Shown: one piece after another, positions 1 through 64,000 of the stretch
How positions within the stretch are numbered: the first letter of the stretch is position 1
Layout of the letters: every line of letters begins with the position of its first letter
DNA from: Candidatus Omnitrophota bacterium
GTDB taxonomy: Bacteria > Omnitrophota > Gorgyraeia > B26-G9
Reading direction: 5' to 3'
DNA length: 64,000 nucleotides
NCBI GenBank assembly: GCA_043814605.1
Contig: JBDRJV010000002.1
Span: 26,374-90,373 of the forward strand
Position numbers and translations under genes: made by a program
The notes under the pieces: model-generated
What the model was told of the DNA's origin: nothing
Seen by the model: only the letters and a program-made list of their open reading frames with translations
The model's database searches: none

Positions 1-528
1 TTTGCTGTTCGGGTCATTTTTTCTTAGGATATGTTCTTTTAAATAAACATGTGTGCCGGAATTAACTTCACGGGAAAGAATCACTATTTTACCATCTTTA
101 CCGCCCAGCTGGCTCCAATTCGCAATCTTCCCGGAAAAAATCCCGGCTAACTGGTCAATCGTAAGTTTACTTACCGGATTGCTGGGGTTAACCACAATCG
201 CTACCCCATCTAAAGCAACTTTAATTTCATAGGGATTTATACCGCGCTGATTAGCCAGAGAAATCTCTTTTTCTTTAATATTTCTGGAAGCCATGGCAAT
301 ATTACAAGTACCGCTGATCAAGCTGGATAATCCGGTACCGGAACCGCCGCCGGTAACCGCAATAAAATCCTGCGGATTATTTTTCATATATTCTTCAGCC
401 CAGGCCTGGCATAAATTAACTATTGTATCCGAGCCTTTAACTTGGATCATATCCTCCGCCTGCACCAGACTGCTGATAAAGAATACACTGATTATTGAAA
501 TTAACAATCCTGCACTAAACTTTTTCAT
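1..528 (-). CDS. pstS: Phosphate ABC transporter substrate-binding protein PstS, second paralog. The C-terminal part lies beyond the window edge.
   Basis: Reverse-complement translation of 301-528 gives MKKFSAGLLISIISVFFISSLVQAEDMIQVKGSDTIVNLCQAWAEEYMKNNPQDFIAVTGGGSGTGLSSLISGTCN. It has a signal peptide and the VTGGGSGTG motif, and is paralogous to the PstS at 4231-5109, with a shared nucleotide block GGAACCGCCGCCGGTAACCGC. The start is ATG at 528. Confidence 0.8.
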   Translation of the reverse strand, partial: MKKFSAGLLISIISVFFISSLVQAEDMIQVKGSDTIVNLCQAWAEEYMKNNPQDFIAVTGGGSGTGLSSLISGTCNIAMASRNIKEKEISLANQRGINPYEIKVALDGVAIVVNPSNPVSKLTIDQLAGIFSGKIANWSQLGGKDGKIVILSREVNSGTHVYLKEHILRKNDPNSK

Positions 529-588
529 TACTATCCCTCCTGTTTTTAACTCCATTACATTGTATTAAGATTTAAATGTATTATTTTA

Positions 589-610
589 TTGTGACAATTG
601 TGTGACAAAA
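589..610 (-). promoter_or_regulatory. Pho box (PhoB-binding direct repeats) upstream of the pstS paralog.
   Basis: On the gene strand it reads TTGTCAC-ACAA-TTGTCAC-AAT. Two 7-bp direct repeats separated by 4 bp (11-bp periodicity) match the CTGTCAT-N4-CTGTCAT Pho-box architecture. A near-identical copy lies upstream of the other pstS. Confidence 0.55.
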
Positions 611-872
611 TAGCAACGAAAATGTTACAATAAAAAACCAAACAGCATTATTGTTTTTATTTTTCTTTATTATTTAACATAACATAAATTCTGATTTAGT
701 GTTATAAGCACACACATTCGTCACATCCCTTTATTCTGCAAGAGTTCTGTATTTCAAAGATATGAAGCCCAGAACTACAAACTCAATATTTTCTGCGCAG
801 ACAAAAAAATGGAACCCTCACGGGTTAAAACACGTGTAGGCTCCATTTCTGATTTGAATTTATATTAATTTT

Positions 873-1562
873 CTATTCAATAGTATCTATATTTAATTCA
901 TCCAGATGATGCTTGACAACTTTGGCTTGGGCCATATAAATCACATCCTCGGCAATATTTGTCGCATGATCGCAAATTCTTTCTAGCTGCCGCGCGATAA
1001 GCAAAAGCGGTACTGCGCGGCTAGCAGTAGAAGCATCTTTACTCATATAATCATTTATCAGTTCTTCCTGTATTAAATTTCTTAAATTATCCGCTTCCGG
1101 ATCAGAAAGAATAACTTTTTTAGCTAAATTCTCATCGCTGTTCACAAAAGCTTCGATAACCTCTCTTACCATTTTTCTGGCTACATCGGTTAATTTCGGG
1201 ATATCGATCAGCGGTTTTAATAACGGCTTATCGCAAAGTTCCAGAACACGCTGTGCAATATTTACGGCTAAGTCCGCGATTCTTTCCAGCTCCGCGTTTA
1301 TTTTCATACCGGTAGTGATAAACCGCAGGTCACGGGCCATGGGCTGCCTTAAAGCTAAAAGGTCGATCGCGGTTTCTTCGATACTTAATTCTAATTCATC
1401 AATTTTTTGGTCTTCTTGAATAACCGCCTGCGCTAATTGCTCATCTCTATCTTTCAAGGCTTCGATAGATTTATATATTGCTTCTTCCGCAAGTACCGCT
1501 ATTTTTAAAATATCTGTTTTTAATTTTTTTAATTCATCATCAAAATGCCGTTCAATCATCAC
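873..1562 (-). CDS. phoU: Phosphate signalling complex protein PhoU.
   Basis: 229 aa with the two-repeat PhoU helical pattern. It follows pstB in the operon. Confidence 0.9.
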   Translation of the reverse strand: MMIERHFDDELKKLKTDILKIAVLAEEAIYKSIEALKDRDEQLAQAVIQEDQKIDELELSIEETAIDLLALRQPMARDLRFITTGMKINAELERIADLAVNIAQRVLELCDKPLLKPLIDIPKLTDVARKMVREVIEAFVNSDENLAKKVILSDPEADNLRNLIQEELINDYMSKDASTASRAVPLLLIARQLERICDHATNIAEDVIYMAQAKVVKHHLDELNIDTIE

Positions 1563-1624
1563 AAATCTCCTCTATATAATATTGATAACTGAAAACTTAG
1601 CCAAGCCTTTGGTGTTTTCATAAA

Positions 1625-2458
1625 TTAGCCAAACCTTCCTGTAATATAATCTTCGGTTATTTTTTTATTTGGCTTTGTAAAAATAAATTGGGTCAGGTCA
1701 TATTCGATCAGTTCTCCCAGCATAAAAAACGCCGTAAAATCTGAAATCCTGGCCGCCTGCTGCATATTATGCGTTACGATAATTATCGTATATTTTTTCT
1801 TTAATTCATGGATTAACTCTTCTACTTTTGCGGTCGCAATCGGATCCAAGGCTGAAGCCGGCTCATCCAGCAATAATATTTCCGGCTCAACCGCTAATGC
1901 CCGCGCAATACACAGCCGTTGCTGCTGGCCTCCGGATAGATCAAAAGCACTCCGGTAAAGCCGGTCTTTTACTTCTTTCCATAACGCCGCGTCTTTTAAG
2001 CTTTTCTCTACCTTCTGAATTATATAATCCTTATCTTTTATTCCGTTTATTCTCAAGCCATAGGCCACATTCTCAAAAATTGATTTCGGGAAAGGGTTTG
2101 ATTTTTGAAAAACCATACCCACATTACGCCTTAAATCCACCACATCTAATTCTTTATTAAAAATATTGTTTCCGTCAATACAAATTTCCCCCTCATAACG
2201 AATTCCCGTAATCGTATCGTTCATCCGGTTGAAGCACCGTAAAAACGTTGATTTGCCGCATCCGGAAGGGCCGATTATTCCGACCACTGTATTTTCTTTT
2301 ATATTAAGATTGATATTTTTCAGCGCCTGTGCTGATTCATAATAAAAATTAAAATTATTTACAGAAATTTTTATATTATTATTTTTACTATTCATTATAT
2401 TTTCCTGTTTTAAAACATGTCTCTGAATTTCATTATTCCCTTTTGCTAATAACCTCAT
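1625..2458 (-). CDS. pstB: Phosphate ABC transporter ATP-binding protein PstB.
   Basis: Walker [13 protein letters not shown] signature LSGGQQQRL and Walker B ILLLDEP. The 4-nt ATGA overlap with pstA suggests translational coupling. An internal Met (MNSKNN...) is an alternative start near 2395. Confidence 0.9.
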
Positions 2459-3309
2459 TTGAGCTTAACCTTTCTTAACTTATAACGAATGATTACCGCG
2501 AAAATATTCATACAAAAAATTAACACGATCAGCACCAAAGCTGTTCCGTAAGCCAAAGGCCGGACCTGTTCGATCAAATGATGCTGTGTGGCCATAATAT
2601 ACAAATGATACGGTAACGCCATAAACTGGTCAGATAATGATTTGGGTAAAAACGGCAAATAAAAAGCAGCTCCGGTAAATAAAATCGGAGCGGTTTCTCC
2701 TGCAGCCCGGGAGAGGCCTAAAATCGTACCGGTCAACATCCCGGGAATAGAATACGGCAACACATTCGTACGAATTGACTGCCATTTTGTGGCGCCTAAA
2801 GCTAATGCCCCATCCCGGTAGGCTTGCGTCACATTTTTTAATGCCTCTTCGCTGGCCGTAATTGTCCAGGGAAGCGTCATCAAACCTAATGTTAATCCGG
2901 CAGAAAGGATTGATGTATTTAACCGTAAAAGCTGGACAAATAAGACCACTCCGAATAACCCATAAACAATAGAAGGCACCCCGGACAAATTACGAATGGA
3001 CATCCGGATCAGTCTGGTTATCTTTCCTTTTTTAGCATATTCGTGTAAATATATCGCACAGCCCATGCCTAAGGGAATTGATAAAATAGCTGTAATTAAA
3101 GTAACAAAGAATGTTCCGACAATAGCCGGAAAGATTCCGCCTTCGGTCATTCCCTTTTTTGGCATTTTACTCAAAAAATCCCAGCTGATACTGCCGGCGC
3201 CTTTTGTAAAAATATCAAATAAAATTATCAGCAAAACTGAGATAACGAAAACTATGCATACTCTTAAGAGCATAAATCCGAAAAATTGTTCTGCCTTACG
3301 GTTTTTCAT
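2455..3309 (-). CDS. pstA: Phosphate ABC transporter permease PstA.
   Basis: 284 aa polytopic membrane protein with the EAA-like permease loop ([10 protein letters not shown]), sitting between pstC and pstB. Confidence 0.85.
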
Positions 3310-4226
3310 CTATTTACCTTTTCGTATTTATTTAAAATAATATCGGAAGTCAAATTAACAAAAAATGTAATAATAAACAAAACCAATCCTAACGCGAACA
3401 AAGCATAATAATGTGTCGTATTATAGGCCACTTCTCCTAATTCTATGGCAATGGATGAAGTCAAAGTCCGCACCGGCCCTAAAAAACTCTCCGGCATCGC
3501 CGGTGCGCATCCGGTAGCCATAAGAACAGTCATTGTCTCCCCGATTGCCCGGCCCATACCTAACATACAGGCGGCAATAATCCCGGATAATCCCGCGGGA
3601 ATTTTAACCTTAATGATTGTTTGCCATTGTGTGGCCCCCAAAGCCAGTGAAGCCTGGTTATAAGAATCCGGAATATTGCTTAATGTATCTTCAGAAATAC
3701 TGATAATTGTCGGCAAAGCCATAACCGCTAAAAGTATTGAGCCGTTTATAGCATTTAAACCATTATGCGTACCGAAAATTTTAGCAATAAACGGCCCCAC
3801 TAAAACAATTCCTAAAAATCCGATAACTACGGATGGGATCCCGGCAAGAATTTCAATTATCGGCTTGGCAATTTCCCTCACCCGCGTATTGGCAACATCG
3901 GATAAATAAGCCGCGGTACCGACCCCTAAAGGAATGGCAATTATTAAAGCACCTAAAGTAACCATAAACGTACTCACTAACATCGGAATAATACCGAACT
4001 GTTCTTTTACATAGGAAGTAGGATTCCATTCTATTCCCATTAAAAATCGTATTAAATTAATTTCTTTAAACGCCGGTAAAGAAGTGAATATTAAAAGCGC
4101 GAATATCCCGATTAGCACAATGACTGAAATAATGCCGTTAAAAAAGAAAAACCCATGGATAAGCTTTTCCTGATTCTCTCTGCTTATCCATGTTTTTTTC
4201 TTATTTTTTGCAAAACCGCTCTGCAT
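3306..4226 (-). CDS. pstC: Phosphate ABC transporter permease PstC.
   Basis: 306 aa polytopic membrane protein with the permease motif GMGRAIGETMTV. Start and stop overlap the neighbouring genes. Confidence 0.85.
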   Translation of the reverse strand: MQSGFAKNKKKTWISRENQEKLIHGFFFFNGIISVIVLIGIFALLIFTSLPAFKEINLIRFLMGIEWNPTSYVKEQFGIIPMLVSTFMVTLGALIIAIPLGVGTAAYLSDVANTRVREIAKPIIEILAGIPSVVIGFLGIVLVGPFIAKIFGTHNGLNAINGSILLAVMALPTIISISEDTLSNIPDSYNQASLALGATQWQTIIKVKIPAGLSGIIAACMLGMGRAIGETMTVLMATGCAPAMPESFLGPVRTLTSSIAIELGEVAYNTTHYYALFALGLVLFIITFFVNLTSDIILNKYEKVNR

Positions 4227-4230
4227 AGCT

Positions 4231-5109
4231 TTATAATCCCACTTTTGCGTTTAGCTCTTCATATTCTTGGGAAATCGGAAAAAACCCTTCCTCTTCCACT
4301 ATTACCTGCCCGTGAGAACTTAACTCAAATTCAAGAAAATCTCTGACATCCCCTTTAGGAGTACCGTTAATATACTGGTTTAACGGACGGGAAATGGGAT
4401 ATACTCCGCTTTTTACGTCGTCTGCATTAAGCGGGCTGGCGTACAATCCTCCGGCGCGCGCGGCAACTCTTAAAACATTCAAACCTGTAGTTTTCTTTAC
4501 ATAACCCACGCCGACATAACCAATACCGGAACGGTCTTGTTTTATGGCTTCGACAATCTGAGCATTTCCATTCATCCGATTCATCTTTTGAGAATAATCG
4601 CCTTTTAAAACAGCATCCATAAAGAAAGAAAATGTCCCGGAATTAGACTGACGCCCGTAAAGAGTTATGGACATATCCGCTCCGCCGACGTCTTTCCAGT
4701 TTGTTATTTCCCCGCGGAAGATTTTACCGATTTCATCTATTGTTAATTGTTTAACTGAATTATACCCGTTTGTGATCACACTTAACCCGTCCACAGCAAT
4801 AACCACGCGGTTAACATTCACACCGTTTGACACAGCTTGAGCGACTTCTGATGATTTCATTAATCTTGACGAATTAGCAATATCACATTTTTTATTAATT
4901 ATACCTGCTACTCCGGTTCCGGAACCGCCGCCGGTAACCGCGATATATTTTTCCGGATTTTTATCCATATAAACTTCTGATAATCTTTGCACCAGATTTA
5001 TTAAAGTATCTGAACCTTTAATTTGCAGCATTTCCTCTGCCTGCACTAGGTTGCTGATACATAACAAACTGATCAATAAACTTAACAAACCTATACTTAT
5101 TTTTTTCAC
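4231..5109 (-). CDS. pstS: Phosphate-binding protein PstS.
   Basis: Signal peptide, TGGGSGTG motif and periplasmic binding-protein fold. It is the first gene of pstSCAB-phoU. Confidence 0.9.
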   Translation of the reverse strand: MKKISIGLLSLLISLLCISNLVQAEEMLQIKGSDTLINLVQRLSEVYMDKNPEKYIAVTGGGSGTGVAGIINKKCDIANSSRLMKSSEVAQAVSNGVNVNRVVIAVDGLSVITNGYNSVKQLTIDEIGKIFRGEITNWKDVGGADMSITLYGRQSNSGTFSFFMDAVLKGDYSQKMNRMNGNAQIVEAIKQDRSGIGYVGVGYVKKTTGLNVLRVAARAGGLYASPLNADDVKSGVYPISRPLNQYINGTPKGDVRDFLEFELSSHGQVIVEEEGFFPISQEYEELNAKVGL

Positions 5110-5165
5110 TTTACACTTCCTCCTTATTTTAATTTCACTTTATTCGTACATATTTTATATCTTTA

Positions 5166-5187
5166 TTGTGACAATTGTGTGAAAAAA
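5166..5187 (-). promoter_or_regulatory. Pho box upstream of pstS.
   Basis: On the gene strand it reads TTTCACA-CAAT-TGTCACA-ATAAAG. It is nearly identical to the element at 589-610, including the flanking ATTGTGACAATTGTGTGA core. Confidence 0.55.
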
Positions 5188-5206
5188 TCGCAATCATGCT
5201 GTTAAT

Positions 5207-6493
5207 TTAGAACTTTAATAATAGGTCTACTTGTAACAAGTCCTGTTCTTTTTTAGTTGATGCTGTATCTGTTTTTGATTTATAATAATCAAACCCCAAA
5301 ATCACATTTTTCGCTAAAGCATAGTTAAAAATTAATTCATAACCTTTTGCATCGGTAATCCCGCCTAAAAAATCAGAATCCGGCAAAAAATCAACCCAAG
5401 CGTCTTTTTCCAGTTTGCGATAAAGCGCTTTTGCCTGCCAGGTATTAGGATCTTTAACTTTCTTATCCCCGAACTTAACTCCGGTTAAATAACCGGTATT
5501 GTTTTCCGCAGGGTCGCTGTTTTTGATATAATCGCCAAACAATGAAACATAATTTATAAACTCATCAACTTCCGCATCCTCTTGCAAATTCATTCCTAGT
5601 TCCGTGCTAAAACCCATGGAATCATAATCATATTTAAAAGAAGCAGGCGTTGTACTGGTAGTGTTTGTACTGCCGCCGTCAACAATATTTGAATACCTAA
5701 AGCCATCTAAAGAATTGAACGCATAATAATTAATCGAAGTTTTTAAGGTAACCGCTTCCGACACGTCCCATTTAACTCCCGGCTGAATCGTAAACAATGA
5801 AGGTTCGGCTCCGGCACTAACTTCATCGATAATAAAATATCCGGTATTTAAAAATAATTCTGCTGAAGAATTTAACACTAAATTACCGTTTACAAATACG
5901 CCCTCCGGATTTATATCCCCATCCCACAGCAGGTCGGAAATTAACCATAATGTTTTTTTCAATTCTATTTTACCGCCGCGGATATCAATGTTATTATTCA
6001 AAGCATAAGTACCGTAGGCATAATCAAGCATAATCCCTTTGGAAGCAAAATTATCCTGAAATGTCTGGTTGGTCGAACGCGGGTCTGTACTGCCGGAAGC
6101 TAAGCCAAAATTTACTTCCCAATCTTTTGTCACTTTTGCTTCTGCGCCTAAACGAAATCGGACTCTGGCTCTTTCTCTTTTGGCAGTCGTAGTACTGGAA
6201 GCACTGATCGTGTCTTGTTCTTCAGTCTGATAACGCAAACGCAGATCGCCTTTAAATGTCATGGTTTGAATCCACCCCGGCAATGTCCCGGATTTGCCTT
6301 CCGCGATTTCTTTGGCCACTGCGGTTTGTGTTTCATCCAGTAAAATTTGCGCGTCCACCGGAGTTAAAACATCTTTTTCCACTAATTTATCCACCAGAAG
6401 ATTTACTTCACCGGCAAAAACATTACCCGGATTTGCGCTAAAAGCTAATAAAACCATAATTCCTGCAACTACTCCACACAACATTTTCTTCAT
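5207..6493 (-). CDS. Outer-membrane beta-barrel porin, possibly phosphate-selective (OprO/OprP-like), inferred from context.
   Basis: Signal peptide MKKMLCGVVAGIMVLLAFSANPGNVFA, alternating amphipathic beta-strand pattern and a C-terminal Phe (…LLLKF). It lies between phoBR and pstS. Confidence 0.5.
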   Translation of the reverse strand: MKKMLCGVVAGIMVLLAFSANPGNVFAGEVNLLVDKLVEKDVLTPVDAQILLDETQTAVAKEIAEGKSGTLPGWIQTMTFKGDLRLRYQTEEQDTISASSTTTAKRERARVRFRLGAEAKVTKDWEVNFGLASGSTDPRSTNQTFQDNFASKGIMLDYAYGTYALNNNIDIRGGKIELKKTLWLISDLLWDGDINPEGVFVNGNLVLNSSAELFLNTGYFIIDEVSAGAEPSLFTIQPGVKWDVSEAVTLKTSINYYAFNSLDGFRYSNIVDGGSTNTTSTTPASFKYDYDSMGFSTELGMNLQEDAEVDEFINYVSLFGDYIKNSDPAENNTGYLTGVKFGDKKVKDPNTWQAKALYRKLEKDAWVDFLPDSDFLGGITDAKGYELIFNYALAKNVILGFDYYKSKTDTASTKKEQDLLQVDLLLKF

Positions 6494-6511
6494 TTTTAAA
6501 GCCTCCTTTAA

Positions 6512-6760
6512 TTAATTACTGCATACTTTTCTGAAACGATGTATGTTTTTCTCTATCCGTTTCATTGATTCCTGTATATAACCACTTTGATATCTTTTAG
6601 AGTTTTCCACGCTGATTAATATGTTCTGCAATGTGCTCAGCTGTGAGCGTAAAAAACTTCCCATATAATCTTGCTGCAATCTCGACAATGGTTTTACTTT
6701 TTTTGCCGGTTTTGCGTAAAAAGATTTCGCAAAAATTATACGCCCCATATTTAAATCCAT
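6512..6760 (-). CDS. Candidate small basic protein (MDLNMGRIIFAKSFYAKPAKK…).
   Basis: AAGGAGG sits 5 nt upstream of the ATG at 6760. It overlaps an alternative-frame ORF (6597-6791), so the true frame is uncertain. Confidence 0.2.
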   Translation of the reverse strand: MDLNMGRIIFAKSFYAKPAKKVKPLSRLQQDYMGSFLRSQLSTLQNILISVENSKRYQSGYIQESMKRIEKNIHRFRKVCSN

Positions 6761-6899
6761 CTTCACCTCCTTTCTTTCTGTCTTTTCTCATCTTTTAAAA
6801 TATTTAGGACTTTGCTTAAAATCTTTTTGCATAAACAATAATATAAAAATCCTATCAAAGTTAAAAATATCAATATTACCAGCCAAAAAATAATCTTCA
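6759..6899 (-). CDS. Candidate 46-aa single-TM small protein (MKIIFWLVILIFLTLIGFLYYCLCKKILSKVLNILKDEKRQKERR).
   Basis: GGAGAGG Shine-Dalgarno sequence 9 nt upstream of the ATG. One hydrophobic helix followed by a basic tail. Its TGA stop overlaps the SD and start of the next small ORF. Confidence 0.25.
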
Positions 6900-7016
6900 T
6901 TTTATTTACCTCTCCTTTCAAAATAAAGCATACAATTTGGATGTGAAGAAAAAATTACGGAAAAGTAAACTTTATGTAACGTTTAATATGAGGATATTTA
7001 GGGTAATTTAAAGAGG

Positions 7017-8789
7017 TCAGACTTTAGAAATAGTAAAACTAAATATAGAGCCTTGTCCTTCTACGCTTTGGACAGAGACTTCTCCGTTATGAGACTGGAT
7101 TATATGCTTAACAATAGAAAGGCCTAAACCGGTTCCGCCCATTTCCCGGGAACGGGCCTTATCCACCCGGTAAAACCGCTCAAAAAGACGGGGCAAATCT
7201 TTATCCGGGATGCCGATTCCGGTATCCGTAATATCGACCTGCACAAAATCATTTATTTCCTGAGCTGAAATCACGATCTTTCCTTTGGGCGTATTATATT
7301 TTATCGCGTTATCAATCAGGTTGAGTAAAACCTGCTTTATCCTGGTTTCATCCGCTAAAATATCCGGAATATTTCTAGGAATATCTACTTTGGTAATGAT
7401 TGTTTTTTCCTCGATTTTCCCTTTTAAACTAGCCAGTACGCTTTCTACTATCGGCAATAATTTATACGCTTTCTTTTCCATGCCCAATTTCCCGGACTCG
7501 ATCTGGGAAAGATTTAATAAGTCATCGATCAAATTGGACAAACGGTTGGAATCTGCCAGAATAATTTTTAAAAAATCCCGAGCATTTTCTTTATCCTGCA
7601 AGGCTCCTTCGAGTAATGTCTCGGCAAAACCTTTAATGCTGGAAATTGGTGTACGCAGCTCATGGGAAACATTGGCTACAAAATCCTGGCGTATCTTTTC
7701 CAGTTTTCTTAATTGTGTCATATCATGAAATACCAGCACTGCTCCTTCGGCCCGGCCGTCTTTTTCAATAAATGTCGAATGTACTAATAAAACTTTTTCC
7801 TCTGGAAGAAGAGGATATATTTCTTTTTCGATAAGTTGGCCTTGAGAACGTAATGTTTCATCGACAATTTCCTGTATTTGTAAATTCCGTACTACTTCTA
7901 TAGGTTTTCTTCCAAAATAATCTTTTTCTATTTTCAGCCCGCCACGAAGAGCTTCATTTATTAATAAGATTTCTCCGGCGGCATCCACAACCATCACCCC
8001 TTCAACCATACTCAGCAAAACCGCTTCCAGGCGTGATTTGCTTTCATTAATTTCTTTGATGCGTAATTTCATTTGTTCAGACATTTCATTAAAAGCCAAC
8101 GCTAAATCCCCGATTTCGTCATTGGATTTAAAATATATTTTCTTATCATAATCCCCGCAGGCAATATCTTGCGCGGCATAAGATATTTCACGAATCGGCC
8201 GGGAGATAAACAGGGAAGCCAGATAACTGACAAACATTGAAAGCATAAACGCCGCTAAAAGAGAAATTGATAAAATGTTTTTTAAGCGGCTTAACAGCTG
8301 TTCTATTTCTACAAGAGGCAAAGATAAACGAATGATTCCTTTAATATTGTTTTTCTTAAACACAGCTGCAATATATAGAAAATCTTTTTTAACAGTAGTA
8401 CTAAATCTCCGGCTTTCGCCTCTGCCGGTTTTAAGCGCCTGCTGTACCTCGGGCCGGTAAAGGTGGTTTTCCACGCTTGACAAAGCATTCCCCTCTAACT
8501 CTGAATCACCGTAAACCGTCCCGTCCAAACCCATAATTGTAGCTCTGAGGTCTAAATCTTTGCCGATTTTATCCGCGATTTTATCTAAATCATAAGAAGC
8601 AGTATTCTGTATCGGAGTATCTGCGATATAAGACTTGCATAATTCTGTTTGCTTAATCAGATTTGTTTTTATCCGGTTATAGGCATAATCCGTAAGATTA
8701 TCATTTAAGCAAATAAACAAACCCAAAAGAATCACTGCGCTAATCACTATAAACATCAGCGTAAGTTTATGATTAATTTTTATTCTCAT
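7017..8789 (-). CDS. phoR: Phosphate regulon sensor histidine kinase PhoR.
   Basis: N-terminal TM segment, HAMP/PAS region, HisKA H-box VSHELRTPISSIKGF, and HATPase_c G-boxes DTGIGIP and GGTGLGLSIVKH. Its start overlaps phoB. Confidence 0.8.
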   Translation of the reverse strand: MRIKINHKLTLMFIVISAVILLGLFICLNDNLTDYAYNRIKTNLIKQTELCKSYIADTPIQNTASYDLDKIADKIGKDLDLRATIMGLDGTVYGDSELEGNALSSVENHLYRPEVQQALKTGRGESRRFSTTVKKDFLYIAAVFKKNNIKGIIRLSLPLVEIEQLLSRLKNILSISLLAAFMLSMFVSYLASLFISRPIREISYAAQDIACGDYDKKIYFKSNDEIGDLALAFNEMSEQMKLRIKEINESKSRLEAVLLSMVEGVMVVDAAGEILLINEALRGGLKIEKDYFGRKPIEVVRNLQIQEIVDETLRSQGQLIEKEIYPLLPEEKVLLVHSTFIEKDGRAEGAVLVFHDMTQLRKLEKIRQDFVANVSHELRTPISSIKGFAETLLEGALQDKENARDFLKIILADSNRLSNLIDDLLNLSQIESGKLGMEKKAYKLLPIVESVLASLKGKIEEKTIITKVDIPRNIPDILADETRIKQVLLNLIDNAIKYNTPKGKIVISAQEINDFVQVDITDTGIGIPDKDLPRLFERFYRVDKARSREMGGTGLGLSIVKHIIQSHNGEVSVQSVEGQGSIFSFTISKV

Positions 8790-9481
8790 CCCGCATCCCC
8801 TTCGCTGAATCTATAGCCGATACCTCTTACGGTTTCAACTAGCTTGCCGGATTTACCCAGTTTTTCTCTCAGGCGTTTTATATGTGTATCTACAGTTCGC
8901 GTTGTAACATCTGAGGCAATATCCCAAACATCTTCCAGCAATGTGTCCCGGGATTGAACCCGGCCTTTTCTTTGGATCAATATGAGTAAGAGTTTAAATT
9001 CGATTTGAGTTAATATTACTTCTTTTTTGTCCACTCTGACTTTATGGCGGGGAATATCTATGATAATTTTATCAATACTTAAGATGTCTTTTTCTTCTGT
9101 TTGCGGTTTGCCGCGTTTCAATATTGCTTTGACCCGCAGAATCAGCTCCCGCGGGCTAAACGGTTTGACCACATAATCGTCTGCACCTAATTCAAAACCC
9201 ACAACTTTATCCACTTCCTCACCTTTAGCTGTAAGCATGATAATTGGAATATTGGCTAATTTCTTGTCCTGCTTTATATTGCGGCATGTTTCATAACCGT
9301 TCATTTTAGGCAGCATAATATCCAGGATTATTAAATCAATCGCCTCTTTATCCAAAATTTCTAAAGCTGTTTCACCGGTCATCGCCGCAGTACAAGCAAA
9401 GCCGGCTTTTTCCAAATTGTACTTAACCAGTTTAGAAATATGTTTATCATCCTCAACTACCAGAATTTTTTGTTCTGCCAT
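8786..9481 (-). CDS. phoB: OmpR-family response regulator PhoB/PhoP.
   Basis: Receiver domain (LVVEDDKHI…DLIILDIMLP) plus a winged-helix output domain (TRTVDTHIKRLREKL…GIGYRF). It sits immediately upstream of phoR. Confidence 0.8.
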   Translation of the reverse strand: MAEQKILVVEDDKHISKLVKYNLEKAGFACTAAMTGETALEILDKEAIDLIILDIMLPKMNGYETCRNIKQDKKLANIPIIMLTAKGEEVDKVVGFELGADDYVVKPFSPRELILRVKAILKRGKPQTEEKDILSIDKIIIDIPRHKVRVDKKEVILTQIEFKLLLILIQRKGRVQSRDTLLEDVWDIASDVTTRTVDTHIKRLREKLGKSGKLVETVRGIGYRFSEGDAG

Positions 9482-9662
9482 TTTTATTTCTCCTCACTTA
9501 CCTGCAATTAAATAATAACTATTCATAAATCTAATTATTATTGTATAGAATATATATTAAAGTTGGGTTAAATTTATGTAACTTTTTTGTAAATTTTATA
9601 TCCTTCTTAACTTTTTTTAATTATAACTTGAATCTACATCAACACAAATGTATTTCTTCCTC

Positions 9663-9956
9663 TCATGCACCACCAATACCTCTTTTTGCTGGAGATATAT
9701 AATCCAGATAACAGAAATCAAGATCCGGTGTATTCAAAAGCAGGGCAAATCCATTGATTTCGCCTTTATTATTATCTGCAACAAAAAGAATAGAATGGAA
9801 CTGGTACTTAAGCGGATTCTTCAGTAAATCCGGCAGCTTATCAATATCGCTTGAATTTAATAAAACAAATTGTTCGCGTAGTATTTGCTGAACTTGAGTA
9901 ACCGCTTTATTATTTATCGGGGTATTTGCATCATATATGCGGCGGATCCTAAACAT
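9663..9956 (-). pseudogene. Truncated GNAT acetyltransferase-like fragment (97 aa).
   Basis: It ends right after a motif-A-like RGIGGA. No downstream frame continues the fold, so it is likely a gene remnant. Confidence 0.3.
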
Positions 9957-9993
9957 GCATCATCTTTCTTTTAATTTAAAAAAATTACAGCTC

Positions 9994-12465
9994 TTAACCC
10001 ACTTCTTTCCAAATCTCCTTGGCATACTCCTGAATTGTTCGGTCACTAGAAAAATGGCCGGATTTTGCTACATTAACTATTGACTTTCTTGTCCATGCTT
10101 CTTTTTTTTGATAGTAGTGTGAAACTATTTCTTGCATTTTAATATACGAATCGAAATCCGCGCAAATAAAAAAAGGGTCCGCGTTATATATTGAATCCAA
10201 TATCGGATTAAATAAGCCAGGATCATAAGCAGAAAAATAATTTTTCGAGATTAATTCCAAAACCTCTTTTAATACCGGAGACCGATTGATAAACTCACGA
10301 GGATGATATCCTTGCTGCCTAAGCTGCTCAATCTCCTGCGCATTATGCCCAAAAATAAAAATATTATCTTTCCCAACAAGCTCGGCAATCTCAATATTCG
10401 CTCCGTCTAAAGTGCCGATTGTTAATGCTCCATTTATCATAAATTTCATATTACCCGTTCCCGAAGCTTCTGTCCCCGCGGTGGAAATCTGCTCGGATAA
10501 ATCGCTTGCCGGGAAAATTCTCTCCGCCAAAGAAACACGGTAATTTTCTAAAAACACCACTTTCATTTTATCCTTAACAGATTTATCCTGATTGATAACA
10601 TCCGCAATGCAATTTATCAGCTTTATCGTAAGCTTAGACATCGAATAACTCGGCGCAGCCTTTCCTCCCACCATAAATGTCCGGGGTTGAATAAAACTTT
10701 TAATGTCATGCTTGGCTTTTAAATATTCCGCGATTATAAATAACGCAAAGAGAAGCTGTCTTTTATATTCATGAATACGCTTAACCTGAATATCAAATAA
10801 ACTCTTTGGGTCAACGATAATATTTGTTGATTTTTTTACGTATTCAGCCAGCTCATTTTTATTTTTATATTTTATTTTCTGCCACTTGGCGCAAAAAGAA
10901 TTTTGTTCGGTAAACGAAAGCAGTTTTTTAAGCTCCTCTAAATCTGTAATCCACTTCTCTCCTATTGTTTCGGTTATTAATTTAGATAAAGCCGGGTTTG
11001 CTTTTAAGAGCCATCTTCTTTGTGTAATTCCATTGGTTTTATTATTAAACTTTTCCGGATAAAGATCATTAAAATCTTTAAGCACTTTAGTCTTGAGAAG
11101 CTGTGTATGCAGCCGGGAAACTCCGTTAACTGAATAGCTGCTGATAATTGATAAAAATGCCATACGGACTTTTTTCGGGTATCCTTCCTCAATCAGAGAT
11201 ACACGCTGCAACTGCTCCATATTTCCTGGATATAGGGTAGAAACTTCATTAAGAAAGCGGGCATTTATTTCATAAATAATCTGCAAATGCCGCGGTAAAA
11301 TTCTTTCAAACAAATCAACCGGCCAGCATTCCAGCGCTTCCGGCATCAGTGTATGGTTTGTATAGGCAAATGTTTTTGTGGTAATATTCCAGGCTGTATC
11401 CCAGTCAAAATCATAATCATCCAGTAAAATCCGCATAAGCTCAACAATTGCTAATGCCGGGTGTGTATCGTTAAGCTGGATAGTGGCCTTTTCCGGTATT
11501 TTTTTTAAATCAGAATTTTCTGATTTAAAACGGCGAATAATATCTGCTATGGAAGCTGCGGCAAAAAAATACTCCTGCTGCAACCGCAGTTCTTTTCCTT
11601 TACTTATATCATCGCTGGGATAAAGAACTTTGGAGATGTTTTCTGATAAAATTTTTTGATGAACAGCACGCTCATAATCTCCGTGCCGGAAATAATCAAA
11701 ATCAAATTCTTCCGTACTGCGCCCCGCCCATAAACGCAACGTATTCACCACATCATTTTTATATCCCGGAATCGGAAAATCATAGGGAACTGCCAATACA
11801 TCCTGTGTATTAACCCATCTGAATTTCAACTGAGAATTTTTATTTGAATATGCTTCTGTCCGCCCATAAAAACGTATCTTAACTGCATATTCCGGCCGTG
11901 CGAATTCCCAGGGGCTGCCGTTACGCAGCCATTCATCCGGCAGTTCGACTTGATACCCGTTTTTTATCTTCTGATTAAAAATACCGTAATCAAAACGGAT
12001 TCCATATCCATGCGCCGGAATCCCTAATGTTGCCATGGAATCTAAAAAACATGCTGCTAAACGGCCTAATCCTCCATTGCCTAAACCCGCATCCAGTTCC
12101 TGATCGCGAATTTCTTCAAGATCAAATCCTAATTCCTCCAGTGCATCAGTTAATTCTTTTTCCAGGCCGAGATTGTACATATAGTTACCTAATAACCGCC
12201 CGATTAAAAATTCCATGGATAAATAATATACGCGCTTGACATTTTGTTTATGATATTTTTGTTGGGTTTGAATCCAGCGTTCTACAACTCTATCGCGCAC
12301 TGCCAAAGCTGTAGCCCAAAAATTGTCATTTATTGTTGCTGAATATTGATCCTTGGAAATGGCATATTCTCTATTTTCACAAAAAGCCAGCTTTAAGGCA
12401 TCTTTTGTCATATTTTTATATTTAACTTGCCAAACAGTTTTGTTCTTTTTCGTATCGTAAATCAT
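9994..12465 (-). CDS. glgP: Glycogen/alpha-glucan phosphorylase (GT35).
   Basis: 823 aa with the PLP-site signature EASGTGNMKFMINGALTIGTLDGANIE. Confidence 0.9.
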   Translation of the reverse strand: MIYDTKKNKTVWQVKYKNMTKDALKLAFCENREYAISKDQYSATINDNFWATALAVRDRVVERWIQTQQKYHKQNVKRVYYLSMEFLIGRLLGNYMYNLGLEKELTDALEELGFDLEEIRDQELDAGLGNGGLGRLAACFLDSMATLGIPAHGYGIRFDYGIFNQKIKNGYQVELPDEWLRNGSPWEFARPEYAVKIRFYGRTEAYSNKNSQLKFRWVNTQDVLAVPYDFPIPGYKNDVVNTLRLWAGRSTEEFDFDYFRHGDYERAVHQKILSENISKVLYPSDDISKGKELRLQQEYFFAAASIADIIRRFKSENSDLKKIPEKATIQLNDTHPALAIVELMRILLDDYDFDWDTAWNITTKTFAYTNHTLMPEALECWPVDLFERILPRHLQIIYEINARFLNEVSTLYPGNMEQLQRVSLIEEGYPKKVRMAFLSIISSYSVNGVSRLHTQLLKTKVLKDFNDLYPEKFNNKTNGITQRRWLLKANPALSKLITETIGEKWITDLEELKKLLSFTEQNSFCAKWQKIKYKNKNELAEYVKKSTNIIVDPKSLFDIQVKRIHEYKRQLLFALFIIAEYLKAKHDIKSFIQPRTFMVGGKAAPSYSMSKLTIKLINCIADVINQDKSVKDKMKVVFLENYRVSLAERIFPASDLSEQISTAGTEASGTGNMKFMINGALTIGTLDGANIEIAELVGKDNIFIFGHNAQEIEQLRQQGYHPREFINRSPVLKEVLELISKNYFSAYDPGLFNPILDSIYNADPFFICADFDSYIKMQEIVSHYYQKKEAWTRKSIVNVAKSGHFSSDRTIQEYAKEIWKEVG

Positions 12466-12531
12466 ATTTACCTTTTACCTCTGATTATAAGTACCATGGT
12501 TAAGGCTAGGATGAACAAAATTTAATATTCT

Positions 12532-12651
12532 TTAAATTTTTTCCATTGGCTGATCACAGCAAACTAATTCTCCGCCGCCAACTTTTGTTACTGTAACCTC
12601 ATTCCCGCAGACATTACAACGGTATTTCTCGCCTATTTTCTCTACTGACAT
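12532..12651 (-). CDS. Desulforedoxin-like Fe(Cys)4 protein of 39 aa. It is not in the supplied ORF track.
   Basis: The translation MSVEKIGEKYRCNVCGNEVTVTKVGGGELVCCDQPMEKI shows the CxxC…GGG.LVCC motif of the desulforedoxin family and of the Dfx N-domain. Confidence 0.6.
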   Translation of the reverse strand: MSVEKIGEKYRCNVCGNEVTVTKVGGGELVCCDQPMEKI

Positions 12652-12675
12652 TTTACGCCCCCTTAGTTAATTAAC

Positions 12676-13398
12676 CTACCTTCTCCTTGTTTTGGCTAAT
12701 AATCTTAATATTTCAAGGTAAAGCCAAACCAACGTAACCATTAAGCCAAACGCACCGTACCATTCCATATATTTCGGAGCTCCGCTCTGTACCCCTTTTT
12801 CAATAAAATCAAAATCCAGCACCAGATTCAACGCAGCAATCACCACAACAAATAAACTAAATCCGATACCTAATGGCCCGCTGTCATAAATTAACGGTAT
12901 CTGGATTTTAAAAAAACTGAGAATCATACTAATGAAATAATAAACCGCAATGCCGCCGATTGCGGCAAAAACCCCCAAGCGAAAATTATCCGTAACTTTT
13001 ATTAATCTTGTCTTGTACACAAAAAGTAAAGAAAATAATGTGCCAAACGTCAGGCCTACTGCCTGTATTACTATTCCCGGATAAGTTTTTTCAAAAAATG
13101 CAGAAATCCCGCCCAGTAAAACCCCTTCAAAAACTGCATAAATCGGCGCAGTAACCTGTGCCCATTCTTTTTTAAAAATAGTCAGTATTGCCATAATCAC
13201 ACTGCCGATCATTGCCGGCCAGAATAACGGCATTAATTTCTGAGGTTCACTCCATATCCAGGATGCACTAATCAAAATAATAAAAAGCAAGGCAAAACTC
13301 TTGTTCGTTGTCCCCTGAATTGTCATTACCTCCGTAGAACCATAACTTCCTACATTTGAAAATACATCACTTCTTAAAGCCGGATTGCTTGTGCGCAT
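12676..13398 (-). CDS. Bax-inhibitor-1/YccA-family membrane protein (putative).
   Basis: 240 aa with seven predicted TM helices and a polar N-terminus. The layout resembles YccA/BI-1. Confidence 0.45.
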   Translation of the reverse strand: MRTSNPALRSDVFSNVGSYGSTEVMTIQGTTNKSFALLFIILISASWIWSEPQKLMPLFWPAMIGSVIMAILTIFKKEWAQVTAPIYAVFEGVLLGGISAFFEKTYPGIVIQAVGLTFGTLFSLLFVYKTRLIKVTDNFRLGVFAAIGGIAVYYFISMILSFFKIQIPLIYDSGPLGIGFSLFVVVIAALNLVLDFDFIEKGVQSGAPKYMEWYGAFGLMVTLVWLYLEILRLLAKTRRR

Positions 13399-13522
13399 GG
13401 TTTATCTCTCCTTTCTTTTAAGTACTAAAAAAATTTGCATTATCGAGTAAAAGTTTTATTTTTCTCTTTTACCCTATAAATTGTCTACTTTTATTCTCTG
13501 CGTTTTGTCCTGATTTTGATAT

Positions 13523-15454
13523 TTACACAGCCTCCTGCTTGAAAAATAACACCGCCAAGGGTGGGACAACTAATGAAAGAGAATAATATTTCCCTTGAGC
13601 AGGTAAAGGCGCAGCTTCCACTCCGCCTAAATTTCCTTGGCCGCTTCCGCCATATTCTTTGGCATCGCTATTTAAGATTTCTTTCCAAAATCCGCCTAAC
13701 GGAATACCAATCTTATAATTATTACGTGGAACCGGTGTAAAATTGCATATAACTAAAACAGAATTCTTTCTTGTTTTATTAATCCTCAGAAAACTAATTA
13801 CGCCTCTTTCCCAATCCTGGCAATCCACCCATTCAAATCCCTGACTATCAAAATCATTTTCATAAAGAGCTGGTTCGGTTTTATAAAAAAAGTTCAATTC
13901 CTTAACCCATCTTTGTAATTGAGCATGATTTTCGCACTCTAATAAATTCCACTCGAGACTATTCTCATGATTCCATTCTGAGCGCTGGCCAAACTCTTGC
14001 CCCATAAACAGCAGTTTCTTCCCGGGATGAGCATACATATATCCGAACAAAACCCTTAAATTAGCAAATTTTTGCCAATCATCTCCTGGCATTTTGTCGA
14101 GCAAAGACCCTTTACCGTATACTACCTCATCATGAGAAATTGACAAAAGAAAATTTTCTGTAAAAGCATAACATAAACTAAACGTCAACTGGTTGTGATA
14201 AAATTTTCGAAAAACAGGATCTTTGGAAAAATAATCCAGAGTATCATGCATCCAACCCATATTCCATTTTATCCCAAACCCCAGCCCTCCCATAAAAGTC
14301 GGCTGGGAAACCATTGGCCAGGAGGTAGATTCCTCCGCAATCATCTGTACATCCGGATAATTTTCATAAACTGTAAGGTTAAGTTTTTTTATGAAATTCA
14401 CTGCCTCGATATTTTCTTTTCCTCCGTATTCATTCGGAATCCATTCCCCTGCTTTGCGGGAATAATCAAGATACAACATTGAAGCAACAGCATCTACGCG
14501 GATACCGTCGATATGATATTTATCTAACCAGAATAACGCGCTGCTGATTAAAAAACACTTTGTTTCATTTCTGTTGTAATTAAAAATATAGCTTTTCCAA
14601 TCTGGGTGAAATCCTTTTCGGGGATCCGCATGTTCAAACAAATGCGATCCATCAAAATAAGCCAACCCGTGCCCGTCCGAAGGAAAATGCGATGGAACCC
14701 AGTCTAGGATAATCCCGAAACCTCTTTCATGCAAATATTCAATCAAGTACATTAAATCCTGAGGAATGCCGTATCGGCTGGTAGGAGCAAAATACCCGAT
14801 TGTTTGATACCCCCAGGAGCCATAAAACGGGTGTTCCATAAGCGGCAGAAACTCTACATGCGTAAAGTTTAGATCATGCAAATACTGGGCTAGTTGTTCT
14901 GCAGATTGCCGATAATTCAAAAACTTTCCCGGCTCTGCCGGCTGCTTTTGCCGCCAGGAACCTAGATGCACTTCATAAATCGAAATCGGAGCGGACAAAG
15001 AGTTTTTTTGATAACGGTTTTTCATCCACAAAACATCTTTCCAGGCATATTCAAGATCCCAGACAATCGATGCAGTTTGAGGTGGAATTTCAGAATAAAA
15101 AGCAAAAGGATCTCTTTTTTCCGTGCGGTAATTATTATTTTTCGAAATAATACAATACTTATATAAATTTCCTTTCTGCACACCGGGAATAAATCCCTCC
15201 CAAATACCGGAACTATCCCACCGCGGTGCCAGAGGATGGGATTGATCATTCCATTCATTAAAATCTCCGATCACACTGACTTGTTTGGCATTCGGAGCCC
15301 AGAGCGCAAAACAAACCCCTTCCACGCCTTCATGATACATTAGGTGCGAACCTAACTTTTCATATAAACGGAAATGGCTTCCTTCCCGAAAAAGATAAAT
15401 ATCTTGTTCTGTTAATAAACTAATGTTATGTTTAATTATACCAATATCAGTCAT
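13523..15454 (-). CDS. glgB: 1,4-alpha-glucan branching enzyme (GH13), short form.
   Basis: Catalytic region DGIRVDAVASMLYLDYSR and GH13 conserved blocks. It lies downstream of treS-mak. Confidence 0.9.
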   Translation of the reverse strand: MTDIGIIKHNISLLTEQDIYLFREGSHFRLYEKLGSHLMYHEGVEGVCFALWAPNAKQVSVIGDFNEWNDQSHPLAPRWDSSGIWEGFIPGVQKGNLYKYCIISKNNNYRTEKRDPFAFYSEIPPQTASIVWDLEYAWKDVLWMKNRYQKNSLSAPISIYEVHLGSWRQKQPAEPGKFLNYRQSAEQLAQYLHDLNFTHVEFLPLMEHPFYGSWGYQTIGYFAPTSRYGIPQDLMYLIEYLHERGFGIILDWVPSHFPSDGHGLAYFDGSHLFEHADPRKGFHPDWKSYIFNYNRNETKCFLISSALFWLDKYHIDGIRVDAVASMLYLDYSRKAGEWIPNEYGGKENIEAVNFIKKLNLTVYENYPDVQMIAEESTSWPMVSQPTFMGGLGFGIKWNMGWMHDTLDYFSKDPVFRKFYHNQLTFSLCYAFTENFLLSISHDEVVYGKGSLLDKMPGDDWQKFANLRVLFGYMYAHPGKKLLFMGQEFGQRSEWNHENSLEWNLLECENHAQLQRWVKELNFFYKTEPALYENDFDSQGFEWVDCQDWERGVISFLRINKTRKNSVLVICNFTPVPRNNYKIGIPLGGFWKEILNSDAKEYGGSGQGNLGGVEAAPLPAQGKYYSLSLVVPPLAVLFFKQEAV

Positions 15455-15474
15455 ATAACTAGTTTTGCTGGTTT

Positions 15475-18400
15475 TTACTTTTTAATTGCTTTTCTTATCT
15501 TAAAATTATTTAAAACCTGCTTGATTCCCCTTAAGGGAATAATTATCCAATCGAGTCTATTATTTAATTCATATCCTAATTCATATATTGCCTTATCTAA
15601 AAGATAAATCTGCAGGAGATTATTAAATTCAACATCGGTTTTAGGCAAAAATTCTGCCCTGCCTATTGTTTGAAAATATGACTTAACAAATATATTACTC
15701 ACATATAAATACCAATCTTCTGCAGCTGATTCCAAAATAGCAACATCTTCGTCTCTGACTGATTTATTCAGGAATAAAGTCACATAAGCGGCATAATGGA
15801 AAGAGCGCAGCATACCCGCAATATCACGAATCGCTGACCTTTTCAGCCTTCTTTCGCTTAGCGGCCTGGCTGGCTCGCCTTCAAAATCAATAATAATAAA
15901 ATCCTTACCCGTAAAAAGAACTTGCCCTAAATGATAATCCCCATGGATACGTATTTTTTTAGCAGAGTATTTTGTCTGCATGATTAATTTTAACCTCTGC
16001 ATAATTTGTTTCTCAACAGATAATACTGATTTTGCTTCCTGCTGTAAACTTTCTGATAATTTGCTTAAATTTTGTTTTAACAGCCTAAAAACAAGTCGTT
16101 CCTGGCTTCCCATGGATTGAAAAACCGAACGCTGATACAGCAAAGAAAAAATCTCTGGTTTAAAATCAGGATTTTGCGCCTCTTCTGAGAGGTTGATGTG
16201 CATTTCCCCTGTACGCTGGCCTAATTTTTTAATCATTTCCAAATATATGCTGTCAATTAAGCTGTTTGTTTCAATAAATTTCAGCTTCTTGGCCTGTTGC
16301 GTGAAAACTTCTGCGGAAGCTTCTTTTTTAAGTTCCTTAGATTTAGATAATACAAGGTCAAAATAATTTTTAACATGGTCTAAAGTATATTTCCATGCGT
16401 CCGATTCACTCGGGATATAACTTTGCAATAAACATATCGACATTGGTTCATTAACATTGCGGCTGTTATATTCGATAGACCCGGCAAAATTAGGTATATT
16501 TTGAGAACTCTTTTTTTCTGTAAGATACTTCATGATTTCAATATCCGGGTTAATTCCAGACTCGAGTTTTCTGAATAATTTCATGAAGAATATGTTCGCA
16601 TATAATATTGATGTATTACTTTGTTCTGCTTTAAGCAGTACCGAAGGTAACGGCATTTTTTGGTTCCCCAATAGCGCTTTTAATTTTTTGCCGGATTTCC
16701 CCACCAACACAGTCCCCTCACTCGCAACCCGTTTTTTCTTGATAATAATATCTAATAACATCTCATGCAAATATGGGTTATAAACCCCGTCATAAAGAAA
16801 ACCTTCTTTTCGGTTAATAAACAGCCGACAGACAATGCCTTTATGAAAATGCTGTATTTGGACTTTATTCCCGTTTATAAAAACAAATGACAAAGGCAAT
16901 AGGTATGTTTCCGGCATACCGCCTGCATAATTGACACTAATAAACAATAATTTAACAATGTCTTTTTTATGCTCAAGAGAAAGAATATCAGAAATTCTGA
17001 TTGTCCGTATCGTCCGAGACTTTCCGCCAAACCAGCGGCACCCATGCAAGTATTGTGGTAATATTTCAACTTCCAATTTGCGTATATTTTCAAGATTAAA
17101 TAACTCTTCCCATGATTTTTCCAATCTTATTTTCGGTGATTTCTGTAATGTTTCAGCAGAGGTTACCTCTTGTTTTTTTAATAAAAACCAAAAGTGGTTA
17201 TGCGGTCCTAAAGTAATGGTATAAAGGTTGTCTTTGATCACCGAAAAATTATTCTGGCTAAACACTTCCTCGGGAACAAAACCACTATATTCTTTCAAAT
17301 CCAGATCAACGGTTTGTGAAAACCGCGATAAATTAATTACAATCAACATGCTTTCATTTTTATATTCTCTAATAAAACTTAAAATCTTAGGATTTTCAGG
17401 GTATAAAAATTTGATATTCCCCTGGCTAAAGGCCTTAAATCTTTTACGCATAGCAATCACACGTTTCATCCACCATAAAAGTGATGAAAAGTTACTATCC
17501 TGTGTTTCCACATTAACAGTTTCGTAATGATATTCTGAGTCTATGATTACCGGTAAATATAACTGCTGGGGGTTGGCTTTTGAAAAACCCGCGTTTCGGT
17601 CTGGACTCCATTGCATTGGCGTGCGCACGCCATCGCGATCCCCCATAAATCTGTTATCACCCATACCAATTTCATCGCCATAATAAATTATCGGCGTACC
17701 CGGCAGAGAAAAAAGCAAGATGTTCATTAATTCAAATTTACGCCGGTTATTACTCAATAAAGGCAGTAATCTTCGCCTAATCCCTAAATTAATCTTGGAG
17801 CGTGCATCAGTCGCATATGCCCGATACATATAATCGCGTTCTTCATCTGTAACCATTTCTAATGTTAACTCATCATGGTTGCGCAAAAATATTGCCCATT
17901 GAGACAAACGGGGAATTTTAGGTGTCTGCTCCAGAATATCAATAATCGGAAACCGGTCTTCCATTTGAACACTCATGTACATTCGAGGCATAAGGGGAAA
18001 ATGAAAAGCCATATGGCATTCATCCCCTGTTCCGAAATATTCAACCGCATCTTCAGGCCATTGGTTAGCTTCAGCCAGCAGCATACGATTCTTGAATTTA
18101 CTGTCAACATGTTTTCTTAATTTTTTTAAAAAATTATGGGTTTCCGGTAAATTTTCACAGTTAGTCCCTTCGCGTTCAAAAAGATAAGGCACCGCATCCA
18201 GCCTCACTCCATCTACTCCCAGGGAAAACCAGAAATCAGTTACCCGGTATATTGCCTTCAAAACACTGGGGTTGTCAAAATTCAAATCCGGCTGATGGGA
18301 ATAAAACCGATGCCAGTAATAAGCTTTGGCTTCTTCTGACCATGACCAATTAGATACTTCAAAATCTTTAAAAATAATCCGGGCATCTTTATATTTTACT

Positions 18401-18843
18401 GCATTATTACTCCACACATAATAATTACGATGATTTGAATTTGCTTTCGATTGCTTGGCCCGAATAAACCAGGGATGCTGGTCTGAAGTATGATTAATCA
18501 CAAGTTCTGTAACCACTCTTAAGCCTCTTGCGTGAGCCGCTTTTAATAATTCTTTGAAATCTTTTAAAGTTCCGTATTGTGGATTAACACCATAATAATC
18601 AGCAATGTCATAACCGTCATCTTTTAAGGGCGAAGGATAAAAAGGCAATAACCAAATAACTGTTATCCCCAGATTTTTTAAATAATCCAATTTCTGAATC
18701 AATCCCTTAAAATCACCAATGCCATCGCCATTGCTGTCACAAAAGGTTTTAACATGCAATTGGTAAATTACCGCATCTTTATACCATAAGGGATTATTTT
18801 CAACACTAAAACGGGAACTACCCATAACTATTCCTTTCTTCAC
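15475..18843 (-). CDS. treS: Trehalose synthase / maltokinase fusion (TreS-Mak/Pep2).
   Basis: The N-terminal GH13 domain carries DGVRLDAVPYLFEREGT. The C-terminal ~450 aa has the maltokinase motifs HGDYHLGQVLF and IIIDFEGEP. Confidence 0.85.
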   Translation of the reverse strand: MKKGIVMGSSRFSVENNPLWYKDAVIYQLHVKTFCDSNGDGIGDFKGLIQKLDYLKNLGITVIWLLPFYPSPLKDDGYDIADYYGVNPQYGTLKDFKELLKAAHARGLRVVTELVINHTSDQHPWFIRAKQSKANSNHRNYYVWSNNAVKYKDARIIFKDFEVSNWSWSEEAKAYYWHRFYSHQPDLNFDNPSVLKAIYRVTDFWFSLGVDGVRLDAVPYLFEREGTNCENLPETHNFLKKLRKHVDSKFKNRMLLAEANQWPEDAVEYFGTGDECHMAFHFPLMPRMYMSVQMEDRFPIIDILEQTPKIPRLSQWAIFLRNHDELTLEMVTDEERDYMYRAYATDARSKINLGIRRRLLPLLSNNRRKFELMNILLFSLPGTPIIYYGDEIGMGDNRFMGDRDGVRTPMQWSPDRNAGFSKANPQQLYLPVIIDSEYHYETVNVETQDSNFSSLLWWMKRVIAMRKRFKAFSQGNIKFLYPENPKILSFIREYKNESMLIVINLSRFSQTVDLDLKEYSGFVPEEVFSQNNFSVIKDNLYTITLGPHNHFWFLLKKQEVTSAETLQKSPKIRLEKSWEELFNLENIRKLEVEILPQYLHGCRWFGGKSRTIRTIRISDILSLEHKKDIVKLLFISVNYAGGMPETYLLPLSFVFINGNKVQIQHFHKGIVCRLFINRKEGFLYDGVYNPYLHEMLLDIIIKKKRVASEGTVLVGKSGKKLKALLGNQKMPLPSVLLKAEQSNTSILYANIFFMKLFRKLESGINPDIEIMKYLTEKKSSQNIPNFAGSIEYNSRNVNEPMSICLLQSYIPSESDAWKYTLDHVKNYFDLVLSKSKELKKEASAEVFTQQAKKLKFIETNSLIDSIYLEMIKKLGQRTGEMHINLSEEAQNPDFKPEIFSLLYQRSVFQSMGSQERLVFRLLKQNLSKLSESLQQEAKSVLSVEKQIMQRLKLIMQTKYSAKKIRIHGDYHLGQVLFTGKDFIIIDFEGEPARPLSERRLKRSAIRDIAGMLRSFHYAAYVTLFLNKSVRDEDVAILESAAEDWYLYVSNIFVKSYFQTIGRAEFLPKTDVEFNNLLQIYLLDKAIYELGYELNNRLDWIIIPLRGIKQVLNNFKIRKAIKK

Positions 18844-20876
18844 ATAAAATAATCAAAATCTTGTTCGCGGCGTGTATGCCGTTTAATATTTATGATATGC
18901 GCCGGAGACCGCTGCGGATCTAATTCAATGTAACTTGTCGGCCCTTGCCAAATATATTTATCACCGCTTAAAAGATCATACGCTAAATATGACCGTTCTT
19001 TTTCAATCCCCAGTTCAGCCAGCGGCATTTGTAAATACCCGGTCTGAGTATGACGCGGATCAAGATTCACCACCACAAGAATAATATTTGAATAATCTGC
19101 GGTTGCCTTGTAATAACTTATTATAGAATCATTATTAACTTCACAAAATCTTATGTTTCGCGTAATTTGTAAAGCAGGATTTGTTTTGCGAATCTTATTG
19201 AGCCTGGCTAATACATCTTTTAAATGCCCGGTTTTATTCCAATCCCATTGTTTTATCTCATATTTTTCCGAGTTAAGATATTCTTCCCGGTTAGGAATTG
19301 CTTCGCAAACGCATAATTCAAACGCCGGCCCGTATATTCCGAAATTTGAAGAAAGGGTTGCCGCGAGAACCGCTCTGATAATAAAAGCCGGCCGGCCCCC
19401 ATATTGCAAGTGTTCCGGCAGAATATCCGGAGTATTGGGCCAAAAATTTGGACGGAAATATTCCGCAACTTCTGTTTGGGTTAATTCTGTTAAATATTCA
19501 ATAAATTCACGTTTTGTATTACGCCAGGTAAAATACGTATATGATTGGCTAAACCCTCCTTTTGCCAGACGATACATGATATTCGGACGGGTAAAAGCCT
19601 CGGCTAAAAATATTGTTTCCGGGTAATCACTTTTTATTTTTGAAATAAGCCAGTCCCAGAAGATAAATGGTTTTGTGTGCGGATTATCTACTCGGAAAAC
19701 CCGTACTCCCTGCTTTATCCAGAACATGACAATACTTTTTAATTCTTCCCAAAGATCTTGGACATTGTCAGTTTCAAAATTAATTGGTAAAACATCTTCA
19801 TATTTTTTGGGCGGATTCTCCGCATACTGGATCTGCCCATCGGGACGCCACTTAAACCAATGCGGATATTTCTGGACATAGGGATGATCCGGAGAACACT
19901 GATAAGCTAAATCTAAAGCCACTTCTAAATTATATTTTTTTACCTCATTAATAAAATGTTTAAACGATTGAATCGTCCCTAATTGAGGATGGATTGTTTT
20001 ATGCCCTCCCTCCTTTGCCCCAATCGCCCAAGGACAACCCGGTTCATTTTCTTTACATTTAACAGAATTATTTGCACCTTTTCTGTTAGTTTTACCAATC
20101 GGATGAATCGGCGGAAGATAAATAATATCAAATCCCATGCGGGCAATTTCCGGGATTAATTTTTCACAATCTTTTAATGAACCGTGTTCCCCCGGCTGCG
20201 CACCCCAAGAACGCGGAAAAAACTCATACCAGCTGCTAAAAAGTGCTAATTTCCTCTCTACATGAACTCTCAATTCTTTATCATAGGTAACACTCTCTTT
20301 AATATTAAGATTTTTCTGCATTATATTTAATAACTCATCCTTCATCAGAATCAAGGTGAGAATATTAACATCTTCACTTGCCTTTAGCTGATTAGAATAT
20401 GAATTAATAATTTTAAGTATTGATTTTTCTTTGATTCTTTTTTTTGTTTTCTCCAGAATCTGAATCCCTATTTTTAAATCTACAGCAATATCCTGTGCAG
20501 CATTAATCTTTTTCTTCAGATTATTGCGCCACGTACAAAATTCATCTATAAACCCGCGGATACTGTAATAATAATTTTCTTCCTTTTCTATAGTAAAAGA
20601 CCCAACCCAGCGATCATTGCCTAAAGGCTTCATATAAACTTCCTGCCACCCCTTTTCCTTGACCGTACGATAAAGAAGCACAGCCACAATCTCCTCATGT
20701 CCATCCGCAAAGATATTTGCCCGGACAACAACACTTTCTCCGACTGTTCTTTTAATAGGAATCAATCCTGTATCGATTTCAGGGGAAACTTTTTCAATCA
20801 TAACCCGTGAGAAAAAATTAACCTTTTTTTTAGGCCCATTTTTTTTATCCGCGGGAATATTAGTCCGTTTGGGCAT
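18840..20876 (-). CDS. glgE: Alpha-1,4-glucan:maltose-1-phosphate maltosyltransferase GlgE (GH13_3).
   Basis: The GlgE N-domain pattern (…VSPEIDTGLIPIKRTVGESVVV…NDRW) plus a GH13 catalytic core. It overlaps the treS start by 4 nt. An internal Met at about 20801 is an alternative start. Confidence 0.85.
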   Translation of the reverse strand: MPKRTNIPADKKNGPKKKVNFFSRVMIEKVSPEIDTGLIPIKRTVGESVVVRANIFADGHEEIVAVLLYRTVKEKGWQEVYMKPLGNDRWVGSFTIEKEENYYYSIRGFIDEFCTWRNNLKKKINAAQDIAVDLKIGIQILEKTKKRIKEKSILKIINSYSNQLKASEDVNILTLILMKDELLNIMQKNLNIKESVTYDKELRVHVERKLALFSSWYEFFPRSWGAQPGEHGSLKDCEKLIPEIARMGFDIIYLPPIHPIGKTNRKGANNSVKCKENEPGCPWAIGAKEGGHKTIHPQLGTIQSFKHFINEVKKYNLEVALDLAYQCSPDHPYVQKYPHWFKWRPDGQIQYAENPPKKYEDVLPINFETDNVQDLWEELKSIVMFWIKQGVRVFRVDNPHTKPFIFWDWLISKIKSDYPETIFLAEAFTRPNIMYRLAKGGFSQSYTYFTWRNTKREFIEYLTELTQTEVAEYFRPNFWPNTPDILPEHLQYGGRPAFIIRAVLAATLSSNFGIYGPAFELCVCEAIPNREEYLNSEKYEIKQWDWNKTGHLKDVLARLNKIRKTNPALQITRNIRFCEVNNDSIISYYKATADYSNIILVVVNLDPRHTQTGYLQMPLAELGIEKERSYLAYDLLSGDKYIWQGPTSYIELDPQRSPAHIINIKRHTRREQDFDYFM

Positions 20877-20949
20877 ACCTATCCTCCCTTTTATATAAAT
20901 ACAAAAAAATCAGCAATAATATAAATAACTTTTCACCTTTATTTTATTT

Positions 20950-21138
20950 TTACCAGCTCTTCCTGCCCATAAAAAATCCTAAAATAAATCCGATAAACAT
21001 TAACAAAGGTAAAAGAATTATCCGGGACATACTTATTTTCCAGAATAAAAGCTGCACGGAAACAACCTGCGTATTTTGCAGCAAAATAATCAGTAATATC
21101 CCGCTGAATATCAGTATTGCAATAGTTTTAGGTTTCAT
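20950..21138 (-). CDS. LapA/DUF1049-like small inner-membrane protein.
   Basis: 62 aa with two TM segments. QNTQVVSVQLLFWKISMSRIILLPLLMFIGFILGFFMG resembles the E. coli LapA N-terminus. Confidence 0.35.
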   Translation of the reverse strand: MKPKTIAILIFSGILLIILLQNTQVVSVQLLFWKISMSRIILLPLLMFIGFILGFFMGRKSW

Positions 21139-21156
21139 TAAAACATCTCCTGATTA

Positions 21157-22221
21157 TTATATCCATTTTTTTCTTTTAAAATAAACTAACAGCCCAAACC
21201 CCACAACCCCCATCAGGCCCAATAATGAAAAATATCCCCATTTCCATTTTAATTCCGGCATATATTCAAAATTCATACCGTAAATACCCGCGATAAATGT
21301 TAAGGGGATGAAGATTGCCGCGAATATGGTTAAGACTTTCATTATCTCATTCATACGGTTACTGACGCTGGATAAATAAATATCCAGAATTCCGGAAACC
21401 ATATCGCGAAATGTTTCAATGGTATCTATAGCCTGGATTGTATGGTCATAAAGATCACGCAAAAATATTCTTGTGCCTTTTTTAATCAGCTTAGACTCGC
21501 CCCTCTCCAGACCGCTGACAACCTCACGTAAAGGCCACACTGATTTTCTTAAAAATATTATATCCTGTTTTTGATTGTGTATTGCTTGTAAAGTTTGCGG
21601 CGTAGGGTTGGTGATTAATTCTTCTTCCATACTTTCAATCTTATCACCCATTTTTTCTAGAATTGAAAAATAATTATCTACCACTGCGTCTAAAAGGCTA
21701 TACGCAAGATAATCTGCTCCCATTTTCCTTATTCTTCCCTTATCTTTACGAATACGTTCACGGATAGGATCAAACACATCGCCTTCTCTTTCCTGGAAAG
21801 ATATCACAAAATTATCGCCAAAAATCAAACTTACCTGTTCGGAAATTATTTCCTTTTTAACTTCATCAAACATCAGCATTTTTAAAACAACAAAAATATA
21901 TTTATCTAAATCCTCGTATTTTGGACGCTGGCTGGTATTAACAATATCCTCAAGTGTTAACGTATGCATTTGGAAATTACTGCCAATTTTTTCAATTAAA
22001 CTCATATCATGCAATCCGTTAACATTAATCCAGGTAATAGTCTGGGTATCTTTAAAAGGAAAAACTTCTTCTATATTAGCTATTTCTTTTTCTTGAAAAT
22101 TTCTCTCATCATAATCAATAACTAAAATCCCTACTTTATCAATCATTTTTTCCCCTACATGCACCAGCTCACCGGGAATATGCCCAGCAGTTTTTGAAAT
22201 TCTTTTTATAAACCTAACCAT
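21157..22221 (-). CDS. corA: Magnesium/cobalt transporter CorA.
   Basis: Cytoplasmic domain plus two C-terminal TM helices with the YGMNF signature. Confidence 0.85.
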   Translation of the reverse strand: MVRFIKRISKTAGHIPGELVHVGEKMIDKVGILVIDYDERNFQEKEIANIEEVFPFKDTQTITWINVNGLHDMSLIEKIGSNFQMHTLTLEDIVNTSQRPKYEDLDKYIFVVLKMLMFDEVKKEIISEQVSLIFGDNFVISFQEREGDVFDPIRERIRKDKGRIRKMGADYLAYSLLDAVVDNYFSILEKMGDKIESMEEELITNPTPQTLQAIHNQKQDIIFLRKSVWPLREVVSGLERGESKLIKKGTRIFLRDLYDHTIQAIDTIETFRDMVSGILDIYLSSVSNRMNEIMKVLTIFAAIFIPLTFIAGIYGMNFEYMPELKWKWGYFSLLGLMGVVGFGLLVYFKRKKWI

Positions 22222-22391
22222 TACTGCCTCCCAAAAAATTGCCGATTTTAATTAAACTGCTTAATATTATACCAAATTATGTATAAAATAACATATTTTT
22301 CCTTATGCTCATTATCCCCGGACAGGAATGATTCAGGCAGGAGTTTATGTAAATTTGAACCTTATTCATTAACTAGCAAGTAGTTAAGAAT

Positions 22392-23567
22392 TTAAGTTTT
22401 AAACCAAAATTGTGTTTTTAGACAAATCCTGACTAGTATCAGCATTACAGGCACCTCGATCAATACTCCTACAACAGTTGCCAATGATGCTCCGGACGAT
22501 AAACCGAAAAGAATAGTTGATGTAGCAATGGCTACTTCAAAATGATTACTTGCACCGATTATCGCGCTGGGAGCTGCGTCTTCATAACTTAACTTTAATC
22601 TATTTGCCATCCAATACGTAATTGCAAATATCAAACAGGTTTGGATAAAAAGTGGTATCGCAATCCAAAGAATTGTCAACGGTTGAGCGAAAATAACCGC
22701 GCCTTTAAACGAGAACAAAAGCACCAAAGTAAAAAGTAAAGCGATAATTGAGATTGGAGACAAGATATACAGGAATTTTTCATTAAACCACTCGATACCT
22801 TTGCGGGAAACAATCCATTTTCTTGAAAAATAACCCGCCGCTAGCGGCAAGGCAACATAGATAGCAATGGATAATAACAGCGCTTCCCATGGTACCGGCA
22901 TTTTGCCCACACCCAAGAGGAAACCGCCAAGAACGCCGTAAAGCAAAAGCATTGTAAGCGAGTTAATGGCAACCATAACAAGCGTATGACCATCGTTGCC
23001 TTTTGAAAGAAATCCCCAAACAAGAACCATAGCTGTGCATGGAGCAATCCCCAAGAGAATACATCCGGCAAAATAACTCCGCCAAAGAGGAACCTGCAGC
23101 ATTTTTAATCCCTCATGTATAACAACTTTCCCTGCTCCGTGAATAGATCCAAGCGCCCAGTCCGCTCCGGGAGAAAGTTTCACAACGTCAACAGCGTCAA
23201 CGCCAATCAAACCCTTAAATAAGAAACCCAGAAAAAATAAAGCAATCGCATACATGGTAAAAGGTTTAATTGCCCAGTTAACAAAAAGGGTCAACAAAAC
23301 AGGTTTGGGAGATTTTCCCGCTTTAATAACTTCCGCGAAATCAATCTTCACCATAATCGGGTACATCATAAAGAATAAGCAAATAGCTATTGGGATCGAA
23401 ACGACTGGCGCGCCGTTTACAAAAATGGAAAAACCATCAAGTGCCTTTGCTAATTGAGGAGCGATTTTTCCGATAAAAATTCCTAATCCAATACAAATGA
23501 CAACCCATCCGGTAAGATATTTCTCAAAAAAACTTAATTGTCTTTCTTTATTAATAATATTATCCAT
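22392..23567 (-). CDS. Arsenite efflux transporter, ACR3 family.
   Basis: 391 aa with ten TM segments. The N-terminal [13 protein letters not shown] and [14 protein letters not shown] match the ACR3/BART-fold signature. Confidence 0.7.
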
Positions 23568-23580
23568 TTAGTCTCCTTCT

Positions 23581-24267
23581 CTAAAATAACTTTAAAATAT
23601 AAATTCCGGAGTAATAAAATCCGACAATAATAAAAATCACCCCAGTTATCCTGCGGGTATAAAATTCCAGCTTCGTGATCTTCTGAAACCAATGACTCAT
23701 TGAAGTCACGCCTAACGCAATAGCGACAGCAAACGCCAGTACTGGAAGCCCTGTCCCGACACCGTAAATAAAAGGCAGCAAGGTTCCCGCTTTACTGTTA
23801 AGCGCCAAAGGGATCAGGCTTCCGAAGAATAACGCCGCTGAGACCGGACAAAATGCCAAAGCGAATATAACACCCAAAAGAAAAGCTCCCGGAGCACCTG
23901 ACTCAACGAGTTTATTGTGATGTTTTTGAGACAATACTACACCGGGCAATTTTATGGTAATCACTTCCAATAAAAATAATCCGGTGATTATCAATAGGGG
24001 CCCTAATGCCTTCACCATGTATTTCTGTAAAAATTGCGCTACCTGCGGTACACTTAAAAGAGAACTTATAATGACCCAGCCAAGAACCGTATAAGCAACC
24101 ATCCGGCCCAAGGTATAGGCCAGCCCGGAAATAAAAACTAACCCTGGACGGGTTATCTTTTTCGCCAGAAACGAAACTGCCGCAATATTTGTTGCCAAAG
24201 GGCAAGGGCTGATTGAAGTCAAAATCCCTAGCCACAGAGCCCAGCCAAAAACTAACAAAATTTCCAT
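23581..24267 (-). CDS. CcdA/DsbD-like thiol:disulfide transmembrane electron-transfer protein.
   Basis: Six TM helices. Conserved Cys residues sit in TM1 (ISPCPLA) and TM4 (AFCPVSA), as in DsbD_2/CcdA. Confidence 0.5.
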   Translation of the reverse strand: MEILLVFGWALWLGILTSISPCPLATNIAAVSFLAKKITRPGLVFISGLAYTLGRMVAYTVLGWVIISSLLSVPQVAQFLQKYMVKALGPLLIITGLFLLEVITIKLPGVVLSQKHHNKLVESGAPGAFLLGVIFALAFCPVSAALFFGSLIPLALNSKAGTLLPFIYGVGTGLPVLAFAVAIALGVTSMSHWFQKITKLEFYTRRITGVIFIIVGFYYSGIYILKLF

Positions 24268-24692
24268 TATTTTATTTCCTTTAAAAACTGTTTTATTTCT
24301 TCGGTAACATAGGCAATAAATTTTTGCTGATCACGAGAAAGTTCCCAAATTTTATTCAGATTTTTTGATTTTATTTCCTTACCGCTATCCACAAGCGATA
24401 AAATTAGCGATTTTGTGTAAAGTTTATAATCTCGGGTAAAATGCTCATTTGCTTTTTCCTCTACGTTAACCGTTTTAAACTCGAGTTTGCCCAAAGCCAG
24501 GGCGTTTTTAAAATTCGTTTCAATTGCGGCTTTAGTATAATTTTCCATATTATTACAAGTAACACACCGAAATGATCCGTGGAAGTAATAAATAATAACC
24601 TTTTTTTTAATAATATCCTCTTGGCTTAAAGCAACCGAACTTATCATAAATAAAATTCCAAATAAAAAAATCAAATAAAATATTTTTTTCAA
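24267..24692 (-). CDS. Exported thioredoxin-fold CxxC protein (putative).
   Basis: Signal peptide and an FRCVTC motif. Its start overlaps the stop of the upstream gene. Confidence 0.35.
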   Translation of the reverse strand: MKKIFYLIFLFGILFMISSVALSQEDIIKKKVIIYYFHGSFRCVTCNNMENYTKAAIETNFKNALALGKLEFKTVNVEEKANEHFTRDYKLYTKSLILSLVDSGKEIKSKNLNKIWELSRDQQKFIAYVTEEIKQFLKEIK

Positions 24693-24711
24693 ATTTTCTC
24701 CTATCTTTTTA

Positions 24712-24945
24712 TTAACTAAGAAGTTTTTTTATTTCTTCTGTGCTCAGTAATTTACCCGCCGAAATAACTTTACCATTAATTGCTAATGCCGGCGTGATCA
24801 TTACTCCATATTCAGTGATTCTATCAATATCTGTAATTTTTTCAATTTGAACTTGAATATTTAACTCCTGAGCTGCAGCTTGAGTATTCGCGGCAAGTTG
24901 TTTACATTTTGGGCACCCGACCCCTAATATTTCTATTTTTACCAT
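24712..24945 (-). CDS. Small thioredoxin-family protein (redox-active disulfide protein 2 type).
   Basis: 77 aa with a GCPKC active site. The MVKIEILGVGCPKC layout is typical of the TIGR00412-like family. Confidence 0.65.
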   Translation of the reverse strand: MVKIEILGVGCPKCKQLAANTQAAAQELNIQVQIEKITDIDRITEYGVMITPALAINGKVISAGKLLSTEEIKKLLS

Positions 24946-24954
24946 TTTTATTCC

Positions 24955-26163
24955 TCATTTAACAAACATTCCGAATATCATCCCGCTCAATGCTGCTATA
25001 ATCACAACCAAACTCACATAAATAACTGTTTTCTTTGTTCCGATAACACTTCGTATCACAAGCATATTTGGTAAACTTAATGCCGGACCGGCTAAAAGTA
25101 ATGCCAACGCCGGGCCTTTTCCCATGCCTGCACCGATTAATCCCTGTAAGATTGGAACTTCGGTTAAAGTCGCAAAGTACATAAATGCACCGATAATTGA
25201 TGCAAAAAAATTTGAAAAAATTGAATTTCCGCCCACAGCTTTGGCAATAATCCCCGCAGGAATAATTCCTGCCTCATTTGGACGGCCGAGTAAAAAACCG
25301 GCAATCAATACCCCTGCAAGTAATAAAGGCATGATTTGTTTAGCAAAAGTCCAAGTACTTCTTATCCAATCCTGAATTTCTTTTTTTTTAAACCATTTTA
25401 AGAGCGTAATTGTCATGATTGCGAAAAAAACCGCGGCTAAATACCACTTCAGGACAAATATTACTGCCCATATCCGGTTATCTGTGCTTTGCGGTTTTGC
25501 CCAATTAGCAAACACTAAAAAACCAACCATTGACGAAAAATAGAGAGCATTCTGAGTTAAGGTCCTTGATTCTTTAACGTTATCTATAATTAAATCGCTT
25601 TCTGTATTTCTTGTCTTTTCCTCTTTAATAAATATTAACTGCATTAAAAAACCAATAACCACACTAAAAATTACCGCTCCCAGTGCTCTAGCTAAACCCA
25701 GCTGCCAGCCAAGGATCCGCGCCGTCATAATAATCGCCAGAACATTTATTGCCGGGCCAGAATAAAGAAACGCAATTGCCGGCCCTAAACCAGCGCCTCT
25801 TTTATATATACCCGAAAATAACGGCAGTACAGTGCAAGAACAAACCGCGAGCATTGTCCCGGACACAGCTGCTACAGTATAGGCCAGAAATTTATTTGCC
25901 TTTGCGCCAAAATATTTGATTACCGATGCCTGAGAAATAAATACAGAGATGGCTCCGGCAATAAAAAACGCCGGCACAAGGCAAAGCAAAACATGTTCTC
26001 TAGCATACCATTGCACTAGCGCCAGAGATTCAAATATCGGATTTCTAAACGGTAAAAATTCTATTGGCAGAAAAAAACATCCTAAAAAAGCAATAACCAT
26101 TATTAAAAATTTATTTTTTTCTTTCATCTGGTTTTCCTTTTTTTGCCGATAATATTGCAGCAT
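24955..26163 (-). CDS. DUF318/YraQ-family permease (ArsP-like).
   Basis: Polytopic, with the AVCSCTVLP (CSC) motif and an internal repeat. It commonly co-occurs with a small thioredoxin and a regulator. Confidence 0.65.
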   Translation of the reverse strand: MLQYYRQKKENQMKEKNKFLIMVIAFLGCFFLPIEFLPFRNPIFESLALVQWYAREHVLLCLVPAFFIAGAISVFISQASVIKYFGAKANKFLAYTVAAVSGTMLAVCSCTVLPLFSGIYKRGAGLGPAIAFLYSGPAINVLAIIMTARILGWQLGLARALGAVIFSVVIGFLMQLIFIKEEKTRNTESDLIIDNVKESRTLTQNALYFSSMVGFLVFANWAKPQSTDNRIWAVIFVLKWYLAAVFFAIMTITLLKWFKKKEIQDWIRSTWTFAKQIMPLLLAGVLIAGFLLGRPNEAGIIPAGIIAKAVGGNSIFSNFFASIIGAFMYFATLTEVPILQGLIGAGMGKGPALALLLAGPALSLPNMLVIRSVIGTKKTVIYVSLVVIIAALSGMIFGMFVK

Positions 26164-26435
26164 CCGCCTTCAATCTTTATCGCCTTAATATTCACAAGGG
26201 CATCGGCAATTTTTTGATGCGCTGATTCTAAAATACGGGATATGGTTGAGCGATGCACCTTCATTTTTTTAGCAACTTGTTCCTGAGCTAAACCTTCTAA
26301 ATGAGCGAGTCTAACCGCTTCAAACTCATCAATACTCATGACTACGCCTTCCAGTTTATTTACAGGTTTACACTCGGGACGAAAACACCGTTCGCCTGGC
26401 TCACATTTTACCCATCTGGTTTTTTTCGGTCTCAT
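26124..26435 (-). CDS. DUF134/UPF0251 DNA-binding regulator.
   Basis: Cys-containing N-terminal extension plus a sigma-70 region-4-like HTH (EFEAVRLAHLEGLAQEQVAKKMKVHRSTISRIL). Confidence 0.6.
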   Translation of the reverse strand: MRPKKTRWVKCEPGERCFRPECKPVNKLEGVVMSIDEFEAVRLAHLEGLAQEQVAKKMKVHRSTISRILESAHQKIADALVNIKAIKIEGGCCNIIGKKRKTR

Positions 26436-26472
26436 TTTTTCCTCAGTGACTTTATAGCTGCTTTTTTAGTTT

Positions 26473-26519
26473 TGCACATATGTGCATTATATTATAATCA
26501 ACTAAAAATGTTCCGTCAA
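26473..26519 (-). promoter_or_regulatory. Sigma-70-like promoter with an overlapping palindromic operator for the DUF134 operon.
   Basis: On the gene strand: -35 TTGACG (26514-26519), 17-nt spacer, -10 TATAAT (26491-26496), then the perfect 14-bp palindrome TGCACATATGTGCA (26473-26486) at the predicted +1. Confidence 0.45.
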
Positions 26520-26547
26520 TACAAAAGTTGTGTTTTTTTGCTTGGGA

Positions 26548-27432
26548 TTATTCCGGCTCAACACAAATAAAATCACAGGTATTGTTTTTAATATCATTGG
26601 CGAGAAAATTTTGCGGCTCTTTTGTTAAGGCAAGATTAAGGTAAAAATTAAACTTTTCCCTATCCCCTTTTAATTTATAAACCTGCGCTAATCGCACATA
26701 AGCATCCGTGATATTCGGATCAGTGGCAATTGTTTTTTCCAAATACTTCTGCGCCTCATCAATATCTTGGCCGGAAATCCCTGGAGCCAGCAAGTAAAAA
26801 CTGCCCAGTCCGTAATAAACTTCCGCAGAATCCGGCATTAAAGTCCTGGCTCTTTTTATATTTGTAAAAACCGGGGTGCCGTTCAAAAATTTAGATAACG
26901 GGCCTCCCCCATAAGCAATCATCCCCTTAGCCCCGGCAAATATTAAATAGGCTCGGGCTAAGGTATGTCTATCCGCATTCTGTTTTCCTTTACGAATCAC
27001 AATTTCTGATAACCTTACGGCTTCTTTATAATCCTTTAAGTTAAATTTTATATAGGATAAACTGATATAGGCAGGAAAAAAGTCCGGACTTTGCCTGATT
27101 ATCGCCGCAAGCATATTTTGGCTTTGTTCCATCTGGTATTCCCGGCGTAATACTTCGGCAATACCCCATTGCGCTTCTATTAATCCGGGTGATAATTCCT
27201 GCATTTTTTCAAATACTTTTTTAGCCTGCAAATGCTGGTATTCATTAAAATATACAATTCCCAAAACATATAAATATTCCAATGAATCTGGATTATCTTC
27301 TAAATTTTGCCGGGCACGATTTAAATCAAGATCGTCTGCCTGCGTATGCAGTATTTTCCAAGTCAGCCCAAAAGATGAATTAATTATTATAAATATCATC
27401 AGAGAGCTTATTATAAAAATTTTTATCTTCAT
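26548..27432 (-). CDS. Secreted tetratricopeptide-repeat protein.
   Basis: Signal peptide followed by multiple TPR-like helical repeats. Confidence 0.6.
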   Translation of the reverse strand: MKIKIFIISSLMIFIIINSSFGLTWKILHTQADDLDLNRARQNLEDNPDSLEYLYVLGIVYFNEYQHLQAKKVFEKMQELSPGLIEAQWGIAEVLRREYQMEQSQNMLAAIIRQSPDFFPAYISLSYIKFNLKDYKEAVRLSEIVIRKGKQNADRHTLARAYLIFAGAKGMIAYGGGPLSKFLNGTPVFTNIKRARTLMPDSAEVYYGLGSFYLLAPGISGQDIDEAQKYLEKTIATDPNITDAYVRLAQVYKLKGDREKFNFYLNLALTKEPQNFLANDIKNNTCDFICVEPE

Positions 27433-27729
27433 GTTCTTATTTCCTCTTAAGACAAAAAAAGGAGCTAAGCTTGCCCCTTTTATTTACGAATTTTTACATA
27501 CCTTTGTATTTGAACTTTTTCAAACATTATAAGATTACATGCTTTATTGTTTTATTATATATTTTTACTAATTCTAACGCAAGACAATAGATGCATCAGT
27601 GTTATTTACTCTATTTGGCCTAAGGTATATAATACATTTATGGCTAAATTAAAATTAGATTTGCATAATATTTTTAATCAAAAAAAATCTATCCAGTCAG
27701 AGCTGGAATTAATTATTAGGGAAGCTGTA

Positions 27730-27837
27730 AATGGAACCCCCACGGGCTAAAGCCCGTGGTTCCTGGGGTGGAATACTCAAGCGGCCTCCTTTTATCCGCG
27801 CCATAAATGGGCGCGGTTTTAGGCCGCGGATGTATAA
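27730..27837 (+). repeat. GC-rich structured ~105-nt interspersed repeat, copy A.
   Basis: The sequence AATGGAACCCCCACGGGCTAAAGCCCGTGGTTCC…CCGCGCCATAAATGGGCGCGG…GGCCGCGGATGTATAA contains two perfect hairpins. It is about 60% GC in a roughly 32% GC background. Copies at 30410 and 58201 are more than 90% identical. Confidence 0.7.
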
Positions 27838-27907
27838 AAAAATCCGGCTGATAGAAATAATCCCGGGCAAAGGCACCGGAGCTTTAAAAAAACACGTATT
27901 AAGGTTC

Positions 27908-29347
27908 TTAGCGCAAAAACATATTAAAAAACTTTACCACCGGATTGAAAAAGATTCTCATAATTTCGGCAGAATTTTTGTGCATTTTAGGTTTTAAACT
28001 TTTAAATTTTTTATTTAAAATATTCATTTCAATAGTTAAGATAATTATTGTCAGAATCATCGCAACCGTATTTGTCATCGGGAAACTAAACCAAACTCCA
28101 TTAAGGCCGTAAAAATGTGACATAAAAAATATTATTGGTACAAAAATAAATATCTGACGCATAAGCCCGAGAAAAATTGCCTGAATCCCTTTACCTACAG
28201 ACTGAAAATAACGCGCACTTAAAATGTGAATTGCTGTAAGCGGTGTTGTCAGCATTGATATTCTCAACACATAAGCGCTTAACTTAATCAGCAAATTGTC
28301 ATTGCGGCAAAACAATTGGGTTATGGATTCCGCAAAAATCATCAAAAAAATCACTAATATTGAAGTTATTAAAAAAGTTACACTACAGGAAGAGCGAAAA
28401 ACATCTTTTACTCTTTTAAAATTTTTAGCGCCATAATTATATCCGATCAGCGGCTGCATGCCCGCGGCCATCCCAAAAGTAAATAAATGGATTAAAGACA
28501 TTACCGGAAAAGCAATTCCCATTGCCGCAATGTCAACTTCTGAACCAAAAATAAGTATTCTGGAATTTAAAATCCCCACCTGTATACTTGCGGCAAAATC
28601 CATCAAAGCCGGAGAAAGGCCTAAATAAATTATTCTTTTTACATTAATTAGTTTTAATTTCAAATTCTGAATTTTGATATGAATAATACCCTTTTTATTC
28701 ATAACATAAATAACGCCCATAAAAACAACTGCTGCTTCGGAAATAATTGTGGCTAACGCTGCTCCGGTTGTACCCATTTTAAAAATAAAAATAAAAATCG
28801 GATCACATATTAAATTTATAATTGTTCCAGCAACAATCATCATTGTTGCATATAAAGGATTACCCTCGGACCGGATAAGAAAGGTAAAAGTAAAACCATA
28901 AAAGAAAAGAATCGTCCCCGAAAAAATAATCATCATATAACCGCGCGCATGCGGAATAATCTGTGGATTTATCGTAAAGAAGGAAATCAGATAATCAAAA
29001 AAGAATAACCCCAAAAAAGTAATTACTGTTCCAAAAATTGTCAGTAAAGTAAATGTATTCCCAAGTATTTCCTCAGCTTTATCGATTTTTTTCTTTCCTA
29101 AATAAATAGAAATTAACGATGATGAGCCGCTGCTAAAAAGCAGGCAAAACCCAAAGATAAACAGCATGATCGGGAAACAAAGCGTTACTCCGGCTAATCC
29201 TAATGCTCCCACGCCCCGGCCGATAAAAATCCGGTCTACAATATTGTACAACGCATGCAAGACTAAGCTAAAAATTGAAGGAATAGCAAATTTTGCTAAT
29301 AATTTTAAAATGGGTTTTGTCCCCATATCTTGAGCAAGGTTATTCAT
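27908..29347 (-). CDS. MATE-family multidrug/sodium efflux transporter.
   Basis: 479 aa with 12 TM segments and a MATE N-terminal signature (ILKLLAKFAIPSIFSLVLHALYNIVDRIFIG). Confidence 0.85.
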   Translation of the reverse strand: MNNLAQDMGTKPILKLLAKFAIPSIFSLVLHALYNIVDRIFIGRGVGALGLAGVTLCFPIMLFIFGFCLLFSSGSSSLISIYLGKKKIDKAEEILGNTFTLLTIFGTVITFLGLFFFDYLISFFTINPQIIPHARGYMMIIFSGTILFFYGFTFTFLIRSEGNPLYATMMIVAGTIINLICDPIFIFIFKMGTTGAALATIISEAAVVFMGVIYVMNKKGIIHIKIQNLKLKLINVKRIIYLGLSPALMDFAASIQVGILNSRILIFGSEVDIAAMGIAFPVMSLIHLFTFGMAAGMQPLIGYNYGAKNFKRVKDVFRSSCSVTFLITSILVIFLMIFAESITQLFCRNDNLLIKLSAYVLRISMLTTPLTAIHILSARYFQSVGKGIQAIFLGLMRQIFIFVPIIFFMSHFYGLNGVWFSFPMTNTVAMILTIIILTIEMNILNKKFKSLKPKMHKNSAEIMRIFFNPVVKFFNMFLR

Positions 29348-29467
29348 GGTTAATAATGCTTTCTATTGTTTTTTATTAGATAAAAGGGTAAGATTTTACA
29401 AAAAATAAGATAAATTTCAAGCCTATTTTAAAATTATACCAATTATTGGTTAGAAGAAAGATTTACA

Positions 29468-30157
29468 TTAATTATTTAATTCTTTGGCTGCTATTTCAAC
29501 AATTAATTTTACCCCCTTAGCCAGGGATATCTCCAGTTTTACAAAATCTTTTTCTTTTATCACGCTGTTAGAAATTATTCTAAATCCTTTATCATTCTCA
29601 AGCCCCAGCATCTTAAATAAAAACTCCAGCACTTGAGTAATATTCTGCGTATCTAAAGATTGCTGCAAAGAAGAAAGCTTAACAAAAACAGTGCTTTGAT
29701 CCTGGCTTAGTTCAACAGAAATATCTTTAACTAATTGTGTAATATTTTGTATATTATTAAAGGAAGCCTTTATTTTACCAACTATGTCTTTTTGTTCTAA
29801 AGCTTCTTTAATTATATTTTTTAATTCCAGCGCATCCCAGGGTTTGGAAATAAAACGAAAGATTTCACCCTCATTAATTGTTTTAACTAAACTATCAAAA
29901 TCACTATAACCCGAGACCATGATCCGCATCGTATCTGGAAATTCTTTTTTAGCTATTCTCAAAACTTCAAATCCGTTCATTCCGGCCATTCTCTGGTCAC
30001 AAAGAATTAAATCTATTTTTTTCCGGCGTAAAATGTCCAGGCCTTCTGCCCCGTTAGCAGCAGTAAAAATATTATACTCTTTTTCAAATATACGTTTAAA
30101 TAAATGCAGTATATTTTCTTCATCATCTATACATAATAATGTATAAGTTTTGTCCAT
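29468..30157 (-). CDS. Orphan response regulator (REC plus an uncharacterised C-terminal domain).
   Basis: Receiver motifs (LLCIDDEENI…DLILCDQRMAGMNG…MVSGY). The last ~100 aa show no recognisable output domain. Confidence 0.7.
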   Translation of the reverse strand: MDKTYTLLCIDDEENILHLFKRIFEKEYNIFTAANGAEGLDILRRKKIDLILCDQRMAGMNGFEVLRIAKKEFPDTMRIMVSGYSDFDSLVKTINEGEIFRFISKPWDALELKNIIKEALEQKDIVGKIKASFNNIQNITQLVKDISVELSQDQSTVFVKLSSLQQSLDTQNITQVLEFLFKMLGLENDKGFRIISNSVIKEKDFVKLEISLAKGVKLIVEIAAKELNN

Positions 30158-30409
30158 TTTAATTTATCCTATAAAAATTATTTCCGCTGCGAACACTCTT
30201 TCTTATCTGCTTTTTTGTTTAAAGAAAATACTATTTTTGTTTTTTTTGTGCCAAAAGCTTTTGCACCAATTCATCAATTTCTGATTGAGAAAGTTTTCTG
30301 TTTGGGTCATGGGGAGGCTTGATTTCATTTTTATTGTCTTTTTTTTTCACAAACACACCTTATTTTAAACTTTCTTAATTATGTCAAAATATAAATTTTC
30401 TACCACTTA

Positions 30410-30513
30410 AATGGAACCCCCACTAAAGCCCGTGGTTCCTGGGGTGGAATACTCAAGCGGCCTTCTTTTATCCGCGCCATAAATGGGCGCGGTTTTAGGC
30501 CGCGGATGTATAA
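30410..30513 (+). repeat. GC-rich structured repeat, copy B, with a 4-nt deletion in hairpin 1.
   Basis: Same element as 27730-27837, in the same orientation. It lacks GGGC in the first stem. Confidence 0.7.
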
Positions 30514-30643
30514 GCAAAATAAAAGCGCCTAAATATTACCTTTGCAATAGACTATAATTATTAATGATATAATTTTACAATTTATTGAAAAATTATGCAA
30601 GGAAAAGAAATCTTTAAAGGCAGTAGCTAGAAGTACACTGCGT

Positions 30644-32074
30644 TTAATTCTTTGTTAATATAAAAAAGTAAGTAACCCCAAAATCGTCTGATTCAACAGA
30701 AAGAGCCGCAGGGCTAAACCCGCTATCATAAAACAACTTTACCACTTCATCCTTATTGCGGGGAATAAAAGACCAATTACAAAACCAGTCCGGCGCAATA
30801 GGCGCAAAAGTCTTTTCTTTATTCCTGTGAGTTACCAGCAATTTTCCCCCAGGAGCTAAAAGTTCATATAATTCTTTAAGTAAATCTGCCAGAATATCAT
30901 TTTTTAAATAATCCATTAAATTTATACTATAAATTAAATCTTTTTTTCCGTAACAGTGGGCCGATGCTTTATCATTAATTAAATCCAAAACATCTTTTTT
31001 CACTAATTTAAATTCAATATTTTCCGGTAGCTCTTTTAAAGTTGAGTCCCGCAAAAATTTTAAAGCTTCGAGGTTAGAATCAAAACAAGTAAAAATAATG
31101 TGTTTTTTTGTTTTAATTTCAAACAGTAACTCTCTAATTTCCCGGCACGAACCACAATTGAGATTTAAAATATTAATCTGAGCCAGCGGGCTCACTTGGA
31201 TAAAACTTTTAATTTTTTCCTTTAAATTATCCTTCCTCTGCCGTATGGCTACAGCATAAGGACTCTTTAAAAATACTTTATCAAAACAAAAACCAATATT
31301 ACTAGATATCGGCTTATTCTCATAAATCATTTCATTAATTTCAAAATCCCTTTTGTATCCCGGTTCGCTTTCTAACGCTTTTTTCACAATTATGCTTTTA
31401 TAAATCCAGGTTCCGGCTAGTGTTCTAAAGTTATCCTTAACTTTTTGTATCATTGTTTTATCCGAAATCAATTCTTCCAAACAATACCCTTTTAATAAAA
31501 TTTTATCATTAATATGCTCTAATTCTTTTTCTTGGCCGGGAATATATTCTTGTTTTTTTAAAGTGGAACAAAAATCCGAGACTTCATTTATATAATCTAA
31601 AACATCTTGAGAAAAGAAATGAGATATTTCTTTTTTTTCTGATAAATTTATATCTTCATTTAAAAATTTGTCGATTTGAATTTTAATTAACTCTTTTCTT
31701 AAAAAATCTCTTTTTTCATTGCCGATATTTAAAAATTCTGCCCCGTATAAAGATGTATTTTTTGATTCATTTTTATTCCAAATAATCCGGGCTTTGGCTT
31801 TAAAAGTCCGGCGATTATTCGGCAAATGTATTTTTAAGGAAATATGGGAAAGAGGAATTTTTTCTGATTGCTTGCTTTTTGGGAATTGTTTAGCGTCTTT
31901 GAATTCTTCCGGTTTTTTAGATTTCTTCGATTTTTTAGATTTTTTAGATAGGCTAAAGCTTAATCCTGTTTCACTAAAATCAATTACACTCGCACTTATC
32001 TTATCGGAAAGATCAACTTTAAGACGAGTTTTTATCCGAGGGCACAATCTTTTTTCTTCACTGCTTAAAACCAC
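30644..32074 (-). CDS. PilZ-domain / class-I SAM-dependent methyltransferase fusion protein.
   Basis: N-terminal RxxxR (RLCPRIKTR) and D-x-S-x-x-G (DFSETGLSF) PilZ motifs. A KKSKKSKKSKK low-complexity linker follows. The C-terminal Rossmann methyltransferase motifs are ILNLNCGSC, DLIYSINLMDYL and LAPGGKLLV. Confidence 0.6.
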   Translation of the reverse strand: MVLSSEEKRLCPRIKTRLKVDLSDKISASVIDFSETGLSFSLSKKSKKSKKSKKPEEFKDAKQFPKSKQSEKIPLSHISLKIHLPNNRRTFKAKARIIWNKNESKNTSLYGAEFLNIGNEKRDFLRKELIKIQIDKFLNEDINLSEKKEISHFFSQDVLDYINEVSDFCSTLKKQEYIPGQEKELEHINDKILLKGYCLEELISDKTMIQKVKDNFRTLAGTWIYKSIIVKKALESEPGYKRDFEINEMIYENKPISSNIGFCFDKVFLKSPYAVAIRQRKDNLKEKIKSFIQVSPLAQINILNLNCGSCREIRELLFEIKTKKHIIFTCFDSNLEALKFLRDSTLKELPENIEFKLVKKDVLDLINDKASAHCYGKKDLIYSINLMDYLKNDILADLLKELYELLAPGGKLLVTHRNKEKTFAPIAPDWFCNWSFIPRNKDEVVKLFYDSGFSPAALSVESDDFGVTYFFILTKN

Positions 32075-32272
32075 CAGAAACCACCTTCTTTCATAAGTGG
32101 ATAGCTTTTTATTTTTACAAGAAGATCTTATCTGCCCCCTTTCCTTTAGTTAATTATATCTGAATATGACGATAAACTCAAGGTCAAAACAAAATATTAA
32201 TTTTATTTTAATAGCACAACGGCTTAAAGATTTTACCCTTAAGCCGTTGAAATTATTAATAGTTAACTTAAT

Positions 32273-33229
32273 TTATTTTTTGCGGCCTGAGCCTCCCATT
32301 CCACCGCGGCTGCCACCTCTTTGCTGCTGTAATTGGCCTTGACCTTGGCCCGGACCTTTATCACGATTATAACCAGGTCCTCCAGGGCCTCTGCCTTGGC
32401 CTGGGCCTTGCCCTAGACCTCCTTGGCCATCACGTTTATCTTTAATATCCTCTCTGCGATCTCTGATATCTTCCCGTCTATCTTGACGGTCTTCACGCCG
32501 ATCCATAACATCTTCTCTGCGATCGCGACGATCTTCACGACGGTCAAGGACATCTTCACGTCTATCCATTACATCTTCTGCTTTATCTTTGCGAATATTT
32601 TCACCTAATTTATTTATTTGTCTTTCTAGCCTGGCTTTCTCTGCTGGATCAGTTGTATTAGTCAGCTGCTCTTGAAGATTACTCATTTTATCCGCTTTAA
32701 TTTTATCATCCCGGCGATCACGAATATCTTCTTGCCTATCTCTGATATCCTCCTGCTTATCCCAATAATCTTCTTTCCGGTCACGTATATCTTCTCTGTG
32801 ATCCATTACGTCTTCACGGCGGTCACGGACATCTTCACGCTGATCGCGATAATCTTCACGCCGGTCTCTAAATTGTTCACGATGTTCTTGCCCGGCCTGT
32901 TTCTCTGTATCATCAACTTGACCGTCATTATTGCGGTCTAAACGGTTCTGAAATCTTTCTCTAACTCTTTCTCTTTCTTGTTCATCTATTTTTCCATTAT
33001 TATTAGCATCTATTTTCTGCTTACGTTCTTGCCAGCGGTGCCTTTCTTTTGCATCTATTGCTCCGTCATCATTGCGGTCAATACGATCCTGCTTTGAACC
33101 CGGGCGAAAACTTCCAACACCTGTTCCAGCCTCACCTGTAGACTCTTGCGCAAAATTCAAACCGCAAAAAACAAAAATAAATGCTACCAAAAATACTCCT
33201 GCCCATAAAAATTTACTGCTTTTAAACAT
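32273..33229 (-). CDS. Secreted repeat protein with EF-hand-like loops, RED/heptad repeats and a Gly/Gln-rich tail.
   Basis: Signal peptide. Three DxNxDGxID..E loops (DRNDDGAIDAKE, DANNNGKIDEQE, DRNNDGQVDDTE). More than 15 tandem DRREDxx 7-aa repeats, encoded by a 21-nt periodicity. The C-terminus reads GQGGLGQGPGQGRGPGGPG…GGSRGGMGGSGRKK. Confidence 0.5.
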   Translation of the reverse strand: MFKSSKFLWAGVFLVAFIFVFCGLNFAQESTGEAGTGVGSFRPGSKQDRIDRNDDGAIDAKERHRWQERKQKIDANNNGKIDEQERERVRERFQNRLDRNNDGQVDDTEKQAGQEHREQFRDRREDYRDQREDVRDRREDVMDHREDIRDRKEDYWDKQEDIRDRQEDIRDRRDDKIKADKMSNLQEQLTNTTDPAEKARLERQINKLGENIRKDKAEDVMDRREDVLDRREDRRDRREDVMDRREDRQDRREDIRDRREDIKDKRDGQGGLGQGPGQGRGPGGPGYNRDKGPGQGQGQLQQQRGGSRGGMGGSGRKK

Positions 33230-33322
33230 TTCGCCACCTCCTTAATTTATCCTTTTCCTGAACTTTGAACCCTTAAAAATTAAATATTAAATATTCAAAT
33301 AATATATAATATTTTATATGTT

Positions 33323-33739
33323 TTATTTCACAAAATCAAAGTAAATTGCTAAAATCAAAGCCACAGCCGATAAAACAAAAATAAACAAATAATTAATTTG
33401 CTCCTTTTTAGAGCTCAGACTGCAAAGAATTTCACCTAAGAAATTATAATCGGAATCTTTTAGTTTTTCACGCGCATTAATTCTCTGGAAAATTTGTGTT
33501 TTTTCTATTCTTTTCGACCGGGAAATTATAATTTTAAATTTATAAACAAAAAACACCGTAAATCCAATTATCCCCACATACCAGGAAATTTTAGCATGCA
33601 AAGGATTGACATGAATTAATATTGTAATTAAGCGGATTGCTACAGTAGCAATTATGCCGATTAAGAAAAATATCCAGGAACTAAAAGAATCCTTACAATT
33701 TCTATAACTTGAGCAGGTTTTACATTGTTTTTTGTCCAT
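33323..33739 (-). CDS. Hypothetical Cys-rich membrane protein.
   Basis: CKTCSSYRNC N-terminus followed by about three TM helices. No family was recognised. Confidence 0.4.
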   Translation of the reverse strand: MDKKQCKTCSSYRNCKDSFSSWIFFLIGIIATVAIRLITILIHVNPLHAKISWYVGIIGFTVFFVYKFKIIISRSKRIEKTQIFQRINAREKLKDSDYNFLGEILCSLSSKKEQINYLFIFVLSAVALILAIYFDFVK

Positions 33740-33749
33740 TTAATTATCC

Positions 33750-34988
33750 TTATAATTTACCGTTATGAAATCCCGGGGGAACCTTTTCCCAAGGGTATCC
33801 CTGTGCAGCTTTTTCAACTCCCAAACAAAAAAGTTTTTTCATTCGATCCGGATCAAACATTTCCTTTCGCTCAAACACATAGTCAGAAGGGATATAAGCC
33901 AAATTAAAATCACCTTTTGAGTTTTCGGTAAAAATATAAAGCCGGTACAAATCTCCCAATCCTTGCGCATTGACCATTGTATCTACCGTGCGTTCTGTAA
34001 TTGTACTCAGTTTATCCGGAATTTCTTTCCACACCGGGTTTAAATATCCGTTACGAATAATATATAATTGTAATTTTGTATGATAAATATCTATGCCTCT
34101 TTTATCAAAAGCATCTCTAAATCCTTGCAAAACACAAAAAAGAAAAAACACTTGTTTGGCTGTGCCTCCGTCAACATGCATTTCGTCATAACTTTTTCCC
34201 TCAACCTGAACATCGAAAAATACCGGAGGAAAAGCCACGGGAATAGCTGCCGAGGCTAAAATAACCTTACGAAATAATTTTAACGATTCTTTGTTTCCAA
34301 ACGAGGCAATTCTGCCCATATCCCAAATCACTAGGCTTTGTGCATCTAAATTCGTTGTCCCGACATAAAGACGCCTGCCTTTGGCATGTTCTTTCGCAAT
34401 TTCCGTTAATAACTCCAGATCAATATGTTTATCCAATAATCGCTTAAGCGGCCAGTTACTGGCAAAAGAATTACTGAAAAAAAGCGTGAATAAGCTTCTT
34501 TTCCGCATAATATCCCGGGTGGAAATAGAAGTATAAAGGCATTCAAGTTTTTCATCATATTCACTGCCCAAAAAAGCAAACGGAGCAATAATTGCTCCGG
34601 TACTAATACCGGTAACAACTTTAAAAACAGGCCGGGTTCCGTGTTCGGACCAGCCTTTTAAAACCCCGGCTCCATAAGCTCCGTCTGCAGAACCGCCGGA
34701 AATTGCCAGAACCGGATAAACTTTCACCCCATTTTCATCTTGTAAAAAATATTGGCCGGACTCCTGAACCATAGAAGTAACCATATCTTGATAAATCATT
34801 TCATTAGGGCCATCGGCAAAAATCCGGATATCTTCCATTCCATAAATTTGTGCTTTTTGATACAAATTAACCGGTATTGCGTGACGAAACCTGGCACATC
34901 CGGAGATAATAAAAATTATCACAAAAAAAACTGTTAAATTTTTAAAAAAAAGGCAGTTTCTGGACAATTGAACCTCTTTAATTATCAT
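33750..34988 (-). CDS. Patatin-like phospholipase.
   Basis: Oxyanion GGSADGAYGAG (GGxxxG), nucleophile GISTGAI (GxSxG) and catalytic-Asp DGG (VDGGTA). It has an N-terminal signal/TM segment. Confidence 0.8.
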   Translation of the reverse strand: MIIKEVQLSRNCLFFKNLTVFFVIIFIISGCARFRHAIPVNLYQKAQIYGMEDIRIFADGPNEMIYQDMVTSMVQESGQYFLQDENGVKVYPVLAISGGSADGAYGAGVLKGWSEHGTRPVFKVVTGISTGAIIAPFAFLGSEYDEKLECLYTSISTRDIMRKRSLFTLFFSNSFASNWPLKRLLDKHIDLELLTEIAKEHAKGRRLYVGTTNLDAQSLVIWDMGRIASFGNKESLKLFRKVILASAAIPVAFPPVFFDVQVEGKSYDEMHVDGGTAKQVFFLFCVLQGFRDAFDKRGIDIYHTKLQLYIIRNGYLNPVWKEIPDKLSTITERTVDTMVNAQGLGDLYRLYIFTENSKGDFNLAYIPSDYVFERKEMFDPDRMKKLFCLGVEKAAQGYPWEKVPPGFHNGKL

Positions 34989-35350
34989 AATGTTCTTACC
35001 GACTTAACTTGAAAATACGTTAAAAATTTTTTAGCACGATTTGTTTCTTCTCTTGAATATTTTCTTCTTCTCAGCTTATTAATTAATTCTTTGTCTTCTG
35101 AATCTTTAATCTTTTCTAAATACAACCTCTTTCCTTTATATTCTTTTGTATTTTCTAAAAACAAGTAAACAGCATTCGGATTTTGTGTTAAATTTTTGTG
35201 TGTTAGTTTATTTGACATGATAAATGCACAAATTTTTTCATCAATAAAATGCGGCCGGGCATAAATAGCTGCATCAACTATACCTTTAGCACTAGCTGTA
35301 CTTAAGATTCCGATCCCTTTCGTATTCTCAAAATAATCAAATAAATCCAT
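34985..35350 (-). CDS. PNPOx-like/FMN-binding split-barrel family protein (putative).
   Basis: 121 aa. GILSTASAKGIVDAAIYARPHF resembles the N-terminal strand pattern of the family. It overlaps the patatin start by 4 nt. Confidence 0.4.
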   Translation of the reverse strand: MDLFDYFENTKGIGILSTASAKGIVDAAIYARPHFIDEKICAFIMSNKLTHKNLTQNPNAVYLFLENTKEYKGKRLYLEKIKDSEDKELINKLRRRKYSREETNRAKKFLTYFQVKSVRTL

Positions 35351-35439
35351 AACTATCCCCCCATTATTAAACTCTAAATCCTAAATCTAAATACTAAACT
35401 CTATTTTAAAAAATGTAGTGTCTCAATGTAAAGTTTACA

Positions 35440-35600
35440 AATAACGGCTAAGGTTAAACGGTTACGATGTCCGCCGGAGAAGCAGCGAGACCTCGATATG
35501 CATTGTAGCGGGCCCGTATCGTCAATCGGTTATGGTGACGTATTTTTAATGTTTTGAACACGTTACCGTTGTGCGTTACCGAAACGGGCTTCGTTACCTT
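35440..35600 (-). other. GC-rich, repeat-containing structured element in the 5' leader of the operon (candidate ncRNA or cis-regulator).
   Basis: About 55% GC against a roughly 30% GC background. It has three GGTAACG repeats and several hairpins (CGTCACCATAACCGATTGACG, GGGCCCGC). It sits 90 nt upstream of the PNPOx-like start. Confidence 0.3.
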
Positions 35601-35659
35601 CACCTTTTACCGAATAATATAAATTTGTAAACACATCCTTGAGATTATACATAAAAAAA

Positions 35660-36712
35660 TTAAAAAATATTTTCGTATTCAGCATAACCTTCTTTTACTA
35701 AATCTTCCCGCGGGATAAATCTTAAAGCTGCAGAATTAATGCAAAACCGCTCTCCCGTGGGTGCTGGACCATCATCAAACACATGGCCTAAATGTGAATC
35801 TGCCTTTTTGCTGCGAACTTCGATTCTTTGCATCAACAAACTGTTATCTGCTTTCTCAACTACATTATCCGGATTAAGCGGCCGGGTAAAACTTGGCCAG
35901 CCTGTGCTGGATTTGAATTTATCCTTTGAGCTAAACAATGGTTCTCCGGAAACAATGTCCACATAAATCCCCTCCTTTTCATTATCCCAAAATTCATTGT
36001 CAAAAGGCTTTTCTGTGGCGCACTCTTGGGTTACGGAATATTGCAAAGCAGTAAGCTTGGATTTAAGCTTTCCCTCTTTCGGTTTATTAAAATTTTTCAC
36101 ATTCTCTTGCCCTGCCTTGACTGCTTGATTTTTTTTTATGTAAGCTTCCCGGCCGGAACCTTGTTTATACATTTTATACTGTGCGGGATTTTTCTGGTAA
36201 TAATTTTGATGGTACTCTTCCGCCGGATAAAAAATCATCGCGGGGATAATTTTTGTCGCAATCGGCTTATTGTATTTGCCGGAATTATCCAGTTTAGCTT
36301 TTGAAGCTTGAGCTTTGATTTTTTGCGCTTGATTATGATAGAAAATCGCCGTCTGATATTGAGAACCGCGGTCGCTAAATTGGCCTTGGGCATCCGTGGG
36401 ATCAATTTGCTGCCAATAAATATCCAGCAAATCATGATAATCAACCTTTTGCGGATCATAAGTTATCTGGACTGCTTCCAAATAACCAGTTTGCCCGGTT
36501 GAAACTTTCTCATAAGTTGGGTTTGGCTGCTTGCCTCCGGTATAGCCCGGAACAACTTCCTTAACCCCGTCAATTTTTACATAAGGCGGCTCCATGCACC
36601 AGAAACATCCGCCGGCAAAAGTTGCTTTTTCAATTATTTCCTTAGCCGTTAAATCAGTCTGCATCAGACACACTCCTGTGATTAACAGAAATATAATAGT
36701 TTTTAACTTCAT
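35660..36712 (-). CDS. msrAB: Exported bifunctional peptide-methionine sulfoxide reductase MsrA-MsrB.
   Basis: Signal peptide ([23 protein letters not shown]). The MsrA site is [11 protein letters not shown]. The MsrB motifs are [10 protein letters not shown] and RFCINSAAL. The ORF extends to 36781, but the start at MKLK is preferred. Confidence 0.85.
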
Positions 36713-36767
36713 ATCATTTATTCCAAACCTGCTGTAAATTAATAAACAGTTTTTGCGCAAAAAATAA

Positions 36768-37211
36768 TTATAAATCCACACTCGCTATCCAATTACCGTG
36801 CAGATTACAAAGTTCAATAACCGTAAGCTTACCCGCTTCTGCTTTTAAATGCAACGCTGCAGCAGGATTAAGATTTTTTGGGGTTAAGATTACTCTTGAT
36901 ATGAATTTCTTATCTAAATAAAAATCTATATGCTGGATAGAATGTTCTTGAGTCATGGGATGTTTTATCTGTCCCATTTTAACATGCACATCATTACAGC
37001 CATCCGGAATCAGGCCGCATTTTTTTTCAACCACAATTACGGGAATATGTTTTTTCTCCAGCTCATTGAGGTTATTGCTATCCGCGGGCATTTTTATCAC
37101 GTTTTCTTTTACAATGAATTCTGACTTCGGTGCCCCGCAAACAGGACACTTTTCCGGGGCATTTTCCCCTAATTCAATAAATCCGCAAACCTGACAAACT
37201 ATTCCTTTCAT
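36768..37211 (-). CDS. Superoxide reductase with an N-terminal rubredoxin-like domain of the rubrerythrin C-terminal type.
   Basis: The N-terminus reads [27 protein letters not shown] (CxxCG-x12-CPxCG). The SOR centre II ligands are HIPVI, HPMT, HSIQH and LCNLHGNW. Confidence 0.75.
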
Positions 37212-37288
37212 AACTAACCTCCTGGTATAATCCTCACTCCTGGATTGGATTATCCCTGATTACCACGATTAACAATAGATTACGAAGA

Positions 37289-37660
37289 TTAAACCATTAA
37301 TCTTCTAACTTGATAACTCTTATTACCAAAGTTTATTAATAGTCCAACTTTATATCCTGATGCTTTTAGATAAGATAAAACCTGTGATTCAAATACAGCA
37401 GGGATATTACCGCTAAAAGCTTTCAGTTCTGTTACAATCTTGTCGGCGATGACTAAATCGAGCCTACATTTACCAATGTTTTTACCCTGAAAACAAACAT
37501 CAAAACTTTTCTCATTTTGATACTTTAAACCCTGTTCTTTTAAAGTTATTTTTAATGGTTTATGGTATATACTTTCGTTAAATCCAGGACCAAGTTTACT
37601 ATGCACATTATAAGCACAAGCGATTATTTTCTCAGTTGACGGATCCCTCTCTTTAATCAC
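37289..37660 (-). CDS. GxxExxY-family protein (PD-(D/E)XK-like).
   Basis: HSKLGPGFNESIYHKPL…CRLDLVIADKIVTELKA…KVGLLINFG matches the family consensus. Confidence 0.7.
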   Translation of the reverse strand: MIKERDPSTEKIIACAYNVHSKLGPGFNESIYHKPLKITLKEQGLKYQNEKSFDVCFQGKNIGKCRLDLVIADKIVTELKAFSGNIPAVFESQVLSYLKASGYKVGLLINFGNKSYQVRRLMV

Positions 37661-37854
37661 GGTAATCTCCCTATAAAATATTTTTAATCTACATAATCAA
37701 GACATCCTCCTTTTTTTCCATTGTAGGATGTCTTTTTTTTGAGTAATAAGTAGCCCCGCAATAGCGGGATTTCGCAAAAATTATATTAATGTTCCCAAAG
37801 AGTAACGGTCGTCAGTAAAAACTTATCTCAAAACTTTTTTTATGAATAAACAAA

Positions 37855-37890
37855 AATAGAGGTATTTATAATCATACCTCTATCTAATAA
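37855..37890 (-). terminator. Intrinsic terminator downstream of the OMP gene.
   Basis: Stem TAGAGGTAT / ATACCTCTA followed by a T-run on the minus strand. Confidence 0.5.
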
Positions 37891-37917
37891 ATATTGTAAA
37901 GCACTTATTTTTAGTAT

Positions 37918-38583
37918 TTAAAAACTTAATTGCAGCTGAGTTCCTAACACATTGGCATCAATCCACTTATTTGAACTTTTTGTGCTCTCTAAAAGATAAA
38001 ATATTTTAGCCTTTAAATTATCCATAATTTTACTGCTGATTCCGGCATAAATACGGTTGCGATTTAAGGCATGATCATCAAAATCATAAAATATCTCATC
38101 TTCAATATAAGGATTAATTGCAAAGTTTGTCATTTGCCAGGGGGATTTAATTGAAAATTTATTTCTGTAGCGATAGGAATTTGCGCCTCCTACTTTATCC
38201 CTGATTTCTAATCTGGCCCTATTGCTTAAATCAGAATCAAATGCTTTACCTTTAACAGTAGCATTCAAATGCGGCCGGTTTTCCTGTTCCCAAACCCCGT
38301 TTTTTTTCTCCATAACATAGCGGTAATTTATCCCGAAAATAAGCCAGTCATTTAGCCCGGAATAACTGATGCCTAAATCACTGTGGCGGTAATATAAATA
38401 CGCGGCATCATCGCCAAAACGAAATTCTTCTTCAAAACTTATTTTAACATCCTTATTGATTTCCCCGTCAATACTCTCTGTATTCCAATATTGAAAATCT
38501 CTGTTATCAAAAGCAAATCCTGTTTTAACAAATAATCCCAAAGCAACTACGACAATTAAAACAAAAATTAATTTTTTAAACAT
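37918..38583 (-). CDS. Small outer-membrane beta-barrel protein (hypothetical).
   Basis: Signal peptide, alternating aromatic/hydrophilic pattern and a C-terminal LQLSF. Confidence 0.4.
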   Translation of the reverse strand: MFKKLIFVLIVVVALGLFVKTGFAFDNRDFQYWNTESIDGEINKDVKISFEEEFRFGDDAAYLYYRHSDLGISYSGLNDWLIFGINYRYVMEKKNGVWEQENRPHLNATVKGKAFDSDLSNRARLEIRDKVGGANSYRYRNKFSIKSPWQMTNFAINPYIEDEIFYDFDDHALNRNRIYAGISSKIMDNLKAKIFYLLESTKSSNKWIDANVLGTQLQLSF

Positions 38584-38656
38584 TATTTATCTCTCCTTAT
38601 CAAAATCAAAAATTTCCTGATCCAATTTTTATTTTAAACAATATTTTATTATTTAA

Positions 38657-40585
38657 TTATTTTTTTTCTATCAGGAAAGAAATTGTAAAGGTTGCGCCTT
38701 TGCCTTGTTCACTCTCTACTTTAATTTGAGCATTATGGTTTTCAACAATCCGGTAACAAATCGATAATCCTAATCCCATACCGCCATCAGGAGCCTTAGT
38801 TGTATAAAAAGGATTAAAAATATAGGATATTTGACTTTGAGGAATACCGCCGCCTGTATCCTGAAAAACCACAATTAAATTTTGCTGATCTTCACTTAAA
38901 AACACTTTAATATTTATTTGTTTATCTCTACTCTTATTCAATAAAATAGCATCTTTGGCATTGGTGATTAAGTTTATAAATAATTGTTGTAATTGATTTG
39001 CATCCGCACTAATCATTGGTAAATTATCCATAATTTCTTTACGTACTTCTATCTCACTCCTTTTTAGCTGTGCCTCAAGCAGCATTAAAGCATTATCAAT
39101 AGGATTTGTAATAATCAAATCTTTTAATTCAAATTCTGATTTTTTTGCAAAAAAACGTACATTTTTTATAATCGAATCCATTCTATCTGCCTGATAAATA
39201 ATCTGCTCCAAATCATTGCGCAGCGGGCTATCTCCTGGCAAATCCATTAAGATTGTCTGTGTAAACCCTCTGATTCCGGTTAAAGGCTGGGCTAATTCAT
39301 GGGAAATGCCTGCTGCCAACTGCCCCATTGCTGCCATTTTACCGGATTGAATCAATTCTTGTTGTACTTGTTTAAGATCAGCAAAAGCTTTTTTTAGCAG
39401 TTTTTCCGCTTTCTTTTTTTCAGTTATATCATGAGAAATAAATAAAATCTGATTTTTATTTAAAATATTGATTGTGCTCGAAAAATAACTCCATTGGCCG
39501 GATTTATGTTTTAAACGGAATTCTCTGACTTCTGAGAATTTTTCAATTCTTTTTTGAAAAAAAGCTTTTATTTTAAGCTTCAAATATTTTTTTAATAAAG
39601 GCATTGAATCCGTTATGTCCTGGGGATGCACAAGATCATATGCAGTTTTTTTCAATAATTCCCCGGAGGCATATCCTAATTTTTTTTCATAGGAGGGGCT
39701 TGCATATAAAAATTTTAACTTTAAATCAAAAGATACTATACAAATCAAATCATCTGTGTTTTCGGTGATTAATCGATATTTTTTTTCGCTTTCTAACAAT
39801 GCTTTTTCCACCAGTTTTTGCTTTGTAATATCACGTGCCGCTCCGACTATCCCAATTACTCCATCATGCTCATCTTTAACCGGAGACTCATCAATCTCCA
39901 GAAAAATATTCTCTCCATCTTTCTTTTTAACTTCCAGAATGTAAACCGGCTGTCTTTGCCCTGTTTTTATTGCTTTTTCTGTATTTTTAATCCCGGCTTC
40001 ATTTATCGGATTACCCGTGGTTAATTCTGTCCAGTTTATCTTCATTTCCTCGACGCTATATCCCATAATTTCTTGACACTGCGGACTGATATAGGTAAGA
40101 ACATTATCCGGATCATGCATATAAAAAATTTCATTGCTATGCTCAACTATATTGCGCAGTTTTGTTTCACTGTTTCTCAATCTATTCTCTGCAGATTTAA
40201 GTTCAGTAATATCATTCAGAAAAGTTAAGAGAACCGGCTCCCCTTGCAAGCTAATTATATGCGCTGAAAATAACCCCTGGCGGATATCGCCAGATTTGGT
40301 TTTTATTTCTAATATATAATTTTTAACATTTAAATTCTGTTTGATTTTTTCTTTAATTTCTTCTCTTATTGCATAATTTTGAAATATCCCCAATTCTTTA
40401 GAAGTTTTTCCAATTACCTCAAACTTTTCATAGCCTAATACACTTAAAAACTCCTCATTTACATCAATAAATTTTCCTTTTTCCAAAGTGCTTAGCGCCA
40501 TAAGCGCAACACTGGAATTGAAAATTTTAGAGAATTTTTCCTCACTCTCTTTTAAAATTTCATACACATCTTTATTTTTATCCAT
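38657..40585 (-). CDS. Cytoplasmic multi-PAS sensor histidine kinase.
   Basis: Three PAS-like modules, H-box ISHELAQPLTGIRGF and HATPase_c (QDTGGGIP…GMGLGLSICYRIVENH). No TM segments. Confidence 0.8.
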   Translation of the reverse strand: MDKNKDVYEILKESEEKFSKIFNSSVALMALSTLEKGKFIDVNEEFLSVLGYEKFEVIGKTSKELGIFQNYAIREEIKEKIKQNLNVKNYILEIKTKSGDIRQGLFSAHIISLQGEPVLLTFLNDITELKSAENRLRNSETKLRNIVEHSNEIFYMHDPDNVLTYISPQCQEIMGYSVEEMKINWTELTTGNPINEAGIKNTEKAIKTGQRQPVYILEVKKKDGENIFLEIDESPVKDEHDGVIGIVGAARDITKQKLVEKALLESEKKYRLITENTDDLICIVSFDLKLKFLYASPSYEKKLGYASGELLKKTAYDLVHPQDITDSMPLLKKYLKLKIKAFFQKRIEKFSEVREFRLKHKSGQWSYFSSTINILNKNQILFISHDITEKKKAEKLLKKAFADLKQVQQELIQSGKMAAMGQLAAGISHELAQPLTGIRGFTQTILMDLPGDSPLRNDLEQIIYQADRMDSIIKNVRFFAKKSEFELKDLIITNPIDNALMLLEAQLKRSEIEVRKEIMDNLPMISADANQLQQLFINLITNAKDAILLNKSRDKQINIKVFLSEDQQNLIVVFQDTGGGIPQSQISYIFNPFYTTKAPDGGMGLGLSICYRIVENHNAQIKVESEQGKGATFTISFLIEKK

Positions 40586-40679
40586 ATATTCTGTATCTGA
40601 CGTTTACCTCTAATTAAATTTAAAATATTCCTTTAATTATATTTTACTTTTATTTACACTAAAGAACAAGCTGAAATCA

Positions 40680-41609
40680 TCATCCAACCTGTATCTGCTC
40701 ACTTAACAGTTTGCCTTGGTAAGAGTTGCGTGCTTTTAATTCATTTTCTATATCTTTTATAACTTTTTGTTTATCATTTATCCAGGTTGGCCCGATGAGC
40801 ACATTTTCCCGGGTATTAGAAACCAACCTCATAATTACATATTCTTTATTTAAATTTTCTAAAAAATCACAAACTAAATCCACATATTCTGTTTTTGATA
40901 AAAGTTTAAACTTTTCTTTTTTATAAATTTCTTCAAACTGAGTGTTTTTTAAAATATGAAAAATATGAAATTTTATACCGTTAATCGGCATTTGGCTGAG
41001 TTTTTTAGCGCTTTGCATCATGTCCGCCTTTGTTTCTCCAGGCAGGCCTAAAATTACATGCACAGCTATCTTAATATTTCTTTTTGCTGTTTGCTCAATT
41101 GCGCTTTGACTTTGGCTGAATGTATGCTGGCGGTTTATTAATTTAAGGCTTTTTTCGTGTATTGTCTGAACCCCATACTCGATCCAAACTTCATACTTAT
41201 CTGTATAACTTTCAATCAAATCCAATTTTTCCGCATCAATACAATCCGGACGGGTAGAAATTGACAAACCAATAATTTCTGAAAATTCACGAATCACATC
41301 ATAAACATTCTTTAATTGTAGAACATCTGCATGAGTATTAGAGGCATTTTGAAAATAAGCAAAAAATTTTTCTGCCTTAAACCTCTTGCGGTAATATTCC
41401 ATGGAGGTAAGAATTTGGGTTTTAAGATTAACCTTTGTATCTTTAAAATTAGCAAAGCCGGCTTCATTACAAAAAAAACACCCTTTTGTTCCTTTACTTC
41501 CATCACGGTGCGGGCAACTAAACCCGGCATTTAAGCTGATTCGATGGACACGCGCTGAAAATTTCTGGCGTAAATAATTATTAAAAGAATAATAAGGCAC
41601 ATTTTCCAT
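40680..41609 (-). CDS. Radical-SAM protein, TIGR01212/YhcC family.
   Basis: Characteristic N-terminal SCPHRDGSKGTKGCFFC cluster. Confidence 0.75.
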   Translation of the reverse strand: MENVPYYSFNNYLRQKFSARVHRISLNAGFSCPHRDGSKGTKGCFFCNEAGFANFKDTKVNLKTQILTSMEYYRKRFKAEKFFAYFQNASNTHADVLQLKNVYDVIREFSEIIGLSISTRPDCIDAEKLDLIESYTDKYEVWIEYGVQTIHEKSLKLINRQHTFSQSQSAIEQTAKRNIKIAVHVILGLPGETKADMMQSAKKLSQMPINGIKFHIFHILKNTQFEEIYKKEKFKLLSKTEYVDLVCDFLENLNKEYVIMRLVSNTRENVLIGPTWINDKQKVIKDIENELKARNSYQGKLLSEQIQVG

Positions 41610-41620
41610 AATTTTTTATA

Positions 41621-42370
41621 TTATATTAAATCCCGCTGGGTTATGATTTCATAAGCAAACACTGTTGCAGCCATACTCACATTCAAAGAAAGCTTTGCGC
41701 CCTGCATCGGAATAAATACTTGCAAATTTAAAATCTTTTGAATTTCTGATGATATTCCGGTTGTCTCAGCCCCCAGAACCAGGGCTAGAGGAAATTTTAA
41801 TTTAGCTTTACTGATTTCTTTGGCTTTAAAATCAACCACTCCTCCGATAATAAAATAGCCTTTTTGTCCGGCAATTTTTATGGCAGCTAACAAATCCGAA
41901 GCTTTCGAAACCAAAACATGGTTTTCTCCGCCCTGGGCTACATGCATTACTGCTTCGGTAACAGAACAAGCTTCTTTTTCCGGAAGAATAATTGAAAAAT
42001 TGCCAAAACAAGCCAGACTTCTGATAATTAACCCCAAGTTTTGCGGATCATTTATCCGGTCTAAAAAAACCAAAGTTGTCCTATTTTTTAATGCTTTATC
42101 CAGCAACAAATCATATTCTGTATATTTAAAATCATTAACCCGCGCAATAATTCCCTGGATATTTTTTGCCCGTTTCATCTGTTCGATCTGACGCACAGAA
42201 ATATATTCGTAAGGAATTTTTTTAAGTTTTATTATTTTTTCTAAATCTTCAAAGTTAGAATTATCCTGCAGGAAAATTTTTTGTATGCTTCCAGGATTCT
42301 GCCTTAAGCGTTCCCGGATTGATTTTTTCCCGTACAAAAGCATATATTTCTTTACTTTATTTTTTACCAT
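41621..42370 (-). CDS. rlmB: SpoU/TrmH-family RNA 2'-O-methyltransferase (RlmB-like).
   Basis: N-terminal L30e-like domain and C-terminal SPOUT motifs (LVLGAETTGIS…IPMQG…SLNVSMAATV). Confidence 0.75.
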   Translation of the reverse strand: MVKNKVKKYMLLYGKKSIRERLRQNPGSIQKIFLQDNSNFEDLEKIIKLKKIPYEYISVRQIEQMKRAKNIQGIIARVNDFKYTEYDLLLDKALKNRTTLVFLDRINDPQNLGLIIRSLACFGNFSIILPEKEACSVTEAVMHVAQGGENHVLVSKASDLLAAIKIAGQKGYFIIGGVVDFKAKEISKAKLKFPLALVLGAETTGISSEIQKILNLQVFIPMQGAKLSLNVSMAATVFAYEIITQRDLI

Positions 42371-43396
42371 TTATTCTTTTCGATTAAATGCCAAATCAAT
42401 AAATTTTTGAATTAATTTATTATAAGTAATTCCGGCTTTTTCCGCAGACTGGGCAATTTCATCATTTTTAGCTAAACACGGATTAGCATTAGCTTCTAAA
42501 ATATAAACTCTCCCCTTAGGAGAAATTCTAATATCAAAGCGTGCATAAGCTTGTATATTTAAAACATGATACGCACGTTTGCAGGTCTCCGTTACTGTTT
42601 TTTCTAAACCTTCGGCTAATTTGCCGGCAAAAACATTTTTAATCCCCCATTTTTTCCGGTAATTATTATCCCATTTCGCTTTATATGTAGCAATCCGCGG
42701 TTCGTCTTCCTGTGTAATTGTGCCAAATTTCATTTCCCGCAAAGGCAGGACTTTAATTCTCCGCTGGCCTAAAACACTCACATAAAATTCCCGGCCTTCA
42801 ATATACTCTTCGGCAATTGCATCCATTTTCATTTTTTCGTGTGTAAATTTAACCCGTTCAATCAAAGACGCCTCATTATCCACAACCGAAGCTAAAGAAA
42901 TACCACGGGATGCTTCATCACATAAAGGTTTAACAACTAAAGGAAGTTTTAATTTTTTCGGCAGCCAGATCTTATGTTCACGGTGAAATGCATGAAACCG
43001 CGGGACTCTAATCCTGTGAAACCTTAATATTTTTTTATGTAATGCTTTATCATTACAAATAAGCAATGTTTTTGCCGAAGCTCCGGTATAAGGAATTTCG
43101 AGCATTTCCAGCAAAGCCACAAAATTTTTATCCAGAGATGACTTATTATCAAAAACTTCAGCCAGATTAAAAATTACATCCGGCGGATTTTCTTTTACTT
43201 CCTCAAGTAAAATATTTATATCACGGCAAATACCTAATACGCTAACTTTATGTCCATTAGCCAGAAGAGCTTCGTACACATTAGCCTCAGTATTCCAATC
43301 AATATCCTGAAATTCATCGATAAACTTATAGCCTCGAGGCTGCGGAACAGGTGTATCAAAAACAATTAATACGTTAAGTTTTTTCTTCATCTGCAA
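42371..43396 (-). CDS. ATP-grasp enzyme, D-alanine–D-alanine-ligase-like.
   Basis: EEYIEGREFYVSVLG and AYARFDIRISPKGRVYILEANANPC resemble the Ddl C-terminal ATP-grasp motifs. The N-domain is atypical. Confidence 0.5.
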   Translation of the reverse strand: MQMKKKLNVLIVFDTPVPQPRGYKFIDEFQDIDWNTEANVYEALLANGHKVSVLGICRDINILLEEVKENPPDVIFNLAEVFDNKSSLDKNFVALLEMLEIPYTGASAKTLLICNDKALHKKILRFHRIRVPRFHAFHREHKIWLPKKLKLPLVVKPLCDEASRGISLASVVDNEASLIERVKFTHEKMKMDAIAEEYIEGREFYVSVLGQRRIKVLPLREMKFGTITQEDEPRIATYKAKWDNNYRKKWGIKNVFAGKLAEGLEKTVTETCKRAYHVLNIQAYARFDIRISPKGRVYILEANANPCLAKNDEIAQSAEKAGITYNKLIQKFIDLAFNRKE

Positions 43397-43421
43397 TTTT
43401 TTTAGTAAATAAAATTATTAA

Positions 43422-43811
43422 TCATTCCTGGTTAAAGATTTTATTGATTTGATCAATCAAAACCTGAGCATCAAACGGCTTTGTCACAAAGCCGGCTATG
43501 CCTTGGCGCTCAATTAATATTTTCAACTGCTGATTATCCGTTCCGGTCATAATAATCACCGGTACTTTTGGGATAATCTCTTTAATTTTATTCATAACCA
43601 TAAGCACGGTAAGGCCGTCGGCTTCTGGCATCATTACATCTAAAAGCACTAAGTCCGGCTTTTCAAAAATTAGCTTACTCAGGCATTCTTTACCGCTATG
43701 AGCTACAATTGTTTCGAATTTATTTGCTCTTAGACGTGATTCCACTAACTTTGTCAAATTCTGATCATCATCTACCACTAATATTTTCTTGGCCATTTTT
43801 CCCCTCCTCAA
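43422..43811 (-). CDS. Single-domain CheY-like response regulator.
   Basis: 129 aa, receiver domain only (ILVVDDDQNL…DLVLLDVMMP…IIMTG…K). Confidence 0.8.
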   Translation of the reverse strand: MRRGKMAKKILVVDDDQNLTKLVESRLRANKFETIVAHSGKECLSKLIFEKPDLVLLDVMMPEADGLTVLMVMNKIKEIIPKVPVIIMTGTDNQQLKILIERQGIAGFVTKPFDAQVLIDQINKIFNQE

Positions 43812-43904
43812 TAAGCCCGCGACAGCGGGCGAATTAATCTCGAACCCTTTTTGGGTAAGAGACCTTTAATTAAAATATAAGAAAAACCTTAAATAACTAA
43901 TTCA

Positions 43905-44058
43905 TCAATCTATCAATTTAGCAATCTAGCAATTTAACAGTTTAACAGTTTATCAATTTATCAATTTAACAATATAACAATATAACAATTTAACAATTTA
44001 ACAATTTAACAATTTAACAATTTAACAGTTTAACAATTTAACAATTTAACAGTTTAAT
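43905..44058. repeat. Tandem array of about 19 copies of the 8-bp unit AATTTAAC and variants.
   Basis: Directly readable units: AATCTATC, AATTTAGC, AATTTAAC x many, AGTTTAAC, AATATAAC. The same unit recurs at 54806-54872. Confidence 0.8.
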
Positions 44059-45088
44059 ACTTCCTGTTCTTTTCTCCTCTTAACCTTCCGGTATACATAT
44101 AATTCATCATTAAACTGGTAATATATGCCGTAATTTTTAAAATCATTATACTTTCCGTATCTTTAATAATTAAATCTAAATCCTTAGATCTTTTAATTAA
44201 GGTTTTAACCAATCCATCAACAATATATTTTTTCTCACCTGTCCAGGTTGAAACACTATTAATTATTTGTTCTCTATATTTGTGAATTACTTTGTAGGCT
44301 TTTATGTGTTTTTTGTCTTCTTCAGTATTTAAACAAAAAATTCGTTTTAAATTTGTATCGTGAAAATCAAGAAAATCTTCCGCATAGGTATGTTTTTTTT
44401 TCTTATAATAATTTGCTAATGTTGAGGTTAGTTTTGCCGCCTGCCAGAATTTTTTCCCTTTTTCAACCCAGGGGTCTTTATCTTTTATTTGCGCCATTAA
44501 CTTATCTACATATTTAAGCTTTTGTAAAGCTCCCCAGCCCTTATATTGATTTTGCCAGTCAATATCCGGACAAAGCCAAACTGCAAACGTTTCGGCAAAA
44601 TCTTCATCCGGATGGTACTGTGCATAATAATCTTCCAAATGCCTGACAAAATTCTTACTGTAGAGCCGGAAACGGTAAGTATCCTTATATTCCTGATCAA
44701 ACGCACCAAAAAAATTTTGCCAGTTTGTTTTTTTGTACAACTTATAGGCATAATTTATAGCATGGCCTGTTTCGTGGCGCAATAACTGCATACACCAGGT
44801 TTTTGTCCCGCCTTCGACACTCAGCATCATTTGTTTTTCTAATTTCATCAAAGCCGGATGCGCCAGGAAAAAGGGAATACCCACAACCGGTTCGCCGTCC
44901 GGCGCAAGCCACTCATCCGCTAAATAACATTGCGGTTTGAATTTTATGCTTTTTGCCTGAAGTTCGTGATAAAGTTTATCCACACATTCCGCTAACCAAC
45001 ACTGATCTATGCTCAACGGTAAATCCCGAATCCTGGTTTTCAGCAAATCTACTTCGGGAACATTATCTAAATTTATTTTTTGTGCCAT
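44054..45088 (-). CDS. Putative zinc-dependent hydrolase (HExxH protein).
   Basis: 344 aa with a single HETGH motif (LLRHETGHAINYAY). No signal peptide and no confident family assignment. Confidence 0.45.
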   Translation of the reverse strand: MAQKINLDNVPEVDLLKTRIRDLPLSIDQCWLAECVDKLYHELQAKSIKFKPQCYLADEWLAPDGEPVVGIPFFLAHPALMKLEKQMMLSVEGGTKTWCMQLLRHETGHAINYAYKLYKKTNWQNFFGAFDQEYKDTYRFRLYSKNFVRHLEDYYAQYHPDEDFAETFAVWLCPDIDWQNQYKGWGALQKLKYVDKLMAQIKDKDPWVEKGKKFWQAAKLTSTLANYYKKKKHTYAEDFLDFHDTNLKRIFCLNTEEDKKHIKAYKVIHKYREQIINSVSTWTGEKKYIVDGLVKTLIKRSKDLDLIIKDTESIMILKITAYITSLMMNYMYTGRLRGEKNRKY

Positions 45089-45142
45089 TATTTTTTCACT
45101 GTTGCTGTTTTTTCTATTAACTTCTACTGGGTCCAGAATCTG

Positions 45143-45547
45143 TTACCAAAATTTTCCGCGAGGAGGAATTACTTCTTCTTCCTCCTCTTCTTCCTCTTCT
45201 TCCTCTTCTTCTGTTTCCGTACCATGATAAGAACAGACCACTACTGTCTGATAACTAGGATGAGATGAAGCATATGACTCCCAGGCATAAACTCCGCCGT
45301 TAGGACAACTCGGCATTTTGCTTAAATATCCTTCATCCAATAATTCCTGAAAAGTATCAGCATGCTGTTTTGTGTGGGATAAATACATGGTCTCTGCATT
45401 TTGTATCACTGCCCGGTTCTCAACACAAACACTCCTTTCTGCCGTACGCCGTCCGGAGAGAACTGCTAAAAAAGAATTTGCGCCCAAAAGCACAATAATT
45501 GCTAAAACAACCATAATTTCAATAAAAGTAAATCCCTTATTATTCAT
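45143..45547 (-). CDS. Type IV pilin/pseudopilin-like protein with a C-terminal poly-glutamate tract.
   Basis: Prepilin class-III N-terminus KG|FTFIEIMVVLAIIVLL and Cys-containing head domain. Fifteen consecutive Glu are encoded by a GAAGAG repeat at about 45172-45216. Confidence 0.75.
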   Translation of the reverse strand: MNNKGFTFIEIMVVLAIIVLLGANSFLAVLSGRRTAERSVCVENRAVIQNAETMYLSHTKQHADTFQELLDEGYLSKMPSCPNGGVYAWESYASSHPSYQTVVVCSYHGTETEEEEEEEEEEEEEVIPPRGKFW

Positions 45548-45549
45548 CT

Positions 45550-46107
45550 TTATTCCTGAGGATCATTTAATCTGACAATAACCGGCGGAGAATTGATCAC
45601 ATTGCAATAAATTTCGGTAATCTCAGTATTATGTTCATACGGCGACGGGCAGGCATAAACTCTAACATCATCCCGTTCTTTAAAAATATACGCTTTTTTA
45701 CTTACCGGGCAAATAAGTTCTTTATTTAAATATCTTCCTTTAACTAATTCATCCATTTCCTGCGGAAATTTTCCCTGATCTGCATAAAATAAATCTAAAG
45801 CTTTTCTTAAACGCCATAAATTAAGAAGGCAGCCGTCAATTTTAATATCAAACTCAGACCTTTCTCCCCTAGCCCAGGGCTGCGGTGTACGCAAAGGGCT
45901 GCTTCTACTAAATAATTTTCCGCACAAAGAAAAAACTAAGACCGTAATTATCATCAAGCCGACAATCAAAGATATTCTTCTTCCTTTTAAATTAACTGCT
46001 GATGATTTTTTTTGCTCGATTATTTCTTCCTGAGCTTCGGCTTGTTTTTTTGATTTAAAATCAGAAAATATATTTTTCAATTCCTGATCTATATTATGAT
46101 CATTCAT
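45550..46107 (-). CDS. Hypothetical bitopic membrane protein, possibly pilus-associated.
   Basis: Cytoplasmic acidic N-terminus, one TM helix, and a periplasmic Cys-containing domain. It sits 3 nt after the pilin gene. Confidence 0.4.
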   Translation of the reverse strand: MNDHNIDQELKNIFSDFKSKKQAEAQEEIIEQKKSSAVNLKGRRISLIVGLMIITVLVFSLCGKLFSRSSPLRTPQPWARGERSEFDIKIDGCLLNLWRLRKALDLFYADQGKFPQEMDELVKGRYLNKELICPVSKKAYIFKERDDVRVYACPSPYEHNTEITEIYCNVINSPPVIVRLNDPQE

Positions 46108-46151
46108 GTTTTTTTGGTTCTACCTTTTACTTTTCACCTTAATGATTTTTT

Positions 46152-48347
46152 TTATTTACGTTTTAAAAGCAGTTTGACCCGAGCTAACAACCTGACTCCG
46201 TCAAAAGGTTTGGCAATATAATCATCAGCTCCGGCATCTAATCCTTCAATCTCACTACTTGTATCTTTTTTAGCGGTAAGGAGAATAATCGGAATCCCCG
46301 CTGTTTTTAATTCAGACCGGATCCTGCGCGTTGCTTGAAATCCGTCCATAACCGGCATCATTACATCCATAATTAATAAATCCGGCGCTGTTCTCATACA
46401 GGCTTCAAAAGCTTCCTGGCCGTTTTCCGCTTCAATAATATCAAACCCTGCACTTTTTAAGCGCATACCCACAAGCTTACGAATATTTTTTTCATCATCT
46501 GTAACCAGAACCAGTGGTTTTTCCCGCAGAGGTTTTTGTTTAATAAGTTCTGTCTCAATCTGTTTCGGTTTTCCTTCTGGTTTTACTGCTGGTTTTACTT
46601 CTGGCTGGCCCTCAACTAAAGATTTTTCTTCAACCTGTTCTAAAACTGAAGTCTGCGTAACCTCTTCCAGAGTTGTTATCCCTAAAGCAACTTTCTCTAT
46701 CCCCGCCTCAGCCAAACTCCTTAACCCGGAATTTTGCGCCATAAGCGCAATTTCTGTTTGGGTTGCATTTTCTGAAACAAGAGCTTTAATTTTTTTCGTA
46801 AATTCAAATAGTTCCACAATCGCTACGCGGCCTAAATATCCGCTAAAACTGCATTCCGCACACCCCTTACCGTGATAAAATTTAGAGATACTGTATTTTT
46901 TAATAAAATTGGCAAATTTTTCCTGTAATTTTTTATCCGGGTTATATCCTTCTTTACAATGCGGGCAAATAACCCGCACCAAACGCTGCGCAATAATCAA
47001 AACTACAGAAGAAGCAATTAAATATGGCTCAAGGCCAATATCCAGAAGGCGGCTGATTGAAGATACCGCGTCATTAGTGTGCAATGTGGAAAAAACCAGA
47101 TGCCCGGTTAACGCAGCTTTAAACGCAACCTCTGCGGTCTCTGAGTCCCGGATTTCCCCGACTAAAATCACATCCGGGTCCTGGCGCAAGATACTACGCA
47201 GTCCGGCAGCAAAAGTAACATCTTTTTTCGGGTTAATCTGAATCTGGTTAATCCCTTCCATTAAATATTCAATCGGGTCTTCAACTGTAACAATATTTTT
47301 TGTCTCATTTTTTATATAAGCCAAGGCCGCATAAAGCGTGGATGTTTTCCCGGACCCTGTCGGCCCGGTAACTAACACCATTCCCTGCGGCCGGGTAAAA
47401 ACTTCTTTCATTATTTCCAATTCATTCGGAGCAAAACCTAATGTATCTATTTTAATTTTGGCTTTTTGCGGGTCTAATACGCGAAATACAATTTTTTCTC
47501 CGTAATAAGCCGGGATAATGGAAATTCTCAAATCAATTTTCCGGTTATTATACATTATATCTGCCCGGCCGTCTTGCGGTTTTCTTGTCTCCGCAATATC
47601 AAGATTAGAAAGAATTTTTACACGGGCTGTAAATTGCGGATACATTTCACTGGGAATTTTCATAATATTTTTTAAATAACCGTCCACGCGGTAACGTACA
47701 TCCACAAAATTTTCTTGCGGCTCAACATGAATATCCGTCGCCCGGTTACGGATAGCGTCGCTTAAAATAACTTTGACTAATCTGACCACCGGAGAACGTT
47801 CTAAATCAAATCTATTTGCATCAGTTATTTTGCCATCCGATGATTTATCATCCTTGATTACCTCTAAAGAAGAATCATCAACAATATTTTTTAATAAATC
47901 ATAGAGCGAATCATCAATATGATAGTGTTTTTCAATCTGGGTGGCAATATCTGTTTTACTGGCCAATACCGGCTGAATCGGGAATTTAACTAATAACCTT
48001 AAATCATCTAAAGCCACAATGTCCTGGGGATTACTCATAGCCAGAAGCAAATTGTTATTTTCCGTACGGATGGGGAAAACTCCGTAACGCCTGGCTAAAT
48101 CATAGGAAATTACTTTTATTGCATGATCATCTATTGTTTGGCCATTTAAGTTAATGATCGGCATTTTAAAAAAGCGCGATAAAACTTCCATCATTTTCTC
48201 TTCTGCAATAAATCCCATTTCTACTAATACATCTTGGATCGGGATTTTTGCACCGAGTTGACGCTGGCGCGCTTCTTGTAACTGAGCATCCGTAATAAGC
48301 TTTTCCTCAATTAAAACAGTTATTAATGTTTTAAACACAAGCTTCAC
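46152..48347 (-). CDS. GspE/PilB-family secretion/pilus ATPase fused to a C-terminal receiver domain.
   Basis: T2SSE_N-like N-domain, Walker A GPTGSGKTST, the VGEIRD motif and the His-box TLHTND. The C-terminal ~130 aa is a REC domain (LVLVTDDEKNI…DLLIMDVMMP…ILLTAKKD). Confidence 0.85.
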   Translation of the reverse strand: MKLVFKTLITVLIEEKLITDAQLQEARQRQLGAKIPIQDVLVEMGFIAEEKMMEVLSRFFKMPIINLNGQTIDDHAIKVISYDLARRYGVFPIRTENNNLLLAMSNPQDIVALDDLRLLVKFPIQPVLASKTDIATQIEKHYHIDDSLYDLLKNIVDDSSLEVIKDDKSSDGKITDANRFDLERSPVVRLVKVILSDAIRNRATDIHVEPQENFVDVRYRVDGYLKNIMKIPSEMYPQFTARVKILSNLDIAETRKPQDGRADIMYNNRKIDLRISIIPAYYGEKIVFRVLDPQKAKIKIDTLGFAPNELEIMKEVFTRPQGMVLVTGPTGSGKTSTLYAALAYIKNETKNIVTVEDPIEYLMEGINQIQINPKKDVTFAAGLRSILRQDPDVILVGEIRDSETAEVAFKAALTGHLVFSTLHTNDAVSSISRLLDIGLEPYLIASSVVLIIAQRLVRVICPHCKEGYNPDKKLQEKFANFIKKYSISKFYHGKGCAECSFSGYLGRVAIVELFEFTKKIKALVSENATQTEIALMAQNSGLRSLAEAGIEKVALGITTLEEVTQTSVLEQVEEKSLVEGQPEVKPAVKPEGKPKQIETELIKQKPLREKPLVLVTDDEKNIRKLVGMRLKSAGFDIIEAENGQEAFEACMRTAPDLLIMDVMMPVMDGFQATRRIRSELKTAGIPIILLTAKKDTSSEIEGLDAGADDYIAKPFDGVRLLARVKLLLKRK

Positions 48348-48351
48348 CTTT

Positions 48352-49104
48352 TTAATTTAATATTTCTTTTATTTTTGCCAATAATTCTTCGGCACTAAAA
48401 GGCTTGGTCAAATAACCGCTAATTTCCTCTGTCTCTAAGAGACTTCTTATCTCTTCCCCGGCACAAGCACTTAAAATTAATACGGGTATTTTAGGAATTG
48501 ATTCATCCCCTTCACTGGATTGCCTTAGTTCTTTTAGTGTAATCAAAGTGCTGTAACCATCCATTTCCGGCATCATTACATCGAGTAAAATTAAATCCGG
48601 TTTAGCCGCCATGATTTTTTCAATACATTCAACCCCGTTACTAGCAGTGATTACATCATAACCATTCGCTTTTAACCTGAACTCCATTAATTTAACTACA
48701 TGCGCCTCATCATCAACAATGAGTATTTTTTTCCTACGGGAAGGGGCCGCAATCTCAGAAGAAAACTTATTAATAATTTTATCAATATCTTCTAATTCAC
48801 AAGGCTTACTTAAATATTCATCTACACCAACGGATTTAGCAAAAAAATCCTGCATGCCGGAATATCCGGTTAAAATCACGGTTTTTGTCCTGATTTTATT
48901 TTCTTTGATAAACTTCACCAGCTCCATCCCGGTCATTTCCGGCATATTATGATCAATAAAAGCGACATCATAATTATTTTCTTTAATCATTTTTTTTGCC
49001 TGCAAACCATTCTCGGCAATCTCAATAGTGTGCCCCTTCCGCGTTAAGTAAGTATTTAACAAATCTGTAATTATTTTAGTATCATCGGCAACTAATATTT
49101 TCAT
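48352..49104 (-). CDS. Dual-receiver (REC-REC) response regulator.
   Basis: Two complete receiver domains (ILVADDTKII…FIDHNMPEM…; ILIVDDEAHV…LLDVMMPEMDG…). No output domain. Confidence 0.8.
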   Translation of the reverse strand: MKILVADDTKIITDLLNTYLTRKGHTIEIAENGLQAKKMIKENNYDVAFIDHNMPEMTGMELVKFIKENKIRTKTVILTGYSGMQDFFAKSVGVDEYLSKPCELEDIDKIINKFSSEIAAPSRRKKILIVDDEAHVVKLMEFRLKANGYDVITASNGVECIEKIMAAKPDLILLDVMMPEMDGYSTLITLKELRQSSEGDESIPKIPVLILSACAGEEIRSLLETEEISGYLTKPFSAEELLAKIKEILN

Positions 49105-49146
49105 AAGTTCACCTTTTTTTATCTGACAATTATTAATAAAGAATTA

Positions 49147-51363
49147 TCATAACAAATATCTGACTAATTTTTTAAGTTGTGATAATTCCATGGGTTTGCC
49201 AATAACCGGAATAGCTTTTTTCTTAACATAATCACTTATCTTTTCAAACTCAATAGAATATCCGGAAACAATCATAATTGGGATATCTTTGGTTTTCATG
49301 TCTTCTTTAAGCCGGCCAATTACTTCATACCCGTTCATTTTAGGCATTTGCATGTCGAGGATAATTAAGTCCGGAATATTATTATCGATTACTTTAAAAA
49401 CATCCTCACCGTTATTAACCGCATTCAGATTATTATATCCAATATTTTTTAGAGATTTTTGCATAAAAAATACAATGTCCATACTGTCATCGGCAATAAG
49501 AATTTTCTTTTTCAAGCGTTCTGATTTTTCGCTAACCATTGACCGGCAAGCTAGCGCAAAAAGTTCTTCGGCGTTGGATGCAGCTTTAGGAAAACTAGCC
49601 CAGCCGTAAGAAAAGTCCAGCTCCAGTTCATCATTAAATTTAAAAATCTCATTTTTTACAATCCTTTTTAAGCGTTCCTGCCAAGCAGCTGCATCATGCG
49701 AGGCAATATCAGCAATTAGAATAATCTGTCTTAATTCCAGAATCAGAAACGGTTCTACGGACCCGATTATTTGTTTAAGTTTGTAAAAAATTTCGTATAA
49801 AACTGTCGTAATTTTATTATCCCCCTCCTGTTTTATAATTTCCTCAGTCGGATTTAAAGACAAGACAAAAACAGCACACTCCCTTTCCTCTTTACTAGAT
49901 TTATTAATTAATTGTCCCAGCGATTCCAAGACAAGCTGTTTTTGCGTAGTTTGTTTCGGCAGGGTAAAAATAAATTTTGTGCCTTTATTTATTTCGCTTT
50001 CTACCCAAATTTGGCCATGATGTAATTCAATTATTCCTTTACAAATTGCTAATCCCAAGCCAGTCCCTTTTTCTCCCGGTCCATATTGCCGGTCAAATTG
50101 TTTAAATTTATCAAAAACACTCACAATCTCATCCGGCGTTAATCCTTTGCCTGTATCAATAACCGCGCATTGGATCATTTCCCCCTGATCACTAACAGAA
50201 ATTTCAATTTTCCCTTTTTGCGTAAATTTTAAGGCATTGCCCATAAGATTAGTCAGCACTTGGATTATTTTATCGCGGTCTGCATTGACCTCAATTTGAT
50301 CGCCGGAAAAACTTGTGATCATTTCTATTTTTTTCTCTTTTAACCTTGGCGTAAAAGTATTTTGTACGCTTTTGATCACGCTAATCATGTCAAAATTATC
50401 TTTATATAATTCAACTTTTTGTGCCTCGAGCTTGGATATATCTAATAAATCATTAATGATTCTCATTAAACGGTCTACATCCTGTAAACAGATTAAAAGA
50501 AAATCTCTTTGCTCAGCTGTGGTCGGGCCTAATATTCCGTCTAAAATTTGAGAAACAACTTCCCGGATAGTAGTTAAAGGAGTCCTTAGTTCATGAGAAA
50601 CAGTACTGATTAAATCATCCTTAAGCTGTTCATTTCTTTTACTTTCAGTAATATCTTTAATTACATGTATAATTTTAATCATTTCTTGTTTTTCATTTAG
50701 AATAGGCGTGACCGCTATTTCCACATATTTTTTTAAACGTGAATCATAGGTTTGAATAAATTCTTGTTTTTTGCTTTTTAATACTTTTTTATACGGGCAA
50801 TTTTTTATGCATTCATTTGTTCCGTGAACAACTGTATGGCAAATTAATCCTCGACACTCCTCAACCCCAATATTATAAGCACGCGCAAAAGCCTGATTTA
50901 CCATTAGCAAACGGCCTTCCTGATCCATAACCGAAACTATATCGGTTAAAGAATTAAATGTATTTTCTAAATTCTCCGCAAGCTGAATAATTTTGCCTTC
51001 TTCTCTTTTACGCTCGCTAATATCCTCAAAACATTCCACCACGCCAATAATCTGACCATTTTTATCCGTCAAAACCTCGGCTTTTTTAAATATTAAACAA
51101 AATTTTCCGTCTTTTCTTTTAATTATGCATTCTTTATTTTTTATCGGTGTTTTGATATCTTTAGCAAAAATCTGGCAGACTTTCTGACAGCTTTGCTCAA
51201 TAAAAAAATCACATTTTTTCCCGATAGCTTCCTCTTTAGTATATTGAGTGATTGCTTCGGCTTGATTGTTCCAATGGGTAATAATTTTATTATTATTTAA
51301 ACAATACACACCATAAGGCATAGTTTCAAACATTAATTCATAATATAAATTTTTATTTTCCAT
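49147..51363 (-). CDS. Hybrid PAS sensor histidine kinase with a C-terminal receiver.
   Basis: Two PAS modules, H-box VSHELRTPLTTIREV, HATPase_c (DTGKGLTPDE…GTGLGLAICKG), an uncharacterised middle domain and a REC domain (ILIADDSMDI…LIILDMQMPKMNG). Confidence 0.8.
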   Translation of the reverse strand: MENKNLYYELMFETMPYGVYCLNNNKIITHWNNQAEAITQYTKEEAIGKKCDFFIEQSCQKVCQIFAKDIKTPIKNKECIIKRKDGKFCLIFKKAEVLTDKNGQIIGVVECFEDISERKREEGKIIQLAENLENTFNSLTDIVSVMDQEGRLLMVNQAFARAYNIGVEECRGLICHTVVHGTNECIKNCPYKKVLKSKKQEFIQTYDSRLKKYVEIAVTPILNEKQEMIKIIHVIKDITESKRNEQLKDDLISTVSHELRTPLTTIREVVSQILDGILGPTTAEQRDFLLICLQDVDRLMRIINDLLDISKLEAQKVELYKDNFDMISVIKSVQNTFTPRLKEKKIEMITSFSGDQIEVNADRDKIIQVLTNLMGNALKFTQKGKIEISVSDQGEMIQCAVIDTGKGLTPDEIVSVFDKFKQFDRQYGPGEKGTGLGLAICKGIIELHHGQIWVESEINKGTKFIFTLPKQTTQKQLVLESLGQLINKSSKEERECAVFVLSLNPTEEIIKQEGDNKITTVLYEIFYKLKQIIGSVEPFLILELRQIILIADIASHDAAAWQERLKRIVKNEIFKFNDELELDFSYGWASFPKAASNAEELFALACRSMVSEKSERLKKKILIADDSMDIVFFMQKSLKNIGYNNLNAVNNGEDVFKVIDNNIPDLIILDMQMPKMNGYEVIGRLKEDMKTKDIPIMIVSGYSIEFEKISDYVKKKAIPVIGKPMELSQLKKLVRYLL

Positions 51364-51718
51364 TTTTCTTTTGGCCCATTAATATTTTTTAAAAACTTAA
51401 CGCTGTTTTAAACATAAAAATAAATTCATAACTCTAGTTTTATGAACCTGTTCTTAAAACAAGAAAATACATTAATATCTTCTTTTGCTAATACTTATTT
51501 TAAACTATGCAGTCTAAAACTTATTTTACAACACTTGATTTTTAAAAGCAAAACAAATATAATAAGGACCAAACATAAAATCTCAGGTCACAAGTTCCAA
51601 GCTGCAAGCAATAATTAATAAGCCTATTCGGATTCTGAATTATAAATTTTAGATCCTAGATATAGGAAAAAGCTGGATAAAAATACGCGAAAACCAAAAC
51701 CGAAAAGGGAGTAAAACT

Positions 51719-52465
51719 ATGTATAAAGTAGTATTGTTACGTCACGGCGAAAGTATTTGGAACAAGGAAAATAAATTCACCGGATGGACAGATGTTGATC
51801 TTTCTGAAAAAGGGCTGGAAGAAGCCAAACAAGCTGGTATTTTACTCAAAAACGAAGGATATACATTTGACATTGCGTTTACAAGTGTACTTAAACGAGC
51901 TATCCGCACCTTGTGGATTACCCTCGATGAAATGGATTTAATGTGGATTCCTGTACACCGCTCCTGGCGGCTTAACGAAAGACATTACGGTGCATTACAA
52001 GGATTGAACAAGGCAGAAACTGCAGTCAAATACGGAGATGAAAAAGTGCTAATCTGGCGCCGCAGTTATGAGACTCCGCCGCCAGGATTGGAAAAAGAAG
52101 ATCCGCGCTGGCCAGGCCATGACCCCAGATACGGGGACATGAAAGAAAGAGAAATCCCGCAAACCGAGTGCCTTAAAGATACAGTTACCCGGTTTTTGCC
52201 TTACTGGCATGAAACTATTGCCCCGGCTATTCGGTCTGGAAATAATGTTTTAATTGCTGCACACGGTAACAGCCTGAGAGCATTAGTAAAATATTTAGAT
52301 GATATTTCAGAAGATGAAATTGTAAAATTAAATATCCCGACCGGAGTTCCTCTGGTCTATGAGTTAGCTGAAAACCTCAAACCGATAAAGCATTATTATC
52401 TTGGGGATCAGGCAGCAATTCAAAAAGCAATGCAGGCTGTGGCTAATCAGGGAAAAGCAAAATAA
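51719..52465 (+). CDS. gpmA: 2,3-bisphosphoglycerate-dependent phosphoglycerate mutase.
   Basis: [27 protein letters not shown] catalytic-His motif and the full dPGM fold. A GGGAG ribosome-binding site lies 8 nt upstream. Confidence 0.9.
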
Positions 52466-52630
52466 ATCAGATTCTAGGCCTTAGATACTGGATGCTAGTT
52501 AACAGAAAAAAGCGTTATCCTAAAAAGTTTAATAGTAACTAGCTGATGGCTGATAGCTCTTAGCAAAAGCAAAAAAAACAGATCGAAACCAAGCAACGAA
52601 GGACGAGAGACGAAAAAGCAAAAAAAACAT

Positions 52631-52676
52631 AAACAGGCAGCAGTTAAAATTTAACTTGTTGCCTGTTTTCTTTTTA
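52631..52676 (+). terminator. Intrinsic terminator after gpmA.
   Basis: Stem ACAGGCA / TGCCTGT with a nested GTTAAA/TTTAAC hairpin in the loop, then TTTCTTTTTATT. Confidence 0.55.
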
Positions 52677-52707
52677 TTATAATTTTTTAGTCTTTTGTCT
52701 CTGGTCT

Positions 52708-53571
52708 TTAGTCTGATAGATATTCACTCGCAATGTAGGAACTGCGTACATACGGCGCGCTTTCCACATGTTTAAAACCTAATTCCTGGGCTCTTATTTT
52801 ATAAAAAACAAAATCTTTCGGCTTTATGTACTCAACTACAGGGTAATAGTTTTTCCCCGGGGATAAATACTGCCCGATACTGAGAAAATCACAACGGCTA
52901 TTTTTTAAATCATCAAGCACAGTTAAAACCTCTTCTTTTCTCTCCCCTACTCCCAGCATAATGCCTGATTTTGTATAAATATAGGGATTAATTTCCTTGG
53001 CCAGTTTTAATATGCCCAAAGAGCGTTTATAGTTTGCCTGAGGCCGGATTTTTGGATATAAATCTGGTACAGTTTCCACATTGTGCGCAAAAATATCCGG
53101 ACAGGCTTTGGTTACACTTTCAATAGCAGCATAATCAGCTTGAAAATCCGGCACTAACACTTCCACTTTAATATCCGGATTAATTTTACGGATTGCTTTA
53201 ATTGTGCGCACAAACATCTCAGATCCCTGATCCTTTAAATCATCCCGCGTTACACTGGTAATTACTACATGCCTCAGGCCCATTTTTTTTACAGCCTGGG
53301 CCACATTATCCGGCTCGTTAAAATCAGGCACTAGCGGCTTTCCCGTATCAACCGCACAGAAATTACAATTTCTCGTACAAATACTACCTAATATTAAAAA
53401 AGTCGCAACTCTCTTCGAAAAACATTCCCCGATATTCGGGCATTGCGCTTGCTGGCAAACTGTATTCAGTTTTAGCCCTTTAAAAAGACGTTTCAATTCT
53501 TCACACCCTTTTAAATTAATTTTTTTATTCAGCCAGGACGGCCGGCGTATTTCCGATGTTTTTTCTATCAT
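52708..53571 (-). CDS. lipA: Lipoyl synthase.
   Basis: N-terminal RRPSWLNKKI, auxiliary-cluster Cys residues (CQQAQCPNIGEC) and radical-SAM CTRNCNFC. Confidence 0.9.
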   Translation of the reverse strand: MIEKTSEIRRPSWLNKKINLKGCEELKRLFKGLKLNTVCQQAQCPNIGECFSKRVATFLILGSICTRNCNFCAVDTGKPLVPDFNEPDNVAQAVKKMGLRHVVITSVTRDDLKDQGSEMFVRTIKAIRKINPDIKVEVLVPDFQADYAAIESVTKACPDIFAHNVETVPDLYPKIRPQANYKRSLGILKLAKEINPYIYTKSGIMLGVGERKEEVLTVLDDLKNSRCDFLSIGQYLSPGKNYYPVVEYIKPKDFVFYKIRAQELGFKHVESAPYVRSSYIASEYLSD

Positions 53572-54376
53572 TTTCTCTAATTTTAGTCTGCCGATAATTG
53601 TTCCAATTTTTTGTATTATATTTTTCTTTTATCAGCCTATTCGTTAATTCTTTTTCAAAATCAGTCAGCTCTGCTTTATTTAATTCTAAAGAAAACATTT
53701 GTTTGAAATTATCAATTAAAGCACAGCGAAGCTGATCAAAATCAATATTTTTATTCAAAGCCTGCGATAACGAAATAATTTTATTTTCAAGATTAACAAA
53801 TTTCTCTTTAAAAATAGATTTTATTTCTCCAAAATCTAAAGCTAAAGGAAGAGAACCGTGCTGAAAAATAAAATTTTTTTCTCTTTTTTGTGCATTGCCG
53901 CCAATTTTTTTATTATTTATTAAAATATCGAATTTTTCCCGGGTGGCAAAACAAAAATTAGATTCATCCCCGTGCGTATAATCTCCTTTTGTATCGGCAA
54001 AATAAGCACAAAGGCCCAGGCTTTTATAAGTATTGATAATAAATGCAGTTAATATTTTAAAACTTTTTCTTACGGAATCTCCTAAATCCAGATCATTTTT
54101 TGTGCAAACCAGGCTATAAGTAAGTTCCTGATCGTGAAAAATTGCTTCTCCGGCGCTGATGCGTCTTACATATTCGATTTGTTTTGCTTTGCATAAATCA
54201 AGATGCAAAACAGCCTGCGGATTTTGCCTTATTCCTAAAGATATGCTGGGTTTCTGCCAACTGTATATGCGTAATGTAGGCCGAATAAGGCCTTGCTTAT
54301 AGGATTGAAATATCGCTTCATCAATAGCCATATTGGTATAAGCATTGCCAGGATCAGAAAGTATTAAACGCCACAT
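53525..54376 (-). CDS. Lipoate-protein ligase / octanoyltransferase-family protein (LplA/LipM-like).
   Basis: BPL_LplA_LipB catalytic domain (PTLRIYSWQKPSISLGIRQN…GEAIFHDQELTYSL). It overlaps the lipA start by 47 nt. Confidence 0.7.
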   Translation of the reverse strand: MWRLILSDPGNAYTNMAIDEAIFQSYKQGLIRPTLRIYSWQKPSISLGIRQNPQAVLHLDLCKAKQIEYVRRISAGEAIFHDQELTYSLVCTKNDLDLGDSVRKSFKILTAFIINTYKSLGLCAYFADTKGDYTHGDESNFCFATREKFDILINNKKIGGNAQKREKNFIFQHGSLPLALDFGEIKSIFKEKFVNLENKIISLSQALNKNIDFDQLRCALIDNFKQMFSLELNKAELTDFEKELTNRLIKEKYNTKNWNNYRQTKIRENDRKNIGNTPAVLAE

Positions 54377-54428
54377 AGCAAATTGGTAAACTGTTAAAGG
54401 GTTATACTGTTAAATTACGAAAAACTAA

Positions 54429-54803
54429 TTATTTTGTTAATTTTGTATCTGTATAAGAGATAAGATGGTTTATTTCTACAGGCAGTTTATTTAACTCTTT
54501 GGTTATATATTCACATTGTTCTTTGGTCAGTAATTTTCTTTTCTCTGCTTTATTAATCCAGTCAAACGATTCCTTTAAAGAGCCAAAGCTGTAACGATAA
54601 AAATTAATTTTATCTTTTTTAAAATATCGGCCGAAACCTTCTGCTATATTTGCAGATATTGAATCAACCGATTCTACTAATTGCTGGCCAACAGTACGTT
54701 TAGCAAAATAATCCCATTTTGTTACAATATCCCAAATATAATTAGATAAACTGAAGGAAATTTTATAAGAACTAATGTCTTCCAATAATAAATACTTTTT
54801 CAT
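54429..54803 (-). CDS. Four-helix-bundle protein (rRNA intervening-sequence protein family).
   Basis: GQQLVESVDSISANIAEGFGR… fits the family consensus. No SD precedes it; the 8-bp tandem repeat abuts its start codon. Confidence 0.6.
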   Translation of the reverse strand: MKKYLLLEDISSYKISFSLSNYIWDIVTKWDYFAKRTVGQQLVESVDSISANIAEGFGRYFKKDKINFYRYSFGSLKESFDWINKAEKRKLLTKEQCEYITKELNKLPVEINHLISYTDTKLTK

Positions 54804-54805
54804 AT

Positions 54806-54872
54806 TGTCAGTTTAACAGTTTAGCAGTATAACAATTTAGCAATTTAACAATTTAACAGTATAACAATTTAT
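54806..54872. repeat. Second array of 8 copies of the 8-bp AATTTAAC tandem repeat.
   Basis: Units AGTTTAAC, AGTTTAGC, AGTATAAC, AATTTAGC, AATTTAAC x2, AGTATAAC and AATTTATT lie between the gcvPB stop and the four-helix-bundle start. Confidence 0.75.
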
Positions 54873-56317
54873 TTTCGCCATCTCAGGTTTAAATCGCGTG
54901 CGGCTTTTGTTTCATCCAGCCTTTTCACCGGCATATTCTGCGGAGCATTTTTTAAAACTTGCGGATCTTCTTGAACCAGTTTTGCAGCAGTAATCATCAC
55001 TGCAATAAAATTATCTAGAGTTTCTTTGGATTCTGTTTCTGTCGGCTCAATCATTAAGGCTTCTTTAACAATCAACGGGAAATATACTGTCGGAGGATGA
55101 ATCCCCTGCGCAATCAGATATTTTGCAATATCTAAGGCACTGGTCCCCTTTTCTTTAGCTTTAGCTAAGGATAAAACAAATTCATGCATACAAATACGAT
55201 CATAAGGAACATCAAAATATTTTTTTAAAAGCACGCGGACATAATTTGCATTAAGTACAGCCAGTTCTGCAACTTCGATTAATCCCGCAGCCCCGAGCAT
55301 CATGATATAAGCATAACTTTTAAGGATAACGCTGAAATTACCGCAAAACGGCGCAATATAACCTAAGGATTTTGGGGCATTATAATTTAACGCATATGTT
55401 CCATCCGTGCGTTTAATAACCCGAGAAATTGGCAGATAAGGTTCCAGTTTTTTGTTTACTCCCACCGGACCCGCTCCCGGACCGCCGCCGCCATGAGGAG
55501 TAGCAAAAGTTTTATGCAGGTTTAAATGCACAATATCAAACCCTAAATCACCTGGCCGAGCCTTACCTAAAATCGCATTAAGATTAGCTCCATCATAGTA
55601 GACCAGTGCTCCTACTGCATGCGCAGCATCACAAATTTGTTTAATTTGGGGATTAAAAATCCCAAGCGTGTTGGGACAAGTTAACATTACTCCGGCAATA
55701 TCTTTATTTAACTTACTTTTATACTCATCAAAATTCATACAGCCATTTTTATCAGTAGAAACAACAATAACTTCATAACCAGCTATTGCCGCACTTGCAG
55801 GATTAGTGCCATGCGATGAATCCGGAACAATAATATATTTACGTTTTTCATTATTAAAACGATGATATGCGGCAATGATCATTGCCCCGGTAAGTTCTCC
55901 GTGCGCCCCGGCTAAAGGCTGCATTGTAAAAGCACTCATCCCGGTAATTTCCGCTAAAACTTTTTCTGTTTTATAGACTACTTCTAAAGAACCTTGCGCT
56001 AACATCCCGCCGCCCCTTAATTGAGGCATTAAAGGATGCAAATTTATAAACCCATCCAGACTTGCAATTTTCTCTGTAAATTTAGGATTATACTTCATTG
56101 TACAAGACCCCAGCGGATAAAAATTTGTATCTACGGAAAAATTCATACGGGATAAATTAGTATAATGGCGTACAACATCTAATTCAGAAACTTCCGGCAA
56201 ATCTGCACTTTCTGCTCTGGCATATTCTTTTGGGAATTTAAGATCTTTTTTTACCGTGCACTCAGGAAGCTTGAACCCGTTTGTCCCTTTTCGGCTTTTC
56301 TCAAATATTAATCGCAT
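54869..56317 (-). CDS. gcvPB: Glycine dehydrogenase (decarboxylating) subunit 2.
   Basis: PLP-Lys motif NLHKTFATPHGGGGPG. The likely start is MRLIFEK at 56317; the ORF extends to 56344. Confidence 0.9.
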   Translation of the reverse strand: MRLIFEKSRKGTNGFKLPECTVKKDLKFPKEYARAESADLPEVSELDVVRHYTNLSRMNFSVDTNFYPLGSCTMKYNPKFTEKIASLDGFINLHPLMPQLRGGGMLAQGSLEVVYKTEKVLAEITGMSAFTMQPLAGAHGELTGAMIIAAYHRFNNEKRKYIIVPDSSHGTNPASAAIAGYEVIVVSTDKNGCMNFDEYKSKLNKDIAGVMLTCPNTLGIFNPQIKQICDAAHAVGALVYYDGANLNAILGKARPGDLGFDIVHLNLHKTFATPHGGGGPGAGPVGVNKKLEPYLPISRVIKRTDGTYALNYNAPKSLGYIAPFCGNFSVILKSYAYIMMLGAAGLIEVAELAVLNANYVRVLLKKYFDVPYDRICMHEFVLSLAKAKEKGTSALDIAKYLIAQGIHPPTVYFPLIVKEALMIEPTETESKETLDNFIAVMITAAKLVQEDPQVLKNAPQNMPVKRLDETKAARDLNLRWRK

Positions 56318-57645
56318 AATACTGCCTCTAAACTTTCTGCACACTTAATAATTTCTTCTTTTGTTCTTTTTTCCGTAACAGTTACTAAAAGATAATTCTG
56401 CATATTTTTATAAAATCTGCTTAAGGGAAACCCACAGGCAAACCCCTTATTAATCATTTTATTCACAACTTCACCGGCATTTTGCGGCAGTAATACAGTA
56501 AATTCATTGAAAGTCGGAGAACGTTTTTTTACTTCCACCCCAGGGATTTGACCAAAAATTTCCTTAGCAAATTCCGCTTTTTTGTAATTAATTTCCGCTA
56601 ATTCTTTTAATCCTTGTTTGCCTAATAATGATAAATAAATAACTGCCCGCAAAGCACAAAGCGCTTCATTACTGCAAATATTAGAAGTCGCTTTTTCCCG
56701 GCGGATATGCTGTTCCCGTGCCTGAAGAGTTAAAACAAAACCGCGTTTACCATCTTCATCTACGGTTTCCCCGACAACTCTGCCCGGGATTTTACGTAAG
56801 TATTCTTTTTTTACAGCCATAAAGCCTAAATAAGGACCGCCAAAAGAAAGCGGCAAGCCTAAACTTTGTCCTTCGCCTGTAGCAATATCCACATCCATTT
56901 CCGCAGGGCTCTTAAGTAATCCTAAAGCAATCGGATATACCGATTGAATTAATAAAGCCCCTGCCGCATGTGCTTTTTTCACAATATCAGAATGGTCATC
57001 AATTACGCCAAAAAAATTAGGGTTTTGCACAATTACCGCTGCGGTTTTATCATCTAAATATTTATAGATTTCATCGCGGTAACTGTGTCCATGGACAACC
57101 TGAGTCTCGATAAACTCAACTGCCAAATTTTTTGTATAGCTATAAAGCATACTCCGGTAAACAAGATTTACGCCGCTATCCACAATTATTTTTCTGCGGC
57201 CGGTAATGCGTACTGCCATCATTGCGGCTTCATACAAAGCCGTGCCTCCATCATAAAGTGAAGCATTTGACGCGTCCAGTCCGGTTAATTGACAGATTAC
57301 GCTTTGGTATTCATAAATAGCCTGTAACCATCCTTGTGAACATTCCGGCTGATAAGGGGTGTAAGCTGTATAAAATTCAGAACGGCCGGCTATTGCATCT
57401 ACAGCCGCAGGAATATAATGGTCATAAAAACCTGCCCCTAAAAAATTAATGAGATTCGTGGCATTTTTTGCGGCCAGTTTTTTAAAATGTTCGATAACTT
57501 CAAACTCAGATTTACCTTCTGGTAAATTAAAAGACTGCGCTTTTAAATCATCCGGGATATCACAAAATAATTCATCAATTTTGGATACACCGATGGTTTT
57601 GAGCATTGATTTTATTTGTTCTTTAGTATGGGGAGTATATCCCAT
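56308..57645 (-). CDS. gcvPA: Glycine dehydrogenase (decarboxylating) subunit 1.
   Basis: 445 aa GcvPA homolog. Its stop overlaps the gcvPB start. Confidence 0.9.
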   Translation of the reverse strand: MGYTPHTKEQIKSMLKTIGVSKIDELFCDIPDDLKAQSFNLPEGKSEFEVIEHFKKLAAKNATNLINFLGAGFYDHYIPAAVDAIAGRSEFYTAYTPYQPECSQGWLQAIYEYQSVICQLTGLDASNASLYDGGTALYEAAMMAVRITGRRKIIVDSGVNLVYRSMLYSYTKNLAVEFIETQVVHGHSYRDEIYKYLDDKTAAVIVQNPNFFGVIDDHSDIVKKAHAAGALLIQSVYPIALGLLKSPAEMDVDIATGEGQSLGLPLSFGGPYLGFMAVKKEYLRKIPGRVVGETVDEDGKRGFVLTLQAREQHIRREKATSNICSNEALCALRAVIYLSLLGKQGLKELAEINYKKAEFAKEIFGQIPGVEVKKRSPTFNEFTVLLPQNAGEVVNKMINKGFACGFPLSRFYKNMQNYLLVTVTEKRTKEEIIKCAESLEAVLCD

Positions 57646-58031
57646 TATGAAAGCTCCTCTAAATATTTTAGATAATCAGCCGGTGTTATTAAATTATCTT
57701 TTTCTTTGTGATCAGAAACTTCAATAATTAGAAACCAACCCTTTTCATAAGGAGATTGATTAATTAATTCCGGCTGATTAACAACATCCTGATTTATTTC
57801 TCTAACTTTACCGGACAAAGGGGCATAAACATCTGATGCTGCTTTTACGGATTCAACTGTGGCGATTTGTTTTGACTGTACGCATTCTGCATTAATCTTA
57901 GGGAGTTCCACAAAAGTAATATCGCCTAACGAACCTTGAGCATAATCAGTTATGCCTATTTTAGCACGATTATTCTCAATTTTCACCCATTCATGCTCTT
58001 TGGTATACAATAAATCCTGGGGTACATTCAT
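57645..58031 (-). CDS. gcvH: Glycine cleavage system H protein.
   Basis: Lipoyl-Lys region (VESVKAASDVYAPLSGKV). The preferred start is MNVPQDLLYTKEHEW at 58031, with GGAGG 7 nt upstream. Confidence 0.85.
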   Translation of the reverse strand: MNVPQDLLYTKEHEWVKIENNRAKIGITDYAQGSLGDITFVELPKINAECVQSKQIATVESVKAASDVYAPLSGKVREINQDVVNQPELINQSPYEKGWFLIIEVSDHKEKDNLITPADYLKYLEELS

Positions 58032-58035
58032 AAAA

Positions 58036-58066
58036 TTCCTCCATAATTGTCCCGCTACAGCGGGAT
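58036..58066 (-). promoter_or_regulatory. Near-perfect 13-bp-arm hairpin/palindrome abutting the gcvH ribosome-binding site.
   Basis: On the gene strand: ATAATTATCCCGC-TGTA-GCGGGACAATTAT, immediately followed by GGAGG and the ATG. Confidence 0.4.
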
Positions 58067-58200
58067 AATTATGCCTCGCCACTGTAGATTTCTTTGCGTT
58101 TACTTGGCGGGCAAGTTAAAATTCCAGCCATAAAAAATAAATCCAGAAAACTATTGTTAGCTCTCAAACATTTTATTCTTTTGCAGATACTGTCTCTTAT

Positions 58201-58310
58201 TTATACATCCGCGGCCTAGAACCGCGCCCATTTATGGCGCGGATAAAAAAGGAGGTCGCTTGAGTATTCCACCCCAGGAACCACGGGCTTTAGCCTGTGA
58301 GGGTTCCATT
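58201..58310 (-). repeat. GC-rich structured repeat, copy C, inverted and lying inside the gcvT–gcvH spacer.
   Basis: Reverse complement: AATGGAACCCTCACAGGCTAAAGCCCGTGGTTCC…CCGCGCCATAAATGGGCGCGG…GGCCGCGGATGTATAA. It has about 6 differences from copy A. Confidence 0.7.
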
Positions 58311-58470
58311 CACACCGGAACACCGTTGGCGAGGCCTAACTTCGTTCGACGATTCGTGTTCGCTCTTGAGGCAATATTTGCTTTTTTAGCCTCAATCCGT
58401 GCCCGCTCACACTTCTCAACGTCCGGTTTTGAATAAATAAGCCATCAACTATCAGCTAGTTACTCTCTAC

Positions 58471-59562
58471 TCAAATTCGGGCTGTTCCTTTTTTATAAAA
58501 TGGTTTTTCTGTTATTTTTGCTTTAATTTCTATCTCTTTATCTTTTAATATAATTTCCGTTCCGGGTGTAATAAAATTTATATCTACATAGCCCATCCCA
58601 ATACCGCAAGTTAAGCTGGGCGAAAAAGACCCGCTTGTAACAACTCCAATTTTTTTATCCCCAAAAAAAATATCATAATTATGCCGGGGTGCACGCCTTG
58701 ATTCCGTAATAAAAAAAGTGAGTTTTTTAGTAATCCCCGCTGCTTTTTGCTTTGCTAAAGACTCTTTTCCGATAAAATCTTTACTAAAATCAAGCACTTT
58801 TTCAAATCCCGCTTCCAGCGGGGTTATGTTGATATCAATGTCTTGTGAATATAATGGATAGCCTGCTTCCAATCTTAAAGTATCTCGTGCTCCAAGCCCT
58901 GCTGGTTTAACCCTTTCATCTGACAAAAGAGTTTTCCACAATTCTGATATTTTATCATTACTGATATATAATTCATAGCCTAATTCACCTGTATATCCGG
59001 TGCGGCTAATGATTATATTTTCGTTTAATATATTAAAACGATCAAAATTATAATATTTTAAATTTTCAAATTTTTCTTTATCAATAAGCATCTTTAATAC
59101 TGCTTTTGCTTGCGGACCCTGCAAATCTAATTTTCCGGTTATTTGTGAAATATCTTTCCACTCAGTATTTTTACTTAAATTCTTTCTTAAATGTTCTTTA
59201 TCTGAATCTTTTGTTGCCGCATTAACAACCAACATGTATTCATTATCTTTAATCCGATAAACAAGTACATCATCAATAATCCCGCCAGCTTGATTTAACA
59301 TAAAACCGTATTTACAGCTTTTGACCGGCATCTTTTGCGTATTAACTGTAACTATCTTTTCAAATGAAAGATCATCCGCAGGTACTTGTACAATAAACTC
59401 ACCCATATGGCAAATATCAAAAATCGAACATTTTTTCCTCGTCCAATTATGCTCAGTAATAATTCCTTGGTATTGGATCGGCATCAGCCACCCGCCAAAA
59501 CCCGCCATGCGTGCTTTAAGCTGCTTATGCTCTTCTAATAACCTTGTTACTTTCTCTTTCAT
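58471..59562 (-). CDS. gcvT: Glycine cleavage system aminomethyltransferase.
   Basis: 363 aa GcvT homolog (…FGGWLMPIQY…DICHMGEF…). Confidence 0.9.
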   Translation of the reverse strand: MKEKVTRLLEEHKQLKARMAGFGGWLMPIQYQGIITEHNWTRKKCSIFDICHMGEFIVQVPADDLSFEKIVTVNTQKMPVKSCKYGFMLNQAGGIIDDVLVYRIKDNEYMLVVNAATKDSDKEHLRKNLSKNTEWKDISQITGKLDLQGPQAKAVLKMLIDKEKFENLKYYNFDRFNILNENIIISRTGYTGELGYELYISNDKISELWKTLLSDERVKPAGLGARDTLRLEAGYPLYSQDIDINITPLEAGFEKVLDFSKDFIGKESLAKQKAAGITKKLTFFITESRRAPRHNYDIFFGDKKIGVVTSGSFSPSLTCGIGMGYVDINFITPGTEIILKDKEIEIKAKITEKPFYKKGTARI

Positions 59563-59761
59563 TTTTTTATAATAATATCTAATAACTGCGCTTTATTTTT
59601 AAGATAGCTTCTTATATAATCGGACAAAATTATCCCGGCTTTTAACTGTGAGAACACCGCAAACTATTTATATATTATATCAAAATTCTCTGTTATACAA
59701 AACCATTTTTAACCTAATATTATCTTAAAAATTATCATAAATTTTAGAACCTTGAAAACAA

Positions 59762-60013
59762 TTATTTTCCCTGCTCAACATCAAAGGAAAGAACTTGAAT
59801 TATTGAACCCGGGAAAAAAGTAAGCTCAAGCGCAGCTCCTTCTAAAATCGTGCCTTGAGCTAAGACAGAAAAAGTTTCTTTGAATGATTCTTCACTAACT
59901 CCGGTAAGCATTCCCACCTTAATTCTCACTCGCGTTACAGCTACAGCTCCCTCTGCCTGAGCATGTTCAGATATCCCTTTTATAACCGGCTCAATCAAAT
60001 GCGTTTCATGCAT
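59762..60013 (-). CDS. HypA-like nickel-binding N-domain protein lacking the C-terminal zinc finger.
   Basis: MHETHL start (MHE nickel site) and about 80 aa of HypA-like sequence. There is no CxxC…CxxC, and no Cys codons occur downstream. Confidence 0.5.
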   Translation of the reverse strand: MHETHLIEPVIKGISEHAQAEGAVAVTRVRIKVGMLTGVSEESFKETFSVLAQGTILEGAALELTFFPGSIIQVLSFDVEQGK

Positions 60014-60486
60014 TATTTTTTTCTCCTGAGATTATTGGTTAATATTACAAATATTTCTTCTAATGTCTTTTTTACCTTGTCTGACATTTCTTCTCCTAAG
60101 CGGATATTTTCCGGCTGAACCCCGAGCATAAAAATATCCGCGTTTGTTTCCTTTTCTAGATATTCGATAAACATACTGGGTGAAATATCATGGGTCGTAA
60201 AACCGCTTTTGATTATATCGGATTTTCTTAAGATTGCATATGTCCCGGCTTCCGAATTTAGTTCCACAGCATCGACGATTAAAACAGTCTCCGGTTTTAA
60301 CTTGGCAATCTTTCCAATATAATTCTCCGGAGCAGTACCCGCATCAATGCATACTGCATCCAGTCTTCCCTGGATTAATTCAATTAAAGCCGGACCAAAT
60401 CCATCATCAGCACGCAGCAGATTGCCAATCCCAATAATAACGACTTTGCCTTTGAATTGAAATTTTAATCCCATCTGAGATTTCAT
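60013..60486 (-). CDS. Hydrogenase maturation endopeptidase (HycI/HyaD family).
   Basis: IGIGNLLRADDGFGP motif and a conserved Asp/His arrangement. Its start abuts the hypA-like stop. Confidence 0.75.
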   Translation of the reverse strand: MKSQMGLKFQFKGKVVIIGIGNLLRADDGFGPALIELIQGRLDAVCIDAGTAPENYIGKIAKLKPETVLIVDAVELNSEAGTYAILRKSDIIKSGFTTHDISPSMFIEYLEKETNADIFMLGVQPENIRLGEEMSDKVKKTLEEIFVILTNNLRRKK

Positions 60487-60809
60487 CTATTAAAACTATT
60501 TTATGTTAGAAAAAAAATGGTTCTTTCTTGTTTAGTGTGGTAAAAGAACCTGATTACACAAATTAAAACAAGATTACACATATTCATTCTCTGTCCTAAG
60601 TAATCGCTGTAACCTGTTTTTAATCGTTGTAATCATGGGTGATTCTTATTTCTATCTAACTGCTTCACTTTTATTACCTTACAGAAACTATTCCACTTTA
60701 AATAAGAATGACCCAAAAAAATTAATAAATTTTTAAAAAATTTCATAATTTTATTCAAATATACTGTAAATTTAAGTCCTGTAATCTAAACAAGAATGGC
60801 CTTATTTTC

Positions 60810-61421
60810 TCATTTTGTCGTCAAAGTAGTTTGTCTGCGGCAGCGGGCACAAAGTATTTTCACTCTATCCGACCGCCCCTGGTCCGCTAAGGCACTCATA
60901 ATATTCTCATCTACAATTCCCAGGCTTCTGAGGCGGGCAAGATACAATGTGGGGCTGGAAAAACTTAGTTCGCCTATTTTTTTGGTGATCCATTCTAAAT
61001 GATCTTTACACGCGATAATCGAACCACACATCTCGCAAAGCTGCAATTCTTTTTCTATAGTCTCAAATGATTTCTTCCTATCAAAAAAAGCCAGTTCCCA
61101 ATCGCGGGATAATTTAATTCCTTCATGCTCAGCAATACAAGCTGCTTCACATTCTCCGCAGAATATACACGTATCTGTATAATGAATCATTATTCTTTTT
61201 GGGGGTTGAACTTTTTCAGTTTCGTCTTTAAACCCCAGTGCTTCTGCCGGGCAAACCTGTACACAAGCTAAACATCCCACGCATTTCTCCTGATTATATT
61301 TCGGCTGTCCTCTAAAATTAGGATGCGGAATGTGCTCTTTTACCGGAAAATCAGACGTATACGGCCCTTTTATCAAGGCCTTAATTGCTTCAATTAATTC
61401 TCTAATCTTGGGTAACTTCAT
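60810..61421 (-). CDS. 2x[4Fe-4S] ferredoxin-domain protein with an extra C-terminal Cys pair.
   Basis: CVGCLACVQVCP and CIFCGECEAACIA cluster motifs, then CEMCGSIIAC…CARCRR. Confidence 0.65.
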   Translation of the reverse strand: MKLPKIRELIEAIKALIKGPYTSDFPVKEHIPHPNFRGQPKYNQEKCVGCLACVQVCPAEALGFKDETEKVQPPKRIMIHYTDTCIFCGECEAACIAEHEGIKLSRDWELAFFDRKKSFETIEKELQLCEMCGSIIACKDHLEWITKKIGELSFSSPTLYLARLRSLGIVDENIMSALADQGRSDRVKILCARCRRQTTLTTK

Positions 61422-61463
61422 TATAATTCTTTCTTTTAACTTTCTTTCCCTTTTATCTATTTA

Positions 61464-61802
61464 TTATGCTTCACCCTCTTTATCTTCCTTGTATCTATCA
61501 ACCACACTGCATGGGGCAAGCTTACTGCCAGTTCGATGCGCTCCTCTGGCAATAGCATGCGCTGCAACCGGTGAAGTTAAAATAAGAAATATTATGGCTA
61601 AAAGAGACTTTAACCCGGCAGCACTGAACCCCATAATCAGAAATACACCAAAAAGCATACTGCATGTGCCCAAGGTAACACATTTTGTCGCAGCCTGCAG
61701 ACGGTTATACACATCCGGAAGCCGTATTAACCCCAGACATCCAATACAATCAAAAGTAAGCCCAATCGCAATTAATCCTAATCCAATAGTATTATTCATC
61801 AA
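61464..61802 (-). CDS. mrpG: Mrp/Mnh-type cation:proton antiporter subunit G.
   Basis: Three-TM small subunit matching the MnhG consensus (…IRLPDVYNRLQAATK…TSPVAAHAIARGAHR). Confidence 0.7.
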   Translation of the reverse strand: MMNNTIGLGLIAIGLTFDCIGCLGLIRLPDVYNRLQAATKCVTLGTCSMLFGVFLIMGFSAAGLKSLLAIIFLILTSPVAAHAIARGAHRTGSKLAPCSVVDRYKEDKEGEA

Positions 61803-62178
61803 AATCTCTTCCTTCCAAATATTTAGAAAGCGCTAACGTGCTAATAAAACTTTGTAATGCCCAAGCAATCCCAATATCAATATACCATGACCTTCCTGTA
61901 GAAATAGTCAGCAAAGCACAAAGACCCACAATCATAATACCTAAAATATCTATTGCTACAATTCTATCTGCTCCGGTTGGGCCTTTATATATACGGAAAA
62001 GACATAAAAAGCAGGAAAGAACAATGATGTAGCAACCCCGGCCCAAGAAACCGATAAAAGGTAAATCCTGCTCAAAAATAAAGGTGAGAGGATAGCGAAC
62101 CATTAAGAACAAAATTACCGCAAGAATAACTGCCCCTATTTTCCACTTTAATATTCTAATCTTTTCTGTTTCTTTCAT
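61792..62178 (-). CDS. mrpF: Mrp/Mnh antiporter subunit F.
   Basis: GPTGADRIVAIDIL motif typical of MnhF. The start may be at an internal Met. Confidence 0.6.
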   Translation of the reverse strand: MKETEKIRILKWKIGAVILAVILFLMVRYPLTFIFEQDLPFIGFLGRGCYIIVLSCFLCLFRIYKGPTGADRIVAIDILGIMIVGLCALLTISTGRSWYIDIGIAWALQSFISTLALSKYLEGRDFDE

Positions 62179-62211
62179 ATTTCCTCAATAAATAAAATTA
62201 TCTTTTAATTT

Positions 62212-62709
62212 TTAATCGAAAATTTTTTCCAGTATTTTTTCAAACCGCGACACAATTGCCTTTGTGGCGTTTTTTGTATCAGTATCCGTTACGTTAATCC
62301 AGTGCACATATAAAATTCCGTTGTCTGCATCAATATCCACAGTCAATGTACCCGGGGTAAGCGTTATGGAATTAGCCAAAAATGTTAATGCCATATCTGA
62401 TTTTAAATTGGTTTTTACCTTAACTATCCCGGGATTTATCGGTAATTTAGGATGTAAAACCCGATAAGCTACATCAAAATTCGCTTTTATGCATTCCCAG
62501 ATAAATACCGGCAAATAATAGAATAGGAAATACCAGTAACGCAATGGCTGACGTAAACGATAAGGCCTCCTTATAAACAAATCTCCCGTTAAAGCTGCTA
62601 CTATTCCGGCAACAAAAACCCCCACAATAATATGCTCAAGATCCGGCAGCCAATTTAAGAACAACCAGACAAAAAATGCAACTAAGAATAATACCAGTTT
62701 ACTTTTCAT
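62212..62709 (-). CDS. mrpE: Mrp/Mnh antiporter subunit E.
   Basis: NSITLTPGTLTVD and LYVHW signatures. Confidence 0.7.
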   Translation of the reverse strand: MKSKLVLFLVAFFVWLFLNWLPDLEHIIVGVFVAGIVAALTGDLFIRRPYRLRQPLRYWYFLFYYLPVFIWECIKANFDVAYRVLHPKLPINPGIVKVKTNLKSDMALTFLANSITLTPGTLTVDIDADNGILYVHWINVTDTDTKNATKAIVSRFEKILEKIFD

Positions 62710-62712
62710 TGA

Positions 62713-64000
62713 TTACTGTATACCTTTCAAAATTAATTCCGCGTATTTTGCCCCTTGAAAAAGCATATCTGCCGCAGGCACTAAGAAAATTTGTTTAACC
62801 GCAGGCATAATTAAAATCCCGCTTACAGCACAAATAAGTGCTAACATGCACATGGAAAGCTGCATAAAAAACGGAACTTCTTTAATCCCTGCCCATTTTT
62901 TTCGTAAACTACCGTAAAAAGCATATTTCATAACTTTCATGAACGAAGCCAGGGTTAATATGCTTGCTAAAACCGCCCAGAATGCATAACCAAAACGTCC
63001 CGCCTCAACTGCGGCGATAATGATTATTAATTTACTCCAGAACCCGTTAAAAGGAGGTATCCCGGCAATAGACATCGCTGCGGTAAGACTGGTTGCGCCT
63101 GTAACCGGCATATTGGCAAAAAGTCCTCCCATTTTTTGTAAATTACGTGTACCTGTAGAATATTCAACTGCTCCGGAATTCAAAAACAGCAAAGATTTAA
63201 AAACAGAGTGATTGAAAAGGTGAAATAATCCTCCTAAAATACCTAGTGGTGTACCCAATCCAATCCCTAGGACAACATACCCTATCTGGCTAATCGAATG
63301 ATAAGCCAAAAGACGTTTAAAATCCCACTGACCAATTGCCAGGAAAACACCCACAATCATAGAAAGCGCTCCCAGAAACATTAAGACTGAAGATATGCTT
63401 TGATTTATTCCGAGCACATTATATAATATCCGGCATAATGCATATACACCGAGAGATTTTATTAAAACTCCAGAAAGCATTGCGGATATTGGAGCCGGTG
63501 CAGATGGATGCGCATCCGGCAGCCAGGCATGAAAAGGTACAAGTGCGGCTTTGAGCCCAAATCCCATAATAAACAGTACACTGACTAAAAGGGTAACTTT
63601 GTCTATTCCCTTTTGAGCAAGAACAACAGCCATATCTGCCATATTCAAGGTTGAAGTATAACTATATAAAAAAGCAATACCCAGAAGTATAAACAACGAT
63701 CCTATGGTTCCCATTATTGCATATTTGAACGCAGCTTCAAGTTCATGCCGTTCTGTCCCAAAAGCAACCAGAGCATAGCTGGCCACAGAAGCAATTTCTA
63801 AAAACACAAAAAGATTAAATAGATCACCTGTTACCACCACTCCGTTCATTCCCGCGACCATCAGCAGAAACAGTGTATAAAACTTCCACTTAGCAGTAAA
63901 CCGCTCCATATAATTTACTGAATAAAGGGTGACACAAAATGCAATCAAATTTACAGTAACAAGCATAAACGCAGTCAATCCATCCAGCACAAGGCCTATT
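62713..64000 (-). CDS. mrpD: Mrp subunit D / NuoN-NuoL-family proton-translocating membrane protein. The N-terminus probably lies beyond the window.
   Basis: Polytopic, with the conserved complex-I antiporter-like core (…WLPDAHPSAPAPISAMLSGVLIK…). The ORF continues to the window edge. Confidence 0.7.
   Translation of the reverse strand, partial: IGLVLDGLTAFMLVTVNLIAFCVTLYSVNYMERFTAKWKFYTLFLLMVAGMNGVVVTGDLFNLFVFLEIASVASYALVAFGTERHELEAAFKYAIMGTIGSLFILLGIAFLYSYTSTLNMADMAVVLAQKGIDKVTLLVSVLFIMGFGLKAALVPFHAWLPDAHPSAPAPISAMLSGVLIKSLGVYALCRILYNVLGINQSISSVLMFLGALSMIVGVFLAIGQWDFKRLLAYHSISQIGYVVLGIGLGTPLGILGGLFHLFNHSVFKSLLFLNSGAVEYSTGTRNLQKMGGLFANMPVTGATSLTAAMSIAGIPPFNGFWSKLIIIIAAVEAGRFGYAFWAVLASILTLASFMKVMKYAFYGSLRKKWAGIKEVPFFMQLSMCMLALICAVSGILIMPAVKQIFLVPAADMLFQGAKYAELILKGIQ

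Follow-up and report, generated by a model that had tools for sequence, protein, structure and literature searches.

Why does the DNA of a Candidatus Omnitrophota bacterium carry the same short, GC-rich and strongly folding sequence three times within 64,000 nt (the whole stretch analysed, hereafter the window), and is this sequence a mobile repeat or a structured RNA? Both readings had been put forward in an earlier note, which described three intergenic copies. The three copies were borne out by the sequence, by blastn and by k-mer counts, two conserved 25–27-mers having three exact occurrences each, compared with 0 expected from shuffles. Our census of the 64 kb window comprises three full copies (A, B, and C) and one fragment (D):

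27733..27835, + strand: copy A, inserted unit of 103 nt, delimited by a single 103-column gap against the Smr gene of relative L005 and by 17 protein homologues at the junction
27730-27837, + strand: conserved block of copy A, including the preferred target bases
30413..30511, + strand: copy B, 99 nt (conserved block 30410-30513)
58203..58307, - strand: copy C, 105 nt (conserved block 58201-58310)
808..850, - strand: copy D, a diverged hairpin 1 alone, found by blastn, by nhmmer (E = 0.0019), as inverted-repeat pair I10 and by alignment

By blastn, copies B and C are 98.9 and 94.5% identical to copy A. The alignment confirmed a 4-nt deletion in copy B that had been reported previously (CGGG is missing from the 5′ arm of hairpin 1), and the only other difference from A is one C>T; copy C differs from A by four substitutions and a +TT indel. 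Orientation is not fixed, as the earlier note had also observed: the copies lie at unrelated loci, A and B on the + strand and C on the - strand. A and B form a direct repeat, separated by 2.68 kb, with the MatE and response-regulator genes between them, while C is inverted and 28 kb away. Similarity among the three ends at identical bases in all of them, and their upstream flanks are unrelated. The element is non-coding, with no reading frame kept across the copies. Its GC content had been given as about 60% against a background of about 32%, values close to those of the inserted unit (56–59%) and of the local 1 kb around copies A and B (32–34%). The mean of the window is 36.3% (sd 8.1% in 80-nt windows), and GC alone does not make the element unique because coding regions peak at similar values.

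The description of the element as intergenic does not hold for copy A, which interrupts a + strand gene encoding an Smr domain:

27605..27633, + strand: promoter-like site of the Smr gene (TTTACT-17-TATAAT, 10/12 matches), in the context of copy A and outside the element
27640..27732, + strand: 5′ part of the Smr gene (MAKLKLDLHNIFNQKKSIQSELELIIREAVN), from ORFs, homologue alignment and DNA alignment
27836..27997, + strand: 3′ part of the Smr gene (KKIRLIEIIPGKGTG...FVHFRF*), from ORFs, Pfam, homologue alignment and DNA alignment

The gene is split because the unit of 103 nt is not a multiple of three and because a stop in the host frame (UAA) lies 18 nt inside copy A. Removing 103 nt restored an 84-aa Smr protein. 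An 83-aa version, from which 106 nt had been removed, matched positions 1–77 of 77 of the Pfam Smr family (E = 6.7e-13) and was 75–80% identical, over 100% of the length, to the best 120 of 4484 intact homologues; at this identity the family spans several phyla. The junction fell at an invariant REAV-[D/A/E]-KKI in 17/17 aligned protein homologues, and the DNA alignment with the intact Smr gene of L005 contained one gap of exactly 103 columns. The boundary of copy A can slide by 2 nt, as AT is present at both junctions, which gives 27731-27833 as the alternative placement. Apart from the insertion, the Smr frame has neither stop nor frameshift and all 47 alignment-invariant columns are kept; the protein deviates at three of 11 nearly invariant positions, and copy A itself supplies an ATG in frame with the 3′ part (ORF 27731..27997). 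The Smr gene of the window is a split pseudogene and not two small ORFs. Mobility is inferred here by comparison with orthologues that are 75–80% identical, no empty-site allele from the same population having been seen.

Copies B and C occupy intergenic positions. Copy B sits between the stop of a PilZ/methyltransferase gene (30644) and the start of the response-regulator gene (30157), both on the - strand, and copy C lies in the gcvT–gcvH spacer, which measures about 439 nt here versus 59 nt in relative L006. The reconstructed empty sites of the three copies share T-R-A-A-T^A-A (GCTGTAAAT^AAAAAA, CACTTAAAT^AAGCAA, and GGTGTGAAT^AAATAA). The left flanks read TAAAT, TAAAT, and TGAAT, and the opposite strand reads TTAT in all three. 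When the first 20 nt were compared with the reverse complement of the last 20 at three boundary placements, only 3 to 6 scattered matches were found and none ran at the termini, so terminal inverted repeats are absent. There is only a weak subterminal inverted match, in which the left CACGGG-CTAAAG-CCCGTG resembles the right CGCGG-TTTTAGG-CCGCG at no more than 12/15 positions (p about 0.02). No target-site duplication longer than the ambiguous AT at both junctions was found in A, B, or C.

Folding of copy A as RNA and as DNA predicted two hairpins:

27733..27763, no strand assigned: hairpin 1 (GGAACC-CCC-ACGGGC-TAAA-GCCCGT-GGTTCC), from RNA and DNA folds and the pair table
27781..27827, no strand assigned: hairpin 2, from RNA and DNA folds and the pair table

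Hairpin 1 (predicted: 12 bp, with a bulge of 3 nt) takes up the unit from its first base on. In hairpin 2, an outer helix of 7 bp pairs GCGGCCT (27781-27787) with AGGCCGC (27821-27827), an inner helix pairs CCGCGCC (27796-27802) with GGCGCGG (27810-27816), and in the folds the stem is weakly prolonged toward the 3′ terminus (ATAC/GTAT). The bulged hairpin and the 7-bp CCGCGCC/GGCGCGG hairpin of the earlier note are therefore both predicted, whereas its GGGG...CUCC helix does not appear in the minimum-energy fold, where the 7-bp helix GCGGCCU/AGGCCGC encloses the 7-bp hairpin instead. The RNA fold of copy A has z = -4.1 on the given strand and -4.4 on the reverse strand, and DNA folding gave the same two hairpins on both strands (z = -4.4 and -4.6). 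The transcribed strand of copy C had z = -0.41, no better than shuffles.

The substitutions of copy C had been called compensated. In the pair table, made for three copies and both strands, none of the 26 pairs (0/26) has changed on both sides, and no compensatory change among the copies was found. The two stem changes of copy C are one-sided; they break the pair on the given strand, as A·C, but leave a G·U pair on the opposite one. One stem change in copy D likewise retains its pairing, as G·U, in the reverse orientation only. These changes suggest that the reverse-complement orientation would carry the better-preserved structure; three one-sided changes of one polarity are expected by chance about once in 4 to 8.

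About 20 nt past the phoU stop, copy D forms an 18-bp hairpin on the - strand, with U7 behind it and a fold z of -3.7 versus -2.4 on the + strand. It looks like the intrinsic terminator of the pst–phoU operon, as judged from its predicted fold and position. A GC-rich hairpin running directly into a U-tract, as defines an intrinsic terminator, was found for D on the - strand and not for A, B, or C, whose hairpins in the reverse orientation are followed by AUUUAC, AUUUAA, and AUUCAC.

We then looked for relatives of the element and for an enzyme that could move it. Rfam 15 gave 0 matches at the gathering score anywhere in the window, and a search of the surroundings of copies A and C at E<=10 gave only a trivial 20-nt hairpin match to psRNA14, at 17.8 bits against a threshold of 60. 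The view that this is not a known RNA family thus stands as far as Rfam 15 is concerned. No tRNA or tmRNA gene was found in the window. The exact pattern GGTTCCTGGGGTGGAATACTC had 0 matches in genome contigs and 0 in metagenome contigs; ATGGAACCCNCACNGGNTAAA had four in genome contigs, all by chance, as the hairpin does not continue; and CGCGCCATAAATGGGCGCGG had none in viral contigs and three in metagenomes, which are due to chance and fall in GC-rich coding DNA. A related element was absent from the GTDB species genomes, JGI metagenomes, IMG/VR, plasmids, phages, and predicted proteins searched, and blastn against plasmids and phages gave no match. When the four open translations of the element were combined into one query, nothing matched among 5.8 billion predicted proteins, which means that no gene caller had called an ORF across any copy. 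An unfiltered nhmmer search with a three-copy profile, run on the window and on fetched loci that included 33 kb from two Omnitrophota relatives, returned only A, B, C, and D. Among about 60 window ORFs compared with Pfam, there were 0 matches to transposase, RAYT, Y1_Tnp, or recombinase. Relative L005 has a Y1_Tnp gene, and nhmmer found no element-like sequence at that locus.

Exact-protein look-ups of gcvT, MatE, TPR, PilZ/methyltransferase, and gcvH returned no record. Three window proteins were present on short ENA/Logan contigs from run ERR2191545, which are 100% identical to the window where aligned; contig L011 aligns only from its base 68, and none of the contigs of this run extends to an element copy. 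As two contigs end at 30396, 16 nt away from copy B, we considered a presence/absence polymorphism of this copy, which is unsupported, since both assemblies come from the same low-coverage reads. A search of the literature on Omnitrophota and MITEs found nothing relevant.

The predicted fold could mean that selection acts on the structure and that each copy is the gene, or a module, of a small structured RNA (an sRNA or a cis-regulatory RNA). The z-scores of copy A are consistent with this, the G·U pairs on the reverse strand of C and D hint at selection on one strand, and MITE-derived sRNAs are known, such as that of the Coxiella QMITE (PMC10969869). However, the stems show no two-sided change and the polarity of the trio could well be due to chance; copy A lies within a coding gene, copy B is without hairpin 1, and the transcribed strand of copy C does not fold better than shuffles. 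Moreover, promoter and terminator scans found no shared consensus in or next to copies A, B, and C, whose upstream flanks are unrelated, and neither Rfam nor the other genomes searched contained a homologue. Nothing shows the element to be an RNA gene, and we consider this half of the alternative posed by the earlier note to be highly improbable. The element might instead be a mobile terminator or 3′-UTR stabiliser, SPRITE- or REP-like, which in the reverse orientation ends or protects upstream transcripts and whose copies are kept for this reason. In agreement with such a role, D forms a clean terminator-like hairpin behind phoU, the reverse complements of copies A and B lie 70 and 130 nt past the stops of the - strand MatE and PilZ/methyltransferase genes, the G·U polarity favours the reverse strand, and repeats of this sort are known, SPRITE being one (PMC10969869). 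Yet no U-tract follows the hairpins of A, B, and C, in which the terminator scan detected no terminator, copy C is placed the opposite way round inside the gcvT–gcvH operon, and the relevant hairpin has been lost in copy B. This reading, which we judge improbable, also describes a consequence of insertion and is compatible with mobility.

Two further explanations bear mainly on copy A. Full Smr would still be made if the RNA lost the element in an intron-like manner or if ribosomes hopped over it. The otherwise intact frame, the strong constraint on a family that keeps its identity across phyla and the element-borne ATG in frame with the 3′ part would all suit a bypass. An intact frame is, however, also expected of a recent insertion, and the 94–99% identity of the copies suggests recency; in addition, two of the three copies are intergenic, Rfam gave no ribozyme or intron family match, the in-frame UAA comes 18 nt into the element, inspection revealed no pair of take-off and landing codons that match at a distance of 103 nt, and the window Smr has its three deviations at nearly invariant positions. 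We give this explanation hardly any credence. Nor do we attach appreciable weight to segmental duplication, gene conversion, or att-type scars of an integrated element in place of a 103-nt transposition, as could be suspected from the direct repeats A and B around MatE and the response regulator. It is largely refuted by the alignment with L005, in which both flanks of copy A derive from one gene with exactly 103 nt extra; moreover, A, B, and C cease to be similar at identical bases, C is inverted and distant, and neither an integrase nor a tRNA lies nearby in the window, which likewise led us to reject att sites. Other candidates were discarded as well: an integron attC site (neither RYYYAAC/GTTRRRY cores nor an array), template and variable repeats of a DGR (the differences are not adenine-specific), and a TA-duplicating MITE of the IS630/mariner type (the junctions do not permit TA duplication).

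We conclude that the element is probably a non-autonomous mobile DNA repeat of 103 nt, with two hairpins reaching both termini, recently inserted at A/T-rich sites by an enzyme encoded elsewhere. Mobility is supported because copy A is a clean 103-nt insertion in a conserved gene, the copies are near-identical in both orientations, and a decayed solo hairpin is present; copy B, with its deletion, and hairpin D are decay products. Of the REP/MITE-like alternative in the earlier note, mobility therefore stands, whereas the strict definition of a MITE does not apply. As selfish DNA, the element is of an ordinary kind, and its sequence family is new. The responsible enzyme, with its gene in another part of the genome, would act in trans and insert the element at T-R-A-A-T^A-A, leaving neither terminal inverted repeats nor a target duplication. 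It may move as a folded single strand through an HUH/Y1 enzyme, as in IS200/IS605-derived PATEs or REP/REPIN–RAYT systems; less often, such builds could be due to a recombinase that crosses over at a 2-nt core, of the IS110 or IS607 type. We favour, as most likely, a single-strand route in which the hairpins are recognised. After insertion, they would probably have just a passive effect on transcripts that read through them. None of the known end geometries that we compared fits the element, and one might speculate that it is the minimal substrate of an undescribed Omnitrophota transposition system, an HUH enzyme with a new geometry or an AT-core recombinase that is possibly RNA-guided (IS110 type), with one orientation doubling as a portable terminator hairpin; we regard this as rather unlikely.

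If the mobile-repeat reading is correct, a small repeat that was active recently and can knock out a very conserved gene, in this case that of the 84-aa Smr nuclease, is present in an uncultured lineage of Omnitrophota. For annotators, the GC-rich islands formed by the element should not be taken as RNA genes, and 103-nt repeats of such a type can confuse MAG assembly and binning. The end structure, with the fixed target and with neither terminal repeats nor duplication, offers a handle for finding the enzyme in the whole genome. The element bears on no long-standing open question.

Finally, we compared the element with known systems. A strict MITE has terminal inverted repeats of about 4–30 bp and flanking direct repeats from target duplication, is shorter than 500 bp, non-coding and multi-copy (PMC10969869), and our element falls outside this definition because it lacks both terminal inverted repeats and a real target-site duplication. 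With MITEs such as Correia, ERIC, RUP, Chunjie, and QMITE, it shares a length below 500 bp, a non-coding and multi-copy nature, mostly intergenic positions, A/T-rich insertion sites, stably folding transcripts (predicted here) and the occasional disruption of a gene; it differs in its ends, with direct repeats limited to the ambiguous AT, and in being GC-rich, MITEs being typically AT-rich (PMC10969869). Like Rickettsia palindromic elements (RPEs; about 100–150 nt), it is a palindromic repeat able to sit inside protein-coding genes of an AT-rich genome, but an RPE, being inserted in frame, becomes part of the translated host protein, whereas here the gene is split. Terminator-like small dispersed repeats have a hairpin resembling an intrinsic terminator, as D does; the full copies, in contrast, are not called as terminators and there is no sequence relationship.

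REP/REPIN elements, mobilised by RAYT (Y1 HUH) transposases, were reportedly described by Bertels & Rainey in 2011 and also by Ton-Hoang et al in 2012. Shared with them are the length of about 100 nt, the non-coding, GC-rich sequence, imperfect bulged palindromes near both ends with inverted loops, the lack of terminal inverted repeats and of target duplication, solo hairpins as decay products (D here), and the position of most copies just downstream of genes. In contrast, the end hairpins are only weakly alike (12/15), with the right one nested in a larger stem, so that there is no clean REP doublet; the definition of REPs requires an extragenic position, which B, C, and D have, but copy A is placed within a gene; and there are 3 to 4 copies in 64 kb, not hundreds. 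For IS200/IS605 elements and for PATEs, the descriptions are said to be those of Barabas et al in 2008 and Dyall-Smith et al in 2011. The hairpins of IS608 reportedly share one orientation on a given strand and are set back from the cleavage sites by 19 and 10 nt. Our unit opens directly with hairpin 1, and the loops of its end hairpins are inverted and not direct. Guide pairing of the IS608 type does not fit either: as judged by inspection, the tetranucleotides that precede the hairpins (ATCC and CCCA) do not pair with the putative cleavage sites TTAT and CCAT. The window also has no TnpA or TnpB gene. With PATEs and other IS200/IS605-derived miniatures, the element nevertheless has in common the hairpins at its ends, the lack of terminal inverted repeats and target duplication, a target that precise loss of the unit would restore, and insertion 3′ of a conserved tetra- or pentanucleotide, which here reads TRAAT on one strand and TTAT on the opposite one.

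Three full copies of the repeat, whose unit is 103 nt long in copy A, lie where the earlier note had placed them, and they occur both ways round. The features are:

27730-27837 (+), copy A, within a gene for an 84-aa Smr-domain protein
30410-30513 (+), copy B, flanked by PilZ/methyltransferase and response-regulator genes
58201-58310 (-), copy C, between gcvT and gcvH
808-850, D, a diverged solo relative of hairpin 1, the hairpin at the left end of the unit

Two long conserved words of the repeat each occurred exactly three times in the window and never in 100 shuffles, and by blastn copies B and C were 98.9% and 94.5% identical to copy A. The inserted unit has a GC content of 56-59%, compared with 32-34% around copies A and B and a window mean of 36.3% (sd 8.1% across 80-nt windows). 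The copies are thus GC-rich locally, as had been claimed, but not uniquely so; because coding regions peak as high, GC content alone is insufficient to single out the element.

Although the element had been described as intergenic, copy A sits within a + strand Smr gene. The ORF upstream of it starts at 27640, preceded by a good promoter-like site (27605-27633), and reads MAKLKLDLHNIFNQKKSIQSELELIIREAVN before meeting a stop 18 nt into the element, and the sequence 3' of the element reads KKIRLIEIIPGKGTG...FVHFRF in a different frame. The joined halves matched the whole Pfam Smr model (positions 1-77/77, E = 6.7e-13), and a search of 5.8 billion proteins found 4484 homologues. The best 120 of these 4484 were 83-98 aa long (mostly 83-85), covered 98-100% of the query, were mostly 73-80% identical to it (a single one 69%) and came for the most part from Omnitrophota. 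The junction reads REAV-[D/A/E]-K-[K/R/G]-I in 17 of 17 aligned homologues, and DNA alignment with the intact Smr gene of a relative (locus L005) opened a single gap of exactly 103 columns. From this junction and gap, therefore, the inserted unit is 27733-27835, with a boundary that slides by 2 nt because AT is present at both junctions. Before the insertion the site read GCTGTAAAT^AAAAAAATCC, and the predicted empty Smr site is GAAGCTGTAAATAAAAAAATCCGG. The 'AA' that flanks the block first delimited on each side is target sequence, outside the element.

Across Omnitrophota, Atribacteria and Chlamydiales, conservation of the 84-aa Smr protein is unusually high (about 75-80% identity among the best 120 of 4484 homologues). 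In the window, its gene converges with a MatE gene on the - strand, their 3' ends overlapping by 90 nt (27908-27997). In L005 (942-4988) its neighbours are REase-ARP and GmrSD_N genes, and a Y1 transposase gene is close by; this Smr family may therefore belong to a defence-island or mobile setting.

The unit has the ends ATGGAACCCCCACGGGC... and ...GGCCGCGGATGTAT. No terminal inverted repeats were found at its termini, although a subterminal match of CCACGGGCTAAAGCC with GGTTTTAGGCCGCGG covers 12/15 positions (p about 0.02 by shuffling). We found no target duplication beyond the AT, and no reading frame was conserved across the copies. The three reconstructed empty sites, GCTGTAAAT^AAAAAA, CACTTAAAT^AAGCAA and GGTGTGAAT^AAATAA, have the motif T-R-A-A-T^A-A in common. 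Together the findings indicate a DNA element that is mobile, non-autonomous and recently active, because an exact 103-nt insertion interrupts an otherwise intact, strongly conserved gene, because near-identical copies occupy unrelated loci in both orientations, and because the copies share a short target and are accompanied by decayed copies.

Compared with shuffled sequence, copy A folds with z = -4.1 and -4.4 as RNA and -4.4 and -4.6 as DNA (two strands each). The predicted structure contains the 12-bp hairpin 1 with its 3-nt bulge and, in the right part, the perfect 7-bp CCGCGCC/GGCGCGG hairpin, both in agreement with the earlier note, the latter enclosed by a 7-bp GCGGCCU/AGGCCGC helix; the GGGG...CUCC helix also proposed there is absent. 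Copy B does lack CGGG from the 5' arm of hairpin 1. In contrast, the substitutions of copy C, previously taken to be compensated, altered 0/26 pairs on both sides on the strand originally read; two of them fall in stems, as A·C mismatches on that strand and as G·U on the reverse complement, where the fold reaches z = -3.45 as against -0.41. In D, likewise, G·U on the - strand corresponds to A·C on the + strand. The only positive evidence for an RNA gene is that the element folds and that three one-sided changes share one polarity, an agreement that arises by chance about 1 time in 4 to 8; we consider this reading quite improbable.

D was detected by blastn, by a repeat finder and by an unfiltered nhmmer profile (E = 0.0019). 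It resembles hairpin 1 only, with a 3' half near-identical to those of copies A and C, and its - strand folds into an 18-bp hairpin with U7 behind it, about 20 nt past the phoU stop, which has the look of the pst-phoU operon's terminator. Among the identified genes, only Smr and a histidine phosphatase gene (51719..52465) are not on the - strand; the + strand has a negative GC skew throughout, and in reverse-complement orientation copies A and B follow the stops of - strand genes by 70 and 130 nt. A terminator or 3'-UTR module would suit D and this placement of A and B, but the full copies have no U-tract, and such a role would result from insertion rather than offer an alternative to mobility; we regard it as unlikely. 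Promoter and terminator scans found nothing within the copies and nothing common beside them, and the window held no tRNA gene. That copy A is an intron or a bypass rescuing Smr is very unlikely: no ribozyme family matched, the other copies are intergenic, and a recent insertion accounts for the intact Smr frame.

The element, which the earlier note had not recognised as a known RNA family, matched none in Rfam 15 (no match at gathering score, no meaningful one at E<=10). Exact-pattern scans of GTDB species genomes and JGI metagenomes (two each) gave chance matches only, and one of IMG/VR gave none; blastn found no match in plasmids and phages, a composite built from the element's open translations had no match among 5.8 billion predicted proteins, and nhmmer found no element across 33 kb from two Omnitrophota relatives. 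In the genome, metagenome, viral, plasmid, phage and protein collections searched, and so far as these tools reach, the family occurs in this lineage alone.

Exact-protein look-ups recovered this organism again, on short contigs of ENA ERZ928008 and Logan ERR2191545 that are 100% identical to the window where aligned; none of them extends to a copy. One of them (L011) matches only from base 68, its first 67 nt differing inside gene 62713..63990. Two independent contigs, from ENA and from Logan, of run ERR2191545 in PRJEB10519 (L012 and L013) both end at 30396, 16 nt from copy B and just after TATAAAT, which resembles the target motif. Low coverage or strain variation could explain these ends and the L011 difference.

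The gcvT-gcvH spacer that holds copy C measures about 439 nt, compared with 59 nt in a relative (locus L006). GcvT of this uncultured Omnitrophota bacterium matches a protein of an NCBI MAG exactly, and its next relative is 61-62% identical. The remainder of the spacer (58311-58470), which includes a GC-rich stretch adjoining copy C (58311-58374), neither recurs in the window nor matches Rfam. A 25-nt repeat, AGTAACTAGCTGATGGCTGATAGCT, with an internal period of 8 nt, occurs twice (88% alike), directly past the gcvT stop (58440-58464, -) and after the histidine phosphatase gene (52534-52558, +). Between gcvPB and lplA, which adjoin in L006 with no such gene, lies a small gene (54429..54803, -) assigned to PF05635, the '23S rRNA intervening sequence protein' family, and bracketed by inverted arrays of an 8-nt unit (TTTAACAA/AACAGTTT; 54380-54422 and 54809-54871). 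Gene and arrays look like a second inserted cassette, unrelated to the 103-nt repeat. Twenty tandem copies of the same unit (TAACAATT, 87% matches) fill 43894-44057, with a response-regulator gene (43422..43811) on one side and, on the other, an ORF without Pfam match (44054..45088), whose last bases they overlap.

Elsewhere, the motif TTTATTGTGACAATTGTGTGACAAAAT lies upstream of two paralogous pstS-like genes (585-627 and 5162-5204; 84% over 43 nt), one at 1 to about 530 (-) and 73% identical in DNA to the other (4231..5109); the direct TGTGACA repeats of the motif resemble a Pho-box operator. Gene 32273..33229 (-) contains coding repeats with a 21-nt (7-aa) period at 32443-32881, and its product has a weak EF-hand-like match. 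Gene 37289..37660 (-), small and solitary, encodes a PD-(D/E)XK nuclease (PF13366, E = 3.4e-34) and has redox and housekeeping neighbours.

Strictly defined, MITEs have terminal inverted repeats plus target duplication and are typically AT-rich (PMC10969869), whereas our element is GC-rich and has neither hallmark, and so falls outside that definition. Among the about 60 window ORFs scanned, Pfam matches were to housekeeping, transport, signalling or small solitary nuclease-like families only, with no transposase, integrase or RAYT. The element is built most like those that HUH/Y1 enzymes move as folded single strands, namely REP/REPIN-RAYT systems and IS200/IS605-derived PATEs; alternatively, a recombinase of IS110 or IS607 type could cross over at a 2-nt AT core, which would suit the AT at both junctions. 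With the REP/REPIN-RAYT and PATE families the element shares bulged hairpins to both ends, a fixed short target, and the lack of inverted termini and of duplication. However, neither the placement of its hairpins nor the orientation of their loops fits the IS608 pattern, and the two hairpins are only weakly alike; given these differences and an enzyme search confined to the window, membership of either family is not established. The repeat is real, and its sequence family is new and of a general kind already known, the small dispersed hairpin repeats of bacteria.

Follow-up and report, generated by a model that had tools for sequence, protein, structure and literature searches.

The gene at positions 30644..32074 (minus strand) of the window, the 64-kb stretch of Omnitrophota DNA that was analysed, probably encodes a c-di-GMP-gated small-molecule methyltransferase of the PhcB type, acting as one element of a signalling module. 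Its complete 476-aa reading frame is free of interruptions and combines a PilZ domain, a helical cap and a class I SAM-dependent methyltransferase. The GTG start agrees with the homologues, as it lies 8 residues ahead of R9, which is invariant in an alignment of 35 family members. A Shine-Dalgarno-like AAGGTGG can be read from the sequence 6 nt 5' of the start (32081..32087, minus strand), and the best sigma-70-like promoter match (TTGAGT-17-TATAAT, 10/12 positions of the consensus; 32153..32181, minus strand) is located ~80 nt 5' of it, the number of sigma-70-like sites not being above the expectation from shuffled sequence. An exact-sequence look-up of the 476-aa protein rendered no match, and no Rfam match was found in the 64-kb window or in the GC-rich intergenic island.

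PilZ domain and c-di-GMP motifs

The earlier note had proposed an N-terminal PilZ domain with both c-di-GMP-binding motifs, and had made this claim depend on the profile match and on the alignment of the motifs; both were found. In Pfam the full protein reaches 28.5 bits for PilZ (PF07238; cut-off 22.5), and a profile search of the PDB with the N-terminal part retrieved PilZ structures only. The domain extends over aa 8-126 (31697..32053, minus strand) and is predicted to form a beta-barrel split by an insertion, with AlphaFold2 (AF2) strands at residues 13-15, 19-23, 26-34, 37-43, 78-83, 90-104 and 107-114 and a helix at 119-138, that is, the six- to seven-stranded barrel with a C-terminal helix that characterises PilZ domains. 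The RxxxR motif (R9-L-C-P-R13, RLCPR; 32036..32050, minus strand) has both arginines invariant in the 35-member alignment and present in at least 90 % of 64 diverse representatives; opposite the K-R-x-x-P-R of the N-terminal profile, YpfA has RRQYVR and Alg44 QRQFAR. The D/NxSxxG motif (D32-F-S34-E-T-G37, DFSETG; 31964..31981, minus strand) corresponds in the alignment to DLSAGG in Alg44 and NISAGG in YpfA; all 35 aligned members have G37, and at least 90 % of them S34. Pfam detects PilZ in 56 of the 64 long, diverse relatives, with a best E of 2e-24. A direct c-di-GMP input to the methyltransferase is a reasonable reading of these motifs, since they are invariant or at least 90 % conserved.

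A tandem repeat of 9 nt, TTTTTTAGA on the plus strand (4.1 copies, 31913-31949; TRF, period 9), encodes a KKS repeat, as had been noticed before, but the resulting (KKS)n tract, which had been taken for the linker of the two domains, does not join them. It belongs to a 27-residue Lys/Ser-rich block (aa ~42-70; 31865..31951, minus strand) that directly follows the DxSxxG strand and is unique to the window protein, being absent in the other 34 of the 35 aligned members. The Pfam PilZ match comes in two pieces that flank the tract, and in the AF2 model aa 46-71 form a disordered loop (pLDDT < 50) between two strands of the barrel, which is still predicted with a pLDDT of ~80-90. When the insert was deleted in silico, the split PilZ match of 33.6 bits became a single one of 42.4 bits, covering profile positions 2-97 of 102. 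The tract is thus a disordered insertion inside the PilZ barrel that is specific to this protein.

Helical cap and methyltransferase core

The real connector to the catalytic part is the C-terminal helix of the PilZ domain (aa 119-138; 31661..31720, minus strand), in which at least 90 % of the 35 aligned members share L125, R126 and L129, followed by a helical cap or lid of ~150 aa (aa 144-294; 31193..31645, minus strand) delimited by its AF2 helices and by Foldseek matches to capped small-molecule methyltransferases. The C-terminal helix is an element that plays a role in contacts of PilZ domains with their partners (10.1101/814665).

A class I methyltransferase of ~300 aa had been assigned to the C-terminal part; its fold and motifs hold, whereas the Rossmann core itself comprises ~180 aa (aa 299-476; 30647..31180, minus strand). 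This core matches Pfam Methyltransf_20, Methyltransf_12 and Methyltransf_25, the first of them (PF12147) with 21.8 bits against a cut-off of 21, and the AF2 model of the whole protein (pLDDT 83, pTM 0.79) shows alternating beta and alpha elements over aa 299-475. The SAM-binding motif I is present as the variant LNLNCGSC (aa 303-310; 31145..31168, minus strand), matched in the alignments by motif I of histamine N-methyltransferase and, in the PhcB family, by LNVGCGPA. At least 90 % of the 35 aligned members share its G308, which is invariant in the 64 representatives, as is D332, the acidic residue that ends strand 2. LAPGGKLLV (aa 406-414; 30833..30859, minus strand), with L406 and G410 invariant in the 35-member alignment, represents the conserved GG/GK-L strand of the fold; its aligned counterpart in the PhcB family is RPGGRLLVT. 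A Rossmann-like fold, a glycine-rich motif I and a strand-2 acidic residue, the marks of class I SAM methyltransferases, are therefore all found.

Foldseek rendered about 800 methyltransferase matches in the PDB at E <= 1e-3, and the best of them are capped small-molecule methyltransferases (3ocj, SgvM, CurJ C-MT, SibL, PigF, ChlM, NNMT and HNMT). The best matches to cap plus Rossmann fold, with E values from 8e-11 to 1e-8, are 3ocj (a Bordetella parapertussis 'possible exported protein' from structural genomics), SgvM, CurJ C-MT, SibL and PigF, although these have no detectable sequence kinship to the window protein and no PilZ domain, and their known substrates are unrelated. With the full-length profile no close solved relative was found in the PDB, the only match being histamine N-methyltransferase at E = 0.037.

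Kinship with PhcB

PhcB is an important virulence-regulating enzyme. It is the SAM methyltransferase that forms the 3-hydroxy-fatty-acid methyl ester autoinducers of Ralstonia and Cupriavidus (PMC10576176, PMC6989110). Sequence comparisons show that the catalytic module and PhcB are homologous, so the earlier statement that no characterised example was known and that the substrate was unknown was too bleak. hhalign gave a probability of 99.5 % (E = 4e-22) against a Paraburkholderia methyltransferase that heads an operon of the MTase-HK-RR-RR type and 99.6 % (E = 7e-24) against a 20-member profile of the family, whose members are named PhcB in JGI and NCBI. The homology covers ~230 residues (query aa 222-455) at 21-25 % identity, and the N-terminal ~200 residues of PhcB do not align, the alignment ending at query aa ~222 and PhcB aa ~205. 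Given this low identity and partial coverage, the substrate specificity of PhcB cannot be transferred.

Both families have in common the pre-Rossmann signature K-P-x-G-Y-x-G-D-Y (degenerate in the window protein, S-E-P-G-Y-K-R-D-F, aa 236-244; 31343..31369, minus strand; hhalign), a helix with R-x-R-K/D, a motif I of the form LN(I/V)xCGxxxEI, D-Y-L-x-D and a W...R-N tail. Their total length is similar (463-468 vs ~450 aa) and, in the AF2 models, both show the same succession of an N-terminal beta-rich domain, a helical region and a Rossmann fold. In the PilZ-methyltransferase family at large, as in the phcBSRQ system of the Ralstonia solanacearum species complex, Cupriavidus and Paraburkholderia, where the signals are methyl 3-hydroxymyristate and methyl 3-hydroxypalmitate, a membrane histidine kinase is encoded directly downstream and receivers nearby.

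There are also differences. PhcB occurs in Burkholderiales, the PilZ-methyltransferases in Omnitrophota and other uncultured lineages, and no kinase or receiver partner of the window gene was found within the 64 kb. The kinase sensor in the family is of the HisKA_7TM-GAF type, whereas that of the Paraburkholderia kinase, taken as the PhcS counterpart, resembles MASE8 only weakly (17.6 bits, below the cut-off of 26.2). The N-terminus of PhcB carries neither RxxxR nor DxSxxG nor any PilZ signal: it has no Pfam match, its PDB profile search gave chance matches to Brr2 only, and the PilZ profile compared by hhalign with the PhcB family reached a probability of 0.09 %, so that a hidden PilZ domain in PhcB is unsupported by sequence. 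No solved PhcB structure was found in the PDB searches. For a homologue of PhcB from Cupriavidus, AF2 predicts with low confidence (pLDDT 62) a six-stranded N-terminal beta-domain similar in size to PilZ, a structural hint that the two domains may be related.

A conserved gene neighbourhood

The PilZ-methyltransferase fusion forms a large conserved family that is restricted to uncultured lineages, chiefly Omnitrophota; the wider superfamily comprises 6046 clusters. Examination of the neighbours of the homologues, which the earlier note had advised, showed that a receiver and a 7TM-GAF histidine kinase are conserved beside the family genes. In most genomes the order is a small HTH protein, an orthologous 124-aa receiver, the PilZ-methyltransferase and the 7TM-GAF kinase. 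Of 21 informative loci, 16 have the partner receiver gene as the immediate upstream neighbour. The kinase gene is the next one downstream in 13 of 24 loci, its start codon often overlapping the stop codon before it, and is no more than 3 kb away in 18 of 26. The kinase is also found downstream of more distant relatives that lack PilZ (L028, L029, L031 and L033). Rosetta-stone fusions exist as well, one of the type REC-PilZ-MTase (P0315) and one of the type REC-x-MTase (P0348), the REC domains of which score 122-141 bits on the partner-receiver profile. Enzymes of c-di-GMP metabolism are encoded near some of the relatives, namely a GAF-GGDEF protein in locus L001 and a PAS-GGDEF-EAL protein in locus L037. 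The arrangement of receiver, PilZ-methyltransferase and kinase parallels that of phcB-phcS.

Database names given to family members (PhcB-like, CheR-like, trans-aconitate MTase, RidA, DUF1796) were not used as evidence, since they contradict one another. A search of the literature, mostly outside the subscription journals, on PilZ-methyltransferase fusions, PF12147 and Omnitrophota with c-di-GMP did not turn up any account of such an architecture.

The window copy is a divergent orphan, with its partner kinase and receiver missing from the 64 kb. Pfam scans of about 60 ORFs in the window detected no partner HisKA_7TM kinase, no partner receiver and no FAS/PKS-like genes. The downstream neighbour, a 229-aa protein with a Pfam Response_reg match and an unassigned C-terminal half (29468..30157, minus strand), was considered as the partner receiver of the family and rejected, since it scores 50 bits on the partner profile vs 170-213 for the orthologues. 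No unambiguous diguanylate cyclase was detected among the scanned ORFs of the window, the sole GGDEF match (22.8 bits against a cut-off of 23.8) belonging to a hybrid kinase. The window also encodes an ATPase with an MshEN domain. Of the 89 columns that are highly conserved in the family, the window protein departs from 10, among them K236S/P237E within the motif shared with PhcB, D334N and G385N. These deviations, together with the absence of its partners, suggest that its activity or specificity may have changed.

Proposed mechanism and alternative explanations

The enzyme would consist of three parts, a c-di-GMP-binding PilZ domain, its C-terminal helix running into the helical cap, and a PhcB-type class I methyltransferase. 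Judging from the motifs, c-di-GMP would draw the RxxxR loop around onto the barrel face that carries DxSxxG, which would shift the C-terminal helix, and with it the cap, over the active site, so that the level of c-di-GMP would switch methyl transfer. Given the parallel with phcB-phcS, the product would most likely be a methylated signal or effector, probably lipid-derived, linked to the kinase/receiver pair, and the receiver may be a second input to the enzyme.

It could be, instead, that the PilZ domain is an interaction or scaffold domain free of nucleotide, without any control by c-di-GMP, or that the loop insertion has disabled binding in the window copy. Such domains exist, for instance the xanthomonad PilZ that binds FimX (10.1101/814665), the N-terminal beta-rich domain of the PhcB family lacks PilZ motifs, and the 27-residue insertion sits right behind the DxSxxG strand. 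The window protein nevertheless retains both motifs intact, and at least 90 % of diverse members share them, which would be unexpected for a degenerate domain; in the model the insertion is a disordered loop on the outside of a barrel of pLDDT ~80-90; we consider a non-binding PilZ domain quite improbable. Still less probable, to our judgement, is a CheR-like adaptation enzyme that methylates the 7TM-GAF kinase or the receiver of the module and is tuned by c-di-GMP through PilZ. It would be in keeping with the tight and often translationally coupled linkage to histidine kinase and receiver, with the REC fusions, with one JGI name ('chemotaxis methyl-accepting protein methylase') and with the in trans precedent of MapZ and CheR (10.1101/814665). 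Pfam also gives a weak CheR match at the SAM-binding region, with 15.6 bits here and 18.8 bits for a PhcB-like protein. That match (PF01739), however, spans only 47 residues (aa 371-417) and is far below the cut-off of 27 bits, the N-terminal domain of CheR is absent (no CheR_N match in Pfam), the top fold matches are all small-molecule methyltransferases, and PhcB, the only characterised homologue, makes a small-molecule ester (PMC10576176).

A further alternative is an enzyme that tailors the products of a type II FAS/PKS-like pathway and has a structural or metabolic role instead of one in signalling, with c-di-GMP adjusting envelope or lipid chemistry. Genes for KS, ACP, a FabA/ApeI-like dehydratase, KR, an acyltransferase, a polyketide-cyclase-like protein and a nitroreductase flank the module in loci L005, L006 and L007; the fold matches include the PKS C-methyltransferases CurJ, AprA and citrinin CMeT, and a type I PKS methyltransferase domain was matched by tblastn. 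Such genes are found in a minority of the loci, however, the conserved neighbours being the receiver and the kinase, and none was detected among the window ORFs scanned with Pfam. We regard this role as unlikely, if somewhat less so than the two preceding ones; the FAS/PKS-like genes could in addition supply a 3-hydroxyacyl substrate, which makes this reading compatible with synthesis of a signal. A c-di-GMP-gated methyltransferase of the PhcB type, working within a signalling module, is thus the explanation that we favour.

Comparison with known systems and biological significance

In cellulose synthase BcsA a C-terminal PilZ domain gates the glycosyltransferase. BcsA and Alg44 resemble the present case in that PilZ is attached to an enzyme or complex, and in both of them c-di-GMP binding releases or activates catalysis; there the output is a membrane polysaccharide synthase, whereas here it is a soluble SAM methyltransferase, and the PilZ domain is C-terminal in BcsA but N-terminal in the window protein. 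In Pseudomonas aeruginosa the chemotaxis methyltransferase CheR1 is inhibited by MapZ, a c-di-GMP-binding protein that consists of a single PilZ domain, so that a SAM-dependent methyltransferase comes under c-di-GMP through PilZ, with the C-terminal helix of PilZ as the contact element (10.1101/814665). MapZ works in trans, and its target methylates protein glutamate, whereas the PilZ domain described here is in cis with an enzyme of the PhcB type.

It is conceivable, although we hold it to be rather unlikely, that receiver, PilZ-methyltransferase and 7TM-GAF kinase make up an unrecognised autoinducer circuit of Omnitrophota and other uncultured phyla, in which the synthase would be gated both by c-di-GMP and by the phosphorylated receiver. 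If true, such direct action of a second messenger on an autoinducer synthase would be without precedent and, as a corollary, the N-terminal beta-domain of PhcB, to which the adaptive change R22C maps, would be a degenerate relic of a PilZ input domain.

The characterised c-di-GMP effectors act mostly on motility, secretion, polysaccharide synthesis and transcription. A fusion of PilZ with a PhcB-type enzyme would widen these direct outputs by the enzymatic synthesis of a small methylated compound that may be a diffusible signal, and would couple second-messenger and cell-cell signalling in a single enzyme. The family also offers a handle on PhcB.

Domain organization of the PilZ-methyltransferase

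The ORF at 30644..32074 of the window (minus strand, 476 aa) is uninterrupted and has the coordinates reported in the earlier note, and all the strings quoted there as signs of a PilZ domain and a SAM-dependent methyltransferase are present (RLCPR, aa 9-13; DFSETG, aa 32-37; LNLNCGSC, aa 303-310; LAPGGKLLV, aa 406-414). The product carries a complete PilZ domain with both binding motifs intact. The Pfam PilZ model matched it with 28.5 bits (gathering score, 22.5) in two separate pieces, and when the query was aligned with 34 homologues R9, R13 and G37 were invariant and S34 was at least 90 % conserved. A profile of the N-terminal region rendered only PilZ proteins in the PDB, with weak E-values (0.05-1) and informative alignments, in which the family K-R-x-x-P-R falls on RRQYVR of YpfA and QRQFAR of Alg44, and D-L-S-E-G-G on NISAGG and DLSAGG, respectively. 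Since a PilZ match was found and the motifs lie on the PilZ consensus, the two points on which the N-terminal call depended, the PilZ assignment stands. The RxxxR and DxSxxG motifs suggest that the domain binds c-di-GMP.

A 9-nt tandem repeat does encode (KKS)n (4.1 copies, 31913-31949), but its interpretation as an inter-domain linker was mistaken. The repeat belongs to a 27-residue Lys/Ser-rich block (aa ~42-70) that sits inside the PilZ domain, directly after the DxSxxG strand, and is missing in all other aligned members. In an AlphaFold2 model that is confident overall (mean pLDDT 83.4, pTM 0.79), aa 46-71 are predicted to form a disordered loop that joins barrel strands 37-43 and 78-83, and deletion of the block in silico turned the split PilZ match (33.6 bits) into a single 42.4-bit match spanning profile positions 2-97 of 102. 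The true connection is made by the PilZ C-terminal helix (aa 119-138), followed by a helical cap (aa 144-294) and the Rossmann core (aa 299-476). This helix is a partner-contact element in other PilZ proteins (10.1101/814665).

The catalytic part is a methyltransferase of the PhcB type that probably acts on a small molecule. Among Pfam models, PF12147 scored just above its cut-off and several generic methyltransferase models below theirs. A PDB search rendered no close solved relative by sequence, the nearest solved folds being capped small-molecule methyltransferases (3ocj, SgvM, CurJ C-MT, SibL, PigF, ChlM, NNMT and HNMT).

The GTG start is preceded at 6 nt by a Shine-Dalgarno sequence, AAGGTGG (minus strand), and is credible because the homologues likewise start 8 residues ahead of the invariant R9. 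The top sigma-70-like site (TTGAGT-17-TATAAT, minus strand) lies ~80 nt 5' of the start; shuffling of the sequence yields such sites at least as often. A short hairpin, CCACTT...AAGGTGG (32081-32100, minus strand), pairs the Shine-Dalgarno sequence, and an out-of-frame 9-codon uORF (ATGAAAGAAGGTGGTTTCTGGTGGTTTTAA) overlaps the GTG; both may reflect translational control or chance.

Distribution of the family and conserved gene module

The full-length query rendered 76 homologues, mostly of ~450 aa with PilZ and PF12147, the best only ~50 % identical; all those named are from Candidatus Omnitrophota. The exact window protein was not found in a collection of 15 billion proteins. Among GTDB species representatives the family occurs in MAGs only, mostly of Omnitrophota; a few bins bear the labels Nitrospirota, Planctomycetales or Clostridia, and remoter PilZ-less relatives appear in Endomicrobiales, Calditrichaeota and others. 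The catalytic superfamily comprises 6046 clusters (50 % identity, E <= 1e-3), and PilZ is present in 56 of 64 long representatives, some of them with tandem PilZ domains.

Genetic coupling to a receiver and to a membrane kinase is conserved in the family. When 34 loci were scanned with HMMs, the gene directly upstream coded for an orthologous stand-alone receiver of 124 aa in 16 of the 21 cases informative on this point. The gene directly downstream coded for a histidine kinase of the HisKA_7TM-GAF type in 13 of 24, its start codon often overlapping the preceding stop; a kinase of this type lies <= 3 kb away in 18/26. Two homologues are fusions, REC-PilZ-MTase (P0315) and REC-x-MTase (P0348), and their REC domains score 122-141 bits on the partner-receiver profile, vs ~45-65 for unrelated receivers, a Rosetta-stone argument for an action of the receiver on the enzyme. 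The receiver gene is often preceded by a small HTH_17 gene, and GGDEF, EAL or HD-type genes lie nearby in some loci. Several genomes contain a second, PilZ-less methyltransferase paralogue (340-347 aa, ~30 % identical to the query core; 2335-3378 of locus L002 and 11898-12920 of locus L006) with its own receiver and 7TM-GAF kinase, so that the receiver-methyltransferase-kinase triad occurs in tandem, with and without a c-di-GMP input domain.

Relation to PhcB

PhcB was first pointed to by the name of one JGI homologue. Profile comparisons of the two families over query aa 222-455 (99.5 %, E = 4e-22; 99.6 %, E = 7e-24) reveal clear homology in this region, which includes a KPxGYxGDY signature on the N-terminal side of the Rossmann fold. 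The quorum-sensing signals that PhcB produces, methyl 3-hydroxymyristate and methyl 3-hydroxypalmitate, are perceived by the kinase PhcS (PMC10576176, PMC6989110). By tblastn of plasmids, an operon of essentially the phcBSRQ layout was found on the 494-kb conjugative plasmid pPHS1_P of Paraburkholderia graminis (5383-9758 of locus L035), encoding a 468-aa methyltransferase, a histidine kinase 1 nt on, and receivers of 134 and 344 aa; this raises the possibility that the Phc-type quorum-sensing module moves horizontally. Relatives 64-92 % identical to this methyltransferase bear the PhcB name in Paraburkholderia, Cupriavidus, Massilia and Pseudoduganella, in keeping with the published homologue range (PMC6989110).

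Over the ~200 residues at the PhcB N-terminus there is no alignment with the query family, and neither hhalign nor Pfam nor a PDB profile search detected a PilZ signal there. In PhcB-family proteins the first ~95 residues (aa 1-95 of member P0198; alignments A6/A7) are highly conserved and beta-rich, with R22 invariant, and have no Pfam match. A low-confidence AF2 model (pLDDT 62) predicts a six-stranded beta-domain sized like PilZ, to which R22C, a substitution adaptive in an evolution experiment, maps (PMC6989110). Its position is that of PilZ in the query family, and the possibility that it is a PilZ counterpart is a lead rather than a result.

The window copy and its surroundings

Neither the partner receiver nor the 7TM kinase was found within the 64-kb window; a 229-aa receiver encoded downstream, past a 487-bp spacer, was rejected as the partner orthologue on the partner-receiver profile. 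The window protein lies on a longish branch (<= 53 % identity to any relative). Of 89 highly conserved columns it deviates from consensus in 10, among them D334N, G385N and, within the signature common to it and PhcB, K236S/P237E. Other divergent members span a range of departures that includes this number, and no invariant residue has been lost; from its sequence, the copy looks like a functional but diverged orphan, not a pseudogene. The block gcvT, gcvH, gcvP1, gcvP2, lipoate-protein ligase and lipoyl synthase (52708-59562, minus strand) is syntenic with the left flank of L006 (1-2485), where it is followed by an acyltransferase, the 7TM kinase, the receiver and the PilZ-methyltransferase; the window has other genes there, which fits either a loss of the module or its relocation.

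The upstream neighbour (32273-33229, minus strand, 318 aa) has a signal-peptide-like N-terminus, long runs of RED/DRRED charged repeats, EF-hand-like DxNxDGxID motifs (a weak EF-hand_5 match being the sole Pfam signal) and a Gly/Gln-rich tail. The 487-bp spacer contains a GC-rich island (30400-30515; 53 % vs ~25 % in the flanks) whose plus strand is predicted to form a pair of hairpin domains (MFE -46.9 kcal/mol, z = -3.2, 1/200 shuffles as good; minus strand weaker). It had no Rfam match at gathering score or E <= 1 and may represent an undescribed small RNA or a repeat. A type II/IV secretion ATPase (T2SSE; 46152-48347, minus strand) carries an N-terminal MshEN domain, another type of c-di-GMP receptor, and a C-terminal receiver domain. 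Beside it are genes for a protein with tandem REC domains (48352-49104) and for a PAS-PAS-HK-REC hybrid (49147-51363, with a sub-threshold GGDEF match). These findings indicate c-di-GMP signalling in this organism.

Possible function

Binding of c-di-GMP at the RxxxR/DxSxxG site would shift the C-terminal helix together with the cap, and would thereby gate catalysis. The product would be a methylated small molecule, probably lipid-derived, that by analogy with PhcB/PhcS could serve as a signal for the adjacent kinases, and the receiver would provide a second, phosphorylation-dependent input. It is improbable that the enzyme is instead a CheR-like protein methyltransferase directed at the accompanying kinase or receiver; the CheR Pfam model was not reached (15.6 vs 27 bits, over 47 residues only), and there were no protein or nucleic-acid methyltransferases among the nearest solved folds. 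Type II FAS/PKS-like genes are found on the flanks of the module in a minority of loci, and a role as a tailoring enzyme of that adjoining pathway appears unlikely. We also doubt that the PilZ domain has ceased to bind nucleotide; R9, R13, S34 and G37 are still at least 90 % conserved in 64 far more diverse representatives.

Public databases label the family only as 'PilZ domain-containing protein' or 'class I SAM-dependent methyltransferase', and our literature search, of incomplete coverage, found no paper on the fusion, the PhcB homology or the conserved module. There are precedents for parts of this arrangement: in BcsA, a PilZ domain gates an enzyme in cis. In the MapZ-CheR1 pair, PilZ controls a methyltransferase in trans (10.1101/814665). 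Given these cases and that of PhcB, the PilZ-methyltransferase is therefore not a categorically new system, and the predictions made here for it are open to direct testing.

Follow-up and report, generated by a model that had tools for sequence, protein, structure and literature searches.

The locus described here, part of a 64,000-nucleotide stretch of an Omnitrophota contig (referred to below as the window), raises the question of what is made by a gene whose product contains two blocks of charged 7-residue repeats, and what such a product may do. The open reading frame of an initial annotation is a genuine gene, on the minus strand and 318 residues long, with the following parts, the basis of each being given in parentheses.

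33235..33243, minus strand: Shine-Dalgarno site AAGGAGGTG, 5 nt 5' of the ATG (read from the sequence)
32273..33229, minus strand: complete open reading frame, 318 aa plus stop codon (ORF call and translation)
33149..33229, minus strand: signal peptide, aa 1-27, with a predicted signal peptidase I cut at NFA↓QE and without a lipobox (sequence, modelled helix 5-27, sites in homologues)
33044..33079, minus strand: EF-hand loop 1, aa 51-62 (D51-E62), DRNDDGAIDAKE, extra with respect to the homologues and of low model confidence (sequence, alignment, model)
32975..33010, minus strand: EF-hand loop 2, aa 74-85 (D74-E85), DANNNGKIDEQE (sequence, PDB profile match, model)
32903..32938, minus strand: EF-hand loop 3, aa 98-109 (D98-E109), DRNNDGQVDDTE (sequence, PDB profile match, model)
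32699..32866, minus strand: hairpin arm A, 8 heptads D-R-R-E-D-h-R, aa 122-177, within predicted helix 107-191 (sequence and model)
32588..32698, minus strand: hairpin tip, aa 178-214, KADKMSNLQEQLTN-TTD-PAEKARLERQINKLGENIRK (alignment and model)
32441..32587, minus strand: hairpin arm B, 7 heptads, aa 215-263, within predicted helix 195-269 (sequence and model)
32276..32440, minus strand: Gly/Gln-rich basic tail, aa 264-318, net charge +7, ending in GSGRKK, predicted to be disordered (sequence and model)

The open reading frame is maximal, its Shine-Dalgarno site is strong, and homologues are present in other genomes. The sequence is repetitive and its GC content is elevated (44% versus 36% for the whole window), and exact-match look-ups of the protein and of four relatives in a protein collection found nothing; these observations would fit a low-complexity open reading frame that is not expressed, or a contingency locus prone to slippage. 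However, the ribosome site, a domain order kept across phyla, residue-specific conservation (Glu always at heptad position 4, Asp or Asn at position 5) and the space for this gene in the NCBI accession numbering of the neighboring genes argue against a spurious open reading frame, and the repeats are imperfect at the DNA level (identity of 61% at lag 21; Tandem Repeats Finder matches of 66-76%), which makes slippage unlikely. Both forms of artefact were rejected, and we consider them highly improbable.

The N terminus, MFKSSK followed by an 18-residue hydrophobic core and NFA↓QE, agrees with the signal peptide claimed previously; a cleavage site of the form [FY]A↓Q(E)E is common to the homologues, and most family members (171 of 193) carry a hydrophobic segment at the N terminus. 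These features point to Sec export, with the periplasm as the most likely location. The three loops of the EF-hand module (starting at aa 51, 74, and 98) have every residue of the canonical 12-residue pattern, in which positions 1, 3, 5, 9, and 12 (Glu/Asp) supply ligands, position 6 is Gly, and position 8 is Ile, Val, or Leu, as the initial annotation had stated. They are separated by spacers of 11 and 12 residues, and the residue following each loop (position 13) is Arg or Lys rather than a hydrophobic residue. In Pfam the sole near-threshold match is EF-hand_5, at 23.3 bits versus a gathering cutoff of 25.9 bits, and the best matches in the PDB, which are limited to the EF-hand region, are lanmodulin and other EF-hand proteins (E = 5e-4 with the single sequence and 1e-7 with the family profile). 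AlphaFold2 places helices around the loops at residues 56-73, 83-97, and 107 onwards (pLDDT 83-89), with good confidence at loops 2 and 3 and poor confidence at loop 1. The module therefore probably binds Ca2+, and the sequence-based case for Ca2+ binding by this protein lies in these loops only.

The heptads are strongly periodic. Self-identity of the protein at lag 7 is 0.59-0.71 versus 0.02-0.32 at all remaining lags up to 13, and that of the DNA at lag 21 is 0.61 versus about 0.2-0.4 at the tested non-multiple lags, confirming the 21-nt periodicity that had been noticed earlier; Tandem Repeats Finder reports periods of 21, 42, and 63 in the second heptad block only. The heptads themselves also stand, but the description of a single block of more than 15 tandem repeats does not: there are 15 heptads, in blocks of 8 and 7 when counted by eye (a regular expression finds 7 and 7), on either side of a conserved, non-repeat segment of 37 residues. 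In this segment, the hairpin tip, hydrophobic residues occupy the usual a/d positions and the chain turns at T192-D194; the turn is of "type i" (with a 51-residue anchor gap), which is conserved in 15 family members, the window protein included.

AlphaFold2 predicts a helix at residues 107-191, a turn at 192-194, and a second helix at 195-269 (pLDDT 90-98; pTM 0.43, the model output consisting of secondary structure and pLDDT), and in the model of a relative whose turn is of another type, a helix at 105-162 is followed by a turn and a helix at 168-208. The hydrophobic residues at heptad position 6, where Val or Ile is found in about 69% of cases, can be paired as 127/262, 134/255, 141/248, 148/241, 155/234, 162/227, 169/220, and 177/212; the sum i + j is 389 in all eight layers between the two arms, an antiparallel register that is read directly from the sequence. 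The hydrophobic seam, the conserved turn, and the two register-matched arms imply that the helices pair in a hairpin and do not form one isolated helix. The structure would be a rod of ∼12 nm, an antiparallel two-helix hairpin with arms of 8 and 7 D-R-R-E-D-(V/I)-R heptads and a conserved helical tip, in which the seam would contain one hydrophobic residue per heptad flanked by salt bridges between Arg and Asp or Glu. Asp1, Glu4, and Asp5 of the heptad, which share one face of the helix, are more invariant than the basic positions. A Foldseek search of the PDB with the model gave nothing below E = 1, the matches being just short helix or hairpin fragments.

No entry in Pfam, NCBIfam, the PDB, or the literature covers the hairpin and repeat region, and nothing in NCBIfam comes near threshold with the whole protein; literature searches on the repeat sequence, DUF3106, Omnitrophota with EF-hand, and ECF with charged heptads retrieved nothing relevant and no experiment on any family member. 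The earlier statement that the family is unrecognised is correct to this extent, but the protein is not an orphan. We delimit a RED-heptad hairpin family by a signal peptide, two in-register D-[RK]-[RK]-E-[DN]-h-[RK] runs of matched length, and a conserved turn type; the window protein has all of these, its turn being of type i. The family comprises 132 homologue clusters and, among GTDB species representatives, no fewer than 178 loci from Omnitrophota, Planctomycetota, Desulfobacterota, Proteobacteria, and Bacteroidota. Its cultured carriers include Emticicia aquatica CECT 8858 and Lacihabitans soyangensis KCTC 23259. An exhaustive profile search returned 18,370 matches, mostly unrelated multi-EF-hand proteins, and does not provide a clean count of the family; a metagenome scan for close relatives found none. 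Exactly two heptad runs are present in 155 of 201 family proteins, with a range of 3-10 heptads per arm. In these 155, the lengths of the two arms are correlated (r = 0.82, a value that overstates the number of independent events, the members being phylogenetically related), and the mean absolute difference between arms is 0.46 heptads, a value reached by none of 10,000 permutations, versus 1.65 when permuted. The gaps between arms are quantised at 16, 22, or 51 residues, with turn motifs rich in Gly, Pro, and Asn. The hairpin is the constant core of the family and the N-terminal modules and tails are variable: EF hands are found in about 20% of the sampled members, a basic tail ending in Arg or Lys in 85 of 193, and the short forms from Bacteroidota have no tail.

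The initial annotation had also placed the gene in a putative operon with its neighbors. The identities given for these genes (a PilZ-methyltransferase, a Cys-rich membrane protein, a patatin, and a PNPOx-like protein) are upheld, but two features at the ends of the gene bear on the operon itself.

32217..32249, minus strand: 15-bp RNA hairpin starting 23 nt past the stop codon, ΔG −22.7 kcal/mol, z = −5.6 (RNA folding)
33306..33339, minus strand: two overlapping sigma-70-like promoter matches, TTGATT-17-TAAAAT and TTGTGA-16-TATTAT, 9/12 each (consensus matches only)

The RNA hairpin is likely to be a terminator or 3' stabiliser that separates the gene from that of the PilZ-methyltransferase, ahead of which, after the hairpin, there is a sigma-70-like promoter. 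The overlapping promoter matches lie partly in the 3' end of the gene upstream and partly in the AT-rich spacer, 93 nt long, that separates it from the open reading frame. None of the four types of neighbor recurs beside the homologues, and the shared orientation is uninformative, since nearly all long open reading frames in the window (40 of the 41 of at least 200 residues) are on the minus strand. On the basis of the hairpin, the separate promoter-like sites, and the lack of recurrence, membership of an operon with the genes for the PilZ-methyltransferase, the patatin, and the PNPOx-like protein was rejected.

A different gene context is found in the relatives. In about 14 loci, an ECF sigma gene adjoins the family gene on the same strand, together with a gene for a zf-HC2 anti-sigma factor and often one for a DUF3106 protein. 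The closest GTDB relative (L008), an Omnitrophota protein with EF hands and 53% identity, is encoded in the order sigma, zf-HC2 anti-sigma, DUF3106, RED protein. The short, very acidic periplasmic tails of the anti-sigma factors in the linked loci consist of repeats of the type IIENLDILENLDLLEN. The DUF3106 partners carry a strongly basic charge, and that of L008 combines RED-like heptads with a Gly-rich basic tail of the same kind. In L005, L008, L012, L013, and L014 (L012 encodes the same protein as L002-L004), the family gene is preceded, at a distance of at most ∼110 nt, by a perfect ECF-type promoter, GAAACTTTT-N13-GTTTAA. When one mismatch per element is allowed, a scan of 1.72 Mb gives only 20 matches. 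A relaxed motif is upstream of 16 of 57 family genes versus 4 of 818 other open reading frames; the promoter motif was defined post hoc, so that the P value of the enrichment is optimistic. Many family genes are stand-alone with an ECF-type promoter of their own, and ECF adjacency or promoter is frequent, not universal, in the family. There is no ECF sigma, anti-sigma, or DUF3106 gene in the whole 64-kb window and no ECF-type promoter within 130 nt upstream of the open reading frame, so that the link with stress is transferred to the window protein from its relatives.

Among characterized proteins, CpxP, Spy, ZraP, and CnrX are exported, highly charged, all-helical hairpins whose genes belong to envelope-stress regulons, CnrX being encoded with an ECF sigma/anti-sigma pair. 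The window protein, predicted to be an exported helix-turn-helix rod, resembles them in kind, not by homology, and their regulatory logic matches the ECF linkage of the family, although the window copy itself has no such link. It has no match at E ≤ 10 to the LTXXQ or Metal_resist profiles of Pfam, and it differs in having strict D-R-R-E-D-h-R heptads with one hydrophobic residue in each, arms of variable but matched length, and added EF-hand and Gly-rich modules. (Sibling proteins have a helical module at the N terminus, which was also considered as Spy/CpxP-like; this was rejected, as the module matches the UVR motif only.) The likeness to accessory genes of the RseB/RseC type, in which a periplasmic protein is encoded downstream of sigma and anti-sigma (as in L005, L008, and L027), is one of gene order, whereas fold and sequence are unrelated and many RED-family genes are stand-alone. 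The single α-helix (ER/K) domains and the eukaryotic RED/RD-repeat proteins share the dense alternation of Arg/Lys with Asp/Glu and the long helices; however, a single α-helix is isolated, with neither a hydrophobic seam nor a partner helix, whereas the window protein combines a Val/Ile seam at position 6 with a conserved turn and arms of matched length, and with the eukaryotic RED proteins, this one being bacterial and exported, the likeness is compositional only. DUF3106 proteins (PF11304), encoded in the same ECF operons as family members, are likewise exported, charged, and built of helical repeats, but their repeat is W/F-x-x-L/M-S/P-P-E-E/Q-R and strongly basic, and the window protein has no match to DUF3106 in Pfam.

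Two readings make metal binding the principal function. In one, which develops the likeness to calcium-binding or mineral-nucleating proteins seen in the initial annotation, the charged repeats themselves would bind Ca2+ in a calcium-sequestering or mineral-nucleating protein. The Gly-rich tail and the richness in Arg, Asp, and Glu (17, 15, and 9%, respectively, with Gly at 11%) that the annotation described are borne out, and the invariance of the acidic triad on one helix face, together with the recurrence of EF hands in the family, could be taken in its favor. However, proteins known to sequester calcium or nucleate minerals are strongly acidic, whereas in the mature window protein 74 basic residues stand against 76 acidic ones (net charge −2, pI 6.2; −8 over the 163 residues of the hairpin). 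This near electroneutrality argues against a mineral-nucleating role, about three basic residues offset each acidic triad within the same heptad, the repeats are predicted to form a structured helical hairpin, and no biomineralisation genes are nearby among the window genes scanned against Pfam. An acidic mineral-nucleating protein was rejected, and Ca2+ binding by the repeats is quite improbable. The other reading, that of a lanmodulin-like lanthanide-binding protein, draws on the closest solved structure by sequence (6mi5, 8fns): lanmodulin is also an exported bacterial protein with loops about 12 residues apart, one helix serving two loops, and Asp at loop position 9. Its hallmarks are four EF hands, a separation of 12-13 residues between adjacent hands, and one or more loops with Pro as the second residue (PMC10232371). 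The spacers of 11 and 12 residues in the window protein are of similar compactness, one of them being a residue short. The window protein has three loops, not four, Arg, Ala, and Arg at position 2, and a length of 318 residues with 210 residues of hairpin and tail attached; it scores 17.4 bits with the NCBIfam LanM model NF053806 versus an equivalog cutoff of 135, and nothing among the 18 window genes scanned against Pfam suggests lanthanide use. The EF module appears to resemble lanmodulin in spacing only; membership was rejected, and lanthanide binding of this type is very improbable.

Since ECF sigma/zf-HC2 anti-sigma/DUF3106 modules of other genomes target family genes directly and often share an operon with them, the most likely role of the window protein, which we hold with about even confidence, is that of an envelope-stress-associated periplasmic accessory protein, exported by Sec and made up, after the signal peptide, of a compact three-loop EF module, a charged hairpin rod, and a disordered, cationic Gly/Gln-rich tail. 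By analogy with CpxP/Spy or RseB, a family protein may act as a structural or protective effector or as a modulator of the anti-sigma factor, and in the EF-hand subfamily Ca2+ occupancy of the EF hands could provide a cation input. RseB acts on RseA and CpxP on CpxA, and in a corresponding arrangement the hairpin, with or without DUF3106, would bind the acidic periplasmic tail of the zf-HC2 anti-sigma factor and set the threshold of the ECF switch, with Ca2+ occupancy of the EF hands or ionic conditions tuning the binding. The presence of the family gene inside about 14 sigma/anti-sigma operons, the acidic anti-sigma tails, and the basic DUF3106 partners, including the heptad-containing copy of L008, are in keeping with such a modulator; but stand-alone genes with their own ECF promoter are more typical of effectors, and there is no sigma/anti-sigma module in the window, so that we regard it as possible but unlikely. 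Lpp sets the width of the periplasm by its length, and a rigid rod with its cationic tail anchored to anionic envelope polymers might similarly set or buffer envelope geometry. Such a spacer or scaffold would account for arms that vary in whole heptads (3-10) and match each other, for helices modelled at very high confidence, and for the frequency of basic tails. The window protein, however, has no lipobox, membrane anchor, or known peptidoglycan-binding domain, the short Bacteroidota forms have no tail, and ECF-induced expression is more in line with a stress protein than with an architectural one that is made constitutively; this role is improbable. A wider and speculative proposal, which we think rather unlikely, is that four proteins form an undescribed envelope-signalling module operating by electrostatic pairing of charged periplasmic helices: the RED hairpin, the DUF3106 protein with its basic charge, the ECF sigma factor, and an anti-sigma factor whose short acidic periplasmic tail is built of "ENLD" repeats. 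In such a module the matched arm length, quantised in heptads, would make the hairpin a tunable rod, and the EF-hand subfamily, to which this gene belongs, would sense periplasmic Ca2+.

A family that occurs in many phyla, cultured Cytophagales included, would thereby gain a name and a structural model. Its design rule is unusual, a hairpin coiled coil held by charge pairs and a single hydrophobic residue in each heptad, with arms that co-vary in whole heptads, and is of interest for coiled coils and protein design. Compact lanmodulin-like EF spacing on a non-LanM scaffold is relevant to the mining of metal-binding modules. For phyla that are as little known as Omnitrophota, the recurrent linkage with ECF sigma factors offers a testable way into the signalling of envelope stress.

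The gene is real and largely as the initial annotation described it, with a signal peptide, three EF-hand loops, heptads, and a Gly-rich tail all seen in the sequence. Its features in the window, with residue numbers for the encoded protein, are as follows.

32273 to 33229, minus strand: open reading frame of 318 codons
Residues D51-E62, D74-E85, and D98-E109: three 12-residue EF-hand loops (EF1, EF2, and EF3)
Residues 122-177 and 215-263: two heptad blocks (arms A and B), with a 37-residue nonrepeat segment between them

The element AAGGAGGTG lies 5 bases 5' of the ATG. In translation, the protein opens with MFKSSK; a hydrophobic stretch of 18 residues then leads to NFA|QE, a junction of the form [FY]A|Q(E)E common to this protein and its relatives. 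Judged by its sequence, the N terminus is a signal of the signal peptidase I type, with no lipobox. In every EF-hand loop, positions 1, 3, and 5 are Asp or Asn and position 6 is Gly; Ile or Val fills position 8, Asp position 9, and Glu position 12. The C-terminal 55 residues are basic and rich in Gly and Gln, and the mature chain is not acidic, with 74 basic and 76 acidic residues (pI 6.2).

After the EF loops come 15 heptads of D-R-R-E-D-h-R; the single block of more than 15 previously claimed is thus two blocks. The protein identity of the heptads at lag 7 is 0.59-0.71, as compared with 0.02-0.32 at the remaining lags within 1-13. In the DNA of this region, identity is 0.61 at lag 21 and about 0.2-0.4 at those tested lags that are not multiples, which bears out the reported 21-nt periodicity; the periods detected by Tandem Repeats Finder (21, 42, and 63, with 66-76% matches) are confined to the second block. 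Conservation of the repeat is thus at the level of the protein, the DNA being degenerate. In family heptads, Glu4 is invariant, Asp (88%) and Asn (12%) share position 5, Arg accounts for 67-76% at the basic positions, and position 6 is Val or Ile in about 69% and Arg or Lys in about 22%. Asp1, which the search pattern fixes, is invariant in the MAFFT alignments as well.

An AlphaFold2 model of the protein, generated with 13 aligned relatives as input (mean pLDDT 78), contains a helix at residues 107-191, a break at Thr192-Asp194, and a second helix at 195-269 (pLDDT 90-98). For the helices on either side of EF2 and EF3 the pLDDT is 83-89, EF1 is of low confidence, and the tail is modeled as disordered. 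Antiparallel pairing was judged by two routes besides the model, residue register and comparative arm lengths. The position-6 residues of arm A (Tyr127, Val134, Val141, Ile148, Tyr155, Ile162, and Ile169, and then Ile177, one residue off register in the degenerate final heptad) pair with those of arm B (Ile262, Ile255, Arg248, Val241, Arg234, Val227, and Val220, and then Ile212 of the tip segment) such that all eight pairs sum to 389. The pairing carries on in the tip, where Met182/Leu208, Leu185/Ile205, and Leu189/Leu201 each sum to 390; such sums are needed for a hairpin with its fold at residues 192-194. In 155 of 201 family proteins there are two in-register heptad runs, no more and no fewer, and, in these 155, the two run lengths (range 3-10 heptads) correlate with r = 0.82, a value that overstates the number of independent events because the sequences are related. 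The mean absolute difference in length is 0.46 heptads versus 1.65 when permuted (0 of 10,000 permutations as extreme). The spacing between runs is quantized at three lengths.

16 residues (n = 107): turn of the type RDAxHDGGxxDxxED
22 residues (n = 17): turn of the type WDAxHNxPPGTxAxRRDK
51 residues (n = 15): tip of the window type, DDKIKA...L.NTTDPEE...NI.RDK.ED

A model of one member with the 16-residue turn also has two long helices on either side of a 5-residue break. An antiparallel hairpin of heptad arms is therefore a well supported prediction from the model, the register, and the arm lengths.

No family model of Pfam or NCBIfam covers the repeats. The sole Pfam match is a subthreshold EF-hand_5 (23.3 versus 25.9 bits), the NCBIfam scan gave no match near threshold, literature searches for the heptad repeat found none, and Foldseek comparison of the model with the PDB gave no match with E < 1. 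Matches in PDB sequence and profile searches are confined to the EF-hand region, lanmodulin being the best (5e-4 and 1e-7, respectively). The compact EF spacing is lanmodulin-like, but the protein lacks two LanM hallmarks (PMC10232371), having three EF hands rather than four and no Pro at loop position 2, and its score with the NCBIfam LanM model is 17.4 (cutoff 135); it is an EF-hand protein and not a LanM. Unlike single-α-helix domains, the family hairpin has a hydrophobic seam, a turn, and matched arms. CpxP, Spy, ZraP, and CnrX, exported stress-regulon proteins that form charged helical hairpins, are similar in kind, but no sequence relationship to them was detected by Pfam scan.

Although no database family describes it, the protein is not an orphan but a member of a widespread, undescribed family of exported hairpins, with 132 homologue clusters in a set of 5.8 billion proteins and at least 178 loci among GTDB species representatives. 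Among the GTDB loci listed, the best matches are in Omnitrophota, and others are in Nitrospirota, Planctomycetota, Desulfobacterales, Gamma- and Alphaproteobacteria, Bdellovibrio-like bacteria, and Elusimicrobia; many are in Chitinophagaceae and Cytophagales, and cultured carriers include Emticicia aquatica and Lacihabitans soyangensis. What stays constant across members is the hairpin. Of 193 members sampled, an N-terminal hydrophobic segment is present in 171, EF loops in 38 (in 35 of these they precede the hairpin), a Gly-rich tail in 43, and a C-terminal basic pair in 85; in other members a UVR-motif-like helical module replaces the EF hands. Bacteroidota forms consist of a signal peptide and hairpin and nothing more. 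Five of these (L045, L077, L078, L079, and L025; Cytophagales/Bacteroidota) are 100-150 residues long, lack the Gly-rich tail, and have a conserved C terminus, R-(R/H/K)-G-(S/T)-(W/Y). An Omnitrophota member (L059:5641-6666) has three EF-hand loops between the heptad arms, at the presumed tip, and one at the N terminus, which, from its sequence, is an alternative position for the Ca2+ module. The exact 318-residue protein is absent from a collection of 15 billion proteins, as is the product of window ORF 33750 to 34988. GcvPA of the window shares 100% identity with a protein of a 94,013-bp contig from a Candidatus Omnitrophota MAG, and three neighbors of the ORF are present as NCBI proteins of the same contig (MFH1458792, MFH1458795, and MFH1458797), with gaps in the accession numbering that leave space for this ORF and the PilZ gene; the deposited annotation probably uses other start codons for 32273 to 33229 and 33750 to 34988.

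Among the matches listed, a same-strand ECF sigma gene recurs beside the family gene at about 14 loci in several phyla, usually with a zf-HC2 anti-sigma factor and, in six, with a DUF3106 protein. At L008, the closest GTDB relative among these matches (Omnitrophota, 53% identity, with EF hands), the order is sigma, anti-sigma, DUF3106, and family gene. An ECF-type promoter precedes many family genes, with or without an adjacent sigma gene; an 'AAC' −35 element is a general hallmark of such promoters. At L005, L008, L012 (whose protein is the same as that of L002-L004), L013, and L014, the roughly 110 nt before the family gene include a perfect GAAACTTTT-N13-GTTTAA, and with one mismatch allowed per element there are only 20 matches in 1.72 Mb. 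A relaxed form of the motif precedes 16 of 57 family genes versus 4 of 818 other ORFs, an enrichment whose P value is optimistic because the motif was defined after the data were seen. The anti-sigma factors (L008:4504-5154, L005:4067-4573, L027:4343-4846, L006:1655-2320, and relatives) have short, very acidic periplasmic C-terminal tails, with repeats such as IIENLDILENLDLLEN or EEVFDDTEILQELGEEDLNEEE. The window, in all its 64 kb, lacks genes for an ECF sigma factor, an anti-sigma factor, or a DUF3106 protein, and no ECF-type promoter lies within 130 nt upstream of the ORF; the stress link is at the level of the family and is not visible for this copy.

The proposed operon with neighboring genes does not hold. 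Of the 41 window ORFs of at least 200 residues, 40 lie on the minus strand, so that shared orientation carries no information for calling operons at any point in the window. An AT-rich 93-nt spacer with sigma-70-like matches precedes the ORF, a 15-bp hairpin (ΔG −22.7 kcal/mol, z = −5.6) starts 23 nt past its stop codon and is followed by a 10/12 sigma-70-like promoter match 5' of the PilZ-methyltransferase gene, and at the loci examined none of the neighbors recurs beside relatives' family genes. The PilZ gene (30644 to 32074, minus strand) encodes a fusion of PilZ and SAM-dependent methyltransferase domains, with a low-complexity KSKKSKKSKK insert in the PilZ region. Elsewhere on this strand are a complete-looking α-glucan (GlgE-pathway) cluster at 9994 to 20876 (glycogen phosphorylase, GlgB-like branching enzyme, GlgE, and a 1122-residue fusion of an α-amylase-family, TreS-like enzyme with a maltokinase domain); an oxidative-stress pair at 35660 to 37211 (an MsrA-MsrB fusion, apparently with its own signal peptide, and a desulfoferrodoxin-type protein with a rubredoxin-like N-terminal domain); and, at 46152 to 48347, a T2SSE/MshE-type secretion ATPase that has an MshEN domain (the c-di-GMP-binding module) and a C-terminal response-regulator receiver domain.

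We suggest that the protein would be exported by Sec and cleaved at Ala27|Gln28. The EF2/EF3 pair, which is kept in relatives, and an extra EF1 would bind Ca2+. The hairpin would form a rod about 12 nm long (85 residues at 1.5 Å each) with a seam of single hydrophobic residues flanked by pairs of Arg and Asp/Glu, and the flexible cationic tail (+7) could touch anionic components of the envelope. Such a protein could act as an effector, protective or structural, or it could modulate the anti-sigma factor. Some support for a modulator comes from the 'ENLD'-type acidic repeats that end the anti-sigma factors and from their DUF3106 partners, which are very basic; that of L008 (L008:5138-5890) has a few RED-like heptads (REDIRGREEDYRDRQED) and a Gly-rich, basic tail ending in GGSRK, in the style of the hairpin proteins. 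The acidic tails could pair electrostatically with the basic DUF3106 and hairpin (RED) proteins. The mineral-nucleating character initially proposed gives way to an exported-hairpin family with a link to ECF sigma factors and, with the family under ECF control, the best reading of this protein is as a putative periplasmic accessory associated with envelope stress.
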